The notes beneath the pieces were generated by a model. The model did no database searches. It was not told where the DNA came from and saw nothing but the letters and a program-made list of their open reading frames with translations. Made by a program: the position numbers and the translations under genes. A DNA stretch of 64,000 nucleotides from an uncultured delta proteobacterium (GTDB lineage Bacteria > Desulfobacterota > Desulfobacteria > Desulfobacterales > Desulfosalsimonadaceae), in assembly GCA_963826785.1 (NCBI GenBank), contig CAWGYD010000006.1, positions 672,001-736,000 of the forward strand, read 5' to 3'. Of this stretch, positions 1 through 64,000 are shown piece after piece (the stretch's first letter is position 1; each line of letters opens with the position of its first letter).

Positions 1-336
1 CGGAATGGTACTGGTGGCCCTGCTGCTGCTCCAGCCAGTCTGGAAGGTGGCCCAACACCTCCCGGAAACCGATTCGGCAAAAAAAGTGGGAGACCTGCTC
101 ATGGGCAAATACATGATGGCCTTCGAAGGGGCCGGCGGGCTGATTCTCATCGGTATTTTCGGCGCGGTGCTGATGGGGCGCGCCGGCCGGTTCTCAAATG
201 ATCCCGGCCGGGAAGACCGTGCGGGGAAAAAAGGCGATCCCCAGCCCATCGACGAAGACCGGCTCGAACCGGTCCGGCCCCTGCCCGTTTCCGGAGAAAT
301 CAAATTCCCGACACCCACAGGGATGACATGCCATGA
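1..336 (+). CDS. nuoJ: NADH-quinone oxidoreductase subunit J-like, C-terminal part (5' truncated by window; 3' end uncertain, probable frameshift)
   Basis: VGDLLMGKYMMAFEGAGGLILIGIFGAVLM matches the NuoJ last-helix motif. It lies directly upstream of nuoK, and the ORF runs out of frame into nuoK. Confidence 0.7.
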
Positions 337-647
337 TGACCATCCCCATTACCCCATATCTTGTCGTGGCGGCCATCCTCTTTGCCGTGGGGATATATGC
401 CGTCATCGCCCAGCGGACGGCCGTGATGATCCTGATGGGAATCGAGGTGCTGCTCAATGCGGTGGGGCTCAACATCGTGACCTTCTGGCGCTTCGTGAAT
501 CCCGGTGATTACAGCGGCCAGATGTTTCTCATCATCATCGTCACCGTGGGGGCGGTGGAAATGGGCGTGGGGCTGGCCATCATGATGCTTTTGTACCGCA
601 ACCGCAAGACGGTTCAGGTGGACAAGTTCACGGAACTCAAAGGATGA
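333..647 (+). CDS. nuoK: NADH-quinone oxidoreductase subunit K
   Basis: 104 aa, three TM helices, MGIEVLLNAV and AVEMGVGLAI motifs. Confidence 0.9.
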   Translation: MMTIPITPYLVVAAILFAVGIYAVIAQRTAVMILMGIEVLLNAVGLNIVTFWRFVNPGDYSGQMFLIIIVTVGAVEMGVGLAIMMLLYRNRKTVQVDKFTELKG

Positions 648-2605
648 ACGGGCTTTTGCTCATAGCGGTGCCCGTATTTCCCCTGGCGGCCGCACTGGTC
701 ATTGCCGCCTCCGGCCCAAGGCTTGCCCGGATCGGGGGCCGAATCGGGGGATGGATCAGCACGGCTGCAACCGCCGCCTCACTGATCAGCCTGTACTTCC
801 TGTCGGGAAATGTCCCGGTAAAATTAGATGCCCGATGGGGCGTCGGGGGCGCATATGAGCTCACCGTGGGGCTCCTGCTCGATTCGCTTTCGTTTTATAC
901 CGCCATATTCGTTGCGGCAGTGGCGTTTTTCGTCAATCTCCATGCAGTGGGGTACATGGGCAAAGATCCGGGCCGGTCCCGGTTTTTCGCCCAGATGGCC
1001 TTTTTTACCGGCGCCATGCTGATGCTGGTGCTGGCCGGTTCCTTTATCGTCCTGTTTGCCGCCTGGGAATGGGTGGGGCTGGCCTCTTTTCTGCTCATCG
1101 GGTTCTGGTACGACCGGAAGGAGACGCCCGGGGCGGCGAGAAACGCATTTTTGATCACCCGGACGGGGGATGCGGGGTTCCTCCTGGGATGGCTGCTGGC
1201 CCTGTTCCTGGCCCACACCACGGATATGGGGGGATTTCTGGAAAAAGTGGGGGATGGTTCGGCTGCTCCCGGAATGCTGACACTGGTCGCGCTTCTGCTG
1301 CTGGCAGGGGCCGCGGGAAAAAGCGCGCAATTGCCGCTTTCCGCCTGGTTGCCGCCGGCCATGGCCGGCCCCACCCCGGTCTCCGCCCTGATCCATTCGG
1401 CCACCATGGCCGCGGCCGGGGTTTACCTGATCCTGCGCCTCTATCCGCTCTTTCAGGCGGCCCCCCACGTGTTGACCGTCATTTTATGGATGGGGGCGGC
1501 AACCGCACTTTTCGCGGCATTGACCGCCACCGTGCAGAACGATCTCAAACGGATTCTGGCCTGGTCCACCATTTCACAACTGGGCGAAATGTTTTTTGCC
1601 CTGGGCCTGGCCGGACCCCTGGCGGCCCTGTTTCACCTGACCACCCATGGGTTTTTCAAGGCCACCCTGTTTTTGGCTGCCGGTTCCGTAGAGCATGGCG
1701 CAAAGACCCGCGATATTTCCAGGACGGGACGCCTGTGGCGAAAAATGCCGGCAACCGCGACCATATTTGCCCTTTCGGGTCTGGCCCTTTCCGGCATCTG
1801 GCCCTTTTCCGGTTTTTTCAGCGAGGACCGGATACTGGCCATGGCTGCATCCCGGGGAACCTTTTACCCCGTGTTCCTGGTGCTGCTGATCGCCATTTCC
1901 GGCATTTACATCAGCCGGGCCGCCATGGCCGTTTTCGGCCCCTGGCCCGGGGCACCGGCCCCCAGGGCCAGCGAACCGGGCAGGGTGGTTCTGTTTGCAA
2001 TGTCGGGGCTGGCCATTTTTGCCGCGGGTGCCGGTTGGGCATTGTCGGGCAGGATCGGGCATCTGGTGGCGTTTGTGCAAGGCCCCGAACTGGCCCTGTA
2101 CTGGAAAATTGCAGCTGTTCTGGCGGGCCTGGCCGGTATCGGGTACGGCGCCGGGCATGTATTCCGATACGGCCCCCGGCCGGCGCTGGGAGAAATTTTT
2201 TCCCTTCTGGAGAGAAATCTGAACAGGGGCACGCAAGGATTTGGCCGCATGGCCATTCTTGGCGCATCCGGGTTGACGGCATGTGAACGGGGGCTGGACC
2301 GGGCGGCAGGGGCCGTAAAGAAGCTGTCTCTGGATACCGCGGCGGTAGTGACCGTCCTTGAGGAAAACCTGGACCGGGGTGCCCGGGCGGCCACAGGATG
2401 GACCCTGAAAACCGCTCTCGGGGTGGACAGGATCGAACTGGCCGGATTTGCCCTCGGGATGAACCGTTTTGCCGGCCTGCTCGGGCGGTCGGGGGGCCGG
2501 CTTGTGCAGCTGCAGTCAGGCAAGCTCTATCTCTATACGCTGGGCCTTTTCATCTGGGCGCTTCTGGTGGCGCTCGGCGGATTCCTGGTCTGGTTTGCCC
2601 TTTAG
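644..2605 (+). CDS. nuoL: NADH-quinone oxidoreductase subunit L / MrpA-like antiporter subunit
   Basis: WEWVGLASFLLIGFW, GKSAQLP..WLP.AM.GPTPVSALIHSATM, KRILAWSTISQLG motifs. Confidence 0.9.
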   Translation: MNGLLLIAVPVFPLAAALVIAASGPRLARIGGRIGGWISTAATAASLISLYFLSGNVPVKLDARWGVGGAYELTVGLLLDSLSFYTAIFVAAVAFFVNLHAVGYMGKDPGRSRFFAQMAFFTGAMLMLVLAGSFIVLFAAWEWVGLASFLLIGFWYDRKETPGAARNAFLITRTGDAGFLLGWLLALFLAHTTDMGGFLEKVGDGSAAPGMLTLVALLLLAGAAGKSAQLPLSAWLPPAMAGPTPVSALIHSATMAAAGVYLILRLYPLFQAAPHVLTVILWMGAATALFAALTATVQNDLKRILAWSTISQLGEMFFALGLAGPLAALFHLTTHGFFKATLFLAAGSVEHGAKTRDISRTGRLWRKMPATATIFALSGLALSGIWPFSGFFSEDRILAMAASRGTFYPVFLVLLIAISGIYISRAAMAVFGPWPGAPAPRASEPGRVVLFAMSGLAIFAAGAGWALSGRIGHLVAFVQGPELALYWKIAAVLAGLAGIGYGAGHVFRYGPRPALGEIFSLLERNLNRGTQGFGRMAILGASGLTACERGLDRAAGAVKKLSLDTAAVVTVLEENLDRGARAATGWTLKTALGVDRIELAGFALGMNRFAGLLGRSGGRLVQLQSGKLYLYTLGLFIWALLVALGGFLVWFAL

Positions 2606-2620
2606 CGCAAGGAGAAGAAC

Positions 2621-4102
2621 ATGCTCAATCTCACCATATTTTTTCCTATGCTGGCCGGGCTGGCCCTGCTGGTTCTGCCGGGTTCAAAACCGGAATGGGT
2701 CCGGCGGGGGGCGTTGGCGACAGCAGGGCTGAACCTCGTTTTCAGCCTGGTCTTGTGGTTCGGCTACGATCCGGCCGGTTCGATCCTCCAATGGCGCACC
2801 ACCGCTGCATGGATCCCCAGCATCGGGGCTTCCTATGACGTGGCGGTGGATGGAATTTCCCTGCCGCTGATTGCGCTGACCGCCCTGCTGACATTTCTGG
2901 TGATGATTTACGTGCTGCCGCAGAAAGATAAGGTCAAGGCGCACGCCCTTTTGTTTCTGTTGATGGAGACCGGCCTCATCGGCCTGTTCTCGGCCCGGGA
3001 CCTGCTGCTGTTCTACCTGTTTTTCGAGGTGGGCCTGGTCCCCATGTATTTCATCATCGGCATCTACGGCCACGAGCAGCGCCGGTATGCGGCCGTCAAG
3101 TTCTTCCTGTACACCCGGGCAGGGTCCCTGTTCATGCTCCTTTCCTTCCTGGGGCTCTATCTCAACACGGACCCGCTCACTTTTTCCCTGGCGGACATCA
3201 TCGCGGCCCGCCCGTTTGCCGGCCGGCCGGTGGCCGCCGCCCTGGCCTTTGCCGGCATGCTGCTGGGATTCGGGGTGAAAATCCCCACCTTCCCCATCCA
3301 CAACTGGCTGCCGGATGCCCATGTGGAGGCCCCCACCGAGGGGAGCGTCATCCTGGCGGGAATTCAGCTGAAGATGGGCGGATACGGGCTGATCCGGATC
3401 CTGCTGCCCATCCTGCCGGAAACGGCCAGGCAATATGGATGGGTGCTGCTGGCCCTGGCGGTGGTTTCCCTGTTGTACGGGGCGCTGGCCGCATTGGCCC
3501 AGAATGATTTCAAACGCCTCATCGCGTATTCCTCCATCAACCACATGGGTTACGTGATGCTGGGGGCGGCCGTATGGGCCCTGTCGGAAAATCCCGACAT
3601 CCGTCAGCTGGGGTTGAATGGTGCGGTCTACCAGATGGTTAGCCATGGTCTGCTCACCGGCGGGATGTTTTTCATGGTCGGCATCCTCCAGGATGCCTCG
3701 GGCACCCGTGACCTGAGCCGCTTCGGGGGATTGATGGGCCGGCTTCCCCTGTACTCCGGTCTGCTGGGGCTGCTTGCGTTCGGCTCCCTGGGGCTTCCCG
3801 GCCTGTCGGGGTTTGTGGCGGAATTCCAGGTGATCGGCGCCACGGTGGATTTTCGGCTCTGGGCGGCCATTCTGGTGGTCATTTCACTGATCATCACCAC
3901 GGCCGTATATCTGAAGGTGCTGGTGGCGATCATGATGGGGGAGCCGGCGGCGGACCTGCCGGCCATGCATGACATGGGGGCGGGGCAGACGTGGGCGGTG
4001 GCGCCACTGGCGTTTTTGTCCCTGCTGATCGGCATCCTTCCCTATTACCTGCTGCAGGTGATCGCCGGAACCACCCGGTGGATTTCCCGGATCGGGATCT
4101 GA
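2621..4102 (+). CDS. nuoM: NADH-quinone oxidoreductase subunit M
   Basis: FFEVGLVPMYFIIG, KIPTFPIHNWLPDAHVEAPT, KRLIAYSSINHMG motifs. Confidence 0.92.
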   Translation: MLNLTIFFPMLAGLALLVLPGSKPEWVRRGALATAGLNLVFSLVLWFGYDPAGSILQWRTTAAWIPSIGASYDVAVDGISLPLIALTALLTFLVMIYVLPQKDKVKAHALLFLLMETGLIGLFSARDLLLFYLFFEVGLVPMYFIIGIYGHEQRRYAAVKFFLYTRAGSLFMLLSFLGLYLNTDPLTFSLADIIAARPFAGRPVAAALAFAGMLLGFGVKIPTFPIHNWLPDAHVEAPTEGSVILAGIQLKMGGYGLIRILLPILPETARQYGWVLLALAVVSLLYGALAALAQNDFKRLIAYSSINHMGYVMLGAAVWALSENPDIRQLGLNGAVYQMVSHGLLTGGMFFMVGILQDASGTRDLSRFGGLMGRLPLYSGLLGLLAFGSLGLPGLSGFVAEFQVIGATVDFRLWAAILVVISLIITTAVYLKVLVAIMMGEPAADLPAMHDMGAGQTWAVAPLAFLSLLIGILPYYLLQVIAGTTRWISRIGI

Positions 4103-4124
4103 TATGGGCGGCGGCGCATGCCCC

Positions 4125-5555
4125 ATGGAACTCTGGGCCATTTACCCGGAGCTGGTCATTGCGGGACTGGCCCTGGCCCTGGTGCCGGTGGCCGGTTGGG
4201 TCCGGGGCCGCGGTGTTCAAGTGCCGGTTTTAACCGCCATGGCGGGTGTTGTTCTGGCCATGGGGCTGACCGCGCGCATGCTTGGCTGGGCACCCATGTC
4301 CATTTTCTGCGGCACCTATGCGGTGGACGGTTTCGGTAACGGGTTCAAGCTTATCATCGAGGCCGGGGCGCTGATTACCCTGATCCTCTGCCGGGCTTAT
4401 TTCCGGGATCACGCGCAGTTGGCCCACGCCCCGCCGGCCATCCTGTTTTCCACCCTGGGATGCATGGGGCTTGCCTCAAGCCTGGATCTGGTTCTGATCG
4501 TTTTGTTTCTCCAGATGCTTTCCCTGGCCTCCTACCTCCTGGTGGGACTGCGGCGCGACGATCCCCTGGCCAATGAAGCCATGCTCAAGTATTTTATCTA
4601 TGCGGCTGCCGCCCTGGCCATCATGGCCTATGGCCTCACCTTCCTATATGGTTTGACCGGCAGCCTGAACATCAACCGGATCGGTGCGCTTCTTACGCAA
4701 CAAGGGCCCGGGGTCTGGCTGGCGGTGTCCCTGGGGCTGCTGCTGATGGGGTATGCATTTGAAATGACGGTGGTGCCGTTTCATTTCTGGGCACCCGATG
4801 TCTACCAGGGAAGCAGCGCCCCCATCGCCGCCTTTTTGTCTGTGGTGCCCAAGGTGGCCGGGTTTGCGGGGTTATTGCGTCTGCTGCTGGCCGTGTACGC
4901 CGGGGGAAGGGTCCACTGGCCCGACCTGATGGCCGTCCTGGCGGCCGTCACCATGGTGCTGGGCAACCTGGCCGCCCTGCGGCAGAAACGGTTGAAGCGC
5001 CTGCTGGCCTACTCCAGCATCGCCCAGGCCGGGTATATGCTCATGGCACTGGCGGCGGCCGAAACCGTTCCCGGGGCTGTCAGCGCGATGGGATATTACC
5101 TGGCGGCGTACCTGTTCATGAATTTCGGTGCCTTTGCCGTGGTCTCCCAGGTGGAAAGAACCTTTGGCACCGACAGCCTCGACGCGGTAAAAGGGCTTGG
5201 CCGCATCGCCCCGTTTCCTTCGGCCGTGCTCGCCCTTTCCCTGCTGTCCCTGGCCGGCATTCCGCCCCTTGCGGGATTTGCCGGAAAAATCCTGCTGCTG
5301 GCCGCGGCCATGAAAGCCAATTACCTGTGGCTGGCGATCCTTGCCGTGATCAATATGACCGTGGCGCTTTACTATTATGTCGCCGTTATCGCCCATCTCT
5401 ACACCCGTGCGCCTGACCCCGGCCTTCTGCTTCCGGAAACGGGTCGGGAATACAGCCTTGCGGCCGGGATCTGCCTGGCCGGCACCCTTTTGTTCGGCAT
5501 CTTCCCTGAACTGCTCCTGTCGCTTACCCGCTTCCTGCCCAAACTGATGCATTAA
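4125..5555 (+). CDS. nuoN: NADH-quinone oxidoreductase subunit N
   Basis: EAMLKYF, VPFHFWAPDVYQG, KRLLAYSSIAQAGY, SLAGIPPLAGF.GK motifs. Confidence 0.9.
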   Translation: MELWAIYPELVIAGLALALVPVAGWVRGRGVQVPVLTAMAGVVLAMGLTARMLGWAPMSIFCGTYAVDGFGNGFKLIIEAGALITLILCRAYFRDHAQLAHAPPAILFSTLGCMGLASSLDLVLIVLFLQMLSLASYLLVGLRRDDPLANEAMLKYFIYAAAALAIMAYGLTFLYGLTGSLNINRIGALLTQQGPGVWLAVSLGLLLMGYAFEMTVVPFHFWAPDVYQGSSAPIAAFLSVVPKVAGFAGLLRLLLAVYAGGRVHWPDLMAVLAAVTMVLGNLAALRQKRLKRLLAYSSIAQAGYMLMALAAAETVPGAVSAMGYYLAAYLFMNFGAFAVVSQVERTFGTDSLDAVKGLGRIAPFPSAVLALSLLSLAGIPPLAGFAGKILLLAAAMKANYLWLAILAVINMTVALYYYVAVIAHLYTRAPDPGLLLPETGREYSLAAGICLAGTLLFGIFPELLLSLTRFLPKLMH

Positions 5556-5918
5556 TGCCATTTGATGATTATTGTATGATCTGAGGGAATGAAAAAGAAC
5601 GGCAATGGGTGTTAAAAAAGGTAAACCAGGAGTTCATATGCCCGGGTCAATTGCTTATCGATCTAAGGTGAAATTTAAAAAATTCAAAAAAGATCAGGGG
5701 TGCCAAATTTTTCATCAGCGAATGAAAAGAGTGATTATAATTGATATCTTCACCGGATGAAGTGGATTCAAAAATTATTTTTGCAAGCCACGCGGCACAT
5801 TTCGGCATTGCACGGTCAACAGACTGGCCGTATATTTATGAACAATCATTCAACTCTATGTATCCGCTGCGGTCATTTCAGCTTGAGGCGGAAAATATAA
5901 ATGCAAGGGAGAACAATA

Positions 5919-6359
5919 ATGGCAAGCAAAACATTGAAAATTGGGATTATGCCCCGAGAAGAATATAGAAAACGATCCATCGCCATAGCGAGAGGCGAAT
6001 ATGAACCCAAAAGAACCGAACCGAAAGTCTGGTTTGATTCCATCAAATCCATGGCGCAGATTCTGAGCAGCGAAAACCGTGAACTCCTGAAGGTCATCAA
6101 AGAGCGAAAACCCGCCTCTTTAAAAGAACTGGAGATGGCCACCGGAAGAAGGCGAAGCAACCTGTCACGCACATTGAATACCATGCAGCGTTATGGCATC
6201 GTCGAAATGGTCCGGCAGAACCGGGCGGTTCGACCGATTGTCAAGGCTACTGAATTCAAGGTGGAATTCGGCCTCGATCAGAATTACACCCGTATGGAGC
6301 GGGAGCGGCCCAGCAAGCGCCGCTACAAAAAAGAAGCCGTGGGCCGGGAAAAACGGTAG
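5919..6359 (+). CDS. HTH transcriptional regulator / putative antitoxin (HVO_A0114/COG4190-like)
   Basis: KVWFDSIKSMAQILS.ENRELL..I....P.SL.EL...TGR..SNLSRTL..M..YGIVE pattern; RBS GGAG upstream. Confidence 0.7.
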   Translation: MASKTLKIGIMPREEYRKRSIAIARGEYEPKRTEPKVWFDSIKSMAQILSSENRELLKVIKERKPASLKELEMATGRRRSNLSRTLNTMQRYGIVEMVRQNRAVRPIVKATEFKVEFGLDQNYTRMERERPSKRRYKKEAVGREKR

Positions 6360-6450
6360 TCTGCCGATCTCATTTCCTTCGCATTCAAAGTGCGGCCAGA
6401 CAGTTCCCGGCTGAGCATGCCGGTGGGGATCCAGTTGTAGCAATCGGATA

Positions 6451-7689
6451 TCAGGTCAGATCCGTTTCCGCAGCACGGGAATGCTTCTCATAGAGCAGGG
6501 TCATGGGGGTGGCGGTGACCCCGTGGGCCAGAATCGAGGCGCAGATTACCAGGGTGCCGATGGACCAGATCATTTCCATGTTGGTTTTGCGGTAAGCAAA
6601 AGAGATGTAATAAAGTGAGGAAATGCCGATGGGACCGAACCAGCCGATAAACAGTCGGTCCCGGAAAGAGGTGAGTGGACGGAAATAGCGGCCGAATAAA
6701 AATATCCCCGGCAGCCGTCTGAACGCCAGTATGAGCAGGCAGAGCACAATGCCGGCCGATCCGAGATCCATCCACAGATCCCACGGAATCACCATTCCCA
6801 GCAGGACAAAGACGGGAATGGTGAAATAATTGTTCACCGCTTCCTGTACCCGGATATCCTCCACCTGGGCGTGCTCCTTCACCCTCATTTTGAAGGCCAG
6901 TCCGGCGATAAAGACGGCGAAGATGCCGTCACTGCGGATGAGTTTGGCCGCCCCCAGGGCGAGCAGGGCCATTGCCACGGAATACCCCAGGATATGAATT
7001 TCGGCGATCCACTCATATTTGCGCGTCACACGCAGGATCGATCCTGTCAGAAAGCCGATGGCGCCTCCGATCAGGGCGGCGACCCCGACTTCCCACAGGA
7101 TCACCCCGACCACCCCCCACGGCAGAATCGATTTGACCGAATGCCCCATGACCAGCAGCGGAAAAAGGACCAGCACATAGGCCAGTCCGTCATTGCTGGC
7201 GGATTCCGCGGATAAAAAATGGCGAAGCCGTCCGGGGATGGAGCGGTCGGCCAGTTTGCCGGTCACGATTGACGATGCCAGTACGGGATCGGTGGGCGTC
7301 AGCGCCGTTCCGATCAGCATGGCCACCCAGAAAGGGAGATCGAGGAAGAAGAAGGTCATCAGTCCGGCAGCGGCTGCCATGAACGGCATCATTAAAAGGA
7401 GTATCAAAACGATGGAGCCCGCGTATTGACGCAGGAAATCACCGGGGATGCGCAGGGCTACGCTCACCAGTGCAATCCCCAGGGTGATCCGGGAGAGTTC
7501 TTCCACGATGTCCATCCTGAGCTGCCAGCTGCCGGGATGAACCAGCTGGAAACCGGCCGGACCGATGGCCACGCCCAGAACCAGGGCCAGAAGCGGAACG
7601 GAGAGATACAGCCGCTGAAAACCCGAATAGGTTCCCAGCAGGATGAGAATGGCGGCAAAAAGGGTATAAAGCAGGTTTATATCGTGCAT
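6451..7689 (-). CDS. Cation:proton antiporter (CPA1/NhaP type)
   Basis: LTPTDPVLA, ESASNDGLA and GWFGPIG motifs; many TM helices. Confidence 0.88.
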   Translation of the reverse strand: MHDINLLYTLFAAILILLGTYSGFQRLYLSVPLLALVLGVAIGPAGFQLVHPGSWQLRMDIVEELSRITLGIALVSVALRIPGDFLRQYAGSIVLILLLMMPFMAAAAGLMTFFFLDLPFWVAMLIGTALTPTDPVLASSIVTGKLADRSIPGRLRHFLSAESASNDGLAYVLVLFPLLVMGHSVKSILPWGVVGVILWEVGVAALIGGAIGFLTGSILRVTRKYEWIAEIHILGYSVAMALLALGAAKLIRSDGIFAVFIAGLAFKMRVKEHAQVEDIRVQEAVNNYFTIPVFVLLGMVIPWDLWMDLGSAGIVLCLLILAFRRLPGIFLFGRYFRPLTSFRDRLFIGWFGPIGISSLYYISFAYRKTNMEMIWSIGTLVICASILAHGVTATPMTLLYEKHSRAAETDLT

Positions 7690-7723
7690 GGCCTTTTTGT
7701 CAGGTGCATACCCGCATTCAGGA

Positions 7724-8212
7724 TCAGAAAACCGTTCCCACGCCCAGGCCGAAGCTGATGCGGGGAAATCCCCCGGACTCGGGCTTCCATGTCCAGATGC
7801 GGCCGTTGATGACCGGGTATACATACCTGTAGTCGCCGATGGGCCGGGTTTCACCCCCCTCGATTTCACCGGCCGCGGTAACCAGCGTTCCCGGTTGATA
7901 CACCGCCGGATCCAGAAACTGATCCGAGACGACCCGGAAACGACCGCCGGTGTTTTTTTCCGTCTGGGGCCGGAAGTCCGAGTCCAGCGGATACTGGAGA
8001 ACGGTCATGACGGACCCTTTTTCCCGGTTCTCCACTGAGATCACCGCTCCTCCCAGTATGGCAAATTCGCCTTTAAAACGTTGTGGCGATGCCTGCAGGG
8101 TTTTGAAGTCGCCTTTGTAGGTGACTCTTGAGGTCACTTCCCTGGGTATTTTTGCTGCACAGCCGATGAACAGTCCGACTGTCAACAGTATGATGATCAT
8201 CTTTATTCGCAT
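7724..8212 (-). CDS. Slp family outer membrane lipoprotein
   Basis: Lipobox FIGC; LGG.VI, QYPLD..RP, GGRF, FLDPAVY motifs. Confidence 0.85.
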   Translation of the reverse strand: MRIKMIIILLTVGLFIGCAAKIPREVTSRVTYKGDFKTLQASPQRFKGEFAILGGAVISVENREKGSVMTVLQYPLDSDFRPQTEKNTGGRFRVVSDQFLDPAVYQPGTLVTAAGEIEGGETRPIGDYRYVYPVINGRIWTWKPESGGFPRISFGLGVGTVF

Positions 8213-8431
8213 CTGTCTTGTGCCTCCTTATCCCCATTTTTTGCAGATAAATAATGGGGTGGCAAACGGTCTGTGTCAAACCGCCTGCATGATTCGCCTT
8301 TATCGGGCAAATAGCGTCAGCAGATGATGAAAAAGCGAACGTTCGTTCTTTTTATTGACAACCGCACCCTGGTTAATGGAAAATGAAAAACGGGGATCGA
8401 GACAATCTTTCATTTTAATACGGGGGCGGAC

Positions 8432-9994
8432 ATGAATTTCGAAGATAAAGTCAAGGAACTGGCCGAACGAAAAGAAAAAGCCCTTCAAATGGGGGGTGCG
8501 GAAAAGGTCGAGCGACAGCATGCCCGGGGGAGGCTGAGCGCCCGGGAGCGGATCGATCATCTGCTGGATCCGGGCACATTTCTGGAAACGGGCATGTTCA
8601 ACCATTCCGATGTTCCCGGCATGGAAGACAAGACCCCGGCCGACAGCAAAATCGGCGGCTATGGAAAGATCGGCGGCCGGGAAGTGGTCATCGTAGTCAA
8701 TGATTTTACCGTGCTGGCCGCCACTTCCAGCCGGATTGCCGGGCGCAAGGAAGGCGAGCTGAAAGTGCATGCCGCCCGCAAGGGGATTCCCGTGGTCTAC
8801 CTGGGGGAGGCCGGCGGCGCCCGCATGCCCGATATCATGGGATCAAAAGGCCTGGCTTCTTTTGGCGGAGGACACTTCGAAGCCTATTTGCATATCATGA
8901 GCCGGGTCCGGCAGACGCCCATGGTGACGGGCATCATGGGCGAATGCTACGGAATGCCTACCTGGATGGCCTGCCTGTCGGATTTCGTGGTCCAGGTAAA
9001 AGGAAGCGCCATGGGCGTATCCGGCCCCCGGGTGCTCAAACTGGCCCTGGGCGAATCGGCCACCGATGAGGAACTCGGCGGGTGGCGGGTGCACGCGGAA
9101 ATCACGGGAAACATCGACCGGGTGGCCGAAGATGAGACGCAGTGCTTCGACCTGATCCGGCAGTACCTCTCCTACATGCCCTCCCATAACGGCGAAGTTC
9201 CCCCGGTATATACCGTACCGGAAGGCTCGGGTGCGGGTATGGAAAACATCCTGGACCTGGTGCCCGAGCAGCGGAACAGAGGCTATGACATGCACAAGGT
9301 GCTTTCCTGCATCGTGGACACGGACAGCCTGTTTCCCATCAAGCCCGATTTCGGCCAGGCGGTGATCACGTCTTTGGCCCGGATGGGCGGAAAGAGCGTG
9401 GGGATCGTGGCAAACCAGCCCATGTTCAATGCCGGCGCCATGGACACCGACGGAATCGACAAGGTGACCAGTTTCCTGTGCCTGTGCGATTCGTTCAATA
9501 TTCCGCTGCTGTTTTTCCATGATATCCCCGGTTTCCTGGTGGGCATGGAGGCGGAGCGCAAGCGGGTGGGGGCCAAGGTCATGAACTACATGAACGCCCT
9601 GGGGCAGCTCACGGTCCCGAGGATTTCCGTGGTGGTGCGCAAGAGCTACGGCATGGCTTTCTGGAACATGTGCGGTTCCGGGTGCGGGGCGGATTTTATC
9701 GTGGCCTGGCCGTCGGCTGAAATCAGCTTCGTGGATCCGGCCATTGCCGCAAACGTGGTCTACGGCCGAAACCTCACGGATGAAATGCGAAAATCACCGG
9801 AATACCAGTCCCTGCTGCAGCAGATGGTGGAAGACGCCTCCCCTTATGGCGCCGCCGGCATGCATTATATTCATGACATCATCGACCCCCGGCAGACCCG
9901 GGAGTTCATTATTCGCGCCCTGGAGGCGGCCGTCAACCGCAGGACCGGCGGCATCGGCGAGCACCGGCTGGCCAACTGGCCCACCAAATTCTAA
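8432..9994 (+). CDS. Acyl-CoA carboxylase carboxyltransferase subunit (PccB-like)
   Basis: GG..KVERQH.RGRLSARERI..LLDPGTF, EAGGARM, DIPGFLVG motifs. Confidence 0.88.
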   Translation: MNFEDKVKELAERKEKALQMGGAEKVERQHARGRLSARERIDHLLDPGTFLETGMFNHSDVPGMEDKTPADSKIGGYGKIGGREVVIVVNDFTVLAATSSRIAGRKEGELKVHAARKGIPVVYLGEAGGARMPDIMGSKGLASFGGGHFEAYLHIMSRVRQTPMVTGIMGECYGMPTWMACLSDFVVQVKGSAMGVSGPRVLKLALGESATDEELGGWRVHAEITGNIDRVAEDETQCFDLIRQYLSYMPSHNGEVPPVYTVPEGSGAGMENILDLVPEQRNRGYDMHKVLSCIVDTDSLFPIKPDFGQAVITSLARMGGKSVGIVANQPMFNAGAMDTDGIDKVTSFLCLCDSFNIPLLFFHDIPGFLVGMEAERKRVGAKVMNYMNALGQLTVPRISVVVRKSYGMAFWNMCGSGCGADFIVAWPSAEISFVDPAIAANVVYGRNLTDEMRKSPEYQSLLQQMVEDASPYGAAGMHYIHDIIDPRQTREFIIRALEAAVNRRTGGIGEHRLANWPTKF

Positions 9995-10039
9995 TGCCGA
10001 TCCACTTGCTTTCATCATATTTCCAGAATTTTTAAATAG

Positions 10040-10067
10040 TTGACATAAGGAACGAAAATGATACACT
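10040..10067 (+). promoter_or_regulatory. Putative sigma70 promoter of tag
   Basis: TTGACA-16 bp-TACACT. Confidence 0.45.
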
Positions 10068-10108
10068 GATGCTGGTTCTTTTATAATATACAAATGGTTT
10101 ACGGAATA

Positions 10109-10714
10109 ATGAGCATGGATAAAATCCGCTGCGCCTGGTGTACCAGCAATCCCCTGTATATCGCCTATCATGATCAGGAATGGGGGGTGCCGGTCTATGA
10201 CGACCGGAAGCTGTTCGAAATGCTGGTGCTGGAAGGCACCCAGGCCGGCCTCAGCTGGCTTACCGTCTTGAAAAAACGGGAAAACTACCGCCAGGCATTT
10301 GACCAATTCGATCCGGAAAAGGTTGCCCGCTACGATGAAGCCCATTTCCGGGAACTGCAGGAAAACGAAACCATCATCCGCAACCGCTTGAAAATCGCCT
10401 CGGCCATTCGAAACGCCCAGGGAATCGTCGAAATTCAAAAAGAATGCGGTTCATTCGCCCGTTTCATCTGGCAGTACGTGGATTACGCGCCCAGACAGAA
10501 TCAATGGGCATCCATTGAGGAAATCCCCGCCACCACCGCCGAATCCACGGCCATGAGCAAGGACCTGAAGATGCGCGGTTTCACCTTTGTCGGTCCCATC
10601 ATCTGTTACGCCTTCATGCAGGCCGTCGGCATGGTCAACGATCATACCACAGACTGCTTCCGCCATGACCAGATCAAAAAGACAGCCCAATCCTTTCCGG
10701 CAGAACGCCTTTAA
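10109..10714 (+). CDS. tag: DNA-3-methyladenine glycosylase I
   Basis: RCAW, YHDQEWGVP, LEG.QAGLSW, GMVNDH..DC motifs. Confidence 0.95.
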   Translation: MSMDKIRCAWCTSNPLYIAYHDQEWGVPVYDDRKLFEMLVLEGTQAGLSWLTVLKKRENYRQAFDQFDPEKVARYDEAHFRELQENETIIRNRLKIASAIRNAQGIVEIQKECGSFARFIWQYVDYAPRQNQWASIEEIPATTAESTAMSKDLKMRGFTFVGPIICYAFMQAVGMVNDHTTDCFRHDQIKKTAQSFPAERL

Positions 10715-10923
10715 ATCTTAAGATTTTGATTTACTCGTTGACCCTTTGCGTCTTATCCCGCGCAATCAGGCGAAAAAAATACGGGCGGCAACCCGAGTCC
10801 GCCGTTAACGCCTGATTTCCCTTCGCTTGAACATGTGCGCAGAATGGGTATTCTGTTGATAAGACCGGAAGGCAACGCGGCCGGCATTAATTGAAAAAAC
10901 CGGAAGAAAAAGGAGACCCGAAA

Positions 10924-11433
10924 ATGAATGCGATCGTTAAAAAAAATCTGATCTTCATTCTGATCTTGGCCTTGTGCCTGGTATCCGCCTCCTCGACAAC
11001 CGTTTTTGCCCAGGATTACCGGGCGCTGCGAGGGCTCAATTCGGTAAACACCATTTTTGATTTCCGCATGGACAATCCCCAGGGTGCGGTTGACCATCTG
11101 CAGCTGGTTCTCATTACCTATCAAAACAAGTATATCACCGATGTGGCCAAAAATCCGGACTTTGTGGTGGTTTTCATGGGGCCTTCCGTGAAGCTGCTGA
11201 CCAGGGAGGGCAAAGGGGTTTCGGGTGAGAAAAATCAGCAGGCCGGAAAGATCGCCCACGTGCTGACCCAGCTGAAAAATGCGGGGGTGAGACTGGAAGT
11301 CTGCGAAGTGGCCATGAACGCATTCGGGGTCGACAAGCGCAAATTGCTGCCGGAGTTGACCCCTGTGGGAAACGGCTGGATTTCCTCCATCGGTTATCAG
11401 AACAAGGGATACGCCCTGGTGCCGATTTTTTAG
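10924..11433 (+). CDS. Exported DsrE-family protein
   Basis: Signal peptide; VVVFMGPSV and GVRLEVCEVA motifs; C-terminal YQ.KGYALVPI. Confidence 0.75.
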   Translation: MNAIVKKNLIFILILALCLVSASSTTVFAQDYRALRGLNSVNTIFDFRMDNPQGAVDHLQLVLITYQNKYITDVAKNPDFVVVFMGPSVKLLTREGKGVSGEKNQQAGKIAHVLTQLKNAGVRLEVCEVAMNAFGVDKRKLLPELTPVGNGWISSIGYQNKGYALVPIF

Positions 11434-11449
11434 GATTTTTATAGCCGGG

Positions 11450-11620
11450 TCAGGCGTATGCGCCGGCCAGTGAAATGATTTTTGTACAGATCCCGCCAAA
11501 TGCGTTAAATACAAACCGGTCACCCTCCCGGCGGGCGGGCAGGTTTGCGTCAAGATCGGCGGGAAGCGCGGAATAGAGCCGGTCCAGGTTTTCTTTTGCA
11601 ATCTTTTGATAATTATCCAT
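11450..11620 (-). pseudogene. Truncated N-terminal fragment of a conserved deltaproteobacterial protein (DUF3786-like)
   Basis: MDNYQKIAKENLDRLY...F.F.AFG..C, then an early stop. Confidence 0.4.
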
Positions 11621-11747
11621 GATTTGTCGGCCCATCCTTTTCCTTTGATTTTGCCTTATCTTTTCCAATGTTTTTCCAATATGCTCCAATGTGCCATATT
11701 TATAATCCATTTTCAAAAATCAATTTGCAAAAAATAATGGGCAAAAA

Positions 11748-12494
11748 ATGATGCTAACGGACCAGGCGATAAGACCCTCACCTGTATGGATCAGCCATCG
11801 CGGGTTCAAGGAAGAGGCGATCGAAAACACGCTGGGTGCGTTCCAATCTGCGATTTCCCTGGGATTTGACGCGCTTGAAACCGACCTTCGCATCACCGGC
11901 GACGGCCATATCGTCTTGTCCCACGATCGCAGCCTCAAGCGTCTTTTCAATCTGGATGTACCCGTGGACCGTATTTCCAGAAGCGCGCTTTCGGAATTGA
12001 AACTTGCGGACGGGTCAAGCCCGCTGTTTTTAGATGATTTCGCAGAAGCGTTTGCGGATTTTTACTGGGTTTTTGACATCAAGCCGGAAACAGGGGAAAG
12101 GACCATCCGCGCACTGGACCGATGGGCGGATGCCGCTGGGATCAGGCAAAAACTTGTTTTAAAGACGAAATTTCTGGCATGGCGGAAAGGACATGAGGAA
12201 ATGCTTCAATCCCTGTTCACGGGGGCGACATTTTACGCGCGGCAGGAAGAATGCTGGCGTGCAGGGCTTGCGGTAATGGCGCGGCTGCCCGGCGCAGGGG
12301 GCATCCGGACCGGACGGACCTACGCCCTGCCGCCCGCTTTTTTCCGCATTCCGCTGTATCAAAAGCGGATCGTCCGATATTTCCATGCACGCGGGGCGAA
12401 GGTCGTGGCGTTTCTGCCGGAAACCCGGAAGCAGTTGCGGGCGGCCGCTGAAGCGGGTTTCAACGAGATCCTGACCAATTTAAATCGCTTGTAA
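11748..12494 (+). CDS. Glycerophosphodiester phosphodiesterase family protein
   Basis: SHRG, ENTLGAF, ETDLR.T.DG..VLSHD, DIK motifs. Confidence 0.88.
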   Translation: MMLTDQAIRPSPVWISHRGFKEEAIENTLGAFQSAISLGFDALETDLRITGDGHIVLSHDRSLKRLFNLDVPVDRISRSALSELKLADGSSPLFLDDFAEAFADFYWVFDIKPETGERTIRALDRWADAAGIRQKLVLKTKFLAWRKGHEEMLQSLFTGATFYARQEECWRAGLAVMARLPGAGGIRTGRTYALPPAFFRIPLYQKRIVRYFHARGAKVVAFLPETRKQLRAAAEAGFNEILTNLNRL

Positions 12495-12502
12495 TAGAAA
12501 AC

Positions 12503-12543
12503 AAACCTCTCCCCGGTGTCAAAGCCAGAGCAGGAGAGGTTTT
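12503..12543. terminator. Probable bidirectional terminator between converging genes
   Basis: AAACCTCTCC...GGAGAGGTTT inverted repeat. Confidence 0.5.
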
Positions 12544-12607
12544 AATGGCAATCTGATAAAGTGGGGGATCAACAAGGCTTGAAGCGGAAAAAGAGGTGGC
12601 AGCAGTG

Positions 12608-12790
12608 CTATTCGTTCTTGCGTTTATCCTCGATCTGTTCGGGCGGCTTTTCCCCTTCTTTGGTCGCCTTCTTGAAATTCTGGATCCCTTTTCCCAGCCC
12701 GGCCCCGATTTCGGGCAGCTTTCCCGCGCCGAAAATAATCAGGATAATGACCAGGATGATGATCAGTTCAGGTATGCCGATGCCAAACAT
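12608..12790 (-). CDS. tatA: Twin-arginine translocase subunit TatA
   Basis: [46 protein letters not shown]. Confidence 0.95.
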
Positions 12791-13057
12791 ATGTCCTCCT
12801 CGTATCTGAATGCGGCCCGGCTTGAGTGGCCAGGATCGGTGTTGTGGCCGCATGTGTTTTGAATTCGAAATATTTTCATCATTTTGACGTCCCCAAAGAT
12901 AAGTAAATCCGCATCTCCTGTCAATCTTTTCCCCGGTCCCCCGCAAAAATTTAAAATATAAAAAACTTGTCATGTCATCAGATATCATTTAAAATAATAG
13001 ATTTAATAAGCAAATCGGCTGTCGGGAATATGGTCAGCCGGAAAGGATGACGCTGCC

Positions 13058-14125
13058 TTGACAACTTCGTTTCGCCCCAATGGACTGCCCGCCTGGATCG
13101 GAAGTCTGCCGGTAAGGGATCACGATCAGGCCGTCCGTCTCATGATGGAATATACACCCGACATTCCTATCTGGATTCAGCTGCCCGCCTTTAAAAAGGA
13201 AGGTATGATCCCGCAGTTTCTGCCCGGCATGCCGGGATTGAGCCAGGCAGACGATAAGGTGTTCATCAATTCTGTTTCAGATGAATTCGATGGGCAGCTG
13301 GTATCCTTTTTCGAAGATTATCTGGCCATCAGCGAGGATGAAAAAAGTCTTCAGGATTCCCGGTTTGCCTTGGACGCCGATGTGGCTCCCGGGTTTTTCG
13401 CGTTCACCGAAGCAATGGATGCACTGGAGAAACCCCCGGCAGCGGTCAAAGGGCAGGTCACGGGCCCGTTCACCTTCACCACGGGCGTTGTCGATGAAAA
13501 CGGCCGGGCCATTTTTTACCAGGATCAGCTGCGTGACGCCGCCGTCAAGCTCATCGCCTTGAAGGCTCGATGGCAGGTCCGGCAGCTCAAGCGCTACAAC
13601 GTGCCGGTGATCATGTTCCTGGACGAACCCGCCCTGGCCGGGTACGGGTCCTCCGCCTTCATCAGCATCTCCAGGGAGGAAGTGGATGCGTGCCTGAAAG
13701 AGGTGATCGATGCGGTTCACCAGGAAGGCGGCATTGCCGGGGTGCACGTGTGCGCCAATGCCGAGTGGTCCATTATTCTGGATTCACCCGCCGATATCGT
13801 CAGCTTCGATGCCTATTCCTTCTTCGACAAATTCATCCTCTATGCCGGCCAGATCCGGAAATTCATGGACAAGGGCGGCATCATGGCCTGGGGAATCGTT
13901 CCCACCGGCAGCCCCGAGGCGGTTGCCGAGGCGAGCCTGGATTCGCTGGCGGCCTTGTGGGAAACCGAGGTCCGGCAATTAGAAGCTTTAGGGATCAAAC
14001 GGGATGACATCATCGCGCAGTCGTTGATTACGCCCAGCTGCGGGACCGGTTCCCTTGCCCTTGATCAGGCGCTGAAGGTGATTACCTTGACCCGGGAACT
14101 GTCCGACCGGATCCGGAATACGTAA
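13058..14125 (+). CDS. MetE C-terminal-like (core) methionine synthase
   Basis: IGSLP, KGQVTGPFT, FLDEP, HVC, WGIVP and TPSCG motifs; single catalytic barrel of 355 aa. Confidence 0.7.
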   Translation: MTTSFRPNGLPAWIGSLPVRDHDQAVRLMMEYTPDIPIWIQLPAFKKEGMIPQFLPGMPGLSQADDKVFINSVSDEFDGQLVSFFEDYLAISEDEKSLQDSRFALDADVAPGFFAFTEAMDALEKPPAAVKGQVTGPFTFTTGVVDENGRAIFYQDQLRDAAVKLIALKARWQVRQLKRYNVPVIMFLDEPALAGYGSSAFISISREEVDACLKEVIDAVHQEGGIAGVHVCANAEWSIILDSPADIVSFDAYSFFDKFILYAGQIRKFMDKGGIMAWGIVPTGSPEAVAEASLDSLAALWETEVRQLEALGIKRDDIIAQSLITPSCGTGSLALDQALKVITLTRELSDRIRNT

Positions 14126-14171
14126 ATATTCGCAATCGAATCTAATTTCATATGTAAATTGAGGAAGAAGC

Positions 14172-15025
14172 ATGCTGCAGCAGACAAAATCCAATGAATT
14201 TACCGGCGCGCGCAAATATGTGCTGGACGAGGAACTGGCCAAGATCGTCAATATTTCCATGGGGCTGGAGATGCCCCTGCTGCTGAAGGGCGAACCCGGG
14301 ACCGGCAAGACCATGCTTGCCCATGCCATTGCCGAAACCCTGAAGATGCCCCTGATCGTGTTAAACGTCAAATCGAACATGAAGCTGGTGGAGGCCCTGT
14401 ATCAGTACGATACGCTCACCCGCCTCAACGACAGCCGGTTCGGCGATTCCACCCGGGATGTCAGCCGGATAGAGGACTACATCAAGATGGGCAAGATCGG
14501 TCAGGCCTTCACCGCGGACACCCGGACCGTCTTGCTGATCGACGAAATCGACAAGGCGGACACCGATTTTCAGGACGACATGCTCGATGTTCTGGACCAG
14601 ATGGAATTCGACATCATCGAGATCGATAAGACCGTCCGGGCCAAACACCGGCCGGTGATCATCATCACATCAAATGCCAAGAAGGACCTGTCCGATCCGT
14701 TCCTGGGCCGGTGCAATTTCCATCACATCGCCTTTCCGGACCCCAAGATGATGCGCCTGATCATCGATGTCCATTTTCCCGATATCGAAAACGACCTCAT
14801 GGAGAGCGCCATCGCCGCCTTTTACCAGATGCGGGAGATCGACACGGTGGAGAAGAAGCCGGCCACCCGCGAACTGATCAACTGGATGCGGGCGCTGCAG
14901 CCGATCCGGAGTTCAAGGCCAAGCAGCTGGCCAAGGGCGATATCCCGTATCTCGGCGTCCTGTTCAAGAAAAGCCAGGATTATGTCACGGCCAGCAACAT
15001 CATCAGCCGAAGAAAGATCTTTTGA
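14172..15025 (+). CDS. MoxR-family AAA+ ATPase (frameshift near 14900)
   Basis: GEPGTGKT, LLIDEIDKAD, KKPATRELINW. The C-terminus ADPEFKAK...IPYLGVLFK continues in another frame to the stop at 15025. Confidence 0.85.
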
Positions 15026-15153
15026 CACTCCGATCCCCTCGAGGGGGGAAAAGCGGGGCACTCTCGAACCCTGTATGGGGAATTAGCGGAATTTGAACTC
15101 TGAGCGGGACACCTCTCCCAAAATCCCCCCTTGAGGGGGGCCAGGGGGGTGTC
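15024..15153. repeat. REP/BIME-like palindromic element, copy 1
   Basis: The end TCCCAAAATCCCCCCTTGAGGGGGGCCAGGGGGGTGTC is nearly the reverse complement of the start of the element at 18034. Confidence 0.7.
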
Positions 15154-15213
15154 TTGGTGGGTTGGCTTAACTATAAAATCGCAATATTGAACTAACAACA
15201 GCATAGTCAAATC

Positions 15214-16404
15214 ATGTTTGTCGAATTTTTTTTCAAATTAAAAGACGCGGGGATCCCCGTCAGCCCCACCTCCTTTCTCACCCTGCAGAAGGCGCTGAGC
15301 AGGGGGATGGTCAATTCCCTGGAGGATTTCTACACGGTCTCCCGGGCGGTGCTGATTAAGTCCGAGCGCAATTTCGACCTGTTCGACCAGGTATTCGCCC
15401 ATTTCTTTGAAGGGGCGGAAATGCCGGACGTGGAAGGGTTTGAACTCGACGGCATCGCTAAAGCCATGCTGGACCAGTGGCTAAAAGACCCCAAATCCAT
15501 TGCCGATGCCCTGGGAATCGACGAATCCGCCTTGAAAAGCATGTCGCCGGACGAACTGATCGACTATTTCAAGAAGCGGCTGGAAGAGCAGACCGAGCGC
15601 CACGACGGCGGCAACAAATGGATCGGCACCGGCGGGACCTCGCCGGTGGGCCATTCCGGGTATCACCCGGGCGGCATGCGCGTGGGCGGCGTTTCCAAGA
15701 ACAAGTCCGCGGTCAAGGTGGCCAATGAGCGGCGCTACAAGGACTATTCCCGTTCCGGCCCCCTGACCAACGCCCTGATGGGAGAGGCGCTCAAGCGGCT
15801 CCGCAACCTGGTGCCGGCCGGTCCCAAGGACCGGATCAACGTGGATGAAAGCATCTACCAGACCATGAAAAACGCCGGGGAGATCGAGATCGTCTTTGAC
15901 CGGGATTTAAAGGACCGGCTCAAGGTGATTCTGGCCATCGACAACGGCGGCTGGTCCATGGAGCCCTATGTCCAGGTGGTGCAGACCCTGTTTGATTATG
16001 CCCGTTCCCAGTTCAAGGATGTAAAAACCTGCTTTTTCCACAACACCATTTATGATACCGTGTGGGAAGATCCGGCCCGGTACCGCAAACCCCATCGGGT
16101 GGCGGATTTTTCCCGGAAGGACCCGGAAACCCGCCTGATCCTGGTGGGGGACGCCAGCATGGCCCCCTATGAACTCATGGCGCGGGACGGATCCATTTAT
16201 ATTCACGAGCGCAGCGGAAAGGCCAGCATTGATCAGCTGCAGTTTCTGGCGGAAACCTTCCCGCACAGTGTCTGGCTCAACCCGGTTCCTGCCCGGATGT
16301 GGCCCTACACGCGGACCATCATGGCCATCCGCCAGATCTTTCCCATGTTCGAACTCAGCATTGACGGCATCGAAGAGGCGGTCACACAGTTGATGGCCGC
16401 GTAA
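15214..16404 (+). CDS. VWA-domain CoxE-like partner of MoxR
   Basis: ERHDGGNKWIGTGGTSP.GH.G, D.GGWSM, VGDASMAPYEL, WLNP motifs. Confidence 0.85.
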   Translation: MFVEFFFKLKDAGIPVSPTSFLTLQKALSRGMVNSLEDFYTVSRAVLIKSERNFDLFDQVFAHFFEGAEMPDVEGFELDGIAKAMLDQWLKDPKSIADALGIDESALKSMSPDELIDYFKKRLEEQTERHDGGNKWIGTGGTSPVGHSGYHPGGMRVGGVSKNKSAVKVANERRYKDYSRSGPLTNALMGEALKRLRNLVPAGPKDRINVDESIYQTMKNAGEIEIVFDRDLKDRLKVILAIDNGGWSMEPYVQVVQTLFDYARSQFKDVKTCFFHNTIYDTVWEDPARYRKPHRVADFSRKDPETRLILVGDASMAPYELMARDGSIYIHERSGKASIDQLQFLAETFPHSVWLNPVPARMWPYTRTIMAIRQIFPMFELSIDGIEEAVTQLMAA

Positions 16405-16428
16405 AACATAGAGAAACAAGAGGAGATT

Positions 16429-16896
16429 ATGAATTCAGCGAGGCGAGATTCAATCCGGTTGGGGTCCGTTTTTTTTATCATCCTGGTGACGGTTATCCTG
16501 CTGTCCGGCCCGGCCTGGGCCAAGCGGATGTGCGTGGACGCGGATATTGCCAATATCCGGTCCGGGCCCGGCACGGAATACGAGGTGCTGTGGCGGGCGG
16601 AAAAATACACCCCCATCGAGACCATCCAGGTCGATAAATCCGGGGACTGGTATTATTTCAAGGATTTTGAAGGGACCAAGGCCTGGATTCATAAGAATAT
16701 CATCGCCGGCACCGACACCGTGATCACCCGGAAGGGCCCCTCAAACGTCCGTTCCGGCCCCGGAACCAATTTCGATACGGTTTTCCAGGCGGAAAAGGGT
16801 GTCCCCTTCAAGGTCCTGGAGCGAAAAGGGGACTGGATTCACATCCAGCATGCGGATGGGGACACCGGCTGGATTCACAAGATCCTGGTTTGGTAA
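16429..16896 (+). CDS. Exported protein with two bacterial SH3 domains
   Basis: Signal peptide; two N.RSGPGT...GWIHK repeats. Confidence 0.88.
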   Translation: MNSARRDSIRLGSVFFIILVTVILLSGPAWAKRMCVDADIANIRSGPGTEYEVLWRAEKYTPIETIQVDKSGDWYYFKDFEGTKAWIHKNIIAGTDTVITRKGPSNVRSGPGTNFDTVFQAEKGVPFKVLERKGDWIHIQHADGDTGWIHKILVW

Positions 16897-16927
16897 AACA
16901 GGCGTGGTAAAACAGGATTGGTAAAGC
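16891..16927 (+). repeat. Short tandem repeat (14-bp unit, ~2.6 copies)
   Basis: TGGTAAAACAGGCG TGGTAAAACAGGAT TGGTAAAGC. Confidence 0.6.
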
Positions 16928-16977
16928 AATTGACCATTTTCAATTGATGATTGTCAATGATCAACGAAAAGGAGAAT

Positions 16978-17970
16978 ATGGGTTTATTAGGAATACATGA
17001 CGACCGGAAAATGATCGTGGGCGTAGGATCGGCCCTGGTGGATATGCTGGCCCAGGAGGATGACGAATTCCTGGAACTCATTGGTGTGCCCAAGGGGGGC
17101 ATGAACCTGGTGGAGAACCATTTTATCGAAGACCTTCTGGATCGGGCGTCCCGTCCGCCGTCAGTGGTGCCGGGGGGCTCGGCCTGCAATACCGCCATCG
17201 GGGTCAGCAAACTCGGCGGCGCATCCCGTTTTATCGGGAAAATGGGGCCGGATGAACTGGGCGCTCTGTTTCATTCGGACTTGAAGAAGCACAATGTGGA
17301 GCCGCTCCTGTTCATGTCCGAGAACCCCACCGGCCGGGTGGTCTCCGTGATTACCCCGGATGCCCAGCGCTCCATGTTCACCCACCTGGGGGCCGCTTCG
17401 GAGATGCTGCCCGAGGAACTCACCCCGGAGTGCTTCAGGGATGCCGCCGTGGTCCATGTGGAAGGCTATCTCCTGTTCAACCGCGAGTTGATGATGGCCG
17501 CGCTCAAATCCGCCAAGACCGCCGGCGCCCTGGTCAGCCTGGACCTGGCCAGTTTCAACGTGGTGGAAGAATCGCGCGACATCCTGAATGACATCATCGA
17601 AGAATACATCGATATTCTCATCGCAAACGAAGATGAGGCCCGCGCCTTTACCGGTGACACGGATGAAGCCAAAGCCCTGGCGAAACTGTCGGAAAATACC
17701 GATATCGCCGTGTTGAAACTGGGCTCCCGGGGCAGCGTGGTATCCGTGGAAGGAAAGATCACGGCCATTCCCGGCATGGGATCGGGAAGCGCCCTGGACA
17801 CCACCGGTGCCGGGGACCTGTGGGCATCCGGGTTCCTGTTCGGCATGGTCAACGGCTATTCCGTGGAAGCAAGCGGCATGCTGGGATCCGCCTGCGGGTA
17901 CGAGGTCTGCCAGGTCATCGGCGCCAGCATTGCCAGTGACGGCTGGGACCGCATCCGGAAATTGCTGTAG
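16978..17970 (+). CDS. PfkB-family sugar/adenosine kinase
   Basis: GSALVD, PGGSACNT, ANEDEA, DTTGAGDLWASGFL motifs. Confidence 0.9.
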   Translation: MGLLGIHDDRKMIVGVGSALVDMLAQEDDEFLELIGVPKGGMNLVENHFIEDLLDRASRPPSVVPGGSACNTAIGVSKLGGASRFIGKMGPDELGALFHSDLKKHNVEPLLFMSENPTGRVVSVITPDAQRSMFTHLGAASEMLPEELTPECFRDAAVVHVEGYLLFNRELMMAALKSAKTAGALVSLDLASFNVVEESRDILNDIIEEYIDILIANEDEARAFTGDTDEAKALAKLSENTDIAVLKLGSRGSVVSVEGKITAIPGMGSGSALDTTGAGDLWASGFLFGMVNGYSVEASGMLGSACGYEVCQVIGASIASDGWDRIRKLL

Positions 17971-18033
17971 AAATCGCGATACGTGCGGTTGCAGGATAAA
18001 TGAGTAATTGAATATGTTGAGTTCTGCTGTCCA

Positions 18034-18247
18034 GACACCCCCCTGGCCCCCCTCGAGGGGGGATTTTGGGAGGGGGCACCCCGCTTAATAAGGGGGATTT
18101 CGGGAGGGAGCGTTCGGCTTAACAGGGGGGATTTTAGAAGGGGGACGCCCCTCTTAATCTCCCTTAGAAGGGGACGCCCCCTTGGTGCCCCCTTGGAAAG
18201 GGGACACTCCGCTTAATTCCCCCCTTGAGGGGGGCCAGGGGAGTGTC
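18034..18247. repeat. REP/BIME-like palindromic cluster, copy 2
   Basis: Terminal inverted units GACACCCCCCTGGCCCCCCTCGAGGGGGGATT ... ATTCCCCCCTTGAGGGGGGCCAGGGGAGTGTC, with degenerate internal G-rich units. Confidence 0.75.
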
Positions 18248-18323
18248 GCTATGACAATGCCTCTACGGGTGACCGGACAGCACGTTAAACCACCTTCTAT
18301 TTGACTTTTTTGGAGAAACACTC

Positions 18324-19007
18324 ATGGCAGACGAAAAATCACGTAAAGAGCTCCTGGAAGAACCCGATCCGTTTCTGGTATTTGTCAATAAAGCAATGGC
18401 GTTCGGCAAGAAATACCAGCAGCAGCTCATCGTTGCCGTGGGCGCGGTGGTCCTGGTGGCCATCGTGGTCAGCGGCATCATTTATTACCAGGGCAAGGAA
18501 GAGGACCGGTCCGCGGCCCTGCTCGGCCAGGCCATCGCGAAATACCAGACCATGCAGCAGAAGGGCCCCACCTTTATTGATTATGAATCATTGAAAAATG
18601 ATTTCAAAACCATCATGGACAAGCATGGAAGTACGGGCGCGGGGCATGCCGCCCTGCTCGAGTATGCAAACCTGGCCTATGTCACAAAAGATTATGATAC
18701 CGCCATCGCCACCTATGAAAAGGCGCTGGATATCTATGACGACCAGGCCGAATTCAAAAACCTGATTTACAATGGCCTGGCCTATGCCTATGAGGGGAAA
18801 AACGACCTGGAAAAAGCCCGGTCCAACTATGAGATGATCATATCCGATCCCCAGACCGGGCTCAAGGATCAGGCCCTGTTCAACCTTGCCCGTATTTATG
18901 AAAAGCAGGGCAAGGAAAAGGAGAAAACCCAGGCCTACCAGCAGATTGTGGCCGAATACCCGGATTCCATGTATTACGAACTGGCCAGGGAAAAAACCGC
19001 CGGGTGA
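18324..19007 (+). CDS. YfgM-like membrane-anchored TPR protein
   Basis: SRKELLEEPDPF N-terminus, single TM helix, TPR helices. Confidence 0.8.
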   Translation: MADEKSRKELLEEPDPFLVFVNKAMAFGKKYQQQLIVAVGAVVLVAIVVSGIIYYQGKEEDRSAALLGQAIAKYQTMQQKGPTFIDYESLKNDFKTIMDKHGSTGAGHAALLEYANLAYVTKDYDTAIATYEKALDIYDDQAEFKNLIYNGLAYAYEGKNDLEKARSNYEMIISDPQTGLKDQALFNLARIYEKQGKEKEKTQAYQQIVAEYPDSMYYELAREKTAG

Positions 19008-19032
19008 TCCGGCCGCCACAGCGGGTAACCTC

Positions 19033-21261
19033 ATGCAGGTGGATTTAACCGGTCAGATCGACCGCATCACCTATTCGAACCCGGAAAACGGCTACACCAT
19101 CGCCCGGCTGAAGGTCCGGGGCGAAAAGCGGGTGGTCACGGTGGTGGGCAGCCTGATGGAGCCGATGCCCGGTGAAATCCTGGAGATGAAGGGCCGCTGG
19201 AAAATTCATCCCTCCTACGGCGAGCAGTTCGAAGTGGAGGAATATCGCACCACTGTTCCCTCCAGCATCTTCGGGATCAAAAAATACCTGGGTTCCGGAC
19301 TCATCAAGGGAATCGGGCCGAAAATGGCCGAGCGCATCGTGGACGTGTTCGGCAAAAAAACCCTGCACATCATCGAGCACCACATCCATAAGCTCGCCGA
19401 GATCGAGGGGATCGGCGAAAAGCGGATACAGATGATCCGGGCCGCCTGGGGCGAGCAGAAGGAAATCCGGCAGGTGATGGTATTCCTGCAGACCCACCAG
19501 GTCAGCTGCGGATATGCCGTCAAGATTTTCAAGCAATACGGAGACCGCTCCATCGAGGTGGTGACCGGCAATCCCTATCAGCTGGCCACGGACATCTTCG
19601 GCATCGGGTTTTTGACCGCCGACAAGATCGCCGCCAATCTCGGCTTCGCCAAGGACTCCCCCCTGCGCATCCAGGCCGGCATCCTCTATGTCTTAAATGC
19701 CCTTTCCGATGACGGCCATGTCTGTTACCCCTACCTGCCCCTGATCGGAAAATGCGGTGAAATCCTGGAGGTGGCCGATACCCTGGTGGCCGATGCCCTG
19801 GCCCGTGCCGCCGGGGATCGGCAGATCGTCATCGAGCAGCACGAGGCGCTTGCCGAATCCGACGGGAACCGGATCATGGTCTACCTGGCCCGCCATCATG
19901 TGTGCGAAAACGGAATCGCCTGGATGATCCGGCGGCTGCTGTCGGTCCCCCGGTCGATCCGCAGGATCGATGCGCCCCGGGCCGTGACGTGGGTGCAGGG
20001 CGAGTTGTCCTTCACCCTGGCCGAAAAGCAGGAAGAAGCCATCTCCCTGGCCACGGAACAAAAGGTGATGGTCATCACCGGCGGCCCCGGCACCGGAAAA
20101 ACCACCATCATCCGGGCGGTGCTGAAAATTTTCAGCCGGCTGGGCGCAGCCATCGCGCTTGCCGCCCCCACGGGCCGGGCCGCCAAACAGATGAGCGAAG
20201 CCACCGGCCATGCCGCTTCCACCATTCACCGGCTGCTTTCCTACAACCCCCACAGCGGCGGGTTCCAGAAAAACGACCGGGACCTTCTGGAATGCAGCCT
20301 GCTCATCGTAGATGAAGCCTCCATGATCGACACGGTTTTGATGTACCACCTGCTCAAGGCCGTTCCGGCATCGGCCATCCTGATCCTGGTGGGGGACGTG
20401 AACCAGCTTCCTTCGGTGGGGGCGGGCAACGTGCTAAACGATATCATCGCCTCGGGCATCGTGCCCGTGGTCCGCTTGAATGAAATCTTCCGCCAGGCAA
20501 AGCAGAGCCGGATCATCGTCAACGCTCACCGGATCAACAACGGCTACATGCCGGAAATCGAAGCCGACAACCCCACCACGGATTTTTATTTTATCGAAGC
20601 CGAGGAACCCGAGCGGGTGCTGGACATCATCCTGGAGCTTGCCCACACCCGGATTCCGAAAAAATTTGGGCTGGACGGGACCTGCGATATCCAGGTCCTT
20701 TCCCCCATGCACCGGGGAACCGTGGGCGCCGTCAATTTAAACGCCTGCCTCCAGAAGCGGCTCAACCCCTCCGGTGACGGGATCACCTACGGCGGAGCCA
20801 CCTTCCACATCGGCGACAAGGTGATGCAGATCCGCAACAATTATGATAAGAACGTGTTCAACGGCGACATGGGGCGGGTGAGCGCCATCAACCGGGAGAT
20901 CCGGGAACTCCTGGTCGATTTTGACGGCCGGTCCGTTCCCTATGATTTTTCGGAGCTGGATGAAATTGTGCTCGCCTATGCCGTATCCGTGCACAAGTCC
21001 CAGGGATCGGAATACCCGGCGGTGGTCATGCCGGTGCACACCCAGCATTACCTGCTGCTGCAGCGCAACCTGATCTACACGGCGGTGACCCGGGGCCGAA
21101 AGCTGGTGATGCTGGTGGGAACCCGAAAGGCCCTGTACATCGGCATCAAGAACGACAAGACCCAGAAGCGATTCACCCGCTTGAAGCATCGGCTGAAAGG
21201 GGACGCATTCCTGAAAAATCCGGACGGCATCTCAAACTCATCACAGGAGGCGGCGTTATGA
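19033..21261 (+). CDS. recD2: ATP-dependent RecD2-like DNA helicase
   Basis: YLGSGLIKGIG HhH, GGPGTGKT, IVDEASM, GD..QLPSVGAG, HKSQGSEY, YTAVTR. Confidence 0.93.
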   Translation: MQVDLTGQIDRITYSNPENGYTIARLKVRGEKRVVTVVGSLMEPMPGEILEMKGRWKIHPSYGEQFEVEEYRTTVPSSIFGIKKYLGSGLIKGIGPKMAERIVDVFGKKTLHIIEHHIHKLAEIEGIGEKRIQMIRAAWGEQKEIRQVMVFLQTHQVSCGYAVKIFKQYGDRSIEVVTGNPYQLATDIFGIGFLTADKIAANLGFAKDSPLRIQAGILYVLNALSDDGHVCYPYLPLIGKCGEILEVADTLVADALARAAGDRQIVIEQHEALAESDGNRIMVYLARHHVCENGIAWMIRRLLSVPRSIRRIDAPRAVTWVQGELSFTLAEKQEEAISLATEQKVMVITGGPGTGKTTIIRAVLKIFSRLGAAIALAAPTGRAAKQMSEATGHAASTIHRLLSYNPHSGGFQKNDRDLLECSLLIVDEASMIDTVLMYHLLKAVPASAILILVGDVNQLPSVGAGNVLNDIIASGIVPVVRLNEIFRQAKQSRIIVNAHRINNGYMPEIEADNPTTDFYFIEAEEPERVLDIILELAHTRIPKKFGLDGTCDIQVLSPMHRGTVGAVNLNACLQKRLNPSGDGITYGGATFHIGDKVMQIRNNYDKNVFNGDMGRVSAINREIRELLVDFDGRSVPYDFSELDEIVLAYAVSVHKSQGSEYPAVVMPVHTQHYLLLQRNLIYTAVTRGRKLVMLVGTRKALYIGIKNDKTQKRFTRLKHRLKGDAFLKNPDGISNSSQEAAL

Positions 21262-22619
21262 AAATCATCATAGTGGGAGCGGGGCAGGTGGGGTTTCACA
21301 TCGCCAGCCGCCTGGCCTACGAGAATAAGGACGTGGTGGTCATCGACAAGAATCCCGAGTCCGTGAGCCATGTGGCGGAAAACATCGATGTGGAGGCCAT
21401 CGTCGGCTCGGGCTCCAGTCCCGTGGTCCTGGAAGAAGCCGGCCTGAAGGACGCCGATATTCTGCTGGCCGTCACCGACAGCGATGAAACCAACCTGGTG
21501 GCCTGCCTGATGGCGGACATTATTTCTCCCACCACCAAGAAACTGGCCCGCATCCGGCAGAAGGGGTACGATAATTTCCATCAGTTCCTTCAGGAGTCCG
21601 CTCCCCATATCGATACCATCATCAACCCGGAAATCGAGGTGGTCAAGACCATCGAGCAGTTCATGAGTGTTCCCGGGGCAGTGGACGTGGGGGAATTCGC
21701 CAACGGCCGGCTCAAGTTCGTGGGCCTTTATCTGGGCAAGGAAGCGCGTCTGGCCGGCATCCGTCTGTCCGAGCTGCCTGAAAAACTGGGGGAGCGTGCC
21801 CTGATTGCGGCCGTGATGAGGGAAGAGGAGCTGATCATTCCCCGGGGGGATGACCGCCTGTATCCCGGCGACCTGGTCTATTTCATCAGCGAGGAGAAGG
21901 GCCTTCCCTCTATATTGAAGGGGTTTGACAAGGAAATTCAGCCCATCCGGCGGGCGCTCATCGTTGGCGGCGGGCGGATCGGCCACCGGCTGGCCAAATC
22001 CCTGGAAAACCGCTCCATTTACACCAAGCTGATCGAAAAATCGCCTTCGCGTTCCGCGGACCTGGCCGAGCAGCTCAACAAGGTGGTGATCATCCAGGGG
22101 GACGGTTCGGACCAGAGCCTGCTTCAGGAGGAGAACATCCAGGAAATGGACGTGGTGATCACGCTGACCAATGATGAGGAGACCAACATCCTGGTGTCTT
22201 TGCTGGCCAAGCGGATGGGGGCGCGCAAAACCATCACCAAACTCAACAAGTTCGGTTACTTTTCCCTGATGGCCACTATCGGCCTGGAGCAGGTGGTCAG
22301 CACCCGGTTGTCGGCCATCAACACCATCCTGCAGCATATCCGGCGGGGCAAAGTGCTCTCCGCCCGGACCCTGACGGATGAACAGGCGGAAGTCTGGGAA
22401 GCCGTTGCCATGGAGACATCTGATATCGTGGGAAAACCACTGCACAAAACCGGCATTCCCAATGGCGCCCTGGTCATCGGTATCATCCGGGGGGATCAGA
22501 TCGAAATCCCCTCCGGTGAAAGCGTCATCGAACCTAATGACCGGGTGATCATCTTCGCCAAGCGCCAGGTGATCCCCAAAATCGAAAAAATTCTGGCCGT
22601 GAAGCTGGAGTTCTTTTAA
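21258..22619 (+). CDS. trkA: Trk potassium uptake system NAD-binding subunit
   Basis: Two RCK domains, IIIVGAGQVG and LIVGGGRIG. Confidence 0.95.
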   Translation: MKIIIVGAGQVGFHIASRLAYENKDVVVIDKNPESVSHVAENIDVEAIVGSGSSPVVLEEAGLKDADILLAVTDSDETNLVACLMADIISPTTKKLARIRQKGYDNFHQFLQESAPHIDTIINPEIEVVKTIEQFMSVPGAVDVGEFANGRLKFVGLYLGKEARLAGIRLSELPEKLGERALIAAVMREEELIIPRGDDRLYPGDLVYFISEEKGLPSILKGFDKEIQPIRRALIVGGGRIGHRLAKSLENRSIYTKLIEKSPSRSADLAEQLNKVVIIQGDGSDQSLLQEENIQEMDVVITLTNDEETNILVSLLAKRMGARKTITKLNKFGYFSLMATIGLEQVVSTRLSAINTILQHIRRGKVLSARTLTDEQAEVWEAVAMETSDIVGKPLHKTGIPNGALVIGIIRGDQIEIPSGESVIEPNDRVIIFAKRQVIPKIEKILAVKLEFF

Positions 22620-24068
22620 GTGCGCTGGCGCTATGTCTTCTACCTGGTGGGGATACTGGTCTTCTCCCTGGGGCTGCTCATGTCCCTTCCATTGGCCTTC
22701 GGGGTCTATTACCGCAATGGGGGGCTTTTTTCGCTGATCAATTCCATGGGGATCACCACGGCGGCCGGTGCACTGCTCGTCATTTTTTTCAGGGGCCCCA
22801 AAACCGAATACATCAGCCAGCGTGAAGGCATGGCCATCGTGGCCATCGGGTGGGCCGCGGTGGGGCTGTTTGCGGCGCTGCCGTTTTATTTTTCCGGCTA
22901 TTTTTCCTCTTTTGTGGATGCGTTTTTCGAGTCCGTGTCCGGGTTTTCCACCACCGGGGCCTCGGTTCTCGTGCTCATCGAAGGGCTGCCCGAAAGCATC
23001 CTGTTCTGGCGAAGCTTCATCCAGTGGCTGGGGGGGATGGGAATTATCGTCCTGTCCGTTGCCATACTGCCATTTCTGGGGGTGGGCGGGATGCAGCTGT
23101 ACAAGGCCGAGGTGCCCAGCCCGGTCCCGGACAAGCTGAAGCCCCGCATCCGGGATACGGCCATGATCCTGTGGAAGGTATACGCCCTGATCTCTCTGGC
23201 CCAGGTGCTGATGCTCCTGATCGGGGGGTTGAGTTTCTATGATGCCCTGTGCCACACCTTCACCACCATGCCCACCGGCGGATTTTCCACCAAGAACCTG
23301 TCCATCGCCCATTTCGACAGCCTGTATATCGATATCGTGTTCATGGCGTTCATGGTCATGGCCGGGATCAATTTTTCACTGCACTACCAGATGTTCAAGG
23401 GAAAACCGCTGGCCTTCTGGCGCGATTCGGAATGCCGCTTCTTTTTGTCCCTGGTCCTGATCTTTTCCCTCATGGTCAGCTTCGACGTATACGACAGCAT
23501 CTATGAAAGTGTTGCCCTGTCCTTGCGGCACGGGTTTTTTCAGGTAATCTCCATCATCACCACCACCGGATTTGCCACGGCCGATTTTCATTCGTGGCCG
23601 GCCATGTCCAAGCTGATCCTGCTGACCTGCATGTTTGTGGGCGCCTCCGCCGGTTCTACGGGGGGCGGCATGAAATGCATCCGGATCATGTGCTGCTTTA
23701 AATACTGCTATAAGGAACTGTTCAACCTGCTGCACCCCCATGCCGTCTCCCATGTCAAGATCGGCGGCAAGACCATATCCGATGATGTCATCCGGGGTAT
23801 ACTGGGATTTATGTTCCTGTACCTGGGGATTTTTGTCATTTGCGCGGTGCTGCTGGCCGGAATGGGGGTCGATTTTGTCACCTCGTTTTCAGCCGTCGCC
23901 GCCTCCATCGGCAACATCGGCCCCGGCCTGGGCATGGTGGGACCCCTTGGCAACTATTCGGAAATCCCGTCTGCGGGCAAATGGCTGCTCATCTGGTGCA
24001 TGCTCCTGGGCCGCCTGGAAATTTATACGGTCATCATCTTTATGGTACCGGAATTTTGGCGCAAATGA
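22620..24068 (+). CDS. trkH: Trk potassium uptake membrane protein
   Basis: FESVSGFSTTGAS, QWLGGMG, TGGFS, GSTGGG.K, GNIGPG, GRLE motifs. Confidence 0.95.
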   Translation: MRWRYVFYLVGILVFSLGLLMSLPLAFGVYYRNGGLFSLINSMGITTAAGALLVIFFRGPKTEYISQREGMAIVAIGWAAVGLFAALPFYFSGYFSSFVDAFFESVSGFSTTGASVLVLIEGLPESILFWRSFIQWLGGMGIIVLSVAILPFLGVGGMQLYKAEVPSPVPDKLKPRIRDTAMILWKVYALISLAQVLMLLIGGLSFYDALCHTFTTMPTGGFSTKNLSIAHFDSLYIDIVFMAFMVMAGINFSLHYQMFKGKPLAFWRDSECRFFLSLVLIFSLMVSFDVYDSIYESVALSLRHGFFQVISIITTTGFATADFHSWPAMSKLILLTCMFVGASAGSTGGGMKCIRIMCCFKYCYKELFNLLHPHAVSHVKIGGKTISDDVIRGILGFMFLYLGIFVICAVLLAGMGVDFVTSFSAVAASIGNIGPGLGMVGPLGNYSEIPSAGKWLLIWCMLLGRLEIYTVIIFMVPEFWRK

Positions 24069-24206
24069 TGAATCGGGGGAGCAAAACAAGACGCCCGATC
24101 CGGTAATTTATTTGAAAAAAAAACCATGGTGCCATATATTTTCTGTTGACACCCAAGAGAGAACCCGGTACAAAATCGGCTTTAACGTTGCTGGCATAGT
24201 ATGCTT

Positions 24207-24282
24207 GGGCCGTTAACTCAGGCGGTAGAGTATCTGCCTTTTAAGCAGAGAGTCGCTGGTTCGAGCCCAGCACGGCCCACCA
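24207..24282 (+). tRNA. tRNA-Lys (TTT)
   Basis: GGGCCGT acceptor stem, anticodon loop CTTTTAA, GGTTCGAGC T-loop, CCA end; TTGACA upstream at 24146. Confidence 0.95.
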
Positions 24283-24298
24283 ACAAAACAGACCATGC

Positions 24299-24376
24299 GT
24301 CCCCATCGTCTAGCCCGGTCCAGGACACCGGCCTTTCACGCCGGCGACAGGGGTTCGAATCCCCTTGGGGACGCCA
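24299..24376 (+). tRNA. tRNA-Glu (TTC)
   Basis: GTCCCCA...TGGGGAC stem, anticodon loop CTTTCAC, GGTTCGAAT, CCA end. Confidence 0.95.
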
Positions 24377-24462
24377 ATTATATCAAATGGTTAGCAAGTT
24401 TAACCGATCCTGAAACTGGCTGGAAACGGTTCTGGAAACGGTTTTGTTGCTGGCCATTTTTT

Positions 24463-24693
24463 TTAGACCGCCCGGGAGCGCTTTTCCAGGTGGCCTTGCA
24501 GGCTGATCACTTCAGCCCCTTTCCCGTTTGGGACTTCCAATACTGCCTCGTTTGCTTCTTTGACCGGCTTTCGCATATCACAAAGCGCCTCCAGGTGAAC
24601 CCGGGTATCCTCCAAGCCCAAGGATTTCAAATATCCCTCAGTGGTGGCTGCGCTTTGGTGACGAAGAATCGCTTGAATGGCACTGACCGGTTT
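24463..24693 (-). pseudogene. C-terminal remnant of a tyrosine integrase
   Basis: Manual translation PVSAIQAILRHQSAATTEGYLKSLG...RSRAV* shows the box II His and Tyr; not in the ORF track. Confidence 0.7.
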
Positions 24694-25219
24694 CCGATCA
24701 TTGCTGAACCAGCGTCATTAACGCCCAGAAGTCTCCCGTCATTACCGACAACTCCAAATCCAATTCCTGTGTCCCCATATCCGTCGGAATGCCAGGTTCC
24801 TGTTATTAGCCCCTGATTATCAACAACTAATCGACCTTCACCCCGATCATCGCCTTTAAATGTGCAGTCATACGTCCCAACAAATTCTGAAATTTTGTGG
24901 GGTATCTTACTCAGTCTTCTCTCCAGTATAATTATTATAAATGATTTTCAGGTTTGCGTTTCCGTCCACGCCTTCAACTGCACCGGACTGATCAATTTTC
25001 AAATATTCATAATCCCCGTTATTCCAGGCATAATAAATTTCGCCGTTTGCATTGACATTGCCTGAGATATAAATTCCAACCTCATAATTCATTGACCAGG
25101 CCATGCCTTCAAAGAAGCCATTCGCGTAACAATAAACACCCCAAACTCCTTCATCGGTACCGGTATATGTACCGGTGTAAACGCCCTGATAATCTGAGAC
25201 CGCAGCATTGCTTATGTAA
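24694..25219 (-). pseudogene. Fragment of a beta-rich, probably extracellular repeat protein, cut by IS1634 and fused to the integrase remnant
   Basis: Repeated YQGVYTGTYTGTDEG / FVGTYDCTFKGDDRG motifs; frameshift near 24907. Confidence 0.4.
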
Positions 25220-26989
25220 CCTGGATTCCCATCACCTCATAACGAGGAAGGCGGAACCACCCCGAGAATGTTGTAAAGTTCCTTTTGTTTCTTGGTGATT
25301 TCGCCCACACGCAAGTCTTTTCCGGGTCTGCCAAAGCACTCGATCACATCAAATTGATCCAGCAAGCCTTGAAGCGTGTACTTGCCAAACAAGTTGTTAA
25401 TCTGCATCGCTTTTTTGATACAGGACAAATATATCAGAGCTACGAATTGCACGAACATCTTCCCATCCAGTGATTGCTCTGACGAAACCAGCAACCTTCG
25501 CATGCTCAGGCGCTCTTTAAGATTACCAAACGCCTTTTCTACCAGATCCTTGTTGCGGTAGACATCAAGGGCCTTGATGGGATCTTTAATTTCATTGCTG
25601 ACAAGCGCGAAGTAACCATAGTTTCTTCTGGCCTCATCTATGGCTTCTTGTCTGGCAATGACCGTAATACCTCTTGCTGGTGTCTCATGGATTTCAAAAT
25701 ATTTATCATAGAGCTTTGAATTTTCGGGCTTCTTTTCGCCAGACTGCAATTCCTTTTGCAGTGCCAGCAACCGCCTCGTTTGTCTTTGTTCGTCTTCGGC
25801 AGCCCGCTCGCCGTTGAAATAAAGGTGGAGGTACATCCTCCGCTCGCCCCGGATGGTATCCCCTTTGTTGGGGCGCTGCTGGAGGTAATCCCATTTTATG
25901 GGAATGCATGTAGCAAATACTTCATGGTTCTCGCAGTAATTTGTCCATTCTCGCAAAGAGTGACGAACGCTATCCAGTTGCTCTTTTACAAACCTTAAAG
26001 AAAGCTTGGCTCCAATGAGAAATTTGTGGTGCTCTTTGTACAATTCATTGATGTTTTCGGCGCTGTAAAATCCCCGATCCATGACCAGATGAACCTTTTT
26101 CAGGTTGAGAAAATCCATATCTGCCAACATATTCCTGACGGTTTTGACATCGGTAACGTTTCCTGGCAGCTTGCGGTAATAAAACGGCAAACCTGATTCC
26201 TGGCCAAATACAAGGGCCAGATTGAGCTGCGCCAGATGATCGTGTTCCTTGTTCATTCCGTACCGGACCTGTTTCAGACACTCTGAGTAACTTGATACAG
26301 AGGTGATGTCGTAGGCCCAATATTCCTTCTCACAGCGCCGTGCTGCCTGGAGCTGGAAGAATCGATAGCGATCCTCTTCTGTGATGGATGCAAAAAGCTC
26401 ACTGCTTCTCTGGGATGGTATATCTTGCATGTGTGGATGTTGATGCAACGAAGACCATTTCGAAAAGCGACTCAGAGGGCTGTCTGCCTCAAGAATCAGA
26501 TAGTAGGCAAGTGAGATGATTTGCTTATAGCTGTGAGGAAAACACTGCTTCAGATCCGAAACAAGTCCAAGCCTATCGCCAAGAACATCAAGCAGGTAGG
26601 TGGCACCGTAAAATTTGCGGGAGGTTTCCGTGACAGGGACCGGGCCTCTCTTGGCAGCCCTCAGGGCGGTAATGCCTTTTTGGGATCTGTTTGTTGCTTT
26701 GGTCGGAATAATCTCTCCGGTGCTGTCATCTACTCGACCAATAAGGGTGCGTTTTGCCCTGGATTGTTTCTTTTCCTTATCCCAATGAGAAATCGATTCG
26801 TAGGCATATGTGATACCGGATCGCTTGTCATGCTGATGCACAATGGCCATAAACCCCCCTTAAACATCGTTATGTTACATTCTCACATAACGATGTTTAA
26901 GGCAAGGGAAAAATACAATTTATGCAAAATATTTGGTTTCTTACGATTGATAACCATGAATTTATCGTTACGATGATCGGGAACTCAGG
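25220..26989 (-). mobile_element. IS1634-family insertion sequence
   Basis: Imperfect terminal IRs CCTGGATTCCC / GGGAACTCAGG flank the transposase. Confidence 0.8.
25237..26850 (-). CDS. IS1634-family DDE transposase
   Basis: YAYES.S.WDKEKKQSR N-terminus; YDITS, VMDRGFYS and YRNKD.VEKAF.NLK motifs. Confidence 0.9.
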   Translation of the reverse strand: MAIVHQHDKRSGITYAYESISHWDKEKKQSRAKRTLIGRVDDSTGEIIPTKATNRSQKGITALRAAKRGPVPVTETSRKFYGATYLLDVLGDRLGLVSDLKQCFPHSYKQIISLAYYLILEADSPLSRFSKWSSLHQHPHMQDIPSQRSSELFASITEEDRYRFFQLQAARRCEKEYWAYDITSVSSYSECLKQVRYGMNKEHDHLAQLNLALVFGQESGLPFYYRKLPGNVTDVKTVRNMLADMDFLNLKKVHLVMDRGFYSAENINELYKEHHKFLIGAKLSLRFVKEQLDSVRHSLREWTNYCENHEVFATCIPIKWDYLQQRPNKGDTIRGERRMYLHLYFNGERAAEDEQRQTRRLLALQKELQSGEKKPENSKLYDKYFEIHETPARGITVIARQEAIDEARRNYGYFALVSNEIKDPIKALDVYRNKDLVEKAFGNLKERLSMRRLLVSSEQSLDGKMFVQFVALIYLSCIKKAMQINNLFGKYTLQGLLDQFDVIECFGRPGKDLRVGEITKKQKELYNILGVVPPSSL

Positions 26990-27624
26990 TTGCAAATGCA
27001 AAGAGCCGGCTTGATGCCGATTTTTTCTCTTCGTTGGCCATGTCCACGAGTGCAAATACTGGTGTTTTGGCATGATCCACATAATTGTCCGACCGTCGCA
27101 GCCGGAGGCGAGATAAATTCCGTGACGGCTTAGTTCCACCATCAGCTATTCCGCGCCTTCTCCTCCAAGTCAAAGAGTGGCCTTGTATAATGCCTTCCTG
27201 TTGGGACGAAAAACAGGGATTTCTGGGAAAAATAATTTTGGCTGATCATTGGTCATAACACGGGAATCAGGAAAATATCTATTTAACAAAGAAATCATGC
27301 CGGACAGAGGGCGATTCCATCATTATTAAAGTGGGCATTTTCGATCCAAATCTGTAAAGATTCGAAAATCTGTACTTCCCCGCGCAGATCATTACACTTA
27401 AAAATATGATTCTTTTTCTTTGCACATGAATTTTAAAATGGAAATTCAAACCGACAGTATTGCTAATTTTTTAAGGAATGCGGCATATCGATAACTTTGC
27501 GTATTCATAAGATGAAATGATGGGCACAATATGTTGTGGCAATGATTTTGCCATAGACCTGGATTGGTAAAAATCAAAAATCCTGCTGATGTGCTCGTTT
27601 TAGACGTGCTGAAATTTTCGGGAT

Positions 27625-27731
27625 TTTGCCAGCTGCATCAACAATCATCCCGTCTCTTCTGCACCACGAACATTGGATCCGGCAATCCTCGACACCTCTA
27701 TATCTATAATCGCCCTGCTGAGCCATAGCCA
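27625..27731 (+). repeat. ~100-bp array repeat R1 (degenerate)
   Basis: TTTGCCAG...CAATC...TTGGATCCGGCAATCCTC...CTGCTGAGCCATAGCC. Confidence 0.7.
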
Positions 27732-27818
27732 TTCGATATGATTGTTGGACGATAAAAACCATATAAATAGCCATATTTTAATATTGACTTAATCTCATAC
27801 ACCAACTATCTTTGAATC

Positions 27819-28112
27819 ATGGTAAAAAGATCCGATTTTGAATGGGATACAGTTAAAGACCAGCTTAATCAGGAGAAGCATGGAGTCTCCTTTGCGTTGG
27901 CGCAGCTTGCGTTTATGGACCATTATCGTGTCATCTTGGAAGATTTGGAACACAGCGGAGATGAAGAACGATATTACTGCCTTGGTAGGGTAGCAGAAGG
28001 AATAATGACCGTGAGATTCACTTACCGGAAAAATAAAATCAGAATCATCGGCGCCGGGTATTGGCGGAAAGGAAAACGAATATATGAAAAAGAAAATAAA
28101 ATACACAGATGA
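27819..28112 (+). CDS. brnT: BrnT-family toxin
   Basis: FEWD..K...N..KHGVSF, EERY..LG, VRFT.R...IRIIGA. Confidence 0.9.
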   Translation: MVKRSDFEWDTVKDQLNQEKHGVSFALAQLAFMDHYRVILEDLEHSGDEERYYCLGRVAEGIMTVRFTYRKNKIRIIGAGYWRKGKRIYEKENKIHR

Positions 28113-28311
28113 GCCAATGGGAAAGACCAAAGTTATTCCGGATTTTCTTCCTTCACCCGAAGAGCTCGCTTTGAAGGACGAAACCGTTAAGGTCACAATT
28201 GTGCTTAGCAAAACCAGCATTGATTTCTTTAAGAAGGAAGCAAAAAAATATAACACTCAATACCAGAAGATGATTCGCAGGCTTTTGGATGAGTATGCCA
28301 CTCATCAATAG
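28084..28311 (+). CDS. BrnA/CopG-like antitoxin
   Basis: DFLPSPEEL, VKVTI.LSK.SIDFFK, YQKMIR.LLD.Y; overlaps the toxin gene. Confidence 0.85.
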   Translation: MKKKIKYTDEPMGKTKVIPDFLPSPEELALKDETVKVTIVLSKTSIDFFKKEAKKYNTQYQKMIRRLLDEYATHQ

Positions 28312-28400
28312 TTTGCCATCACTGGTAGCAGTAATTTCGGCCTCCCTTCAAATTTGCACAATTGATTTGCCAAGTTATCCTTTTACCAGTCGGCCACATG
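28312..28400 (+). repeat. Array repeat R2 (left half only, strongly degenerate)
   Basis: TTTGCCATCACTGGTAGCA begins right after the antitoxin stop (compare CTTGCCATCCCCTGGCGCA in R16); TTGATTTGCCAA follows ~50 bp later. Confidence 0.4.
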
Positions 28401-28439
28401 TATGGCCTTGATGCAAATCTCAACAAAAGGAGGTCCGTC

Positions 28440-29275
28440 ATGCTACTTTCACAGGCAGTCAAGAATTTCATGGAGTACCAGAAGCTGAACGCGGGAAAAA
28501 AATACGGTCAAGAATTACGGACTCTTTCTCAGAAAATTTGATTTATATTTCAAAGATCAAGACGTCGGGTCAATCACACCAGATCAGATTTTTGAATTCT
28601 TGACCCAGGATACGCCAGGCCAGAAACAATCCACCAAGCGTTTCAAGTACACCCTTCTGAAAACCCTTTTCAATTTCATCAAGAATACCAGCGATCCCTC
28701 TTTTCTAAATCCCTGTGAATCATCGGTTTTGGGAAAGGCTTTTCGCGTCGCCAAAGGCCGCCAATGGGTCATCCTGGAAAAAGATGTGGTTGATGAAATC
28801 ATTTTCAGGACCGACAATCCAAGAAACCGGTTAATGCTCGAACTGATGGCCAGGGGCGGCATGCGGATTGGGGAGGTTTTGAAACTGAGGTCGATGGATG
28901 TCGACGGCTGCAAATTGTTTCTGATCAGCCCCAAGAGCGGCCGGCAGAATGAGGTGGTTTTCATCCCCAAAAAGGTTGCGGACCGGCTTAGGGAATATGT
29001 CCGGTCCAAAAAGGTTGCTGGAGGAAAGGGTTTTCCCGATGGGGTACACTGGCGCCCGACAAATCGTGAAGAAAGCGGGTAGACTGGTCGGAATCGAAAT
29101 GAGCCCTCATGATCTCCGGAGGCATGCGGCAACCTATGCAAGCCGGGCCGGCGCACCAATTGAAATCGTCAGCAAGGTCATTCTGCGGCATGCCAACCTG
29201 TCCACCACACAAAGATATTTGGGAAAAGTGAGCGATACCGAGGCAATTCGCTGGATCGACAACATCTTTAATTAA
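28440..29275 (+). CDS. XerC/D-like tyrosine recombinase (two frameshifts, ~28500 and ~29030)
   Basis: RBS AGGAGG; MLLSQAVKNF.EYQ / NTVKNY N-terminus; RGGMRIGE, HDLRRH and LRHANLSTTQRY catalytic motifs. Confidence 0.85.
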
Positions 29276-29280
29276 AATGA

Positions 29281-29314
29281 AAACCGGGGCATTTCTGAGG
29301 ATCTGCCCCGGTTT
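29281..29314 (+). terminator. Hairpin after the recombinase gene
   Basis: AAACCGGGGCA...TGCCCCGGTTT. Confidence 0.7.
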
Positions 29315-29380
29315 GCAAGATTGAAATCGCTATTGCTCAGAGAAGAATTTTGAGGATTACTGAAAGGCCATAGCTGAAGT
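29315..29380 (+). repeat. Array repeat R3 (right half, recombinase-proximal)
   Basis: ...GCTATTGCTCAG...AATTTTGAGGATTACTGAAAGGCCATAGCTGAAGT. Confidence 0.6.
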
Positions 29381-29626
29381 ACTCCACAACGATCCTCGCC
29401 CAGACATTCTGTTTCTTGAAATAAATCAAGAACAAGTCACATTATTTTTTGCTTCCCCCCATGCCTATATGAAATCTGTGATTTATATCGATTTCATATC
29501 TTGCTGTCTGTGCCTTTTTCCCGATTACACACCCTGCAACACAGGTTGCGCCTGGGCAAAGAAGGCATCAAAATATTTATAGCCCCGGCTCCAGTGGGTG
29601 TATGATTTTTTGAAAGGATGTGAGAC

Positions 29627-30658
29627 ATGGCCGTGTCTGAAAATGAATTTTCCCCGACGACGCGACTGGAAAATGGTTCGACCCCTAATAGGCCCGCATT
29701 ATATGTGACTTTGAGGCAGTACCGAAACCCGAGTACCCGGAAGGCCATCTGGCAATTGGCGAATACACTTCTTGCTTATGGGTTTTTGTGGTTGGCAATG
29801 ATCTGGTTAATCCGGAACGGCTATCATTATGGCTTTGTTCTGGCGCTGGCGGTGGTGGCTGCCTTGTTTCTGGTTCGGGTGTTTATCCTTTTTCATGATT
29901 GCGTCCATGGTTCATTGTTCCCCAAACAAAGCGCCAATACATTTTTCGGGCATGCGCTGGGGGTATTGGTGTTCACACCGTTTGACGACTGGCGTTTCAG
30001 TCATCTTAAACATCATGCGAGCTATGCCAACCTGGACGCTCGCGGGTTCGGCGATATCTGGACCATGACCCGAGAGGAATACGAAAATGCATCAAGGGCA
30101 AAACGATTGTCCTATCGCCTTTACCGTAATCCATTGATACTTTTTGGCTTCGGCGCGGTGTTCAGTTTTTTGCTGCGCTTTCGACTACCGGCACGATTGG
30201 CTACCCGTAAAGCGCGTGTGAGCGTCCTGTTTACCGATCTGCTCATCCTATTTGTCATTCTGATTGCGTCCTGGACGATAGGCTTGAGAACATATATTCT
30301 CATCCAACTGCCGGTGATCTGGTTGGCGGGGGCACTGGGAATCTGGTTTTTCTATGTGCAGCATCAGTTTGAGGGCGTATATTGGGCACGCAGGAGTGAT
30401 TGGGATGCATTGCGCGCAGCACTGGAAGGCAGTTCTTTCTACAAAGTGCCGGCAGTATTGCGCTGGTTTTCGGCTAATATCGGATATCACCATGTTCATC
30501 ACCTGAATTCACGGATTCCGAATTATTCGCTGAAACAATGCCATGACGCCGTGCCGGTCCTCAATAATAAGCCACCCCTCACAGTATGGAAAAGTCTATC
30601 CGGCATCCACCTGAAAATATGGGATGAAAAGAGAAAACAACTGGTCGGTTTCCCTTGA
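29627..30658 (+). CDS. Membrane fatty acid desaturase (Bacillus Des-like)
   Basis: His boxes HDCVH, HLKHH, QHQF, HHVHH; IPNY. Confidence 0.92.
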   Translation: MAVSENEFSPTTRLENGSTPNRPALYVTLRQYRNPSTRKAIWQLANTLLAYGFLWLAMIWLIRNGYHYGFVLALAVVAALFLVRVFILFHDCVHGSLFPKQSANTFFGHALGVLVFTPFDDWRFSHLKHHASYANLDARGFGDIWTMTREEYENASRAKRLSYRLYRNPLILFGFGAVFSFLLRFRLPARLATRKARVSVLFTDLLILFVILIASWTIGLRTYILIQLPVIWLAGALGIWFFYVQHQFEGVYWARRSDWDALRAALEGSSFYKVPAVLRWFSANIGYHHVHHLNSRIPNYSLKQCHDAVPVLNNKPPLTVWKSLSGIHLKIWDEKRKQLVGFP

Positions 30659-30704
30659 GTTGCGGGCAAGATTTATTTTAATCCGAACTTCTCATTCCAC
30701 CATG

Positions 30705-30809
30705 CTTGCCAGCCCCTGGCGCAATCCTGCTGCTTTTACCCATGGAAACTTGAACTGGCAATCCTCAGCAGGCCAATTTCTGCATTACTGTCCGGCCATA
30801 GCCGTAGTG
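30705..30809 (+). repeat. Array repeat R4
   Basis: CTTGCCAG...GCAATCC...CCCATGG...CTGGCAATCCTC...GCATTACTGTCCGGCCATAGCCGTAGTG. Confidence 0.9.
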
Positions 30810-30828
30810 GTGTTGCAATAATGGGGGT

Positions 30829-32856
30829 TTACCGGTCCACTGACATCCGGATGGCTTGAAGGAGTTCAACTGAAGGGGCGGCTTTGTAGACATAGGAACT
30901 GGCACCGGCACGTATCATTTTTTCTTTAATGGAAGGATCATCATGCATGCTCAAGCCGATGATGCAGGTGCGGGGGTGTTTCTTTAAAATCTCTTTAGTG
31001 GCGGCAATGCCATCCATTTCGGGCATGGTGATATCCATCAGGATCACATCCGGGGCGGTCTGGTCGGCCATTTGAATTGCCTCAAGCCCGTTTTCAGCCT
31101 GGGCCACCACCTCCAGATCAGGCTGATTCCGCAAAATGCCGGTCAGCCCCTCGCGCATGACGGCATGATCATCGGCCAGGAGAATACGGATTTTGCTGTT
31201 GCTGACGAAATCGTCCTTTTCGAATTTATTTTTCTCCAGCGCTTCTGGCCAATTTTTAGTCAGCCGTTTTTGGGAAGGATGGGGAATGTTGGGGACCTCG
31301 ATATTGATACGGCACCCGGCGCCCGGGGCGGATTCGATCTTGAAAGAACCTCCCATAAATTGAATCCGCTCCTCTATGGTGAACAAACCGTACCCGGCCC
31401 GATACTCTCGCCGCCGGCGTCGGAACTTGTCCATATCAAATCCCTTTCCGTGGTCGCTGACCGAAATTTGGATACAGCCGTTTTCAGACTTTATCCGAAG
31501 CTCAGCCCGATCCGTGTCAGCGTGTTTGACGATGTTAAAGAGCAATTCCCGGACAGAGCGGAACAGTGCGGCAGCGAGTTTGGGCGAATCGGGCTCTGCT
31601 TCCGGATCGACATGCAGCTCCACTTTCAGGCCGTAGCGTTCTTCTTTGCTTCGGGCCAGCCAATCCAAGGCTGACAGCAGACCGTTTTGCTGCAAGACCG
31701 GCGGGAAAAGCTCATGGGACAGGTTCCGGCATTTCTGAATGCTCTCATCAAGGAGGGACTCCACTGAGGCGACCCTTTCAGCGGTTCCCGGATCATTGAT
31801 TCCATCAGGAAACAGTCCGTCCAGCCGGAAACGGATGGCAGCCAAATACTGCTGGAGATCGTCGTGAAGGATATTGGCGATGCGGCGGCGCTCCAGGTCT
31901 TCCGCGCCGGAGAGTTCCAGGGCCAGCTGCCGCAGGGCCTCGGCCCGATGCTCCGCCTCGGCGGTGCGCTCGGCCACCTGCTGTTCAAGACGCTCGTTGA
32001 ATTTTTGCATTTCCTCCTCAGCCTGCTTACGAACGGTGATATCAGTAGAAATGCCGCCTACCGCATATATCCGCCCCTGCGCGTCGCGAAGTGGGAACTT
32101 CGTCGTCAACCACGTAATTGAGCGGTCCTTGAGTTGACTGTATTCCTCAAATTCCAGTGATCTTCCCGTCTCGATCGCCTGATGATCATTTTCTTCATGC
32201 CAGTCTGCGTCATCCTTGGGCATGAATTCATGCCGTCTCTTGCCGATCATCTGCTCCGGCGTGGAGTTAAACAGATCTGCAAGAGCGGTATTAACCAACA
32301 GAAAACGCTCCTCCAGATCGAATGCGTAGATTATAGAGGTTGTGTTGTCGATGATGTTCTGGATCTGCCTGTGGGCTGCGACCAGTGCCTCTTCTGCCTG
32401 CTTGCGGGCATGGACATTCACATTGATCCCGACCCATTTCTTTATGGAACCGTCGGGATTTCGCAAGGGAGCGGCCCTCACGCTGGTCCATTGATAGCCT
32501 CCATCCGCCTTGCGAAGACGAAATACTTCATGAAAGGGTGTGGCATTGGAAACCGCTTCATGCCATTTACGGCCTGCGAATTCCCGATCTTCGGGATGGA
32601 CTGCCTTCATCCAGCCGTCCGTCTCTAATAATTCTTGCAATTCTTGGCCGGTAAAGGTGCGCCAGCTTTCCGAATCCGAAACTGTCATCCCTCTTGGACT
32701 GGCTTCCCAGACTGCCATTGCCCAAGGTTCGACCAAAGCACGGAATTTATCAACTTCTTCCTGGTACGCCAGTTCCCTGGCCGCCATTTGCTTCCGCAAC
32801 TCATCTAATTCACGGATTAAATCTTGTTTGGATAGACTTTCGTACGGCTTCCTCAT
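30829..32856 (-). CDS. Hybrid sensor kinase PAS-PAS-HisKA_3-HATPase-REC
   Basis: Two PAS/PAC domains; ERRRIA..LHDDLQQ; N..KHA, D.GKGF and GYGL boxes; ILLADDH...DVILMD receiver. Confidence 0.9.
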   Translation of the reverse strand: MRKPYESLSKQDLIRELDELRKQMAARELAYQEEVDKFRALVEPWAMAVWEASPRGMTVSDSESWRTFTGQELQELLETDGWMKAVHPEDREFAGRKWHEAVSNATPFHEVFRLRKADGGYQWTSVRAAPLRNPDGSIKKWVGINVNVHARKQAEEALVAAHRQIQNIIDNTTSIIYAFDLEERFLLVNTALADLFNSTPEQMIGKRRHEFMPKDDADWHEENDHQAIETGRSLEFEEYSQLKDRSITWLTTKFPLRDAQGRIYAVGGISTDITVRKQAEEEMQKFNERLEQQVAERTAEAEHRAEALRQLALELSGAEDLERRRIANILHDDLQQYLAAIRFRLDGLFPDGINDPGTAERVASVESLLDESIQKCRNLSHELFPPVLQQNGLLSALDWLARSKEERYGLKVELHVDPEAEPDSPKLAAALFRSVRELLFNIVKHADTDRAELRIKSENGCIQISVSDHGKGFDMDKFRRRRREYRAGYGLFTIEERIQFMGGSFKIESAPGAGCRINIEVPNIPHPSQKRLTKNWPEALEKNKFEKDDFVSNSKIRILLADDHAVMREGLTGILRNQPDLEVVAQAENGLEAIQMADQTAPDVILMDITMPEMDGIAATKEILKKHPRTCIIGLSMHDDPSIKEKMIRAGASSYVYKAAPSVELLQAIRMSVDR

Positions 32857-33073
32857 AACCCACCCGGTCATCAGTGATCTGGTATTTGTGGCAAACAAGC
32901 CACAAGCTGCGATAATCAATATGATAACGATTATACTGGAAGTAAATATCGGGAAATTAATATAGAAGGGGAAAAAATGATTTGCAAGATTTATAATCAC
33001 TTATATTCAATTCAGCCTAAACCGAAAGACGGGAGAGGAAATAGCAGGAAACTTTGTTGTGCACGTGCAAGGA

Positions 33074-33179
33074 GTTGCCACCCGGATCAGTATTCCTATC
33101 GCATGTTCCCCATCAACAATGGGCTTGGCAATCTTCAGCCGGCGAACAACAGGATTACTGCCAAAGCATAGCCGCAATC
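33074..33179 (+). repeat. Array repeat R5
   Basis: GTTGCCA...CCCCATCAA...TTGGCAATCTTC...GGATTACTGCCAAAGCATAGCCG. Confidence 0.9.
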
Positions 33180-33258
33180 TGCAGCCGCCAAGTTGCATAT
33201 CCTTATGAGCCGAAAAAAGATTCATGCTTTCTACTCAAAGAAGGCGAAATACTAATAT

Positions 33259-33293
33259 AAACCGGGGCTGATTTGGTATCGTGCCCCGGTTTT
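33259..33293 (-). terminator. Hairpin terminator of the small exported peptide gene
   Basis: AAACCGGGGC...GCCCCGGTTT. Confidence 0.6.
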
Positions 33294-33313
33294 ACAAGTT
33301 TGATATTAATTTT

Positions 33314-33472
33314 CTATTTGCCTTGCGGACCTGGTGATGGCGGAGACGGAAATCCACTGCCATCAGGAATACCATCACCAGAATTTGGTGCAGGACCTCC
33401 TCCCGCGTAAACTGTTCCAACGGAAAAACCAATAAATGCCATCACAACGAGAATTAATGCCCACTTTTTCAT
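33314..33472 (-). CDS. Small exported Gly/Pro-rich peptide (52 aa)
   Basis: RBS GGAGG; signal peptide MKKWALIL...VYA; mature part GGGPAPNSGDGIPDGSGFPSPPSPGPQGK. Confidence 0.7.
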   Translation of the reverse strand: MKKWALILVVMAFIGFSVGTVYAGGGPAPNSGDGIPDGSGFPSPPSPGPQGK

Positions 33473-33548
33473 ATTGCCCTCCTTCCTTGTGATTGAAATA
33501 ATCAAAAATTATTTTTATGGGTTTTAATCCCCCAATATTTTAAATAGA

Positions 33549-33565
33549 TGCATAAAATTTGCCAA
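33549..33565 (-). promoter_or_regulatory. Putative sigma54 promoter
   Basis: TTGGCAAATTTTATGCA (GG-N10-GC) on the minus strand, upstream of the peptide gene. Confidence 0.5.
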
Positions 33566-33887
33566 ATTTAAACTCAACTTGCGATATTCGTACGGTTTAT
33601 CTCTATAGTTGGATTGATCGAAATACTTCATTGGTAAATTGGCTGGGAATCAGTTCCTGGAAGCGGATCTCGTGAACAAACCTAATATCCCATGCATATA
33701 TAGAAGGGCCGATGGGATCATAGTTAACGATAGTGAAATAAATGCGTATATAAAAATGAACTATTGTGAACTTTTGTATATATATAAATTCAAAATCCAG
33801 CATTTCGGTTTTTTTAAGATTTAAAATAAAAATATTAAAAAATAAGGAAATAAATAGTTAGATATAATGGACCTATAATCGTGATTA

Positions 33888-33903
33888 TGGCATATAAAAT
33901 GCT
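33888..33903 (+). promoter_or_regulatory. Putative sigma54 promoter
   Basis: TGGCATATAAAATGCT (GG-N10-GC), followed by the palindrome AATTTTGGAC...GTCCAAAATT at 33913-33942. Confidence 0.5.
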
Positions 33904-33985
33904 TCGAAAGAAAATTTTGGACTCCGATATGGGTCCAAAATTCAATTTGAACAAGCACTGAATTAGCATTTGAGGATCTAAGCGT

Positions 33986-34441
33986 TTGAACATTCAAAAT
34001 GTAATATCCAAACTAATTTGCATTTTGCTCCTCTTAGCCGTGTTGATGCAACCCTGTTCATGCGGCACATTGTTGTATCCCGAAAGACGCAATTCTAATC
34101 CGCATAACCGGATTCTCCCGGAAGGGCGCCAGATTGATCCAGCGGTAGCGATTATGGACGCTGCCTGCCTGGTCTTCTTTATCGTTCCAGGTTTAATTGC
34201 CTTTGCAGTCGATTTTGCCACGGGTGCGATTTACCTGCCACGAGGGAACCGAAGCGCTCTGATGCTCGATGATAATGAAAATATGGTTGTCTGCGTTGAT
34301 CCTCAAATATTGAATCCTGATGTAATTAAACAAATCATTCGCCAGAAGAAGGGTATTGATGTCGACTTCAAAGATAATCGGATGAAGGCCTACTTGGCCG
34401 AATCAGTTAATTATAATGTGATGTTATACCTAAAGATGTAA
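33986..34441 (+). CDS. Conserved hypothetical lipoprotein
   Basis: Signal peptide, CGTLLYPERR, LVFFIVPGLIAFAVDFATGAIYLP. Confidence 0.65.
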   Translation: MNIQNVISKLICILLLLAVLMQPCSCGTLLYPERRNSNPHNRILPEGRQIDPAVAIMDAACLVFFIVPGLIAFAVDFATGAIYLPRGNRSALMLDDNENMVVCVDPQILNPDVIKQIIRQKKGIDVDFKDNRMKAYLAESVNYNVMLYLKM

Positions 34442-34562
34442 TGCGGTTTACGCTTTTAATCTTATTCCCTTCTTGGATTTCTCTGAATAATACAACAATT
34501 ATTCTCACCTTAATTCCGCCTGTAACAAGTTCATTAGAGGCCATTTTCACTGATATAACTAA

Positions 34563-36099
34563 CCCTACAACGCTCTTCGCTAAGATAAAACTTGATCAAA
34601 GTCCTTTTTTTGGGGCATATTACATGATAAAACCCCTAAAAGAGGAGGTGCCCCATGCTGCCCGACATGCGACAATCGGATTATCTCTACCCAGTGCCAA
34701 AATTTGATCTCAATCAGGACGATGTCAATCAGTTTACAAATGAATTAAAAGGCTTCCATGAACAATTCGATGACTGTTTTTTCAGGTCAGAGTCAAGAGA
34801 TAATTTTTTTCGGTACATCGCCCGCCAGTTCAGCCAAATAGAGCGAAAATCAATTGAGCCGATCGCCATTGCCATGGAAGGCGGGAAGGTTCGCGCAATG
34901 CAACGCTTTGTCAGTGATGCGCCCTGGGATGATAAAAAATTGATATCTAAGTATCAAATTATGGACGATTTGGGTCATCCGGACAACGATAATGATTTTC
35001 GATGAATCCGGGTTCATCAAAAAAGGTGATGACAGCATTGGCGTCGGCAGGCAATATTGCGGAACCGTCGGCAAAGTCAACAATTGCCAAGTCGGCGTTT
35101 TTGCGGCCTATGCTTCACCATACGGCTATGGGTTGATAGACAAGCAATTATATATTCCACAGCATTGGTTTGACGATGATCACGAAGAGCGAAAGAAATA
35201 AATGCAGACTGCCGGAAAATGTTATATTCCAAACCAAGCCGCACCTGGCTGCCGGCATGCTCAAGCATCTCTATGATGAAAAGACCATTCCTTTCGCTAT
35301 GTGCTGGGCGATTCGGTATCAGGGACAAGTGCGGAATTTATTGCTACAATCGAAAGCATGGTGGGAATGACCTATTTGGTGCAGGTCCCCGAAGATACAT
35401 TATGTTGGGCAAAGCGACCGATCACAATCACAAAAAGTTATTGTTACGGCGGCAAAAAGCAGACGAAGCGTATTCTGTCTGACACATCCGGCGATCCAAT
35501 TAAATTCGAAACATTGGCTTCCGGGATTCATAATTATTTTTGGTATCGGCGCAAAGTGTCGGAGGGAACCAAGGGGCCGATCGAATATGAATTTATGAGA
35601 CGTCGTGTGGTTTTGTCCAACAGAGGGCTTCCGGAAAAGGAAATTTGGTTGTTGGTAAGAAAAATGATGGGCGAGAATTTGCGAAATCTGCTATTATATT
35701 AGCAATGGTTCACAAAGCGTGAAAATGAGCACCTTGATCTGGCTGCGCGGTTTACGCTGGGCCATTGAGCAGTGTGTAGAAAATCCGAAACAAGAGTCCG
35801 GGGATCGACCATTATGAAGTTCGTAAATTTCCTGGATGGCACCATCATATGCTCACATGCATGCTGGCCCATTTATTTATTTTGGCACCTGAAAATCAGG
35901 TTGGGGAAAAAAAAGCACCGTCGCTTACTCTATCGCAGCTTAAGATTTTATTGAACGTACTGCTGCCGTTTAGGATATTTGGCCTTGCTGAATCCATCGA
36001 CCTGGCTCGCTGGATTCAGCGTAAAAATCATAAAGCCTATCTGTCCCACCAGAAACGGAAGCTGATGAGGCAGAATGATAAGTAAGATGTCGTTGTAGG
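34563..36099 (+). mobile_element. IS701-family insertion sequence with frameshifted transposase (34655-36085)
   Basis: RKSIEPIA, FDESGF.KKG..S.GV.RQYCG..GK..NCQ.GVF and RWAIEQ motifs; IRs CCTACAACG / CGTTGTAGG; CTAA on both sides (possible TSD). Confidence 0.85.
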
Positions 36100-36103
36100 C
36101 TAA

Positions 36104-36501
36104 GTGAAGACCTATTCACTGATTCTGGTCCTGATTGCCGCCATAATCCCCAATGTAATTGGTTGCGCTCATGTTGATAAAAGAACGAAACCAATTGTTT
36201 ATCATGGAAAAGCTTCATATTATGGCGACTGGCATCAAGGGAAAATAACGGCCAATGGAGAAGTTTTTAACAAGAACAAACTCACCTGCGCCAATAAAAA
36301 AGTGCCTTTTGAAACATATGCCGGGTTACGAATAACTCGAACGACAGAAGTGTCATCGTCAGAGTAAATGACGGGGCCATATATCCGGGGCGGAGAGTGG
36401 ATCTATAATACAGAGCGATGAAGGATTTAGGGGGAGTCAAAGATGGCGTAATAGACGTCCGGGTTGAAATAATTGAGCTTGGTTCATGCATCCACCCATA
36501 G
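36104..36501 (+). pseudogene. RlpA-like septal ring lytic transglycosylase lipoprotein (frameshifted)
   Basis: GKASYYG..HQGKITANGE.F, then VRVNDGA..PGRRVDL in another frame. Confidence 0.75.
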
Positions 36502-36607
36502 AAGAAAAAAGAGAGCAGAATTTATCGAAATACTATCGAGGCCATTTCTGATCGCACCATCCTTTTTTGGCAGAATCTATTAAATAAATTGAAAAAAGCT
36601 GTTTGAA

Positions 36608-36715
36608 TTGGACCCAAACAATGCAATTTTCTCCCTGCCTTTTCTGTCCAGTAAAATATGGATCTGGCAATCCTCAGCAGGTCAACTTTCGCATTGCTGG
36701 CAGTCACACTTTGTG
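36608..36715 (+). repeat. Array repeat R6 (ends degenerate)
   Basis: GGATCTGGCAATCCTCAGCAGGTCAACTTTCGCATTGCTGGCAG. Confidence 0.75.
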
Positions 36716-36858
36716 CAATGGGACGATCATGAAAGAAATGTTTATTGCGAGGCAAAAAAGTGCTATCAAAAAAGTGCTTGACTCGTCTATCCGTTCATAC
36801 TTCAGCATGCTCTTGAAAAATACCAATTCTCTTTACAAAATAGAGAAAGGAGCATGCC

Positions 36859-37330
36859 ATGAGTAATGAAAATGCAACACGTGTTGTACAAACCTATGAT
36901 TTCGTATTAAATGCGGGGGCTGAAAACAGATATTTCCACTCCTATGTCCCACCCGGGAATACAAATCAATTAAAACTGGCGCTGCGATCTGATTTACACC
37001 GATTCAGGCGGTGCCGAAAATAATTAACGTTCCGTACGGCTTTCGAAGGGGAAGGCGAACTGATCTGGATCGTAAGCCGTTATGAACCGGACAAGGCAAT
37101 AGAGTTCGTCATTGTCGGCAGCGGCTTGACCTGAACTCGATCCTCGCCTGCTCAGAGAATGGAAACAGCCGCAGCCCGGGTGACACATACGATATAGGAT
37201 TAAAAAATGACGCGGGAAATGCCCTGGTGAAACTCCTGCCTGCGGATTTTACGGAAAATCGCTGGCGGGGGCTGGAAAAAGCTTTGGCATTATCTTCAAA
37301 CCGGCCGGATGCTCTCGACGGGAAAATAAC
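36859..37330 (+). pseudogene. SRPBCC-like conserved hypothetical protein (multiply frameshifted)
   Basis: RBS AGGAG; FPLLCPTREY motif; W.VSRYEP segment. Confidence 0.45.
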
Positions 37331-37332
37331 CT

Positions 37333-37886
37333 GTGTATACCATCAGTGAACTTGCCCAAAAATGGGGTCTATCGCGAAGCACCTTGCTTTATTATGAGCG
37401 GTTCGGGTTGCTGGTCGCTTCCATCCGCGAGCGGAATAATTATCGCTGCTATACAGAAAAAGATGCTGCGGTGCTTGAAAAGATCCGCACTTATCGGCAG
37501 GCCGGCCTGAAACTCTGCCGATATCCGGAGGAATTCGATCGGAAAAGCCGGGCTTTCCAGAACTTCTGGAAAAACGCATATCCGAACTGAACAGCGAAGT
37601 CGCTTTACTGCGGGATCAGCAGCGCTTCATCATCTCCTTGCTGAAGCAGCCGGAAATCTTCTCGGAACCACCCGGACGGCATGGGCCAGGACACTGGATT
37701 GGATTAATGAGAAAGGCAGGATTCAGTGATGCAGACATGCTGCGCTGGCACTCCGAATTCGAAAGAAAAACCCCGGACGATCACCAGCAATTTCTGGAAC
37801 GGCTCGGATTATCCTCGAATGAAATCTCCGCGATTCGGATATGGTCCCAATCGGATTCAACTGCGGGTGACAATTCTGGCCCATAA
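37333..37886 (+). pseudogene. MerR-family regulator (frameshifted)
   Basis: YTISELA...GLSRSTLLYYER.GLL; C-terminal W..LMRKAGFSDADM.RWH.EFE. Confidence 0.8.
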
Positions 37887-37918
37887 CACCAAGTAGCCTG
37901 AGCAATAATATTTGATCT

Positions 37919-38022
37919 CTTGTTTACAATTCTGTTCCATCCGCATTTTATCCCCATGAACGTCGGAATTGACAATCCTCGGCATTTCAATGACACATTC
38001 CTGCCAGTCTAAAGCCGCAGTG
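37919..38022 (+). repeat. Array repeat R7
   Basis: CCCCATGAAC...TTGACAATCCTC...CATTCCTGCCAGTCTAAAGCCGCAGTG. Confidence 0.8.
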
Positions 38023-38170
38023 CTGGCTGGGATATGTATTCAACATATTATTTCTTTTGACAATCACCCCAAAATCTCCCATCCTTTTGTCTGTAGCCTC
38101 TGTAACCTCTGTAGCCTATTAAATAAATGACCTAAATCGCAAAAACTAAATATTTAAAAAGGAGGGGAAA

Positions 38171-38981
38171 ATGAAACTTGAGGTCATTTCAAACTCACCA
38201 GCCACGCCGTGCAAATCTCCACCAATTCTTTTGATACATGGAGCTTGGCACGGAGGGTGGTGCTGGAAAGACAATTTCCTGGATTTTTCGCTGAGAAAGG
38301 CTGGGAAACCCATGCAATGAGTCTCAGAGGCCATGGCCAGAGTGAAGGAGTGAAAAAATTCGCGGGCGGTCTATTGCTGATTATGTTGCGGATGTCAGGA
38401 AAGTCGTCGATAGCTTGAGATGTGAACCTATAATCATCGGCCATTCCATGGGTGGATTTGTAACTCAAAAATATCTGGAAAAGTATTCGGCAGTCGCTGC
38501 GATTCTATTGGCTTCTGTTCCGACCTCCGGGACATTCAAATTCAACATTCGTGTCATAAGACGGCATCCTTTGCTTTGGCTTAAAGCCAACTTAATAATG
38601 AAGCTTTACCCTATTGTGAAGAATCCAATCCACGCCCGAGAGTGGTTCTTCTCCGACTGCATTTCAGATGAGGATTTGGCCAACCACCATTCTCAATTGC
38701 AGGACGAATCATTCCGTTGTGCATTGGACATGCTTATGCTCAATCTCCCAAAACCTCAGTTGATAAAGACGCCAATTGCAGTTTTGGGTGCCGAAAATGA
38801 TGCAATCTTTTCGGTTGAGGAAGTCCAGAAAACAGCTCGGGCTTATGGAGTAGAAGCAAAAATTTTTCCAAATATGGCGCATAACATGATGTCGGAGCCA
38901 GATTGGAAAGATGTTGCAGAATGGATTGCCTGTTGGATTGAATCGATTCCCCTTGAAACGATTTCATCCGAGGTGAGTTAG
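38171..38981 (+). pseudogene. Alpha/beta hydrolase (frameshifted near the 5' end)
   Basis: IHGAWHGGWCW, SLRGHGQS, GHSMGG, catalytic D and H (AHNMM). Confidence 0.85.
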
Positions 38982-39076
38982 TCACAGTATTCCCCTCTTT
39001 TACACCCCATGAAACTTGAACATGGCAATCCTCAGATGGCTAATTTCCGGATTACTGCCAAAGCATAGCCGTAGTG
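38975..39076 (+). repeat. Array repeat R8
   Basis: CCCCATGAAACTTGAACATGGCAATCCTC...GGATTACTGCCAAAGCATAGCCGTAGTG. Confidence 0.9.
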
Positions 39077-39098
39077 CGCTTTTGGAAAACTGCAAAAT

Positions 39099-40442
39099 TC
39101 AATTTTGGCTAAACACGATTTTTCCGCCTTTGACAACGGTTGCAATATTTTTCGAAGCTGCGATATCCGATAGCGGGTCGCCATCAATTATTGTAAAATC
39201 GGCATATTTACCAGGCTCAATGGTGCCGACGTCATCGGCCATGCCAATAATTTTTGCATTCACCGCGGTTGCTGCCTTCAGGGCTTCGGCGCAGGTAAAT
39301 CCCGCCTGAGTCAAGGCCTTCAACTCTTTCCAGTAACTGCCAAAAAAGCTAAGCCCCGTTCCGCAGCAGTCGGTTCCCACACCCACATTGCCGCCAACCT
39401 TTTTTATCTTCTCAACATTCTTTAACGTGATGGGATATGAGCGTTTAAAAAACTCGCTATCAGGGTAAAATTTTTTTCCATAATCAGGGGGCGGGTAAGG
39501 TGTTTTCAAGAGTTCAGTGACGCCGGAAATGGATTGTTTCAGAGGCTCAGGGAGCATATCTTCTTTTCCCATGGTTTTTAGATACGCTAAAATGTCTTCA
39601 ATCTCGTAAAAATCGGACAGAACTTTAAGCGTAGGTACGATTGCCATATTATTTTTGACGAAACCCTCTATATCGGCCTCAGACAATTCGTCCGTAGCAC
39701 AGTGTTCCAGGGTATTGACCCCCAAAGCGGCCCCTTTCAGGAAGCCTTCACGTTCAAAATGGTGCAGGGCAACCTTTTTGCCCCGCGCCCGTCCCGCTCG
39801 GACAAGGGCTTCAAAACAGGCATCGGAAAGATTAGGTAACTTTCCGTGAAAGAGAAATGAATTTGCCGTAAATTGCGATTGAAAAATCGCACCCATATCC
39901 ATCAGACGGTTGGCTGTTGCCGTTACTTGCTCCGGCGTATTTGGGCGTTCAGCAAACTGTCCTCCTGTGATGAGCGCCTGGACTGGACCGGCCCTGCGCC
40001 ATTTCCGGGACCCCCCCGGGCAGGTGATAAACAAAAGGGAGGTGAGAATCCGTGGTCCATGGCCTACCCCCCATCAATGAGGTCCCGCCATTTTAAAATC
40101 TTTTTCGGAAAAGATGCCACATCTCGAATGGTCGTGACACCATATTTGACGCAGTTTTTGAAATTTTTCGCAAGTTGACGGTTCATCTGGAGAAGCCCCG
40201 GAAGCGTCACTCTCATGATAAAAGGAACTGCGGTAGTGTATGCGGGCGTCGATAAACCCAGGTAGCAGGGGTTTCCCTATGAGATCGATTTTTTGATAGT
40301 TTGATATTGATCGCATGGATTCGGCGTCCTCGATTGCTTCAATGCGTTCTCCAACCACAACAATGATCTTGTTTTCCGTCAGAGCATCGGAGATGCCGTC
40401 AAAAAGATTCAGATTATGAAAAAGCGTTCTTTGCATCGACAT
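39099..40442 (-). pseudogene. Metal-dependent amidohydrolase (frameshifted)
   Basis: LLPGFID, GVTTIRD, LEH, GTD, G.IEPGKYADF...DGDPL motifs; RBS AGGAGG. Confidence 0.85.
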
Positions 40443-40579
40443 ACACCTCCTTGGTAAAAGATTTAAAGAATCATTCGAATGGTTGCATGGCGGCAGAGGG
40501 TCACCTTTCCGAGTAAAAGTCACCGCATTCCTCCAGAACACAAATGAAATTTGTGGTTAGCCCTGTCTGCCCTCCGCAT

Positions 40580-40684
40580 TACGGTGAACCTTACAGCAAT
40601 CCTGCAGATCCCGCCCAGTAAACCATTGATCGGCAATCCTCCACACTCCGATAATGGCATTACTGCTGGGTCATAGCCGAGTCC
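40580..40684 (+). repeat. Array repeat R9
   Basis: GCAATCCTGC...TTGATCGGCAATCCTC...GCATTACTGCTGGGTCATAGCCG. Confidence 0.85.
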
Positions 40685-40859
40685 TTTACCTGTTTGTATG
40701 TGAATTTCGTGAACCGTTTGAGGATCGATTCCCTCATAGAATTGATCCTTTTATTCCATAATCATTTCATAATCATTTCTTGACACTATAACGCTTCCAG
40801 ATACATAATAAATATTCCTTAGAGCATCTATACCGAAAACAATAAAAGAGGTGCCCATC

Positions 40860-43027
40860 ATGAAAAAGCTTTTTTTGATATTAGCAATAATGAGTTTTAT
40901 GGTCTTTGGCGTTTTCTATTAATAGTTTTGGCCAGGATTTTTTTGTAAAAAGCCAAACACAGCTTCTGCTGGGCATAAATGGGCAGCAGATGAAATCATC
41001 GTCAAGTTTAAACCTGGAGTTGGCAAGCAGGCCATAGACAGAATAAATCAGGGACACGGGGCCTCTGTCATCTCGACCAGTCGATTTGCCGGGATTCAAG
41101 CGGCGGGATTCCTGCACGAAAAGCCGTCAGTGAAATGGTCGAAATATACAAGAAAAATCCAAATGTGGAAAATATGCAGAGCCGAACTTTATTGCCTATG
41201 CATTTATGGCTCCCGGAGATCCTTTATATTCAATATCAAACTGGAATGTCGCAGATCAATATGGAACCGGCATGGGATATCGCTACAGGAACGGGGGTGA
41301 CGGTGGCGGTGATCGATACCGGTGTCGCCTATGAAGACTATCAGGAGGCGGGCGTGCCGATCGGCAGCAGTGGAAAGACCAAACCCGGCGCAACCTTTGC
41401 CCAGCCCCGGATCTGAATTATTGTCTCAATTTACTCAAGGCTATGATTTCGTCAATGAAGATACCCATCCCAATGACGATGAAGGCCACGGCACCCATGT
41501 GACAGGAACCATCGCCCAGAGTAAAACAATGGTTACGGGGTGGCCGGGGTGGTTTTTCGGCAAACATCATGCCCGATCAAAAGTTTTGGACAGCAGTGGC
41601 TCCGGGACTTATGCCGATATCGCGGAAGGCATCGATATGCGGCGACATGGCGCCGGGTCATCAATATGAGCCTGGGCGGAGTTCCGGATCAATTACCCTG
41701 GAACAGGCCGTTGCTTACGCCCATGGCAAAAATGTTGTAATTGTCTGCGCATCCGGAAATGACGGCTCTCAACCTCAGTCAGCTATCCGGCGGCTTACGA
41801 TGCCTACTGCATCGCCGTCGGTGCGACCCGATATGATGGCGCTAAGGCCTATATTCCGAACGGGGGTGCGTCTGGACCTGATGGCGCCGGGCGGTGAATC
41901 AACGTCGATCAGAACTATGACGGAAATCCGGATGGCATCGTCCAGGAAACCTTTGGCACCGATTATCAAACTTTTGGTTTCTACCTCTATCAGGGGACTT
42001 CCATGGCCGCACCCCATGTCAGCGGAGCAGCGGCCTTATTATTCCCCATAGTCCCAATATGACGGCGGATGAAGTCAGGGAAGCATTGCAGTCGACTGCA
42101 ACGGATAAAAGGGAGCGCGGGGTTGGTATCCGGTATATGGATATGGAATCATCAATGTCCATGCCGCCTTGAATTACAATGCGACCCCGAACAATGCCGC
42201 CGGTGGCGGATGCCGGAGGTCCTTATTACAGGAAGGAGTGCGGCCATTTCGTTCGATGGCTCAGGTTCTTCAGACCCGGACGACGACACCTTGACTTACA
42301 GATGGGATTTTGGCGATGGTGCAACGGGTTCGGGGGGTTTCAATCCGGCCCATGCATACGCTGCTGGCGACGATTCCGGTTACACTGATTGTAAACGATG
42401 AAAACAAGTACTCCATTCATCTACCATGGCGAAAATAACGGAAATCAATGACCCACCGGTGGCGGATGCGGGCCCGGACCAGACCGCTTGTGGGTGCCAC
42501 CGTGACCTTTAATGGATCAAACTCCTATGATATCGATGATGGCATTGTCCTTTATGAATGGAATTTTGGGGATGGCAAAACCGGCATGGCATGACCGCAT
42601 CGCACACTTATCCTGCTGCCGGTCGCCTCCGCATTCTTGACGGTAATTAACGCTTGGCGCAACAGATACAGATGAGGTCGTCATCACCGTAACTGAACAA
42701 TCCGCTTCGATGTTCTATATCAAAAACATTGAAGTCACTATGAATCAGGATGCCGGCAAAAACACATTTGTCAAAGCGGTGGCAAACGTCACGGTTCACT
42801 GATGGTGCCGGCGCCCCTCGGTAGCACGACAGTCTATGGGGCTTAAAGCGGGGCAGCTTGACCAGCAGTTCCGAGTCACGGGTGCAGATGGAAAGGTTAC
42901 AGTTCAGTCGGATGAAGTCAAAAAGTGTTAAAAAAGGATCAACCTTTACCTTCACAGTGAACGACCTGGAGGGTCGAGTTGTGCCCCTGATACGAACAAT
43001 GAAACAAGTGATTCAGTAACCTATTAA
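40860..43027 (+). pseudogene. Secreted S8 subtilase with PKD domains (many frameshifts)
   Basis: VAVIDTG, HGTHVTG, GTSMAAPHV triad motifs; FDGSGSSDPD and WDFGDG PKD motifs. Confidence 0.85.
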
Positions 43028-43047
43028 CAAATTCAGTTCTCTTCAAT

Positions 43048-43085
43048 AAAAACCGCTGGGGTTGTCTGCACCTCAGCGGTTTTTA
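43048..43085 (+). terminator. Rho-independent terminator
   Basis: AAAAACCGCTG...CAGCGGTTTTT. Confidence 0.75.
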
Positions 43086-43153
43086 TATTTTCTCAGATTT
43101 GAAAATCAAAACCAAACATCTCAAAGAGCAAAATCTCTCTAAATCCCTGAGCA

Positions 43154-44686
43154 CTGATATGGTTGACAGTTGTCAAGAGAAAAAAGTACTTCCTGCCAAC
43201 TGTTTTTCAGCGGTCCTTGTCGTGGTTATATTCCAAGGCACCCAAAGGGGCGGAACCGATAGCGACGGGAGATCACTCTGATATTCGCGGGTTGGTTACG
43301 GCATGCCTTAGCTTCGTCGCGGAGCTGCCTCGGTCTAGGTCCGCGAAGTCGGCCTTAAGGCTTATCCAATAGTGCTTTCAGGGTTCTCCTGGCCGTGGTT
43401 GCGCCCCTATGGCTGCCTTTAAATGCTTTTTTCGTTTTAAACTTCCTTTATTTGCAAATGCGTCCGTTGTAATGGGTTCTTTGTTATGCCGCTACTGGAG
43501 TTTTGTTTCATTGGCGATCGCCCACATGAAAGCACAAAGTTCTCTTGCGATGGCAGTTACGATGACTTGTTTCACTTTGCCTTTGGCCCATAGGTGCCGG
43601 TAGCGTGAACATAGTCGGAGTTGGGCTTTCCATGCAATGTCGCAAATAGATTGTGGTAAGTCTTCTTGCCGTTTGACGATACCCGGCTGACTCTGGCCGG
43701 CAGCCGGTAGGCCAGGCAGCCTCAACCAATACACGCCGCACATGGCCATTGCCGGTCTTGGTGATCGAGCCGCGCCTGATCTTTTGGCCGCTGGAAGATT
43801 CCGACGGCACCAGGCCCAGGTAGCTCATCAGCTCGGCAGGATTTTCAAATCGTTTCAGGTCGCCGATTTCGGCAATCGTCGTGGCCGCCACGATCATTGA
43901 AACACCGCGCTGCTCTGAAGCGCTTGAACGACCGGAACAGTTGCCATTCGGGCAACAGCTGCAGGATCTGATCGGTTAACCGCTGTACCCGATCTTTGCA
44001 CTGGTTAAGGGTGCCGATATACTCCTGCAGGACGACCTGCTGTGACCGGTGGGGCATCTTAATGTCGGACAGCCAGCGCATATGGGCCTGGCTCCGCGAT
44101 GCCCGGCCCGTATAGCGGATGCCGCTGCGAAGCAAAAAGGCCAGCAGACGCTGTTTGCTTTTTTTCTCATCGCCCTTGGCATCCTCCCGGGCTCGTCAGA
44201 TTCTGACGGCCTCGTCCTCAGCCAGGGGAACGTGAACAGCGGTCAGTTCACCGGCGCGATGCAAGCGGGCAAGCATCAGGGCATCCCGGCGATCGTTTTT
44301 GATCTGCTTGCCACTGGGTTTGGGGATCCTGGAAGGAGCCACTACCGAGCAATCGAAGCCCCGGGAAGTGAGGTGGCGGTAGATCTGGTATCCGCAGGGG
44401 CCGGCCCCATATCCAAAATGCAGCCGGTTGCCTTTGCTGACCAATTTTCGAACCACCTTGTCTATTGATGCAAGGGTGCCGTCTATTTGGCCGTAGTGCA
44501 GGATCTCTCCGTCACAGCCGGTTTTCGCAATGGCGATATCGATGGAATTTTTATGGACGTCCATACCAATAAATGTGCTATTCTCTGTCATGACCTGCCT
44601 CCTTGGTTTTGGCTCTGTGTTGGGTGGTTTAAAATGACTTCCAACATAACCCACGTTTGCAAGGATGGCAGGTCTTTTAATTATCA
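43154..44686 (-). mobile_element. IS110-family element (IS1111-type layout) with frameshifted transposase 43492-44591 and long 3' non-coding region
   Basis: IGMDVHK, KNDRRDA, YLGLVPSESSSG, ITKTGN, TAIAREL motifs; ends TGATAATT... and ...TTGACA-N8-CCATATCAG. Confidence 0.85.
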
Positions 44687-44728
44687 ATGGGTGTGCCAAG
44701 TGTGAGGTCAGCGAAATTCATCATGGCC

Positions 44729-44766
44729 GAGAATGGGCCCTCAAAAGCTCGTCGGAGGCCATGATG
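44729..44766 (+). repeat. 38-bp direct repeat, copy A
   Basis: GAGAATGGGCCCTCAAAAGCTCGTCGGAGGCCATGATG; 34/38 identical to 59912-59949. Confidence 0.8.
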
Positions 44767-44782
44767 AATTTCGCGGCTTGTA

Positions 44783-44886
44783 CTTGCCGACACAAATTGC
44801 TCTGCTATCTGTCAACCATTATGTCTAAATCTATCAATCCTTGGCACCCCAAAAACGGCATTACTGCCAGACCCATAGCCGAAGTG
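44783..44886 (+). repeat. Array repeat R10
   Basis: CTTGCCG...ATCTATCAATCCTT...GCATTACTGCCAGACCCATAGCCGAAGTG. Confidence 0.8.
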
Positions 44887-45123
44887 CAGACTCTAAATTC
44901 TGCTAAGAAGGTAGGCTTATTGGATCGGTAACACCTGAATTGATGGGAATGCTTTCGTCTTTGGCCTCTCCGATTATCTCCAATCTCTTGTTAATGGGAG
45001 AGATAGAAAAACCCTTGTGACACCCTTTCTTGTTAAAGATCTAACAATGATTAAAGATTACAGAAAATCCGTACCACAAGATCACAAAGTTTTTGGGTGG
45101 GATAACATCATCATCGGAACGTT

Positions 45124-46419
45124 ATGAGCCAATACAACAATTACCTTAAAGCAGAATTACTCTCCCCACCCCGAACCGCACCCGTGCTGATCTTAATGCG
45201 AAATCCCCCATCGCCCTGACCATCCTTCGGTCTCTGTGCCGCCGCAATGTATCAGTTGATGCACTATTCGGCAGGCAAGGATTTCAGGACAAATACCAAG
45301 TGATCGTCCGGTCCAGCCGGCATATCCGCCGGCAATTTTATTTTTCAGAAGAAGATTACGACGCGGCGTGCTTGGCTGCCTTGACGGCGATAGCAAAAAA
45401 TTATGATCAAAAGGCGGTCCTCAACCCGCTAAGCGACCGGACATGCTGTTTTTGTCTGGTACCGGGAAACACTTTCCCGGCATTATCTTTTACATGTCCC
45501 AGCCCATGACCGTGTTGTCGCACTTCTTAACAAAATCAGGTTTGCCAGACTGGCTGCAAAATACAATTTGCCTATACCCGAAACCTATACCCCGGAATCG
45601 GCTGAAGAGATTGCCAGAATATCAATCATCTGATATATCCTTGCATTCTCAAGCCGGATTGGCGGCAGACGCAGTGGGATGAGATCTTCCGGTCGCAGAA
45701 AGTCGTTGTTTGTCAAGATTCCCGCAATATGTCGCCCATATCGGAAGCGAACAGGAATGGGGATGCGATGTCTGGTTCAGGAAATCATTCCCGGATCGGA
45801 CGATCGGATCTATTGCGTATTCGGCGTGTGGACGAACAGTCCCGGCCATTGGCCGTGCACGTCTGCAAAAAGCTTCGCCAATCTCCGCCCTTGTTCGGCA
45901 ATACGGCCTTGGCCGATCTCTGCATCATCTGGAAGTGGAATCCCTTTATAAAAACATTTGCAATCAGCTGGGGCTGACGGGATATATCAGCATTGAATTC
46001 AAGAAGGACGAACGGAATGGCTGCTTCAAAATGGTTGAGATCACGCCAGCCCGGCCTAATCGCCAGTCGGCATTGCCGTAGCCGCCTGCGTGGACATTCC
46101 CTTTGTCTGGTATCGGTGGCTGGCCCATGCTCCCGTCTCATTTTCCGGCTCCTACAAGACCGGAATCCGATGGGTGAGCGAAGTGATGGATCTGCGATGT
46201 CTGCCGTCATATGTGTGCCGTCACCATACGGAATCTGGGACATCATCGCTTCCTACGCCCGGGTGCGGCAATCAGAAATTCTTTCATTTGGCGATATGGT
46301 ACCCTTTCTCATGTTCCTCGCATATCCATTGATGCGGCTTGCGGGCATAAACTTCGCAACAAGATTCTTTCGAAAAAATTTTCCTGAATTTTTCCAGAAA
46401 TTCTCGCGCAAGGACTTTT
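45124..46419 (+). pseudogene. ATP-grasp carboxylate-amine ligase (D-aspartate ligase-like), multiply frameshifted
   Basis: LVQEIIPGSD, KKLRQSPPLFG, GYISIEFKKDERNG.FK.VEI motifs. Confidence 0.65.
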
Positions 46420-46524
46420 CTTGCCAGCTGGATCGTAATTCTGTCATTTTTGCCCCACAAAAATTAGATCTGGCAATCTTCTGCCATCCAAAAGCCGAAT
46501 TACTATTTATCCATAGCCGTATTC
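46420..46524 (+). repeat. Array repeat R11
   Basis: CTTGCCAG...CCCCACAAA..TTAGATCTGGCAATCTTC...ATTACT...CCATAGCCG. Confidence 0.8.
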
Positions 46525-46677
46525 TCGGCCTCACAACGGCTTTTTTATGATTTAAGTTAATTTGACAGTCCACTAACATGGAATAATGATTGAAACATAA
46601 GTCTCCTTTCGAGTCAAACCGTGCAGTTAGAAATAAATGCCAATCTGAGGTTAAAGGGTGATTCAAAAAGCAATAAG

Positions 46678-47324
46678 ATGGTTCTCTAAAAAAAGTTGTT
46701 ATAGCTGAGGACCATCAATTATTTCGGGAGGCATTGAAGGCGATTCTCTTAGAACGCAAGGACTTGGAAGTAATTGGGACTAATGACGGATTTGCCGCAT
46801 TGCAAATTGTTTCGACAAGCCCTCCCGACCTGTTGCTTCTGGATCTTTCCATGCCGCGCCTGAATGGCATCAGTGTCATAAAGGATGCTAAACGAGTCCA
46901 TCCGGACATTATCATTCTGGTAATTACCATTCATGAATCAAATGGGTATGTGCAGGAAGCATTCGAAGCCGGGGTTAACGGATACTGCATCAAAGATACA
47001 GGAAAGGATGAGTTTCTGATTGCAATCCAAAGTGTACTGAGCGGAAAAACTTACATCAGCCCGGGGGTGGCCGCTAACGTAATGGAAGGTTACCTGAAAG
47101 GGCGAAAACATTTGAAGGAAAGATCTCTCCGGTACGCCCCCACCCGGCGAGAGCGGGAGGTTTTAAAGCTAATTAACGAGGGTTACAAAAGACAGGAAAT
47201 TGTTGATATACTTCATATCAGCCCAAAAACAGTTGAAAAGCACAAATCCAAGTTAATGAAGAAACTCGATATGCATAATGCGAATAGCCCGAGAGAGAAG
47301 ATTGACATCACAGAGGCAATCTGA
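46678..47324 (+). CDS. NarL/LuxR-family response regulator (apparent frameshift at the start)
   Basis: VVIAEDH, DLLLLDLSMP, GY..K; T.RE.EVL...ISPKTVEKH LuxR HTH. Confidence 0.85.
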
Positions 47325-47376
47325 GATTACAGCAACCTCAGATTGCTGCTGATACCCATTTTAAGGGAGGAATGAT

Positions 47377-47544
47377 ATGTTGGGCTGGGCACTTACATTT
47401 TTGGTCATTGCCATTATCGCCGGTGTGCTTGGATTCGGAGGAATAGCGGGTACGGCGGCTGGAATCGCCAAAATCCTGTTCCTTATTTTTATCGTGATAT
47501 TCGTGGTTTTCATCATTATCGGCCGGCGTCCGCCGTCTCCCTAA
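47377..47544 (+). CDS. DUF1328 (YtjA-like) small membrane protein
   Basis: [43 protein letters not shown]; below ORF-track size. Confidence 0.88.
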
Positions 47545-47624
47545 TGAATCATAGGTCACCTCTATAAATTTAAATTAATTTAAGAATACTGAATGGCGAT
47601 TAGCTTTTTTAGCTGTGCACAATT

Positions 47625-47727
47625 TTCGCCATTTTGATGAAGCAACCTCGCCTTATTACCCGTGAATCTTGGATCTGGCATCCTCAATTGCGAAGAACCG
47701 AGATTACTGTCGAGGCATAGCCGATAT
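47625..47727 (+). repeat. Array repeat R12
   Basis: CCCGTGAATCTTGGATCTGGCATCCTC...GATTACTGTCGAGGCATAGCCG. Confidence 0.8.
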
Positions 47728-47799
47728 ATGCTTGATGGATAATCCTCTCCCAAAGTTCTATTAGAAGGACTCGAGAAAACGTATACGCAGCAATGCGAT

Positions 47800-48237
47800 G
47801 AAGGCAGTCAGAACCAGCACATAGCTGATTGCATGCCCGAACTCCCAGCGCAGGCGATAGCTTGACCAGTCGGGTGGCAGGGTCGCGGGTGTCCAAGATG
47901 CAAATGCCGCATTTACTGGCGCAACCAGTAAAAAAAGACTACAAGTGCTCCGGTGAGGAACACGCTGCCGTCAGCATCAGGCCCGAAGAATTGAGCGACT
48001 TTTATCTGAAAGAAAGAACAGCATCCAAGCCCCTATGATAGCCATAATCTCGAATGGACCGATAAAGTGCCCCCATCCGCGATATAGATTCTGCTGGACG
48101 GCAAGCCAAAGAGGACCATTGAGGGCTAATTTATTGGGCAATTCCACTACGTGAGCCCCAAGTGCGGTCAAAGTAATGGCAGTACAAAGCAGGCTGATCC
48201 AGTATACGATACGAAAAAGCAAGGTCGTACCTCCCAT
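47800..48237 (-). pseudogene. Membrane protein, DUF1772-like (frameshifted; 3' end approximate)
   Basis: AHVVELPNK...VQQ.LYRGW motif. Confidence 0.45.
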
Positions 48238-48288
48238 CTTCAACTGCCTCTTCTTCAGCATTGCATTGGTTCAAGAGTGAATTGAATA

Positions 48289-48738
48289 TCAATCCGGAAT
48301 TTCGGCTTCGACGAGTTTCGCCAAGAGAGGACAAGCGACTCCTGCCAACCCAAATAGCAAGCCTCCGGAGGAATGGCATCGGGCACGCCTTCCTGCACGA
48401 TGTTCAACTCGGTTCCGACAGACACCTCTTTCAAGGATACGGTCACCTGCATTTCCCCCGGCAAGGTTCGGGTCATCAAATTTGTCCGTGTAGCGGATGC
48501 GTTCATGCGGCACAAGTTCAAGATACTTTCCGCCGAATGAGTGGCTGTTTCCTGTGGTGAAATTCGTGAATGACATCTTGTGCGTGCCGCCGACACTGGG
48601 ATCCAGGTGGTGAACTTTACCGGTGAAACCATTTGGCGGCAGCCATTTGGCCATTGCGTCGGCATCCAGAAACGCCCGATAGATCCTTTCGGGCGTTGCG
48701 CGGAGTACGCGGTGAAGCCGGATGGTGTTCGTTGACAT
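48289..48738 (-). pseudogene. SRPBCC/AHSA1-family protein (frameshift near the 3' end)
   Basis: MSTNTIRLHRVLRATPERIYRAFLDADAMAKWLPPNGF; ACYLGWQES in another frame. Confidence 0.85.
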
Positions 48739-48859
48739 GATTCGAGTTCCTCCATTTTGCCATAGTCCATAAAAGCGGCAGATCAGATCTTTATAATAAT
48801 TTGGTTACTGATTGGAGCATTCTTCAAGGATTGGAGAGCGGTTATACAGGCGAACAATA

Positions 48860-49199
48860 AGCGTTCAGTATTTTAAAGATATGCCGCCACAAAGCGATAT
48901 GACATTTTCATCTGCGGGTGGCGAACGCGTCCTTCACGCTGCGATAGAAATCGGCAAAGATACACTAATGTCTCCGATGCGCCGGAAGGGCAGGATGATA
49001 CCGTAATAATGGGGACCCAGACCCATGTATTCATTCAGCCGGACAGCAAAACAGAAGCCGATGGCATGTTCGCTTTGCTTTCTGACGGTGGTGAAATAAC
49101 AATGCCCATGGCGATCCAATTCTGGGGCGATTACTTCGGCATGTGCATCGACAATTCGGCGTCCGGTGGATGATTAATTACCATGAGGTCGAAAAATAA
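48860..49199 (+). pseudogene. PhnB-like VOC protein fragment
   Basis: VLHA.I.IG...LM; GGEITMP; FWGDYFGMC.D.FGV.WMIN. Confidence 0.7.
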
Positions 49200-49255
49200 A
49201 ACGGCATTGCCTGGCATGCCATCTTATCCCTAATTGGAATTAGGAGGATTAAAAT

Positions 49256-49599
49256 ATGAAATTTTTGTGTCTTGCATATGGCGATGAAGAAGGATGGAAC
49301 TGATTGCCGGAACTCGATATACAGGATGCCCTCACCCAGGATGCGATGATACGGGACAGGGGAATTTCATGTCGGTAGTGCAGCCAAAAGTCACATCTGT
49401 AAGAAACTGGGATATGCAACTGGAAATTACCCGCGAGCCCCATGCCCGATCTGAACTTCCACTCGTGGGGTTTTCGGTGATTGAGGCCGAGAATGTGCGG
49501 GAGGTCGTTGAGCTTGTATCAAATATCCCATGCGCGCTGGCAAGAGGCGTAATCGAAATTTGGCCCTTTTGGGATGTTACCCATCCGACAACCAAATGA
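49256..49599 (+). pseudogene. YciI-family protein (frameshifted)
   Basis: MKFLCLAYGDE; GFSVIEA....E..ELV...PCA...G.IEI.P. Confidence 0.7.
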
Positions 49600-49626
49600 A
49601 GTTCGGAGACATCCTCTATGGAGAAA

Positions 49627-50113
49627 TGACATGCAAAGCCGGCAAAAATACGATTTGTCTTTGGTACGATGGCGACGCCGAGGAAGCGGCGCGATTTTAC
49701 GCCGAGACATTTCCTGATTCGTCCGTCGGCGCGGTGCACCGCGCGCCAGGAGACTTTCCCTCCGGGAAGAAAGGGGACGTGTTGACGGTCGAGTTCACCG
49801 TGATGGGCATTCCCTGCATCGGACTCAACGGCGGGCCCGGTTCAAGCACAACGAGGCGTTCTCGTTTCAAGTCGCAACCGCCGACCAGGCCGAAACGGAT
49901 CGCTACTGGAACGCGATCGTCGACAACGGTGGCCAGGAGAGCGTATGCGGTTGGTGCAAGGACAAATGGGGCGTGTCTTGGCAGATCACGCCGATCGCCC
50001 TGACAAAAGCGATCACCGATCCCGATCCCGATGTCGCCAAGCGAGCGTTCGACGCGATGATGCAGATGAAAAAGATCGACATCGCTGCAATCGAGGCGGC
50101 AGGTCGCGGTTGA
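49627..50113 (+). pseudogene. VOC protein, 3-demethylubiquinone-9 methyltransferase-like (frameshift ~49840)
   Basis: CLWYDGDAEEAARFY, GLNGGP, CGWCKDKWGVSWQI, MMQMKKIDIA; locally GC-rich. Confidence 0.85.
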
Positions 50114-50129
50114 CCAGTGCAGCCAAGAT

Positions 50130-50209
50130 GCCGAACCTCTGCACCTGACCGGCGGGGTAAGTCGCCTTCTTAGCGGTGTCCCGCGGCAGGTGAACTTTGT
50201 CATCCAGAC
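50130..50209 (+). repeat. Degenerate canonical attC-like site
   Basis: GCCGAAC...TGCACCTGACCGGCGGG...CCCGCGGCAGGTGAACTTTGTC just after the VOC stop; R' box eroded. Confidence 0.55.
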
Positions 50210-50313
50210 CGCCAACCTTGCCACGAAATGCGTCGCCTTTTAACCCTCCTGAACACTGGACCTGGAACTTCGCAGGCGAATTTCTGGGTTACTGCCAGGC
50301 CATCACCTAAGTG
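50210..50313 (+). repeat. Array repeat R13 (degenerate)
   Basis: CTTGCCA...CCTGAACACTGGACCTGGAACTTC...GGTTACTGCCAGGCCATCACCTAAGTG. Confidence 0.65.
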
Positions 50314-50399
50314 CTCCCCTAATCAGAATACCTTTCCGCTGCGATATGGCCACCATATGCCAGGGTTAATTTGATATGCCCTGGATACCCTGGTGTGAG

Positions 50400-50728
50400 T
50401 CAGGCATGAGGAAAAATTTTCTGGAATTTCATGGCCAGCCCAAAGTCTCCCGATACTTTAATTTTGCCGGTTGTAAAGGCAAGCATCGGGTTCACCGTGT
50501 TATTAAAAAGGCCAAGCCAGGTTTTATCGGCCATCTTGACAGTAACAGTTGGCGAAACATGAATTCCTTTTTCAATTCTTAATGTCCCATTTGTAATAAT
50601 GATTTGATAGTCTCCACCATCTTCGCCCGATAAATGATATTGCAGTACTGCATTTAGTGCCCAGCATCTTCGTTATCAAAGTCTCTTTCCAATCGTTCTA
50701 TGATCTGACTGACTTTTGTTAATTCCAT
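50400..50728 (-). pseudogene. SCP2 sterol/lipid-binding domain protein (frameshifted)
   Basis: Manual translation LSGEDGGDY...NPMLAFTTGKIKVSGDFGLAMKF. Confidence 0.7.
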
Positions 50729-50746
50729 TTTACTTTCCTCCCGGTG

Positions 50747-51936
50747 TTACGTTGTTTCTTTGATCATGCAATTGAAAACCCCAATAGAAGCATGTTAAAG
50801 CCGTCCATTTTTACCCGAAATGGGGTATGGAACTCCCCGGCGGTTCTTCCGGCCTTTCGTATAATCCGGCTTCATAAAATTTCTCCAAAAGCTGAAGGTG
50901 CAATAAATGGCGTTCCAGAGCATGCGGATAATCCCGTTCCATGTAAAGGTTCTTCGGATATTCCGGCCATTTTTTCATAAATCTGTTTCCATAATCCCGA
51001 GCGCATCTGAACATTATGCGCAGACTGCGGCGACTTGGCTCTGTATTCCCGAAGCGCCCGGATATCAATTTTTGCCGGTACGGCGGTCACGTTATCATGG
51101 TTCACTTTGGTAAGGATTTTGCCCTGATAATCGACAATCATGGATTGTCCCCCCAAGAGGGTGTAAGAAGTCTGCTTTTCAACGGTGGTGTAATATGGAG
51201 CGTTGTTCGGGCAAACGAGATAGCATAAATTCTCAAAGGCATGCGATATGGCGGAGGCCTCCCATATTCCCCAGGAAACCAGGGGTTCGGGCCAAGTCGG
51301 ACGGATGATGATTTCCGCCCCATTTACCGCCAGGGCACGAAATGATTCAGAAAAAAATGTTTCAGCACATATTGAAAAACCGATATTTCCAATATCCGTT
51401 TTTGCCACCGGATAGAGTGTTTCCAGTGAACTTCCGTACTTTTCAGTCCATTTTTCCCATATGTCATAGGGGCTTGCCGATCCTTCAACCACCCCGATCA
51501 CGTTTTTGGTGTGCTTCAGGATAATTTCCCCTTTTGGTGAAATCAGGAAGCCCTGGTTCATAAAACGATCTTCTGTAACGTCCGGGTCCACTACTTTTGC
51601 CTGAGCGGCAATGTAGATATCATATTCCTTTGCTTTTCTGGCCAGTTGCGCCGTCTCTTCGCCGGGAATCCGAATCGCAATGTCCCTGCAGTAAGTGGCA
51701 TGATCCATGTGATTCAATTCGTCGTAGAATCCCTGGAGAGATCCTTCCGCCAAGGCAACCAGCTTCACCGCTCCCCCTCCGACAAGATAGGAATTAATGA
51801 ACGCGTTATCGATCAGTTCTATCTGATTTTTCAGGTTTTTCTGGACATCATTCTTATTTGTGCAGCCATACGCCATGGGCTGCAATGCCACCGCAGTATA
51901 GGTGGGATATTCAAGTTTCGATCCTTCATTCATCAT
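50747..51936 (-). CDS. Carbon-nitrogen hydrolase (nitrilase superfamily), frameshift near 50960
   Basis: E (LAEG), K (KHTK) and C (SICAE) triad; GGQSMIVDY.G. Confidence 0.85.
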
Positions 51937-52071
51937 ATGACTCCTCCCGGTTTGATTGAAAATTTCAACGCCCGTTTATTTGACAATGAATTATAATCAA
52001 AGTAAATATGGAGGTATCGGCAAATTACGAATATATTTTGACATTCTGCGAAAAATTTCAGGGCGGGCACA

Positions 52072-53109
52072 TTGAGTCGGAAAGGATCATATCAGGCGAC
52101 GGGCTATTATACTGTTTCGGTCGAATATATCCGCCTTGCCATGAATTATGTCGCGCAGACCGGATTCGATCCGGATCGGATATACAAAAAAGCCGGTTTC
52201 GATGCGTCCATCCTGAAAACGCCTGGTGCCCGTATCCCGCTTGATCAATTCAAAGCCATCTGGGACAAATTGGAAGAGGAATTTCCGGACCCGGATCTCG
52301 GTTTGCATGCCGGCGAAACTATATTACATCTCCCGGGTCACATTCTTTTTCTGCTGATGCTAAATGCGCCCACTCTGCGGGACGCCATTGAAAAATTTTG
52401 CAGCTATTTCAATTTAATGGCCGATTTTGCCACGCCTGATTTTCAGATAGGGAGCGATTTTGCAGCCATCTCCATCCAATTTCATCAAAAAGAGTTTCCA
52501 CTCACCCGTAATCTGAACGAAGGAATACTGTCGGCATATGCCTCTGTGCTCAGTCGCATATCAGAAAATAAAATCCGGTTTAAAGGTGTCTACTTCATGC
52601 ATCCCAGTCCAAGGGACACCTCCGAACACCATAGAATTTTTGGAGCCCCCATCTTCTTTGACCAGGCCGAAAACAGGCTTGTTTTTGACAATGAATACCT
52701 GAGCCTGCCGGTTTTACTCTCTAATAATGAGGTTCTTGAGACGCTCGAACGCACTGCCCGAAAACTCCAGGAAAGACTCTACGCAAAAGGACCTTGGAGT
52801 GAGAAGGTTGCCAGACTGATAATTGATATGATGAAGGGGCAAAAGCCTGAAATCGATTTCATCGCAAGGAAATTGGCAGTCAGCCCTCGAAACCTTCAGA
52901 TCCGGCTGAGAGAGGAGGGGGAGACATATCAGCATCTTCTTGATCAAGTCAGAAAAGAGCAGGCCCTGTATTTTTTGGAAAATGAAAATTTATCGATAAG
53001 CGAAATCAGTTTTCTCTTGGGGTATTCCGAGCAAAGTGTTTTTTCCAGGGCTTTCAAGCAATGGGTCGGTTGCACACCCGGACAATACCGCTCCAAACTG
53101 GCGACATAG
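52072..53109 (+). CDS. AraC-family transcriptional regulator
   Basis: Arabinose-binding-like N-domain; SPRNLQ.RL..EG and LGYSEQSVFSRAFKQW.G.TP..YR. Confidence 0.9.
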   Translation: MSRKGSYQATGYYTVSVEYIRLAMNYVAQTGFDPDRIYKKAGFDASILKTPGARIPLDQFKAIWDKLEEEFPDPDLGLHAGETILHLPGHILFLLMLNAPTLRDAIEKFCSYFNLMADFATPDFQIGSDFAAISIQFHQKEFPLTRNLNEGILSAYASVLSRISENKIRFKGVYFMHPSPRDTSEHHRIFGAPIFFDQAENRLVFDNEYLSLPVLLSNNEVLETLERTARKLQERLYAKGPWSEKVARLIIDMMKGQKPEIDFIARKLAVSPRNLQIRLREEGETYQHLLDQVRKEQALYFLENENLSISEISFLLGYSEQSVFSRAFKQWVGCTPGQYRSKLAT

Positions 53110-53214
53110 CTTGCCAACCCCTGTAACAATCCCGCATTTTCTGTCCCATGAACATTTGATCTGGCAATCCTCTGAACACCAAAATCCGCATTGCTGCCAG
53201 TCCATAGCCGGATG
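53110..53214 (+). repeat. Array repeat R14
   Basis: CTTGCCA...CAATCCCGC...CCCATGAACATTTGATCTGGCAATCCTC...GCATTGCTGCCAGTCCATAGCCG; starts at the base after the araC stop. Confidence 0.92.
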
Positions 53215-53348
53215 GTTGAGTTAACTTGTATGAATTTCTTCGCCTGCCACATTGTGGCAATTCTCTTGACAAATAAACCCTGTAATTCATAATGACTGTA
53301 AATATCTTATCATGATTAGAAGGTTTCTTTTTTCGATAAATTTTCAAA

Positions 53349-53720
53349 ATGAAGTCAAAATATCTCGCGCTTATATTTCTTATGATTCTGCTTGCCACAC
53401 CGGGAGCAGATTTTTATGCTTTTGACGGGGGCGGCGATACGCATCACCATAACCAGGATGCAGAATCTGACAGGCCAGCGTTCAATTTTGATTTCAATAA
53501 TACGAATGGATGTCACAGCACCCATGCTCACCCGTATATTTTGCCGCCTTCAGATGTGAACCGTCGACCATCTTTGCAGTTGGTTATTGCCAGGCCGTTA
53601 ATCCCCGATATCCAGACTTCCTTGCCCCAAAAAATACCTTCCATATTGAAGCTGCAGACTTTTTCTTTCCACTTGCCTCATGAACTTTCGTTTAAGTCAA
53701 CAACTGCGCTCCTGATTTGA
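53349..53720 (+). CDS. Exported His-rich hypothetical protein
   Basis: Signal peptide; HHH and CHSTHAH segments. Confidence 0.5.
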   Translation: MKSKYLALIFLMILLATPGADFYAFDGGGDTHHHNQDAESDRPAFNFDFNNTNGCHSTHAHPYILPPSDVNRRPSLQLVIARPLIPDIQTSLPQKIPSILKLQTFSFHLPHELSFKSTTALLI

Positions 53721-54034
53721 TTTCCGCTTGTATAACCACAGCCGAATTTTCTTAGTTCGGGAATTTGCCTTCAAACGGCCGGCGGCTCTGTCAGCCGTAT
53801 AAAGCCTGCCGATAAATATTTGGTTTACGGCTGCCATAGGCGAGCACGCTCAAGATGAAAAATCAGATAAAGGATTGCAGCAGAGAGCGGGGTCATAAAT
53901 CTGCCCCCCTTTTGCAAAACATCGGATTATTTGCCGGTGATTCCTTTATCCATTCAAGTTCTAAAATCGGCAATGACTAAAACAGAAATATTATCGAGTC
54001 AGATTTGAATATATAATAGAAGGACAAATCAATC

Positions 54035-55489
54035 GTGAATAAATCCAAAAGAGTTTATATCGCAACCGGCATATTTATTTCAGGCGCCGCAGTCATGCTG
54101 ATCGAGCTGGTCGGCACGCGAATTATCAGGCCTATTTTCGGTTCAGGTATTTATGTCTGGTCCGCGCTGATTTCAGTTACGCTGGCATCTCTTGCCATCG
54201 GCTACTGGATCGGTGGGCGATTGGCGGATAAAAGGCCGGTTTTTACCACGCTCTACCTTCTGTTTCTTGCCATCGGAGTTGTGATGATACCCGTTCCTTT
54301 TATTTCGGGAAGCATAATGATGCGGTGCTATGCCGCCCTGGGCAGCGTGGGCGGAGGTTTGTGCAGCACCGTTGTGCTGTTTTCAATTCCATTGATACTG
54401 CTTGGGATAGTGCCGCCGACAATGATCCGGCTTCGGGCAACGATCGTTGAAACCATCGGGGCTACCGCAGGGAGCCTTTATGCGATTTCAACTTTCGGCA
54501 GTCTTGCCGGGACATTTTTGACGGGTTTTGTGCTGATTCCAAACATCGGAAATAAGGAAATCTTTCTGTTTTGTGCCAGTATTTTAATTTCGTTCTCCGC
54601 TGTGGGCTGGATCATTTTGGAAAAAAAATTTTCTGCCGCTGCGCTTCTGGTGGTTGCTTTTCTCATCCCATCATCTGCAAAACTGGTGATGGAGCAGAAA
54701 GATGGGCTTATATTTTCAGATCAAAGCCTCTATGGCGCCATTGAAGTGGTTGACAGATATGGAGAAAGATCCCTGTTAATCGACGGCAATACGAATTCTC
54801 ATATCAGCCTGGTGCCCGGCATTGATCCGATTCAATGTGAATATGTCAGAAGGTTTTCACTGCTTCCATTATTCCGGCCCGAAAGCCGTAATGGATTATG
54901 CATCGGCATGGGGGGCGGCCTGATCCCCCGGTTGCTGTCAAGATCAGGCATTGTTTTTGACATTGTTGAAATTGACCCGGTCATCCCCCGGGTTGCCCGC
55001 GATTACTTTGGCGGCCTTCAAAACAATGAAGACGTATTTATCGCGGATGGCAGATATTTTCTAAACACGATTGATCGGCAGTATGATTTTATTGTGGTGG
55101 ACGCATCCAATATTGATCATGTGCCGTTTCATCTATACTCCAAAAATTTTTTCAACGAGGCAGCGGCCAGGCTTTCTCCGGACGGGGTATTTTCCATGAA
55201 CACTTTGGGCACCCCAAATGGCGGTCAGTTCGAAAGCATACAAACAACGCTTTCAGCCGTATTTGCCCATGTGCGTGCGTTCCGGGCCCACACAACCGAA
55301 TCATCCGGAAATGCCGTCTTTTTCGCATCCAATGCACCACTTGAATTGTCACCTGAAAAGGAGGCAGAATACCAAGTTTACGAAGCGCATTTTGAGGAAA
55401 ACGGCATCATCCTGACGGATAACTTCAATCCGATCGATGTGCTGAGCGCCAAAATCGGCCCGGCCGTAAGAGATTATCATCAAAATTAG
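54035..55489 (+). CDS. Fused membrane domain / spermidine synthase-like methyltransferase
   Basis: ISG..VM..EL...R...P.FG; IGMGGG, VEIDP, DGR.FL, YD.I.VD, LTDNFNP. Confidence 0.85.
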   Translation: MNKSKRVYIATGIFISGAAVMLIELVGTRIIRPIFGSGIYVWSALISVTLASLAIGYWIGGRLADKRPVFTTLYLLFLAIGVVMIPVPFISGSIMMRCYAALGSVGGGLCSTVVLFSIPLILLGIVPPTMIRLRATIVETIGATAGSLYAISTFGSLAGTFLTGFVLIPNIGNKEIFLFCASILISFSAVGWIILEKKFSAAALLVVAFLIPSSAKLVMEQKDGLIFSDQSLYGAIEVVDRYGERSLLIDGNTNSHISLVPGIDPIQCEYVRRFSLLPLFRPESRNGLCIGMGGGLIPRLLSRSGIVFDIVEIDPVIPRVARDYFGGLQNNEDVFIADGRYFLNTIDRQYDFIVVDASNIDHVPFHLYSKNFFNEAAARLSPDGVFSMNTLGTPNGGQFESIQTTLSAVFAHVRAFRAHTTESSGNAVFFASNAPLELSPEKEAEYQVYEAHFEENGIILTDNFNPIDVLSAKIGPAVRDYHQN

Positions 55490-55548
55490 CATGATTCCTC
55501 CTCCCGGTATAAACGGCCCTGAAGTGGGAAGGAAACGGGACAGATGAT

Positions 55549-56556
55549 ATGATGGATACAGATCACCATCAAAACGGCCACAATCACAAACACAGCCATG
55601 GCCATACGCATGTTGCCGTTGATCCCTCTGTTCTGACTACCCAAAGAGGGATATGGGCCATCAAGTGGTCGTTTGCCGGACTGTTCGCTACGGCCGCTTT
55701 CCAGATCATTATTGTCGTGTTTTCCGGGAGCGTGGCGCTGCTGGCAGACACGATTCACAACTTTGGCGATGCCGCCACAGCTGTTCCTTTGTGGATTGCC
55801 TTTCGGCTTGCCCGCTTGAAGCCCAATGATCGATTTACCTATGGTTATGGCCGCGTGGAGGACTTGGCGGGCGCGGCAATCGTATTCACCATTCTGTTCA
55901 GCGCAGCTGTGGCAGGGTATGAGTCGATTGATCGTTTTTTTCATCCGCAGACCGTAAAACACCTCTGGGCGGTAATCCTGGCCTCAGTAATCGGATTTAT
56001 CGGCAACGAGGCCGTGGCCCAGTTTCGCATCAAGGTGGGCAAAGAGATCGGCAGCGCTGCTTTGATTGCCGACGGGCATCATGCGCGAGTCGACGGGCTC
56101 ACGAGTCTGGCCGTGCTTTTGGGTGCGGCGGGCATCTGGCTGGGATATCCGAAGGCCGATCCCGTTGTCGGTCTGCTCATTACCCTTGCGATTTTAAGAA
56201 TCGTTTGGGACTCCGGAAAATCCGTCTTCACCCGGATGATCGACGGGGTGGACCCGGAGGTTGTCGATGAAATACGGGAGGCTGTAAGTCTGACACCCGG
56301 TGTAAAAGGCATCTCCGAGGTGCGGGTAAGATGGCTGGGGCACCGGCTTCATGCAGAACTGAATATTTCCGTAAACGCTGAGCTGTCAGTTGCGAAAGGG
56401 CATGAAATCGCCAAAGAAGCGCGGCATGTCCTCCAGCATAAATTGAAATACCTCTCGAATGCCACAATCCATATTGATCCGGTTAATGCTTCGGGTGAAG
56501 CGCATCACCGGATCAATGGGCATGAGCACGATGATTTGCCAGCCCACTCACATTGA
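55549..56556 (+). CDS. Cation diffusion facilitator (CDF) transporter
   Basis: His-rich termini; SVALLADTIHN..D, FTYGYGRVE, ADG.HAR.D motifs. Confidence 0.92.
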   Translation: MMDTDHHQNGHNHKHSHGHTHVAVDPSVLTTQRGIWAIKWSFAGLFATAAFQIIIVVFSGSVALLADTIHNFGDAATAVPLWIAFRLARLKPNDRFTYGYGRVEDLAGAAIVFTILFSAAVAGYESIDRFFHPQTVKHLWAVILASVIGFIGNEAVAQFRIKVGKEIGSAALIADGHHARVDGLTSLAVLLGAAGIWLGYPKADPVVGLLITLAILRIVWDSGKSVFTRMIDGVDPEVVDEIREAVSLTPGVKGISEVRVRWLGHRLHAELNISVNAELSVAKGHEIAKEARHVLQHKLKYLSNATIHIDPVNASGEAHHRINGHEHDDLPAHSH

Positions 56557-56575
56557 AATTTTCACTTGCAGATTG

Positions 56576-56681
56576 CTTGCCAGTGCCTGGAACAATCCCG
56601 CCTTTTCCCCTCGCATGAATATTTGATCTGGCAATCCTCCGAATGGTAATTTCTGCATTACTGCCAGACCATAGCCGCATG
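56576..56681 (+). repeat. Array repeat R15
   Basis: CTTGCCAG...CAATCCCGC...CATGAATATTTGATCTGGCAATCCTC...GCATTACTGCCAGACCATAGCCG. Confidence 0.92.
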
Positions 56682-56784
56682 ATGCATCGCGAGTGTTTTG
56701 ATCTTGCGCCTTCATCGTGTTTGGAAAGTTCGCATGAAACGTTGCCTCAGCATATTTTTTGATAAAAAATTTCCTTGCTTGTTT

Positions 56785-56800
56785 GTACCAAAATTGGTAC
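56785..56800. promoter_or_regulatory. Palindromic operator of the TA operon
   Basis: GTACCAA-AA-TTGGTAC, 10 bp upstream of the toxin ATG. Confidence 0.6.
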
Positions 56801-56809
56801 TTATTGTTT

Positions 56810-57160
56810 ATGAATGAATTGAAGAGACTCACTGCCAGATTTTATCGGACAGAATCCGGAGGCGAACCAGTTAGGGAGTGGTTAAGGAAACTTGGCCGGC
56901 CGGATTGCACGCTTATCGGCGAGGACATCATGACAGTGGAGTTCGGTTGGCCTATTGGAATGCTAACATGTAAACCGATGGGAAAAGGGTTGTTTGAGAT
57001 CCGGACCAACCTTCCCGGCAACCGAATTTCCCGAGTCCTATTTTGTGTCAAGGAAGGACAGATGTTTTTGCTTCATGGGTTTATCAAAAAAACTCAAAAA
57101 ACTGAAAAAGCGGATCTGGATTTGGCTTTAAAACGTAAGAATGATTTGGAGGAAAAATAA
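56810..57160 (+). CDS. RelE/ParE-family (gp49/HigB-like) toxin
   Basis: FYRTE.G.EPVREWL, GWPIGM, GL.EIR, LLHGFIKKTQK. Confidence 0.88.
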   Translation: MNELKRLTARFYRTESGGEPVREWLRKLGRPDCTLIGEDIMTVEFGWPIGMLTCKPMGKGLFEIRTNLPGNRISRVLFCVKEGQMFLLHGFIKKTQKTEKADLDLALKRKNDLEEK

Positions 57161-57162
57161 AC

Positions 57163-57450
57163 ATGAATAACAGGCATATCGGCTCAAAATTTGATGATTT
57201 CCTTCAAGAAGAAGGGATTCAGACTGAGGTGACGACCCGGGCTTTGAAAAAGGTCCTTGCCTGGCAGATCACCGAAACTATGAAAAAAGAGGGACTGAGC
57301 AAAACGAAAATGGCGGCCAGGATGAAAACCAGCCGCTCTGCGTTGGATCGGCTGCTTGATCCGGGAAATACTTCGGTTACACTCCAGACCATGGATCGAG
57401 CCGCTATAGTTTTAGGAAAGAGGCTCCATGTTGAACTTATGGATGCTTAG
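57163..57450 (+). CDS. XRE-HTH antitoxin
   Basis: HIGS.FDDFL.EEG, MA.RM.TSRS.LDRLLDP.N.SVTL. Confidence 0.88.
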   Translation: MNNRHIGSKFDDFLQEEGIQTEVTTRALKKVLAWQITETMKKEGLSKTKMAARMKTSRSALDRLLDPGNTSVTLQTMDRAAIVLGKRLHVELMDA

Positions 57451-57618
57451 GGACCGTAAATACACCGGATTTATTTCCGAACCCCCTCCAATTACGATAA
57501 TCTTTCTATGTGTTCCCCTTCCGTTTTTCTATCTTTCCGCTCATTAGTGAGAACCAATGCGTCGGCCCCGGTTGCACATAACTATTCCGGCAGTATCGCA
57601 ATGCATCCGGGCAGTAAA

Positions 57619-57723
57619 CTTGCCATCCCCTGGCGCAATCCTGCTGCATTTCCCCATGAAACTTTAATCTGACAATCCTCAGCGGGCCAATTTCCGCATT
57701 ACTGGAAGACCATAGCCGAACTG
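57619..57723 (+). repeat. Array repeat R16 (last copy seen)
   Basis: CTTGCCATCCCCTGGCGCAATCCTGCTGC...CTGACAATCCTC...GCATTACTGGAAGACCATAGCCG. Confidence 0.9.
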
Positions 57724-57864
57724 AACCGCTTCGCGGAAATCAACTCCCCCTGCATCTCTTGCTGCTCCGGCATGAATCATCTTTTCCCCTTCAAGAGATC
57801 ATGATTATACCTTCATAATAAGTAACCGTGCTTTTCTTATAATCTTTCCCAAGGAGGTATTATC

Positions 57865-58728
57865 ATGAGTACCGATTTAAAACAGCAGTTCCTCGACCAT
57901 ATGGCCCTTCATCGCTTCTCCAGGCACACCCAGAAAAATTATATCTTGGCGGTCAAAGGATTGGCCCAATTTTACAATCAAAAGCCTGACACGCTTTCTC
58001 AGGAACAGATTCAGGCGTACCTGCTTTATCTCATACAAGAAAAAAAGCTGGCATGGGGATCAGTCAATAACATGTGCTGCGGCATCTCCTGTTTTTACAA
58101 AAACGTCCTGAAATGGGACGAAATCCAATTAAAAATTCCACCCCGGCCGAGAATCAAGAAACTGCCAACCATCTTGAGCGAGGAAGAAGTTAAGCGGCTG
58201 TTTGATGCCACAAGCAACCTGAAGCATCGAGTTTTTCTCAAAACGGTTTACAGTGCAGGCCTTCGCCTCAGCGAAGCCATTAGCCTGAGGCCGGAGCATG
58301 TCGAAAGTGATCCTTCCAGAATGATGATCCGGGTTGAGCAGGGAAAAGGGAAAAAAGACCGCTATACCATTCTTTCCCATAGCCTGCTTCCGGAACTTCG
58401 AGCCTATTGGCGTAAGTATCGGCCCGGCGAGTGGTTGTTCCCCGGGAAAAGCCCCAATCATATGGGACACAGCGCATCAGATCTATCATAAGGCAAAAAA
58501 AAAGCCGGAATTACCCGGGGCCGGGGCATCCATGCATTAAGACACTCCTTTGCGACCCACCTGCTGTATCATGGCACAGACGTATACACCGTTATGCGCC
58601 TGCTTGGCCATCGATCCCTGAAAACCACCGTAATTTACCTGCACCTTCTGCCGGAACGCATCACCCGGATCAAAAGCCCTCTTGACTATCTCTTCGAAGA
58701 AAGCGAGGGCGGCGATGAAAACCGATAA
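57865..58728 (+). CDS. Tyrosine recombinase of IS91-associated type (frameshift ~58460)
   Basis: [49 protein letters not shown]. Confidence 0.88.
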
Positions 58729-59389
58729 GGCAAAATTTGAAATGGCAGATGTGTTTCGTCTTTATGGAGACCTTTTCCGCCAGAACAATCCGGTATCCAA
58801 TGCCCAATTCAAGGTAATGAAACACATCGAAATCTGCCGGACCGCAGCACTCGGAGGACATGTCGAACAATGCAGCAGTTGTGGATTTGAACGCATTGCC
58901 TATAACTCATGCCGGGACCGGCATTGCCCCAAATGCCAAACCCTGGTCAAGGAAAAATGGCTCAATGACCGAAAAGCCGAATTGCTGCCCTGCGGATATT
59001 TTCATCTGGTTTTCACACTGCCCCATGATCTGAATCCGGTGATTCTGTGCAATAAGAAAATCGGCCTGGGCATTTTATTTGCCGCCGTAAATCAGACGCT
59101 GCAGGCTTTTGCTGCAGATCCTCAATGGCGCATTGAAGGGCAACTCGGGTTTATCCTGGTGTTACATACCTGGTCACAAACTCTGATAGATCACTTTCAT
59201 CTGCACTGCCTGATTCCGGCCGGCGCCCTTTCCTTTGAAAAAGACAGATGGATTCCCGCAAAACAGTCGTTTCTATTTCGGGTAAAGTCACTGGCCAAAG
59301 AATTCAGGAAACGATATCTCTCACTATTAAAAACGGCCCACGTTAAAAATGGTCTGATCTTTCCCGGCAATACGGCGAAGTATCGATAA
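58715..59389 (+). pseudogene. IS91-family transposase, 3' truncated
   Basis: Zn-binding CRT..LGG...C..C...YNSCRDRHCP.C; HLVFTLP; HUH region LHTW...HFHLH; catalytic Tyr region missing. Confidence 0.88.
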
Positions 59390-59391
59390 TC

Positions 59392-59913
59392 ATGTTTTGC
59401 GGCATGGTTTTCATTTTAGCTGCGTGTGCCGGCCCCAAGCAGATTATTACCAATCCACTGCGTGAATTAAAAACGGATCGCCCACCTGCCATCATCATCA
59501 AGGATCGGTTTACCTTTTCCTATGAGACGGCCCGGTGCGCAAGCACGCAACAGTTCCTGGTTACGGAATCTCCGTTTACGCTGTCCCCGCCGGATAGAGC
59601 CATCCAAATTGATTTAAAGGCTTTGGTTCCCGCTCAATCCCGGCCAAAAAAGGGCACAATCTTCTCTGTATTCTTCCCTGTTAATTCCTGCGCCATAGAT
59701 CCGGATGAATCAGAAAAGCTTTCCGGTTATATCAATGAAATCAAAAACTATCCCGTCGGCCCCGTGAGCGTCACCGGATATACCTGCTGGCTTGGTCCTT
59801 TGGAATACAACCGGAAACTGGCACTGAACCGGGCCAAGGCAGTTGCTGAGATTCTTCAAAAAGCAGGTATCCGAATCGGGTACCCTGCAAATGGGGTTTT
59901 AGGTCGGAGATGA
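59392..59913 (+). pseudogene. OmpA-family lipoprotein (truncated ends)
   Basis: LAAC lipobox; VFF, V.VTGYT...G...YN..LA..RA.AV. Confidence 0.7.
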
Positions 59914-59949
59914 GAATTGGCCCCCAAAAGCTCGTCGGAGCACATGATG
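59912..59949 (+). repeat. 38-bp direct repeat, copy B
   Basis: GAGAATTGGCCCCCAAAAGCTCGTCGGAGCACATGATG. Confidence 0.8.
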
Positions 59950-59994
59950 TCTCCTGCATATTTTTTGCGCTGAACTTTTTCATTCTTTCATCAT

Positions 59995-60085
59995 ATTTCA
60001 ACGAATGCTGAAATTAACTTTATATTGAAATAAATTGACAAGATGTTAAATTTCACTGTATATTAATTTTCAACGTTTGTTGAAA
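59995..60085 (+). promoter_or_regulatory. Promoter with two operator palindromes
   Basis: ATTTCAAC-GAAT-GCTGAAAT and TTTCAAC-GTTT-GTTGAAA flank TTGACA (60035). Confidence 0.6.
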
Positions 60086-60097
60086 TGAGGTTATATA

Positions 60098-61168
60098 ATG
60101 AAAAAATATGAAAAAGATCTTGAAAGATCTTCAAAGGCAGCACTCCTCTCCTGTCTCGCAGAAGTTCCGTTTCTCAAAATTATTGATGAGCAATCGGATC
60201 TTCGTGAAGGAAATATTCAGGCTGACCTTGCGGTTAAAATCAGGACGCCGGACAGTACGAGGCAGATCATTGCCGAGATTAAAGGCAGTGGGCAACCGCG
60301 ACTTGCTCGTGAAGCTGTAAACCAGCTGCTTCGGTATAAGGACAGGATCTCAGATGGATATTTTGTATTTATCGCACCTTTCATTTCCCCAAGGGCAGCC
60401 GATATATGCCGGTCTGAAGGCATTGGATACATTGACCTGTCCGGTAATTGTTTGTTATCATTTGATACTATATACATCAACAGGGACGGGAATCCAAATA
60501 AGTATATAGAAAATCGTGAGTTGAAATCTTTGTACTCGCCAAAAGCTGAGCGGATCCTCAGAGTCCTGTTATGCAACCCCGGCAGGAAATGGAAAGTCAA
60601 AGAACTGGCCAATGAAAGTGAAGTCAGCCTGGGCCAGGTTTCAAATGTTAGAAAGATGTTACTGGATCGTGAGTTTGTGTCCGGAGAAAGGGGCGGACTT
60701 AAAATGATCCAGCCGGCCAAGCTGTTGGAGGAATGGGCTGAAAATTACGATTACCGGCGAAACAGAATCCAGGAATATTATTCCTTGAAAAATGTTGCTG
60801 ATATAGAAAGCGCCGTGGCGGCCTACTGTGACAGCAATAAAATCCAATATGCATTAACCGGATTTTCAGGCGCCGCTCGGGTTGCCCCTGGAACCCGATA
60901 CAATAAAGCCATGATATACGTTTATGATTTCATGGGAAATGATGTATCTGAGCTTTTGCTGAAAGAGGTAAAGAGCGGGGGAAACCTCTTATTGCTGACG
61001 CCCTATGATGACGGGGTTTTTTATGGGATATCCGGAATTGATGATGTGCAGATCGCCTCAGATATACAGCTCTTTTTAGATTTGCAAGGATATCGGGGGC
61101 GCGGAGATGAAACGGCCCAAGTGCTTTTTGAAAGAATTTTGAAAAAAAATTGGTATCCAGGTTTGTGA
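60098..61168 (+). CDS. Type IV TA AbiEi-family antitoxin / transcriptional regulator
   Basis: APFIS...C...GIGYID.SGN, ELA..S.VSLG.VS wHTH, LL..W, YALTG, Q..LDL....RG.E. Confidence 0.75.
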   Translation: MKKYEKDLERSSKAALLSCLAEVPFLKIIDEQSDLREGNIQADLAVKIRTPDSTRQIIAEIKGSGQPRLAREAVNQLLRYKDRISDGYFVFIAPFISPRAADICRSEGIGYIDLSGNCLLSFDTIYINRDGNPNKYIENRELKSLYSPKAERILRVLLCNPGRKWKVKELANESEVSLGQVSNVRKMLLDREFVSGERGGLKMIQPAKLLEEWAENYDYRRNRIQEYYSLKNVADIESAVAAYCDSNKIQYALTGFSGAARVAPGTRYNKAMIYVYDFMGNDVSELLLKEVKSGGNLLLLTPYDDGVFYGISGIDDVQIASDIQLFLDLQGYRGRGDETAQVLFERILKKNWYPGL

Positions 61169-61242
61169 TTAGCCTTCAGTGATCGACTGTTTATTTTTTT
61201 TAAATTGGCTAAAGATATCTGCAATAAAAAAGGTAAATTCGC

Positions 61243-61776
61243 ATGAGAAAAAAATGTTATATTATTGCAGGACCAAATGGCGCCGGGAAAACGACATTTG
61301 CAAATGAATTTCTTCCGCGAGAAGCTGCCTGCCTCAATTTTATTAACGCAGACTTGATTGCAAAAGGCCTTTCCCCTTTTCAGCCTGAAAAAGCGGCAAT
61401 TGCCGCTGGGAAAATTATGATTCACCAAATGAATGATTATATTGCAAAAAGCAAATCATTTGCATTTGAAACAACCCTCAGCGGCAGGAATTTCGCCGGT
61501 AAAATCAGAGATTGGAAGTCCCGAAACTACGAGATTATCATTTATTATTTGAAACTGCCGTCAGTGGAATTGGCAATTGAAAGGGTGAAGTTGAGAGTCG
61601 CTCGGGGCGGGCATAATGTACCGGAACATGTAATCAGGCGCCGGTACAGCAGGAGTTGGGAGAATTTTCAACAGATTTATAAACCACTGGCTGATTCATG
61701 GATTATATTCGATACGTCCGGACAATTACCTGTAATTATCGAAGAGTCGAGGAGTATACATGGAAAAACACAATAG
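61243..61776 (+). CDS. Zeta-toxin-like P-loop ATPase (COG4185-like)
   Basis: IIAGPNGAGKTTFA, FINAD.IA, FETTLSG, RV..GGH.VP...IRRRY. Confidence 0.85.
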   Translation: MRKKCYIIAGPNGAGKTTFANEFLPREAACLNFINADLIAKGLSPFQPEKAAIAAGKIMIHQMNDYIAKSKSFAFETTLSGRNFAGKIRDWKSRNYEIIIYYLKLPSVELAIERVKLRVARGGHNVPEHVIRRRYSRSWENFQQIYKPLADSWIIFDTSGQLPVIIEESRSIHGKTQ

Positions 61777-61960
61777 ATATGCAATATTAGGTCTTAAGGC
61801 ATTACAACGTGCCGCTGACAAGGTGGCTGAGGACGCAAGGAAAAACAATTACAAGATACCAGTTTGGAAAAATGGCCAAATTATTTATGAAATACCGGAA
61901 GTTATCACAATTAGTACATCAATTGCGAATAAGCAGACTAAACAGAAACCCAAGCTTTGA
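61760..61960 (+). CDS. Small partner protein of the zeta-like ATPase
   Basis: Overlaps the upstream stop; ALQRA...V...AR.....IPVWKNG pattern. Confidence 0.55.
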   Translation: MEKHNRYAILGLKALQRAADKVAEDARKNNYKIPVWKNGQIIYEIPEVITISTSIANKQTKQKPKL

Positions 61961-62271
61961 TTTGGATGAGTTCAGGGAATTGATTGCTGAGGTCCGGAAA
62001 AATGGAAAACAAGCCGGGCTAAAAAAATCAGATATTAGGGAGGCTATTTTAAAATCCCGAGGCGAAAAGTGAAAACCGAATCTGTTTAAAATTTCTTTAA
62101 TTCCAAAGACATTAATGGATTGCAAAGCTTTATTTAAAAAATTCCGTGCAGCTTTTTCCGAAGTCGCTCCTGAAAGTCCTTTCACCGGAAAAAGTGAAGA
62201 AGAACTCATGAAAATAGCAGAAGATGCCGTTAAAGAAACACGCAAGGCAAAGAAATCAAAAAACGGTCCTT

Positions 62272-62693
62272 CATGAAATCTTGCGATTCCTTCGGCAAGC
62301 AACTCCTTTATCACTTTATTGAGTTGGCCTGAAGTCCGTTTCTGCCCTAACCTGCTTGAAATTTCTGATTTCGAAAGCATCTGTTTTGAAAGCAAATTGA
62401 TCACTCTTGTCCCGTAATAACTCTATCTGTGATTCTAGCTGCGGCTATAGCTGCCCGTTAGCCTGATTCAACAATGGTTTGAAAATTATAAGAACAGAAC
62501 CCCACCGGATCTGCCACTCCGGAAGCGGATTATTGTTCTCTTTGCACCATTCAATAATGTTTAATGTCCCGGTCCCCCATCTTTCAATGATCCCAGCTCG
62601 GTAAAATACGTTTGCAATGATAGGATTCCATGGCCTTGATTCGTGCGGTTTAAACGTCGGTATGGGCCATGCGCACCACTCTTTCAAAATCAA
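62272..62693 (-). pseudogene. C-terminal fragment of a RecG-C/HATPase-wHTH domain protein
   Basis: S.P.NP.IA.VFYRAG.IE.WGTG motif; LSK.EIS..LGQK..SGQL wHTH. Confidence 0.6.
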
Positions 62694-62715
62694 TCAAACA
62701 TGCAGGAGGTTGAGG

Positions 62716-63063
62716 TCACCGTGAATGCCCGCATGCATTATCATGTATTGCCTTGGACAAGGCATCCTTTACCCATACATTAATGCTTTTTCCTTTTTTG
62801 CGGGCTTCAATGATGATGCTCTTATGAAGTTCGGGGTCCACACGTACCACAAATTTACCTGAATATGGTCTTTCGGGATCTTCACCACGTTCGGCGCAAA
62901 ATGCCAGGTAGTCGTCAACTGAATCGTGAAAGGCCTGCTTGAGTTCGCTTACGGTTTCACCTTCGAAAGTGATAACATCTCTTAAGTTGATCACTTCACC
63001 GTGAAAAATTTCGTCATCATCGTCAAATTCAACTTTTGCAAAATATCCCTTGTATTCCATCAT
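62716..63063 (-). CDS. hicB: HicB-family antitoxin
   Basis: MEYKGY...VEFD, DVITF.G.TV.EL..AF..SVDDYL, YSGKF.VR..PELH. Confidence 0.92.
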   Translation of the reverse strand: MMEYKGYFAKVEFDDDDEIFHGEVINLRDVITFEGETVSELKQAFHDSVDDYLAFCAERGEDPERPYSGKFVVRVDPELHKSIIIEARKKGKSINVWVKDALSKAIHDNACGHSR

Positions 63064-63314
63064 GGTTTTACTCCCGATTCCACCAGGAATCTTCTTACGG
63101 ATCTGACAGAGGCTTTATTGGCTGTCGGGTGAGGGTGGGGCCTGTGAAAAACGGCACGAATCTCATTTAGCACTACCCGTACACGCGAACCTTTACCTTC
63201 AGTAATCTCGGCACCCAGTGCTATGAACAGGCCTTCAATATCATGCCACAGAATATCGGGGCGCTCCGGCTTTTCAAAAATTTTCTGTAACGTCTGCCGC
63301 TGCTTTCTGTTCAT
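63060..63314 (-). CDS. hicA: HicA-family toxin
   Basis: I.W.DIE.LF.ALG..I.EG.GSRV, FHRPHP. Confidence 0.9.
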   Translation of the reverse strand: MNRKQRQTLQKIFEKPERPDILWHDIEGLFIALGAEITEGKGSRVRVVLNEIRAVFHRPHPHPTANKASVRSVRRFLVESGVKP

Positions 63315-63463
63315 GCATAAAATGATATCATTTATTAGTATCATGTCAACGAGATTCTTGAAAAAGTCAAATGGTGGACTTTTCACTTGGCTTAACTTGA
63401 CATCTGTGCCAAAAACCCATAATTTTTCATGGGTAAATCGGAATAATGTCAAGGAAACCACGC

Positions 63464-63694
63464 ATGAAGCATGATGAGTTCTTCAGAAGGCACCCCGTTT
63501 TCACAGGCGAGGAGTTGGCGATGCATCTCTCGGCCCATGGTGAGGTAGGGACGCGAGCACAGGAGGCAACGCTGGCTTACTATCGAAAAACCGGTCGGGT
63601 TGTCCGGGTGCGGCGAGGATTATATGCCGTCATCCCGGCAGGAGCTGATCCCGATTCATATCCGGTCGATCCTTTCCTCATAGCCGCAACCCTT
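63464..63694 (+). pseudogene. Truncated AbiEi-like wHTH regulator
   Basis: FF..HPVFT..E, G...RVRRGLY, VDPFL.A, then homology breaks off. Confidence 0.6.
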
Positions 63695-64000
63695 TTACTT
63701 TTTGGCCCCACGATGGGGGAACCCTTCACTTTTTTCCTTCTCAAAATTAACGATCTGAGCGGATTCGATTCTGTCCGGTGCGGCTCGAAATCGCCTCAAA
63801 TATTGTTTATAACGGCGGTGACGGATTGATGGACTTGGCTGTCTTTGACGGATACGCCCGCTTATAGACGGCGTTTTAATCAGGCGCGGCCGGGCCGATA
63901 TGCGAGGCACTTGATTCCTTCTTTCAGCAATGTTCTGAGCCTTTGGTCCTCTTTTAAAATTTCGATCAGCACCAATGCTGAATTATCAACACCCTCATCC

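Follow-up and report, generated by a model that had tools for sequence, protein, structure and literature searches.

Among systems that stockpile genes as cassettes and reshuffle them, only integrons are, to our knowledge, well studied. The locus presented here, part of a 64,000-nucleotide stretch of contig C6 from an uncultured delta proteobacterium (hereafter the window), raises the question of what moves genes between the co-oriented repeats that divide it into modules. A first-pass annotation had described about 16 co-oriented, intergenic copies of one motif, and this is borne out by an nhmmer profile built from the copies. The repeat is about 105 nt long and is present between 27625 and 57723 in 14 full and 2 partial copies, with 16/16 on the + strand (chance about 3e-5). 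The full copies, with E values of 5e-29 to 9e-16, span C6:699622-729726, which corresponds to window 27622-57726. The copies proposed at 28312 and 29315 exist, and both are partial and flank a recombinase gene. Zero further matches at E<=1 were found with the profile in window 1-27600 and 57727-64000, and the only extra match in the window is a 3' piece at about 29354-29384.

27625 to 27731, + strand: junction repeat 1, full, ending in CCATAGCCA, nhmmer E=3.9e-18
28312 to 28385, + strand: 5' portion (two thirds) of a junction repeat, from the TTGCCA box to the c-box, stopping at the start of the recombinase unit
29312 to 29376, + strand: recombinase-proximal site, the 3' portion (two thirds) of a junction repeat, comprising 5' box, c-box, loop, d-box and CCATAGCTG; CCATAGCTG ends at 29376
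30705 to 30804, + strand: junction repeat, nhmmer E=1.5e-26
33074 to 33174, + strand: junction repeat, nhmmer E=2.4e-22
36608 to 36713, + strand: junction repeat without terminal ATAGCCG, nhmmer E=6.5e-17, model positions 10-97 only
37919 to 38017, + strand: junction repeat, nhmmer E=1.1e-17
38975 to 39071, + strand: junction repeat, nhmmer E=9.5e-23
40580 to 40679, + strand: junction repeat, nhmmer E=2.7e-18
44783 to 44881, + strand: junction repeat, nhmmer E=4.4e-17
46420 to 46519, + strand: junction repeat, nhmmer E=1.4e-20
47625 to 47723, + strand: junction repeat, nhmmer E=4.6e-16
50210 to 50308, + strand: junction repeat ending in CCATCACCT, nhmmer E=8.6e-16
53110 to 53210, + strand: junction repeat, nhmmer E=5.3e-29
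56576 to 56677, + strand: junction repeat forming the left border of the duplicated RelE/XRE module (boundary alignment), nhmmer E=4.3e-26
56678 to 57718, + strand: RelE(Gp49)/XRE module with its own repeat (57619-57718); second copy at C6:3158-4199, - strand

The earlier statement that no copies lie elsewhere holds for the window and fails for the genome, which carries 10 more copies outside the window at E<1e-5 and 24 matches in all.

C6:3149-4301, - strand: two extra copies
C1:860168, 864570 and 875445, C2:83997-84108, C3:161875 and 163782: extra copies, nhmmer E<1e-5
C1:371147 and C6:373941: solitary copies, nhmmer E<1e-5

The copies outside the window are clustered, with one orientation within each cluster. 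Among 61 related genomes, the repeat family is present as co-oriented arrays in 15, all within one family and in genera g1, g6 (4/6 genomes), g9 (4/6) and g10 (6/6). The scan of the genome and its relatives for which the first-pass annotation had called returns co-oriented clusters and not random orientation.

The duplicated RelE/XRE module shows where modules begin and end. Its two copies share 97% identity over 1151 nt. At the left borders the repeats differ throughout, being only about 70% alike, and the two copies turn identical inside CCATAGCCG; at the right border the repeat is identical through CCATAGCCG and divergence follows directly. At the 3' edge of the repeat, a single stretch of 9 nt contains both borders. 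Across genomes, the same module likewise starts behind different repeats (loci L043/L046; L047/L048; L040/L045/L024), and the information content of the repeat peaks in ATAGCCG and falls to near zero immediately 3' of it. The proposal that the repeats are recombination junctions is upheld by these exact borders, which place exchange within CCATAGCCG or just past it, where the repeat has its 3' edge. Each unit, as in an integron cassette, consists of one or more genes and one repeat, with exchange at its 3' edge, in a co-oriented array.

Sequence conservation lies 5' of the junction, and almost none is seen 3' of it. The conserved part holds TGCCAG-like boxes, and two of these make up an imperfect, covarying inner inverted repeat with a 3-nt bulge about 10 nt before the junction. 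Across 53 copies, 74.6% of its cells are paired compared with 68.8+-1.0 in shuffled controls, and its covariation score is 0.211 compared with 0.147, neither value being reached in 500 shuffles; slid controls reach at most 45.5%. Folding of the whole repeat as a single strand is weak (mean z -1.2 and -1.0), RNAalifold returns no consensus structure (0 pairs), and the element has no terminal inverted repeats. A check for a known RNA family, which the first-pass annotation had named as a potential refutation, found only two tRNAs at Rfam gathering score and 0 matches at E<=1 over 56500-57800.

Pfam confirms the module contents proposed as BrnTA (BrnT/BrnA), recombinase, desaturase (fatty-acid), kinase (PAS hybrid), MerR, hydrolase (alpha/beta), amidohydrolase, NarL (NarL-type regulator), nitrilase/AraC (CN-hydrolase with AraC), metal module (CDF transporter) and RelE/XRE (Gp49, RelE-like, with HTH). 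At E<=0.001 it lends no support to 'ATP-grasp', 'VOC', 'SCP2', 'DUF1328' or 'lipoproteins', nor to 'S8 protease', for which a PKD domain alone matched. Modules do lie in both orientations, as had been proposed, with - strand genes in 5/15 intervals, and AraC, MerR, NarL and hybrid-kinase regulators lie inside them. Modules in the window measure 1.0-4.8 kb, and those of relatives reach 12.5 kb. Because modules of 1-12 kb run in both orientations with their own regulators, the array appears to store and reshuffle self-sufficient modules and not to serve expression from one promoter.

24207 to 24376, + strand: tRNA-Lys and tRNA-Glu; the low-GC island containing the array has its left edge here
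27819 to 28311, + strand: BrnT/BrnA toxin-antitoxin module (Pfam BrnT_toxin 1.4e-21, BrnA 1.2e-4)
57722 to 59389, + strand: IS91-family remnant carrying a tyrosine recombinase of its own (57865-58704, interrupted by one in-frame TAA) and part of a Y2 transposase (58682-59389)

The IS91-family remnant, inserted after GAAC 3 nt beyond the last repeat, is a passenger outside the cassette system. IS91/ISCR elements have a Y2 HUH transposase and ori/ter ends, and target GAAC/CAAG. We rejected rolling-circle capture by such an element, given a single Y2 fragment genome-wide and an element that abuts GAAC in 5/5 contexts. Its linked recombinase also occurs in the repeat-negative genomes G019 and G046.

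The recombinase that the first-pass annotation had placed beside the repeats as XerC-like is present; it is XerA-like, and its gene is nested inside a repeat.

28440 to 29275, + strand: short XerA-like tyrosine recombinase gene (translations, Pfam Phage_integrase, orthologues)
29284 to 29311, + strand: terminator-like hairpin CCGGGGC...GCCCCGG followed by TTT, 3' of the recombinase gene and conserved in orthologues

In the window, as in 5/5 intact orthologues of repeat-positive genomes, the gene is preceded by the 5' portion of a repeat, a physical linkage that supports the proposed tie between the repeat and this putatively active recombinase. Intact 262-aa frames of 76-82% identity occur in G005, G015, G021 and G025, exactly the 4 repeat-positive genomes of genus g6. 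In 4/5 intact orthologues, the gene is followed by the terminator and the 3' part of the repeat ending in ATAGCCG, the end being altered in G005. A segment of 5' box plus c-box flanks the gene on either side, resembling an att duplication; in G015, the 5' piece aligns to repeat positions 2-69 and the 3' piece to 47-end. The motif of the ATAGCCG type lies 98 nt past the stop codon in the window, and an ATAG-type end lies 97-128 nt past it at 9/13 genome loci, among them those of orthologues with 50-63% identity that belong to three other families. By a strict pattern the motif follows the gene at only 9/38 assessable metagenome loci, and it is clade-restricted. Conservation of the recombinase-proximal site extends to AATAGCCG in G015, G021 and G025, with unrelated DNA beyond.

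The first-pass annotation had read the recombinase gene as broken. Its start frame runs from 28440 to 28541, and the remainder lies in the +1 frame from an A7 run at 28496-28502. Among run-bearing recombinase genes in genomes (A7, A8 or A9), 14/15 are exactly one A too long, as are 18/19 determinable metagenome loci, and relatives without the run are in frame. This first frame change is a conserved recoding site. In the window copy, the frame breaks a second time at an A5 run (29008-29012), through either a real defect or an assembly error. As described in part of Antonov et al. 2013 (PMC3711429), a poly-A tract of at least 7 lets transcription or translation shift frame for a full-length product. 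Recoded transposase genes and dnaX share such a tract with a frame change; here, in contrast, recoding concerns a tyrosine recombinase gene, whose short 0-frame product has only about 30 aa. The words 'integrase' and 'recombinase' appear nowhere in the main text of that paper (PMC3711429).

The closest relatives by structure-linked sequence are archaeal and bacterial XerA-type recombinases (PDB 4A8E, E=5e-16; 5HXY, E=4e-7). The catalytic R, HxxR, H and Y of an orthologue align to 4A8E, and both lack an arm-binding domain. Scores against NF040815 (XerA) are 109 and 125 bits where the cut-off is 220, and the enzyme is therefore not a XerA equivalog; its context is also a cassette array and not chromosome dimer resolution. 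Xer/dif-based systems include IMEX arrays at dif and the pdif modules of Acinetobacter plasmids, and their sites comprise two inverted arms of about 11 bp flanking a 6-8-bp central region at the crossover. The present system resembles them in its simple Xer-like recombinase, its modules between short sites and possibly one active half-site. It differs in having co-oriented sites of about 105 nt and an element-encoded, recoded recombinase in place of the housekeeping XerC/D. No 28-bp dif-like two-armed core was found, and a symmetry scan at the junction gave no clear core (best mean complementarity 0.42).

With moderate confidence, leaning only somewhat towards it, we read the repeats as recombination sites of a non-integron chromosomal cassette system served by the recoded recombinase, and we infer that this nested enzyme acts on the repeats. 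The mobile unit would comprise at least one gene with a single repeat behind it. Two co-oriented repeats would recombine to release a circle with one repeat, and the reverse reaction would insert the circle at any repeat. The short XerA-like enzyme encoded within a repeat at window 28440-29275 would recognise the conserved part 5' of the junction, with its TGCCAG-like boxes and inner inverted repeat. A slip on the A-run by RNA polymerase or the ribosome would be needed for the full-length enzyme, a requirement that would keep activity low, as in insertion sequences. Against this reading stands the absence around the junction of the inverted-repeat core usual for tyrosine recombinases, and so do the 8/15 repeat-positive genomes in which this query finds no copy of the recombinase, its presence in 4 repeat-negative genomes of the family (G013, G014, G032, G036), the second frame break of the window copy and the low share of metagenome loci with the motif.

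The alternative that survives best, which we consider unlikely, is that the recombinase unit is a small selfish insertion targeting the junction repeats while another enzyme moves the modules. The nested layout would also be expected from a recombinase that merely targets repeats, and the box segment on both sides of the gene is what integration by way of a short att core would leave. In the 75-79% clade, G014 and G036 are homologous over only about 980 nt around the gene. Arrays also occur where the gene was not found: this query finds no copy in 8/15 repeat-positive genomes (G009, G017, G023, G026, G027, G030, G034, G035), the only match in G023 being one of 42% with two stops, and only fragments in G018 and G031. 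However, no other recombinase is consistently near the arrays, neither IntI nor the IS91-linked recombinase follows the distribution of the repeats, and the 3' border in G015, G021 and G025 is a canonical ATAGCCG junction with unrelated modules beyond. The IS1111-attC group and group IIC-attC introns insert into attC sites and are likewise small elements that occupy a constant position within the recombination sites of cassette arrays; by comparison, the gene nested here encodes neither a DEDD transposase nor a reverse transcriptase, and its tyrosine recombinase possibly acts on the site itself.

More doubtful still is that the repeat is the nick site of an HUH-type nuclease (relaxase-, IS91- or IS200-like), with a hairpin, a cut about 10 nt later and units peeled off from site to site. 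The sharp stop of conservation at the junction, the position of the covarying hairpin, the strict co-orientation of copies and the RAYT-like Y1 proteins encoded in the genome would all suit such an enzyme. Yet none of the five Y1_Tnp matches (C4, C6:215 kb, C6:851 kb, C8) is near a repeat copy, the sole Y2 transposase is incomplete and belongs to an IS that sits at a GAAC target, no relaxase was found in the array loci scanned, and whole-site folding is weak. REPINs are short palindromic repeats around a single RAYT gene in both orientations; we rejected a REP/RAYT origin for repeats of 105 nt that are co-oriented and away from Y1_Tnp genes.

We give very little credence to the repeats being highly divergent attC sites (CALIN) served in trans by the IntI of the genome. 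An attC site is an imperfect palindrome whose R''/R' boxes carry a conserved AAC...GTT. The genome does carry a separate canonical integron outside the window, with a true intI (C5:189246-190159, 335 bits), and the unit architecture and the toxin-antitoxin modules match. DNA homologues of BrnTA (76-79%) in G002 and G047 have behind them an attC-like palindrome that ends in GTTATAC; for our favoured reading, too, this counts as support, as the repeat holds the place of an attC. However, alignments of 21 and 53 copies show no conserved AAC/GTT triplets at the repeat ends, a consensus hairpin is lacking, and outer-box pairing is at shuffle level (-5.04 vs -4.73 kcal/mol, p=0.25). IntI (E<=1e-40) occurs in 6/15 repeat-positive vs 27/46 repeat-negative genomes, G005 has 19 repeats and no IntI, and the C5 intI is followed by its own, different attC-like palindromes with GTT ends (by eye). 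The first-pass view that the repeats are not attC thus stands, although the strict RYYYAAC...GTTRRRY pattern is uninformative alone, as it gave 0 matches here and likewise 0 in the control array on C5. Against TIGR02249, whose cut-off is 265 bits, the nested recombinase reaches 46-52 bits and the window pieces 30 bits.

Just as improbable is a REP/MITE-like or regulatory intergenic element with an incidental module pattern, for example through homologous recombination between copies: the repeat is intergenic, multi-copy, sometimes solitary and has an inner hairpin, but both duplicated-module borders share 9 nt despite dissimilar left repeats, terminal inverted repeats and an Rfam match are lacking, copies are co-oriented in arrays regardless of gene orientation, and a recombinase gene is nested in the element.

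Part of Cury et al. 2016 (PMC4889954) defines integrons and CALINs by IntI, attI and attC arrays. The present arrays resemble integrons in their co-oriented, unrelated modules each ending in a recombination site with crossover at its 3' edge, in one tyrosine recombinase gene beside the proximal site, in the existence of recombinase-less arrays, and in common toxin-antitoxin modules, BrnTA being shared with true attC cassettes. In contrast to IntI, the recombinase is XerA-like and, at 262-280 aa, by length probably too short for the IntI-specific insertion; its gene lies inside a site, in the same orientation, and depends on recoding. The sites differ from attC in lacking AAC/GTT boxes and a whole-site hairpin. 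The modules, at 1-12 kb, bidirectional and with regulators, are also unlike integron cassettes, which are mostly promoterless, co-oriented, single-ORF units expressed from Pc.

A literature search found no published description of such a system. We tentatively suggest, at rather less than even confidence, that this is a second, independently evolved integron-like machine, in which a XerA-like recombinase inside its own site, switched on only by A-run slippage, captures and reshuffles large self-regulated modules at sites of about 105 nt with a CCATAGCCG crossover, and which has reached several families of sulfate reducers and trades genes with true integrons. If so, the cassette strategy would have arisen at least twice, with a different recombinase clade and site type, and would here work on multi-gene self-regulated modules and not on promoterless single genes. 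The enzyme would be the first recoded tyrosine recombinase in the literature considered, and would offer a new recombinase/site pair for genome engineering. Surveys for IntI and attC alone would miss such arrays, which would provide a new handle on adaptive gene exchange among environmental sulfate reducers.

Repeat finding in the window and a genome-wide profile search revealed a degenerate repeat of ~105 nt, which delimits the array at window positions 27625..57723. The array reported in the first-pass annotation is real, with 14 full copies, all 14 on the + strand (E 5e-29 to 9e-16). Two further copies that it listed, at 28312 and 29315, are also genuine, but each is half a repeat, one on either side of a short tyrosine recombinase gene (28440-29275). 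The statement that there were none elsewhere holds for the window, where no further match was found at E<=1, but not for the genome, which contains ten more copies; orientation is uniform inside each genomic cluster.

Junction repeats found by profile search (C numbers are contigs of this genome; C6 carries the window)
27625, 30705, 33074, 36608, 37919, 38975 and 40580, + strand: full junction repeats of the window array
44783, 46420, 47625, 50210, 53110, 56576 and 57619, + strand: full junction repeats of the window array, continued
C6:3149-4301: two copies outside the window
C1:860168, 864570 and 875445: copies outside the window
C2:83997: copy outside the window
C3:161875 and 163782: copies outside the window
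C1:371147 and C6:373941: solitary copies

The junction repeat had 0 matches in Rfam. Repeat 36608-36713 is without the conserved ATAGCCG end, and the module (gene or genes between two repeats) before it, 33180-36600, contains several small ORFs of no known family as well as a fragment of a DDE_5 transposase. The copies at C1:864570 and C1:875445 (loci L013 and L014) are near-identical junction repeats with unrelated DNA on either side of each, which suggests that a lone repeat can be exchanged or converted by itself.

The proposal that the repeats are recombination sites is supported by where modules begin and end. The RelE(Gp49)/XRE module at window 56678-57718 is present again, 97% identical across 1151 nt, on the - strand of C6 (3158-4199). 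In a base-by-base alignment, the left-hand repeats of the two copies differ over their full length and identity starts inside CCATAGCCG, while the right-hand repeats are the same through CCATAGCCG and then diverge immediately. The unit is therefore the genes plus the following repeat, with exchange occurring within or just after these 9 nt. Between related genomes (G numbers), module starts can likewise be identical while the repeat before them differs; this was seen for G015 with G021, for G018 with G005, and for G005, G021 and G009. Across 58 copies, information content is maximal in ATAGCCG and approximately zero beyond it, where only weak preferences occur, for A at +2 and T at +4.

Parts of the site, 5' to 3'
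Part 1 (5' end): CTTGCCA, then a variable stretch
Part 2: 5' box, CCCATGAA... in this genome and TGCACCTTGAAT in relatives
Part 3: c-box, CTGGCAATCC, then a loop of ~17 nt
Part 4: d-box, GGATT-ACT-GCCAG, one base, then CCATAGCCG

Boxes c and d are inverted copies of each other, imperfectly matched and with a 3-nt bulge. In 53 copies from several genera, 74.6% of c/d cells are paired compared to 68.8+-1.0 after shuffling (0/500 shuffles) and the covariation score is 0.211 versus 0.147 (0/500), both figures being inflated by kinship among the sequences, as the tool warns. Slid controls of the same copies paired at <=45.5%, and clear compensatory swaps are present at two c/d pairs (GC/CG/AU and AU/UA). 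For the inner stem, drawn by hand, support is weak in the copies of this genome (72.1% versus 69.9%, 16/500 shuffles) and becomes clear only with the 53 copies from several genera. By eye, TGCCAG-like hexamers appear to recur at the site start and in both the d-box and, in inverted form, the c-box; no palindromic core was found around the junction.

The first-pass annotation had also linked the adjacent recombinase to the repeats, and the layout of this gene supports the link. Upstream of the gene, the window and 5/5 intact copies from repeat-positive genomes have a 5' repeat part that ends after the c-box and runs on as TGTTATTTTT. Downstream, 4/5 intact copies have a terminator hairpin followed by a 3' repeat part ending (C/A)ATAGCCG, with an altered end in G005. 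In G015, the upstream piece matches the repeat over positions 2-69, and the downstream piece matches it from position 47 to the end; thus the gene sits within a repeat and is flanked on either side by the 5' box and c-box. At a distance of 97-128 nt past the stop codon, 9/13 genome loci have an ATAG-type end, including G059 (CAATAGCAG), G053 (TCATAGCAG) and G037. The proximal site in G015, G021 and G025 is conserved to AATAGCCG, with unrelated DNA beyond, as would be expected if modules insert there.

A search of the 61 relatives with the window gene recovered intact 262-aa orthologues (76-82% identity) in G005, G015, G021 and G025, which are all four repeat-positive genomes of genus g6; the gene occurs in 0/2 repeat-negative g6 genomes. 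G014 and G036 have the gene too, six other families contain more distant copies (47-63%), and in 8/15 repeat-bearing genomes this search matched no recombinase. In a metagenome set of 65 loci, the strict end motif is present in 9 of the 38 that could be assessed for it. Among the six assessable loci of >=82% identity, five have the motif and one an ATGGCCG variant, while loci of a 75-77% clade have a different end, TTATCGATAG(T)(C/G)C. Gene and repeat are therefore strongly linked in the near clade and partly so further out. End motifs of the repeats that host the recombinase include CATAGCCG, GATAGCCG, AATAGCAG and ATCGATAGTCC. The repeat model found no match in the recombinase-positive, repeat-negative genomes G013, G014, G032, G036 and G059, whose loci carry other end motifs. 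At one G014 locus (L105, contig C32), the recombinase C-terminus recurs ~3.9 kb downstream of the first copy, so that two nested units may be present there.

The nested enzyme is a predicted simple XerA-like recombinase. Its best PDB relative is 4A8E (E=5e-16; R, HxxR, H and Y aligned), and it scores 109-125 bits against NF040815 (cut-off 220) and 46-52 bits against TIGR02249 (cut-off 265). The family is large (5147 proteins at E<=1e-10). The best 120 of these 5147 are all >=61% identical, and those among them that have a name are annotated as no more than 'integrase' or 'site-specific integrase'; one comes from Desulfonatronospira thiodismutans. Sampling across the phylum placed the family in 8/201 genomes, and the nested recombinase had no match in a plasmid collection at E<=1e-30. 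The nesting can be read in two ways, since a selfish unit targeting the repeats fits the layout as well as the system's own enzyme does.

Whether selfish or the enzyme of the cassette system, the recombinase has its coding sequence split over two frames. The first ~21 codons (MLLSQAVKNFMEYQKLNAGKK) lie in one frame and the rest (EKNTVKNY...) in the +1 frame, with the switch at an A7 run (window 28496-28502). One A too many is present in 14/15 run-bearing genome genes, six of which were read by eye (runs of A7, A8 or A9; L121, with A8, is in frame), and in 18/19 determinable metagenome loci (L190, with A8, is in frame). Relatives without the run have an uninterrupted frame (...NSRENT..., ...NAKKNT...). 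Because the excess is exactly one A irrespective of run length, programmed slippage, by transcriptional realignment or a +1 ribosomal shift, would fit the pattern better than either simple on/off phase variation or random decay. In transposase genes and dnaX, poly-A tracts of >=7 are described as known slippage sites (PMC3711429). In the window copy the frame breaks once more, at the A5 run 29008-29012, through either a real defect or an assembly error.

An HUH nuclease acting at the repeats would suit the sharply one-sided conservation and the hairpin ~10 nt before the junction, but the arrays have no linked HUH nuclease. At C6:850875, C6:215051, C4:322812 and C8:290208 (L073-L076) the genome encodes RAYT-like Y1 HUH proteins (291-347 aa), one of them carrying a DnaA C-terminal HTH; these genes were rejected as drivers, as none adjoins a repeat.

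Other tyrosine recombinases also occur beside repeats. Past the last repeat, a recombinase gene at 57865-58704 has one in-frame TAA, and a fragment of an IS91 Y2 transposase comes after it. 'Integron-like' recombinases are described in IS91 elements (10.1101/542381), and this one belongs to them. The IS91-family element starts at TGAACCGC, immediately behind GAAC, in 5/5 contexts, and close homologues of the recombinase occur in the repeat-negative genomes G019 and G046. It was rejected as the array integrase on both grounds, and the IS91-linked recombinase is a passenger. The IS91-family remnant (57722-59389) starts 3 nt past a junction repeat, and the same 30-nt IS91/repeat junction is found in L039 (G005:C80), from a different genus; both copies are decayed. 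In L038 (G005:C8:2142-4626), a module with a junction repeat at each end encodes an Smr protein and, in tandem, two intact XerC/XerA-like tyrosine recombinases of 310 and 369 aa. With 24-29% identity to the nested enzyme of the window, these recombinases are unrelated to it and were set aside.

An integron integrase (IntI) is an unlikely driver. At E<=1e-40, IntI is found in 33/61 related genomes, in 6/15 repeat-positive and 27/46 repeat-negative ones, and G005 has 19 repeats and no IntI; it was rejected because its distribution does not track the repeats. The sites themselves also differ from attC, as the first-pass annotation had held. Alignments of the copies contain no conserved AAC/GTT triplets at the repeat ends, RNAalifold gave no consensus structure on 21 copies, and whole-site ssDNA folding barely beats shuffles in 54 copies (mean z -1.2 top strand, -1.0 bottom strand). 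Pairing of the 5' box with the module start into an outer 'R-box' helix was rejected for 27 modules (-5.04 versus -4.73 kcal/mol for shuffled starts, p=0.25).

An integron integrase gene is also present in this genome, at C5:189246-190159; it scores 335 bits and is interrupted by a frame change close to the 3' end. The surrounding locus (C5:189162-198118, L011) is a canonical-looking integron of intI followed by ~13 small co-oriented ORFs. Read by eye, its palindromic sites end GTTATGC, GTTAGCA or GTTGGGT, and no direct repeats were found beside intI at the sequence level. The strict attC box pattern had 0 matches in the window array and also 0 in the C5 integron region, and so does not tell the two apart. 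The window BrnTA genes (27759-28311) have DNA homologues (76-79%) in G002 (L129, C3) and G047 (L130, C19), with homology stopping at the BrnA stop codon. In both relatives, a palindromic attC-like site ending GTTATAC, read by eye, follows BrnTA; thus the junction repeat takes an attC's place.

The array sits in a low-GC island (0.43-0.49 versus 0.54-0.62; window 24001-64000) whose left edge directly follows tRNA-Lys and tRNA-Glu (24207-24376). The stretch separating these tRNAs from the first repeat contains an IS1634-family transposase (25237-26850, - strand). Modules occur in both orientations, as first described, with - strand genes in 5/15 window intervals, and measure 1.0-4.8 kb in the window and <=12.5 kb in relatives. 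Pfam confirmed most of the original module labels; S8, ATP-grasp, VOC, SCP2 and DUF1328 were not recovered. The cargo, in either orientation, comprises TA pairs, regulators, sensor kinases, transporters and enzymes in the window and relatives. Several island genes besides the nested recombinase are also split. An IS110-family transposase inside a module (43508-44766) is broken into three ORFs, and 38 nt at its end are found again, with 89% identity, at 59912-59949 next to an OmpA fragment. Beyond the array, AbiEi, zeta-like kinase and HicA/HicB modules lie at 60098-63829, where no junction repeats were detected.

The repeat family is present in 15/61 related genomes, all of one family. A contig pattern scan gave just 13 loci because the pattern was strict; its named genomes are Desulfobulbus alkaliphilus DSM 24258 and Desulfobacterales and Desulfobacteraceae MAGs, and it also matched a few short contigs in oddly labelled bins. 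No published description of a recombinase-nested cassette-repeat layout was found in literature mostly screened by title and abstract. The original interpretation, a distinct cassette system driven by the adjacent recombinase, is supported to the extent that sequence allows. We consider it on balance probable that the repeats of these genomes would be recombined by the nested enzyme as sites of such a system.
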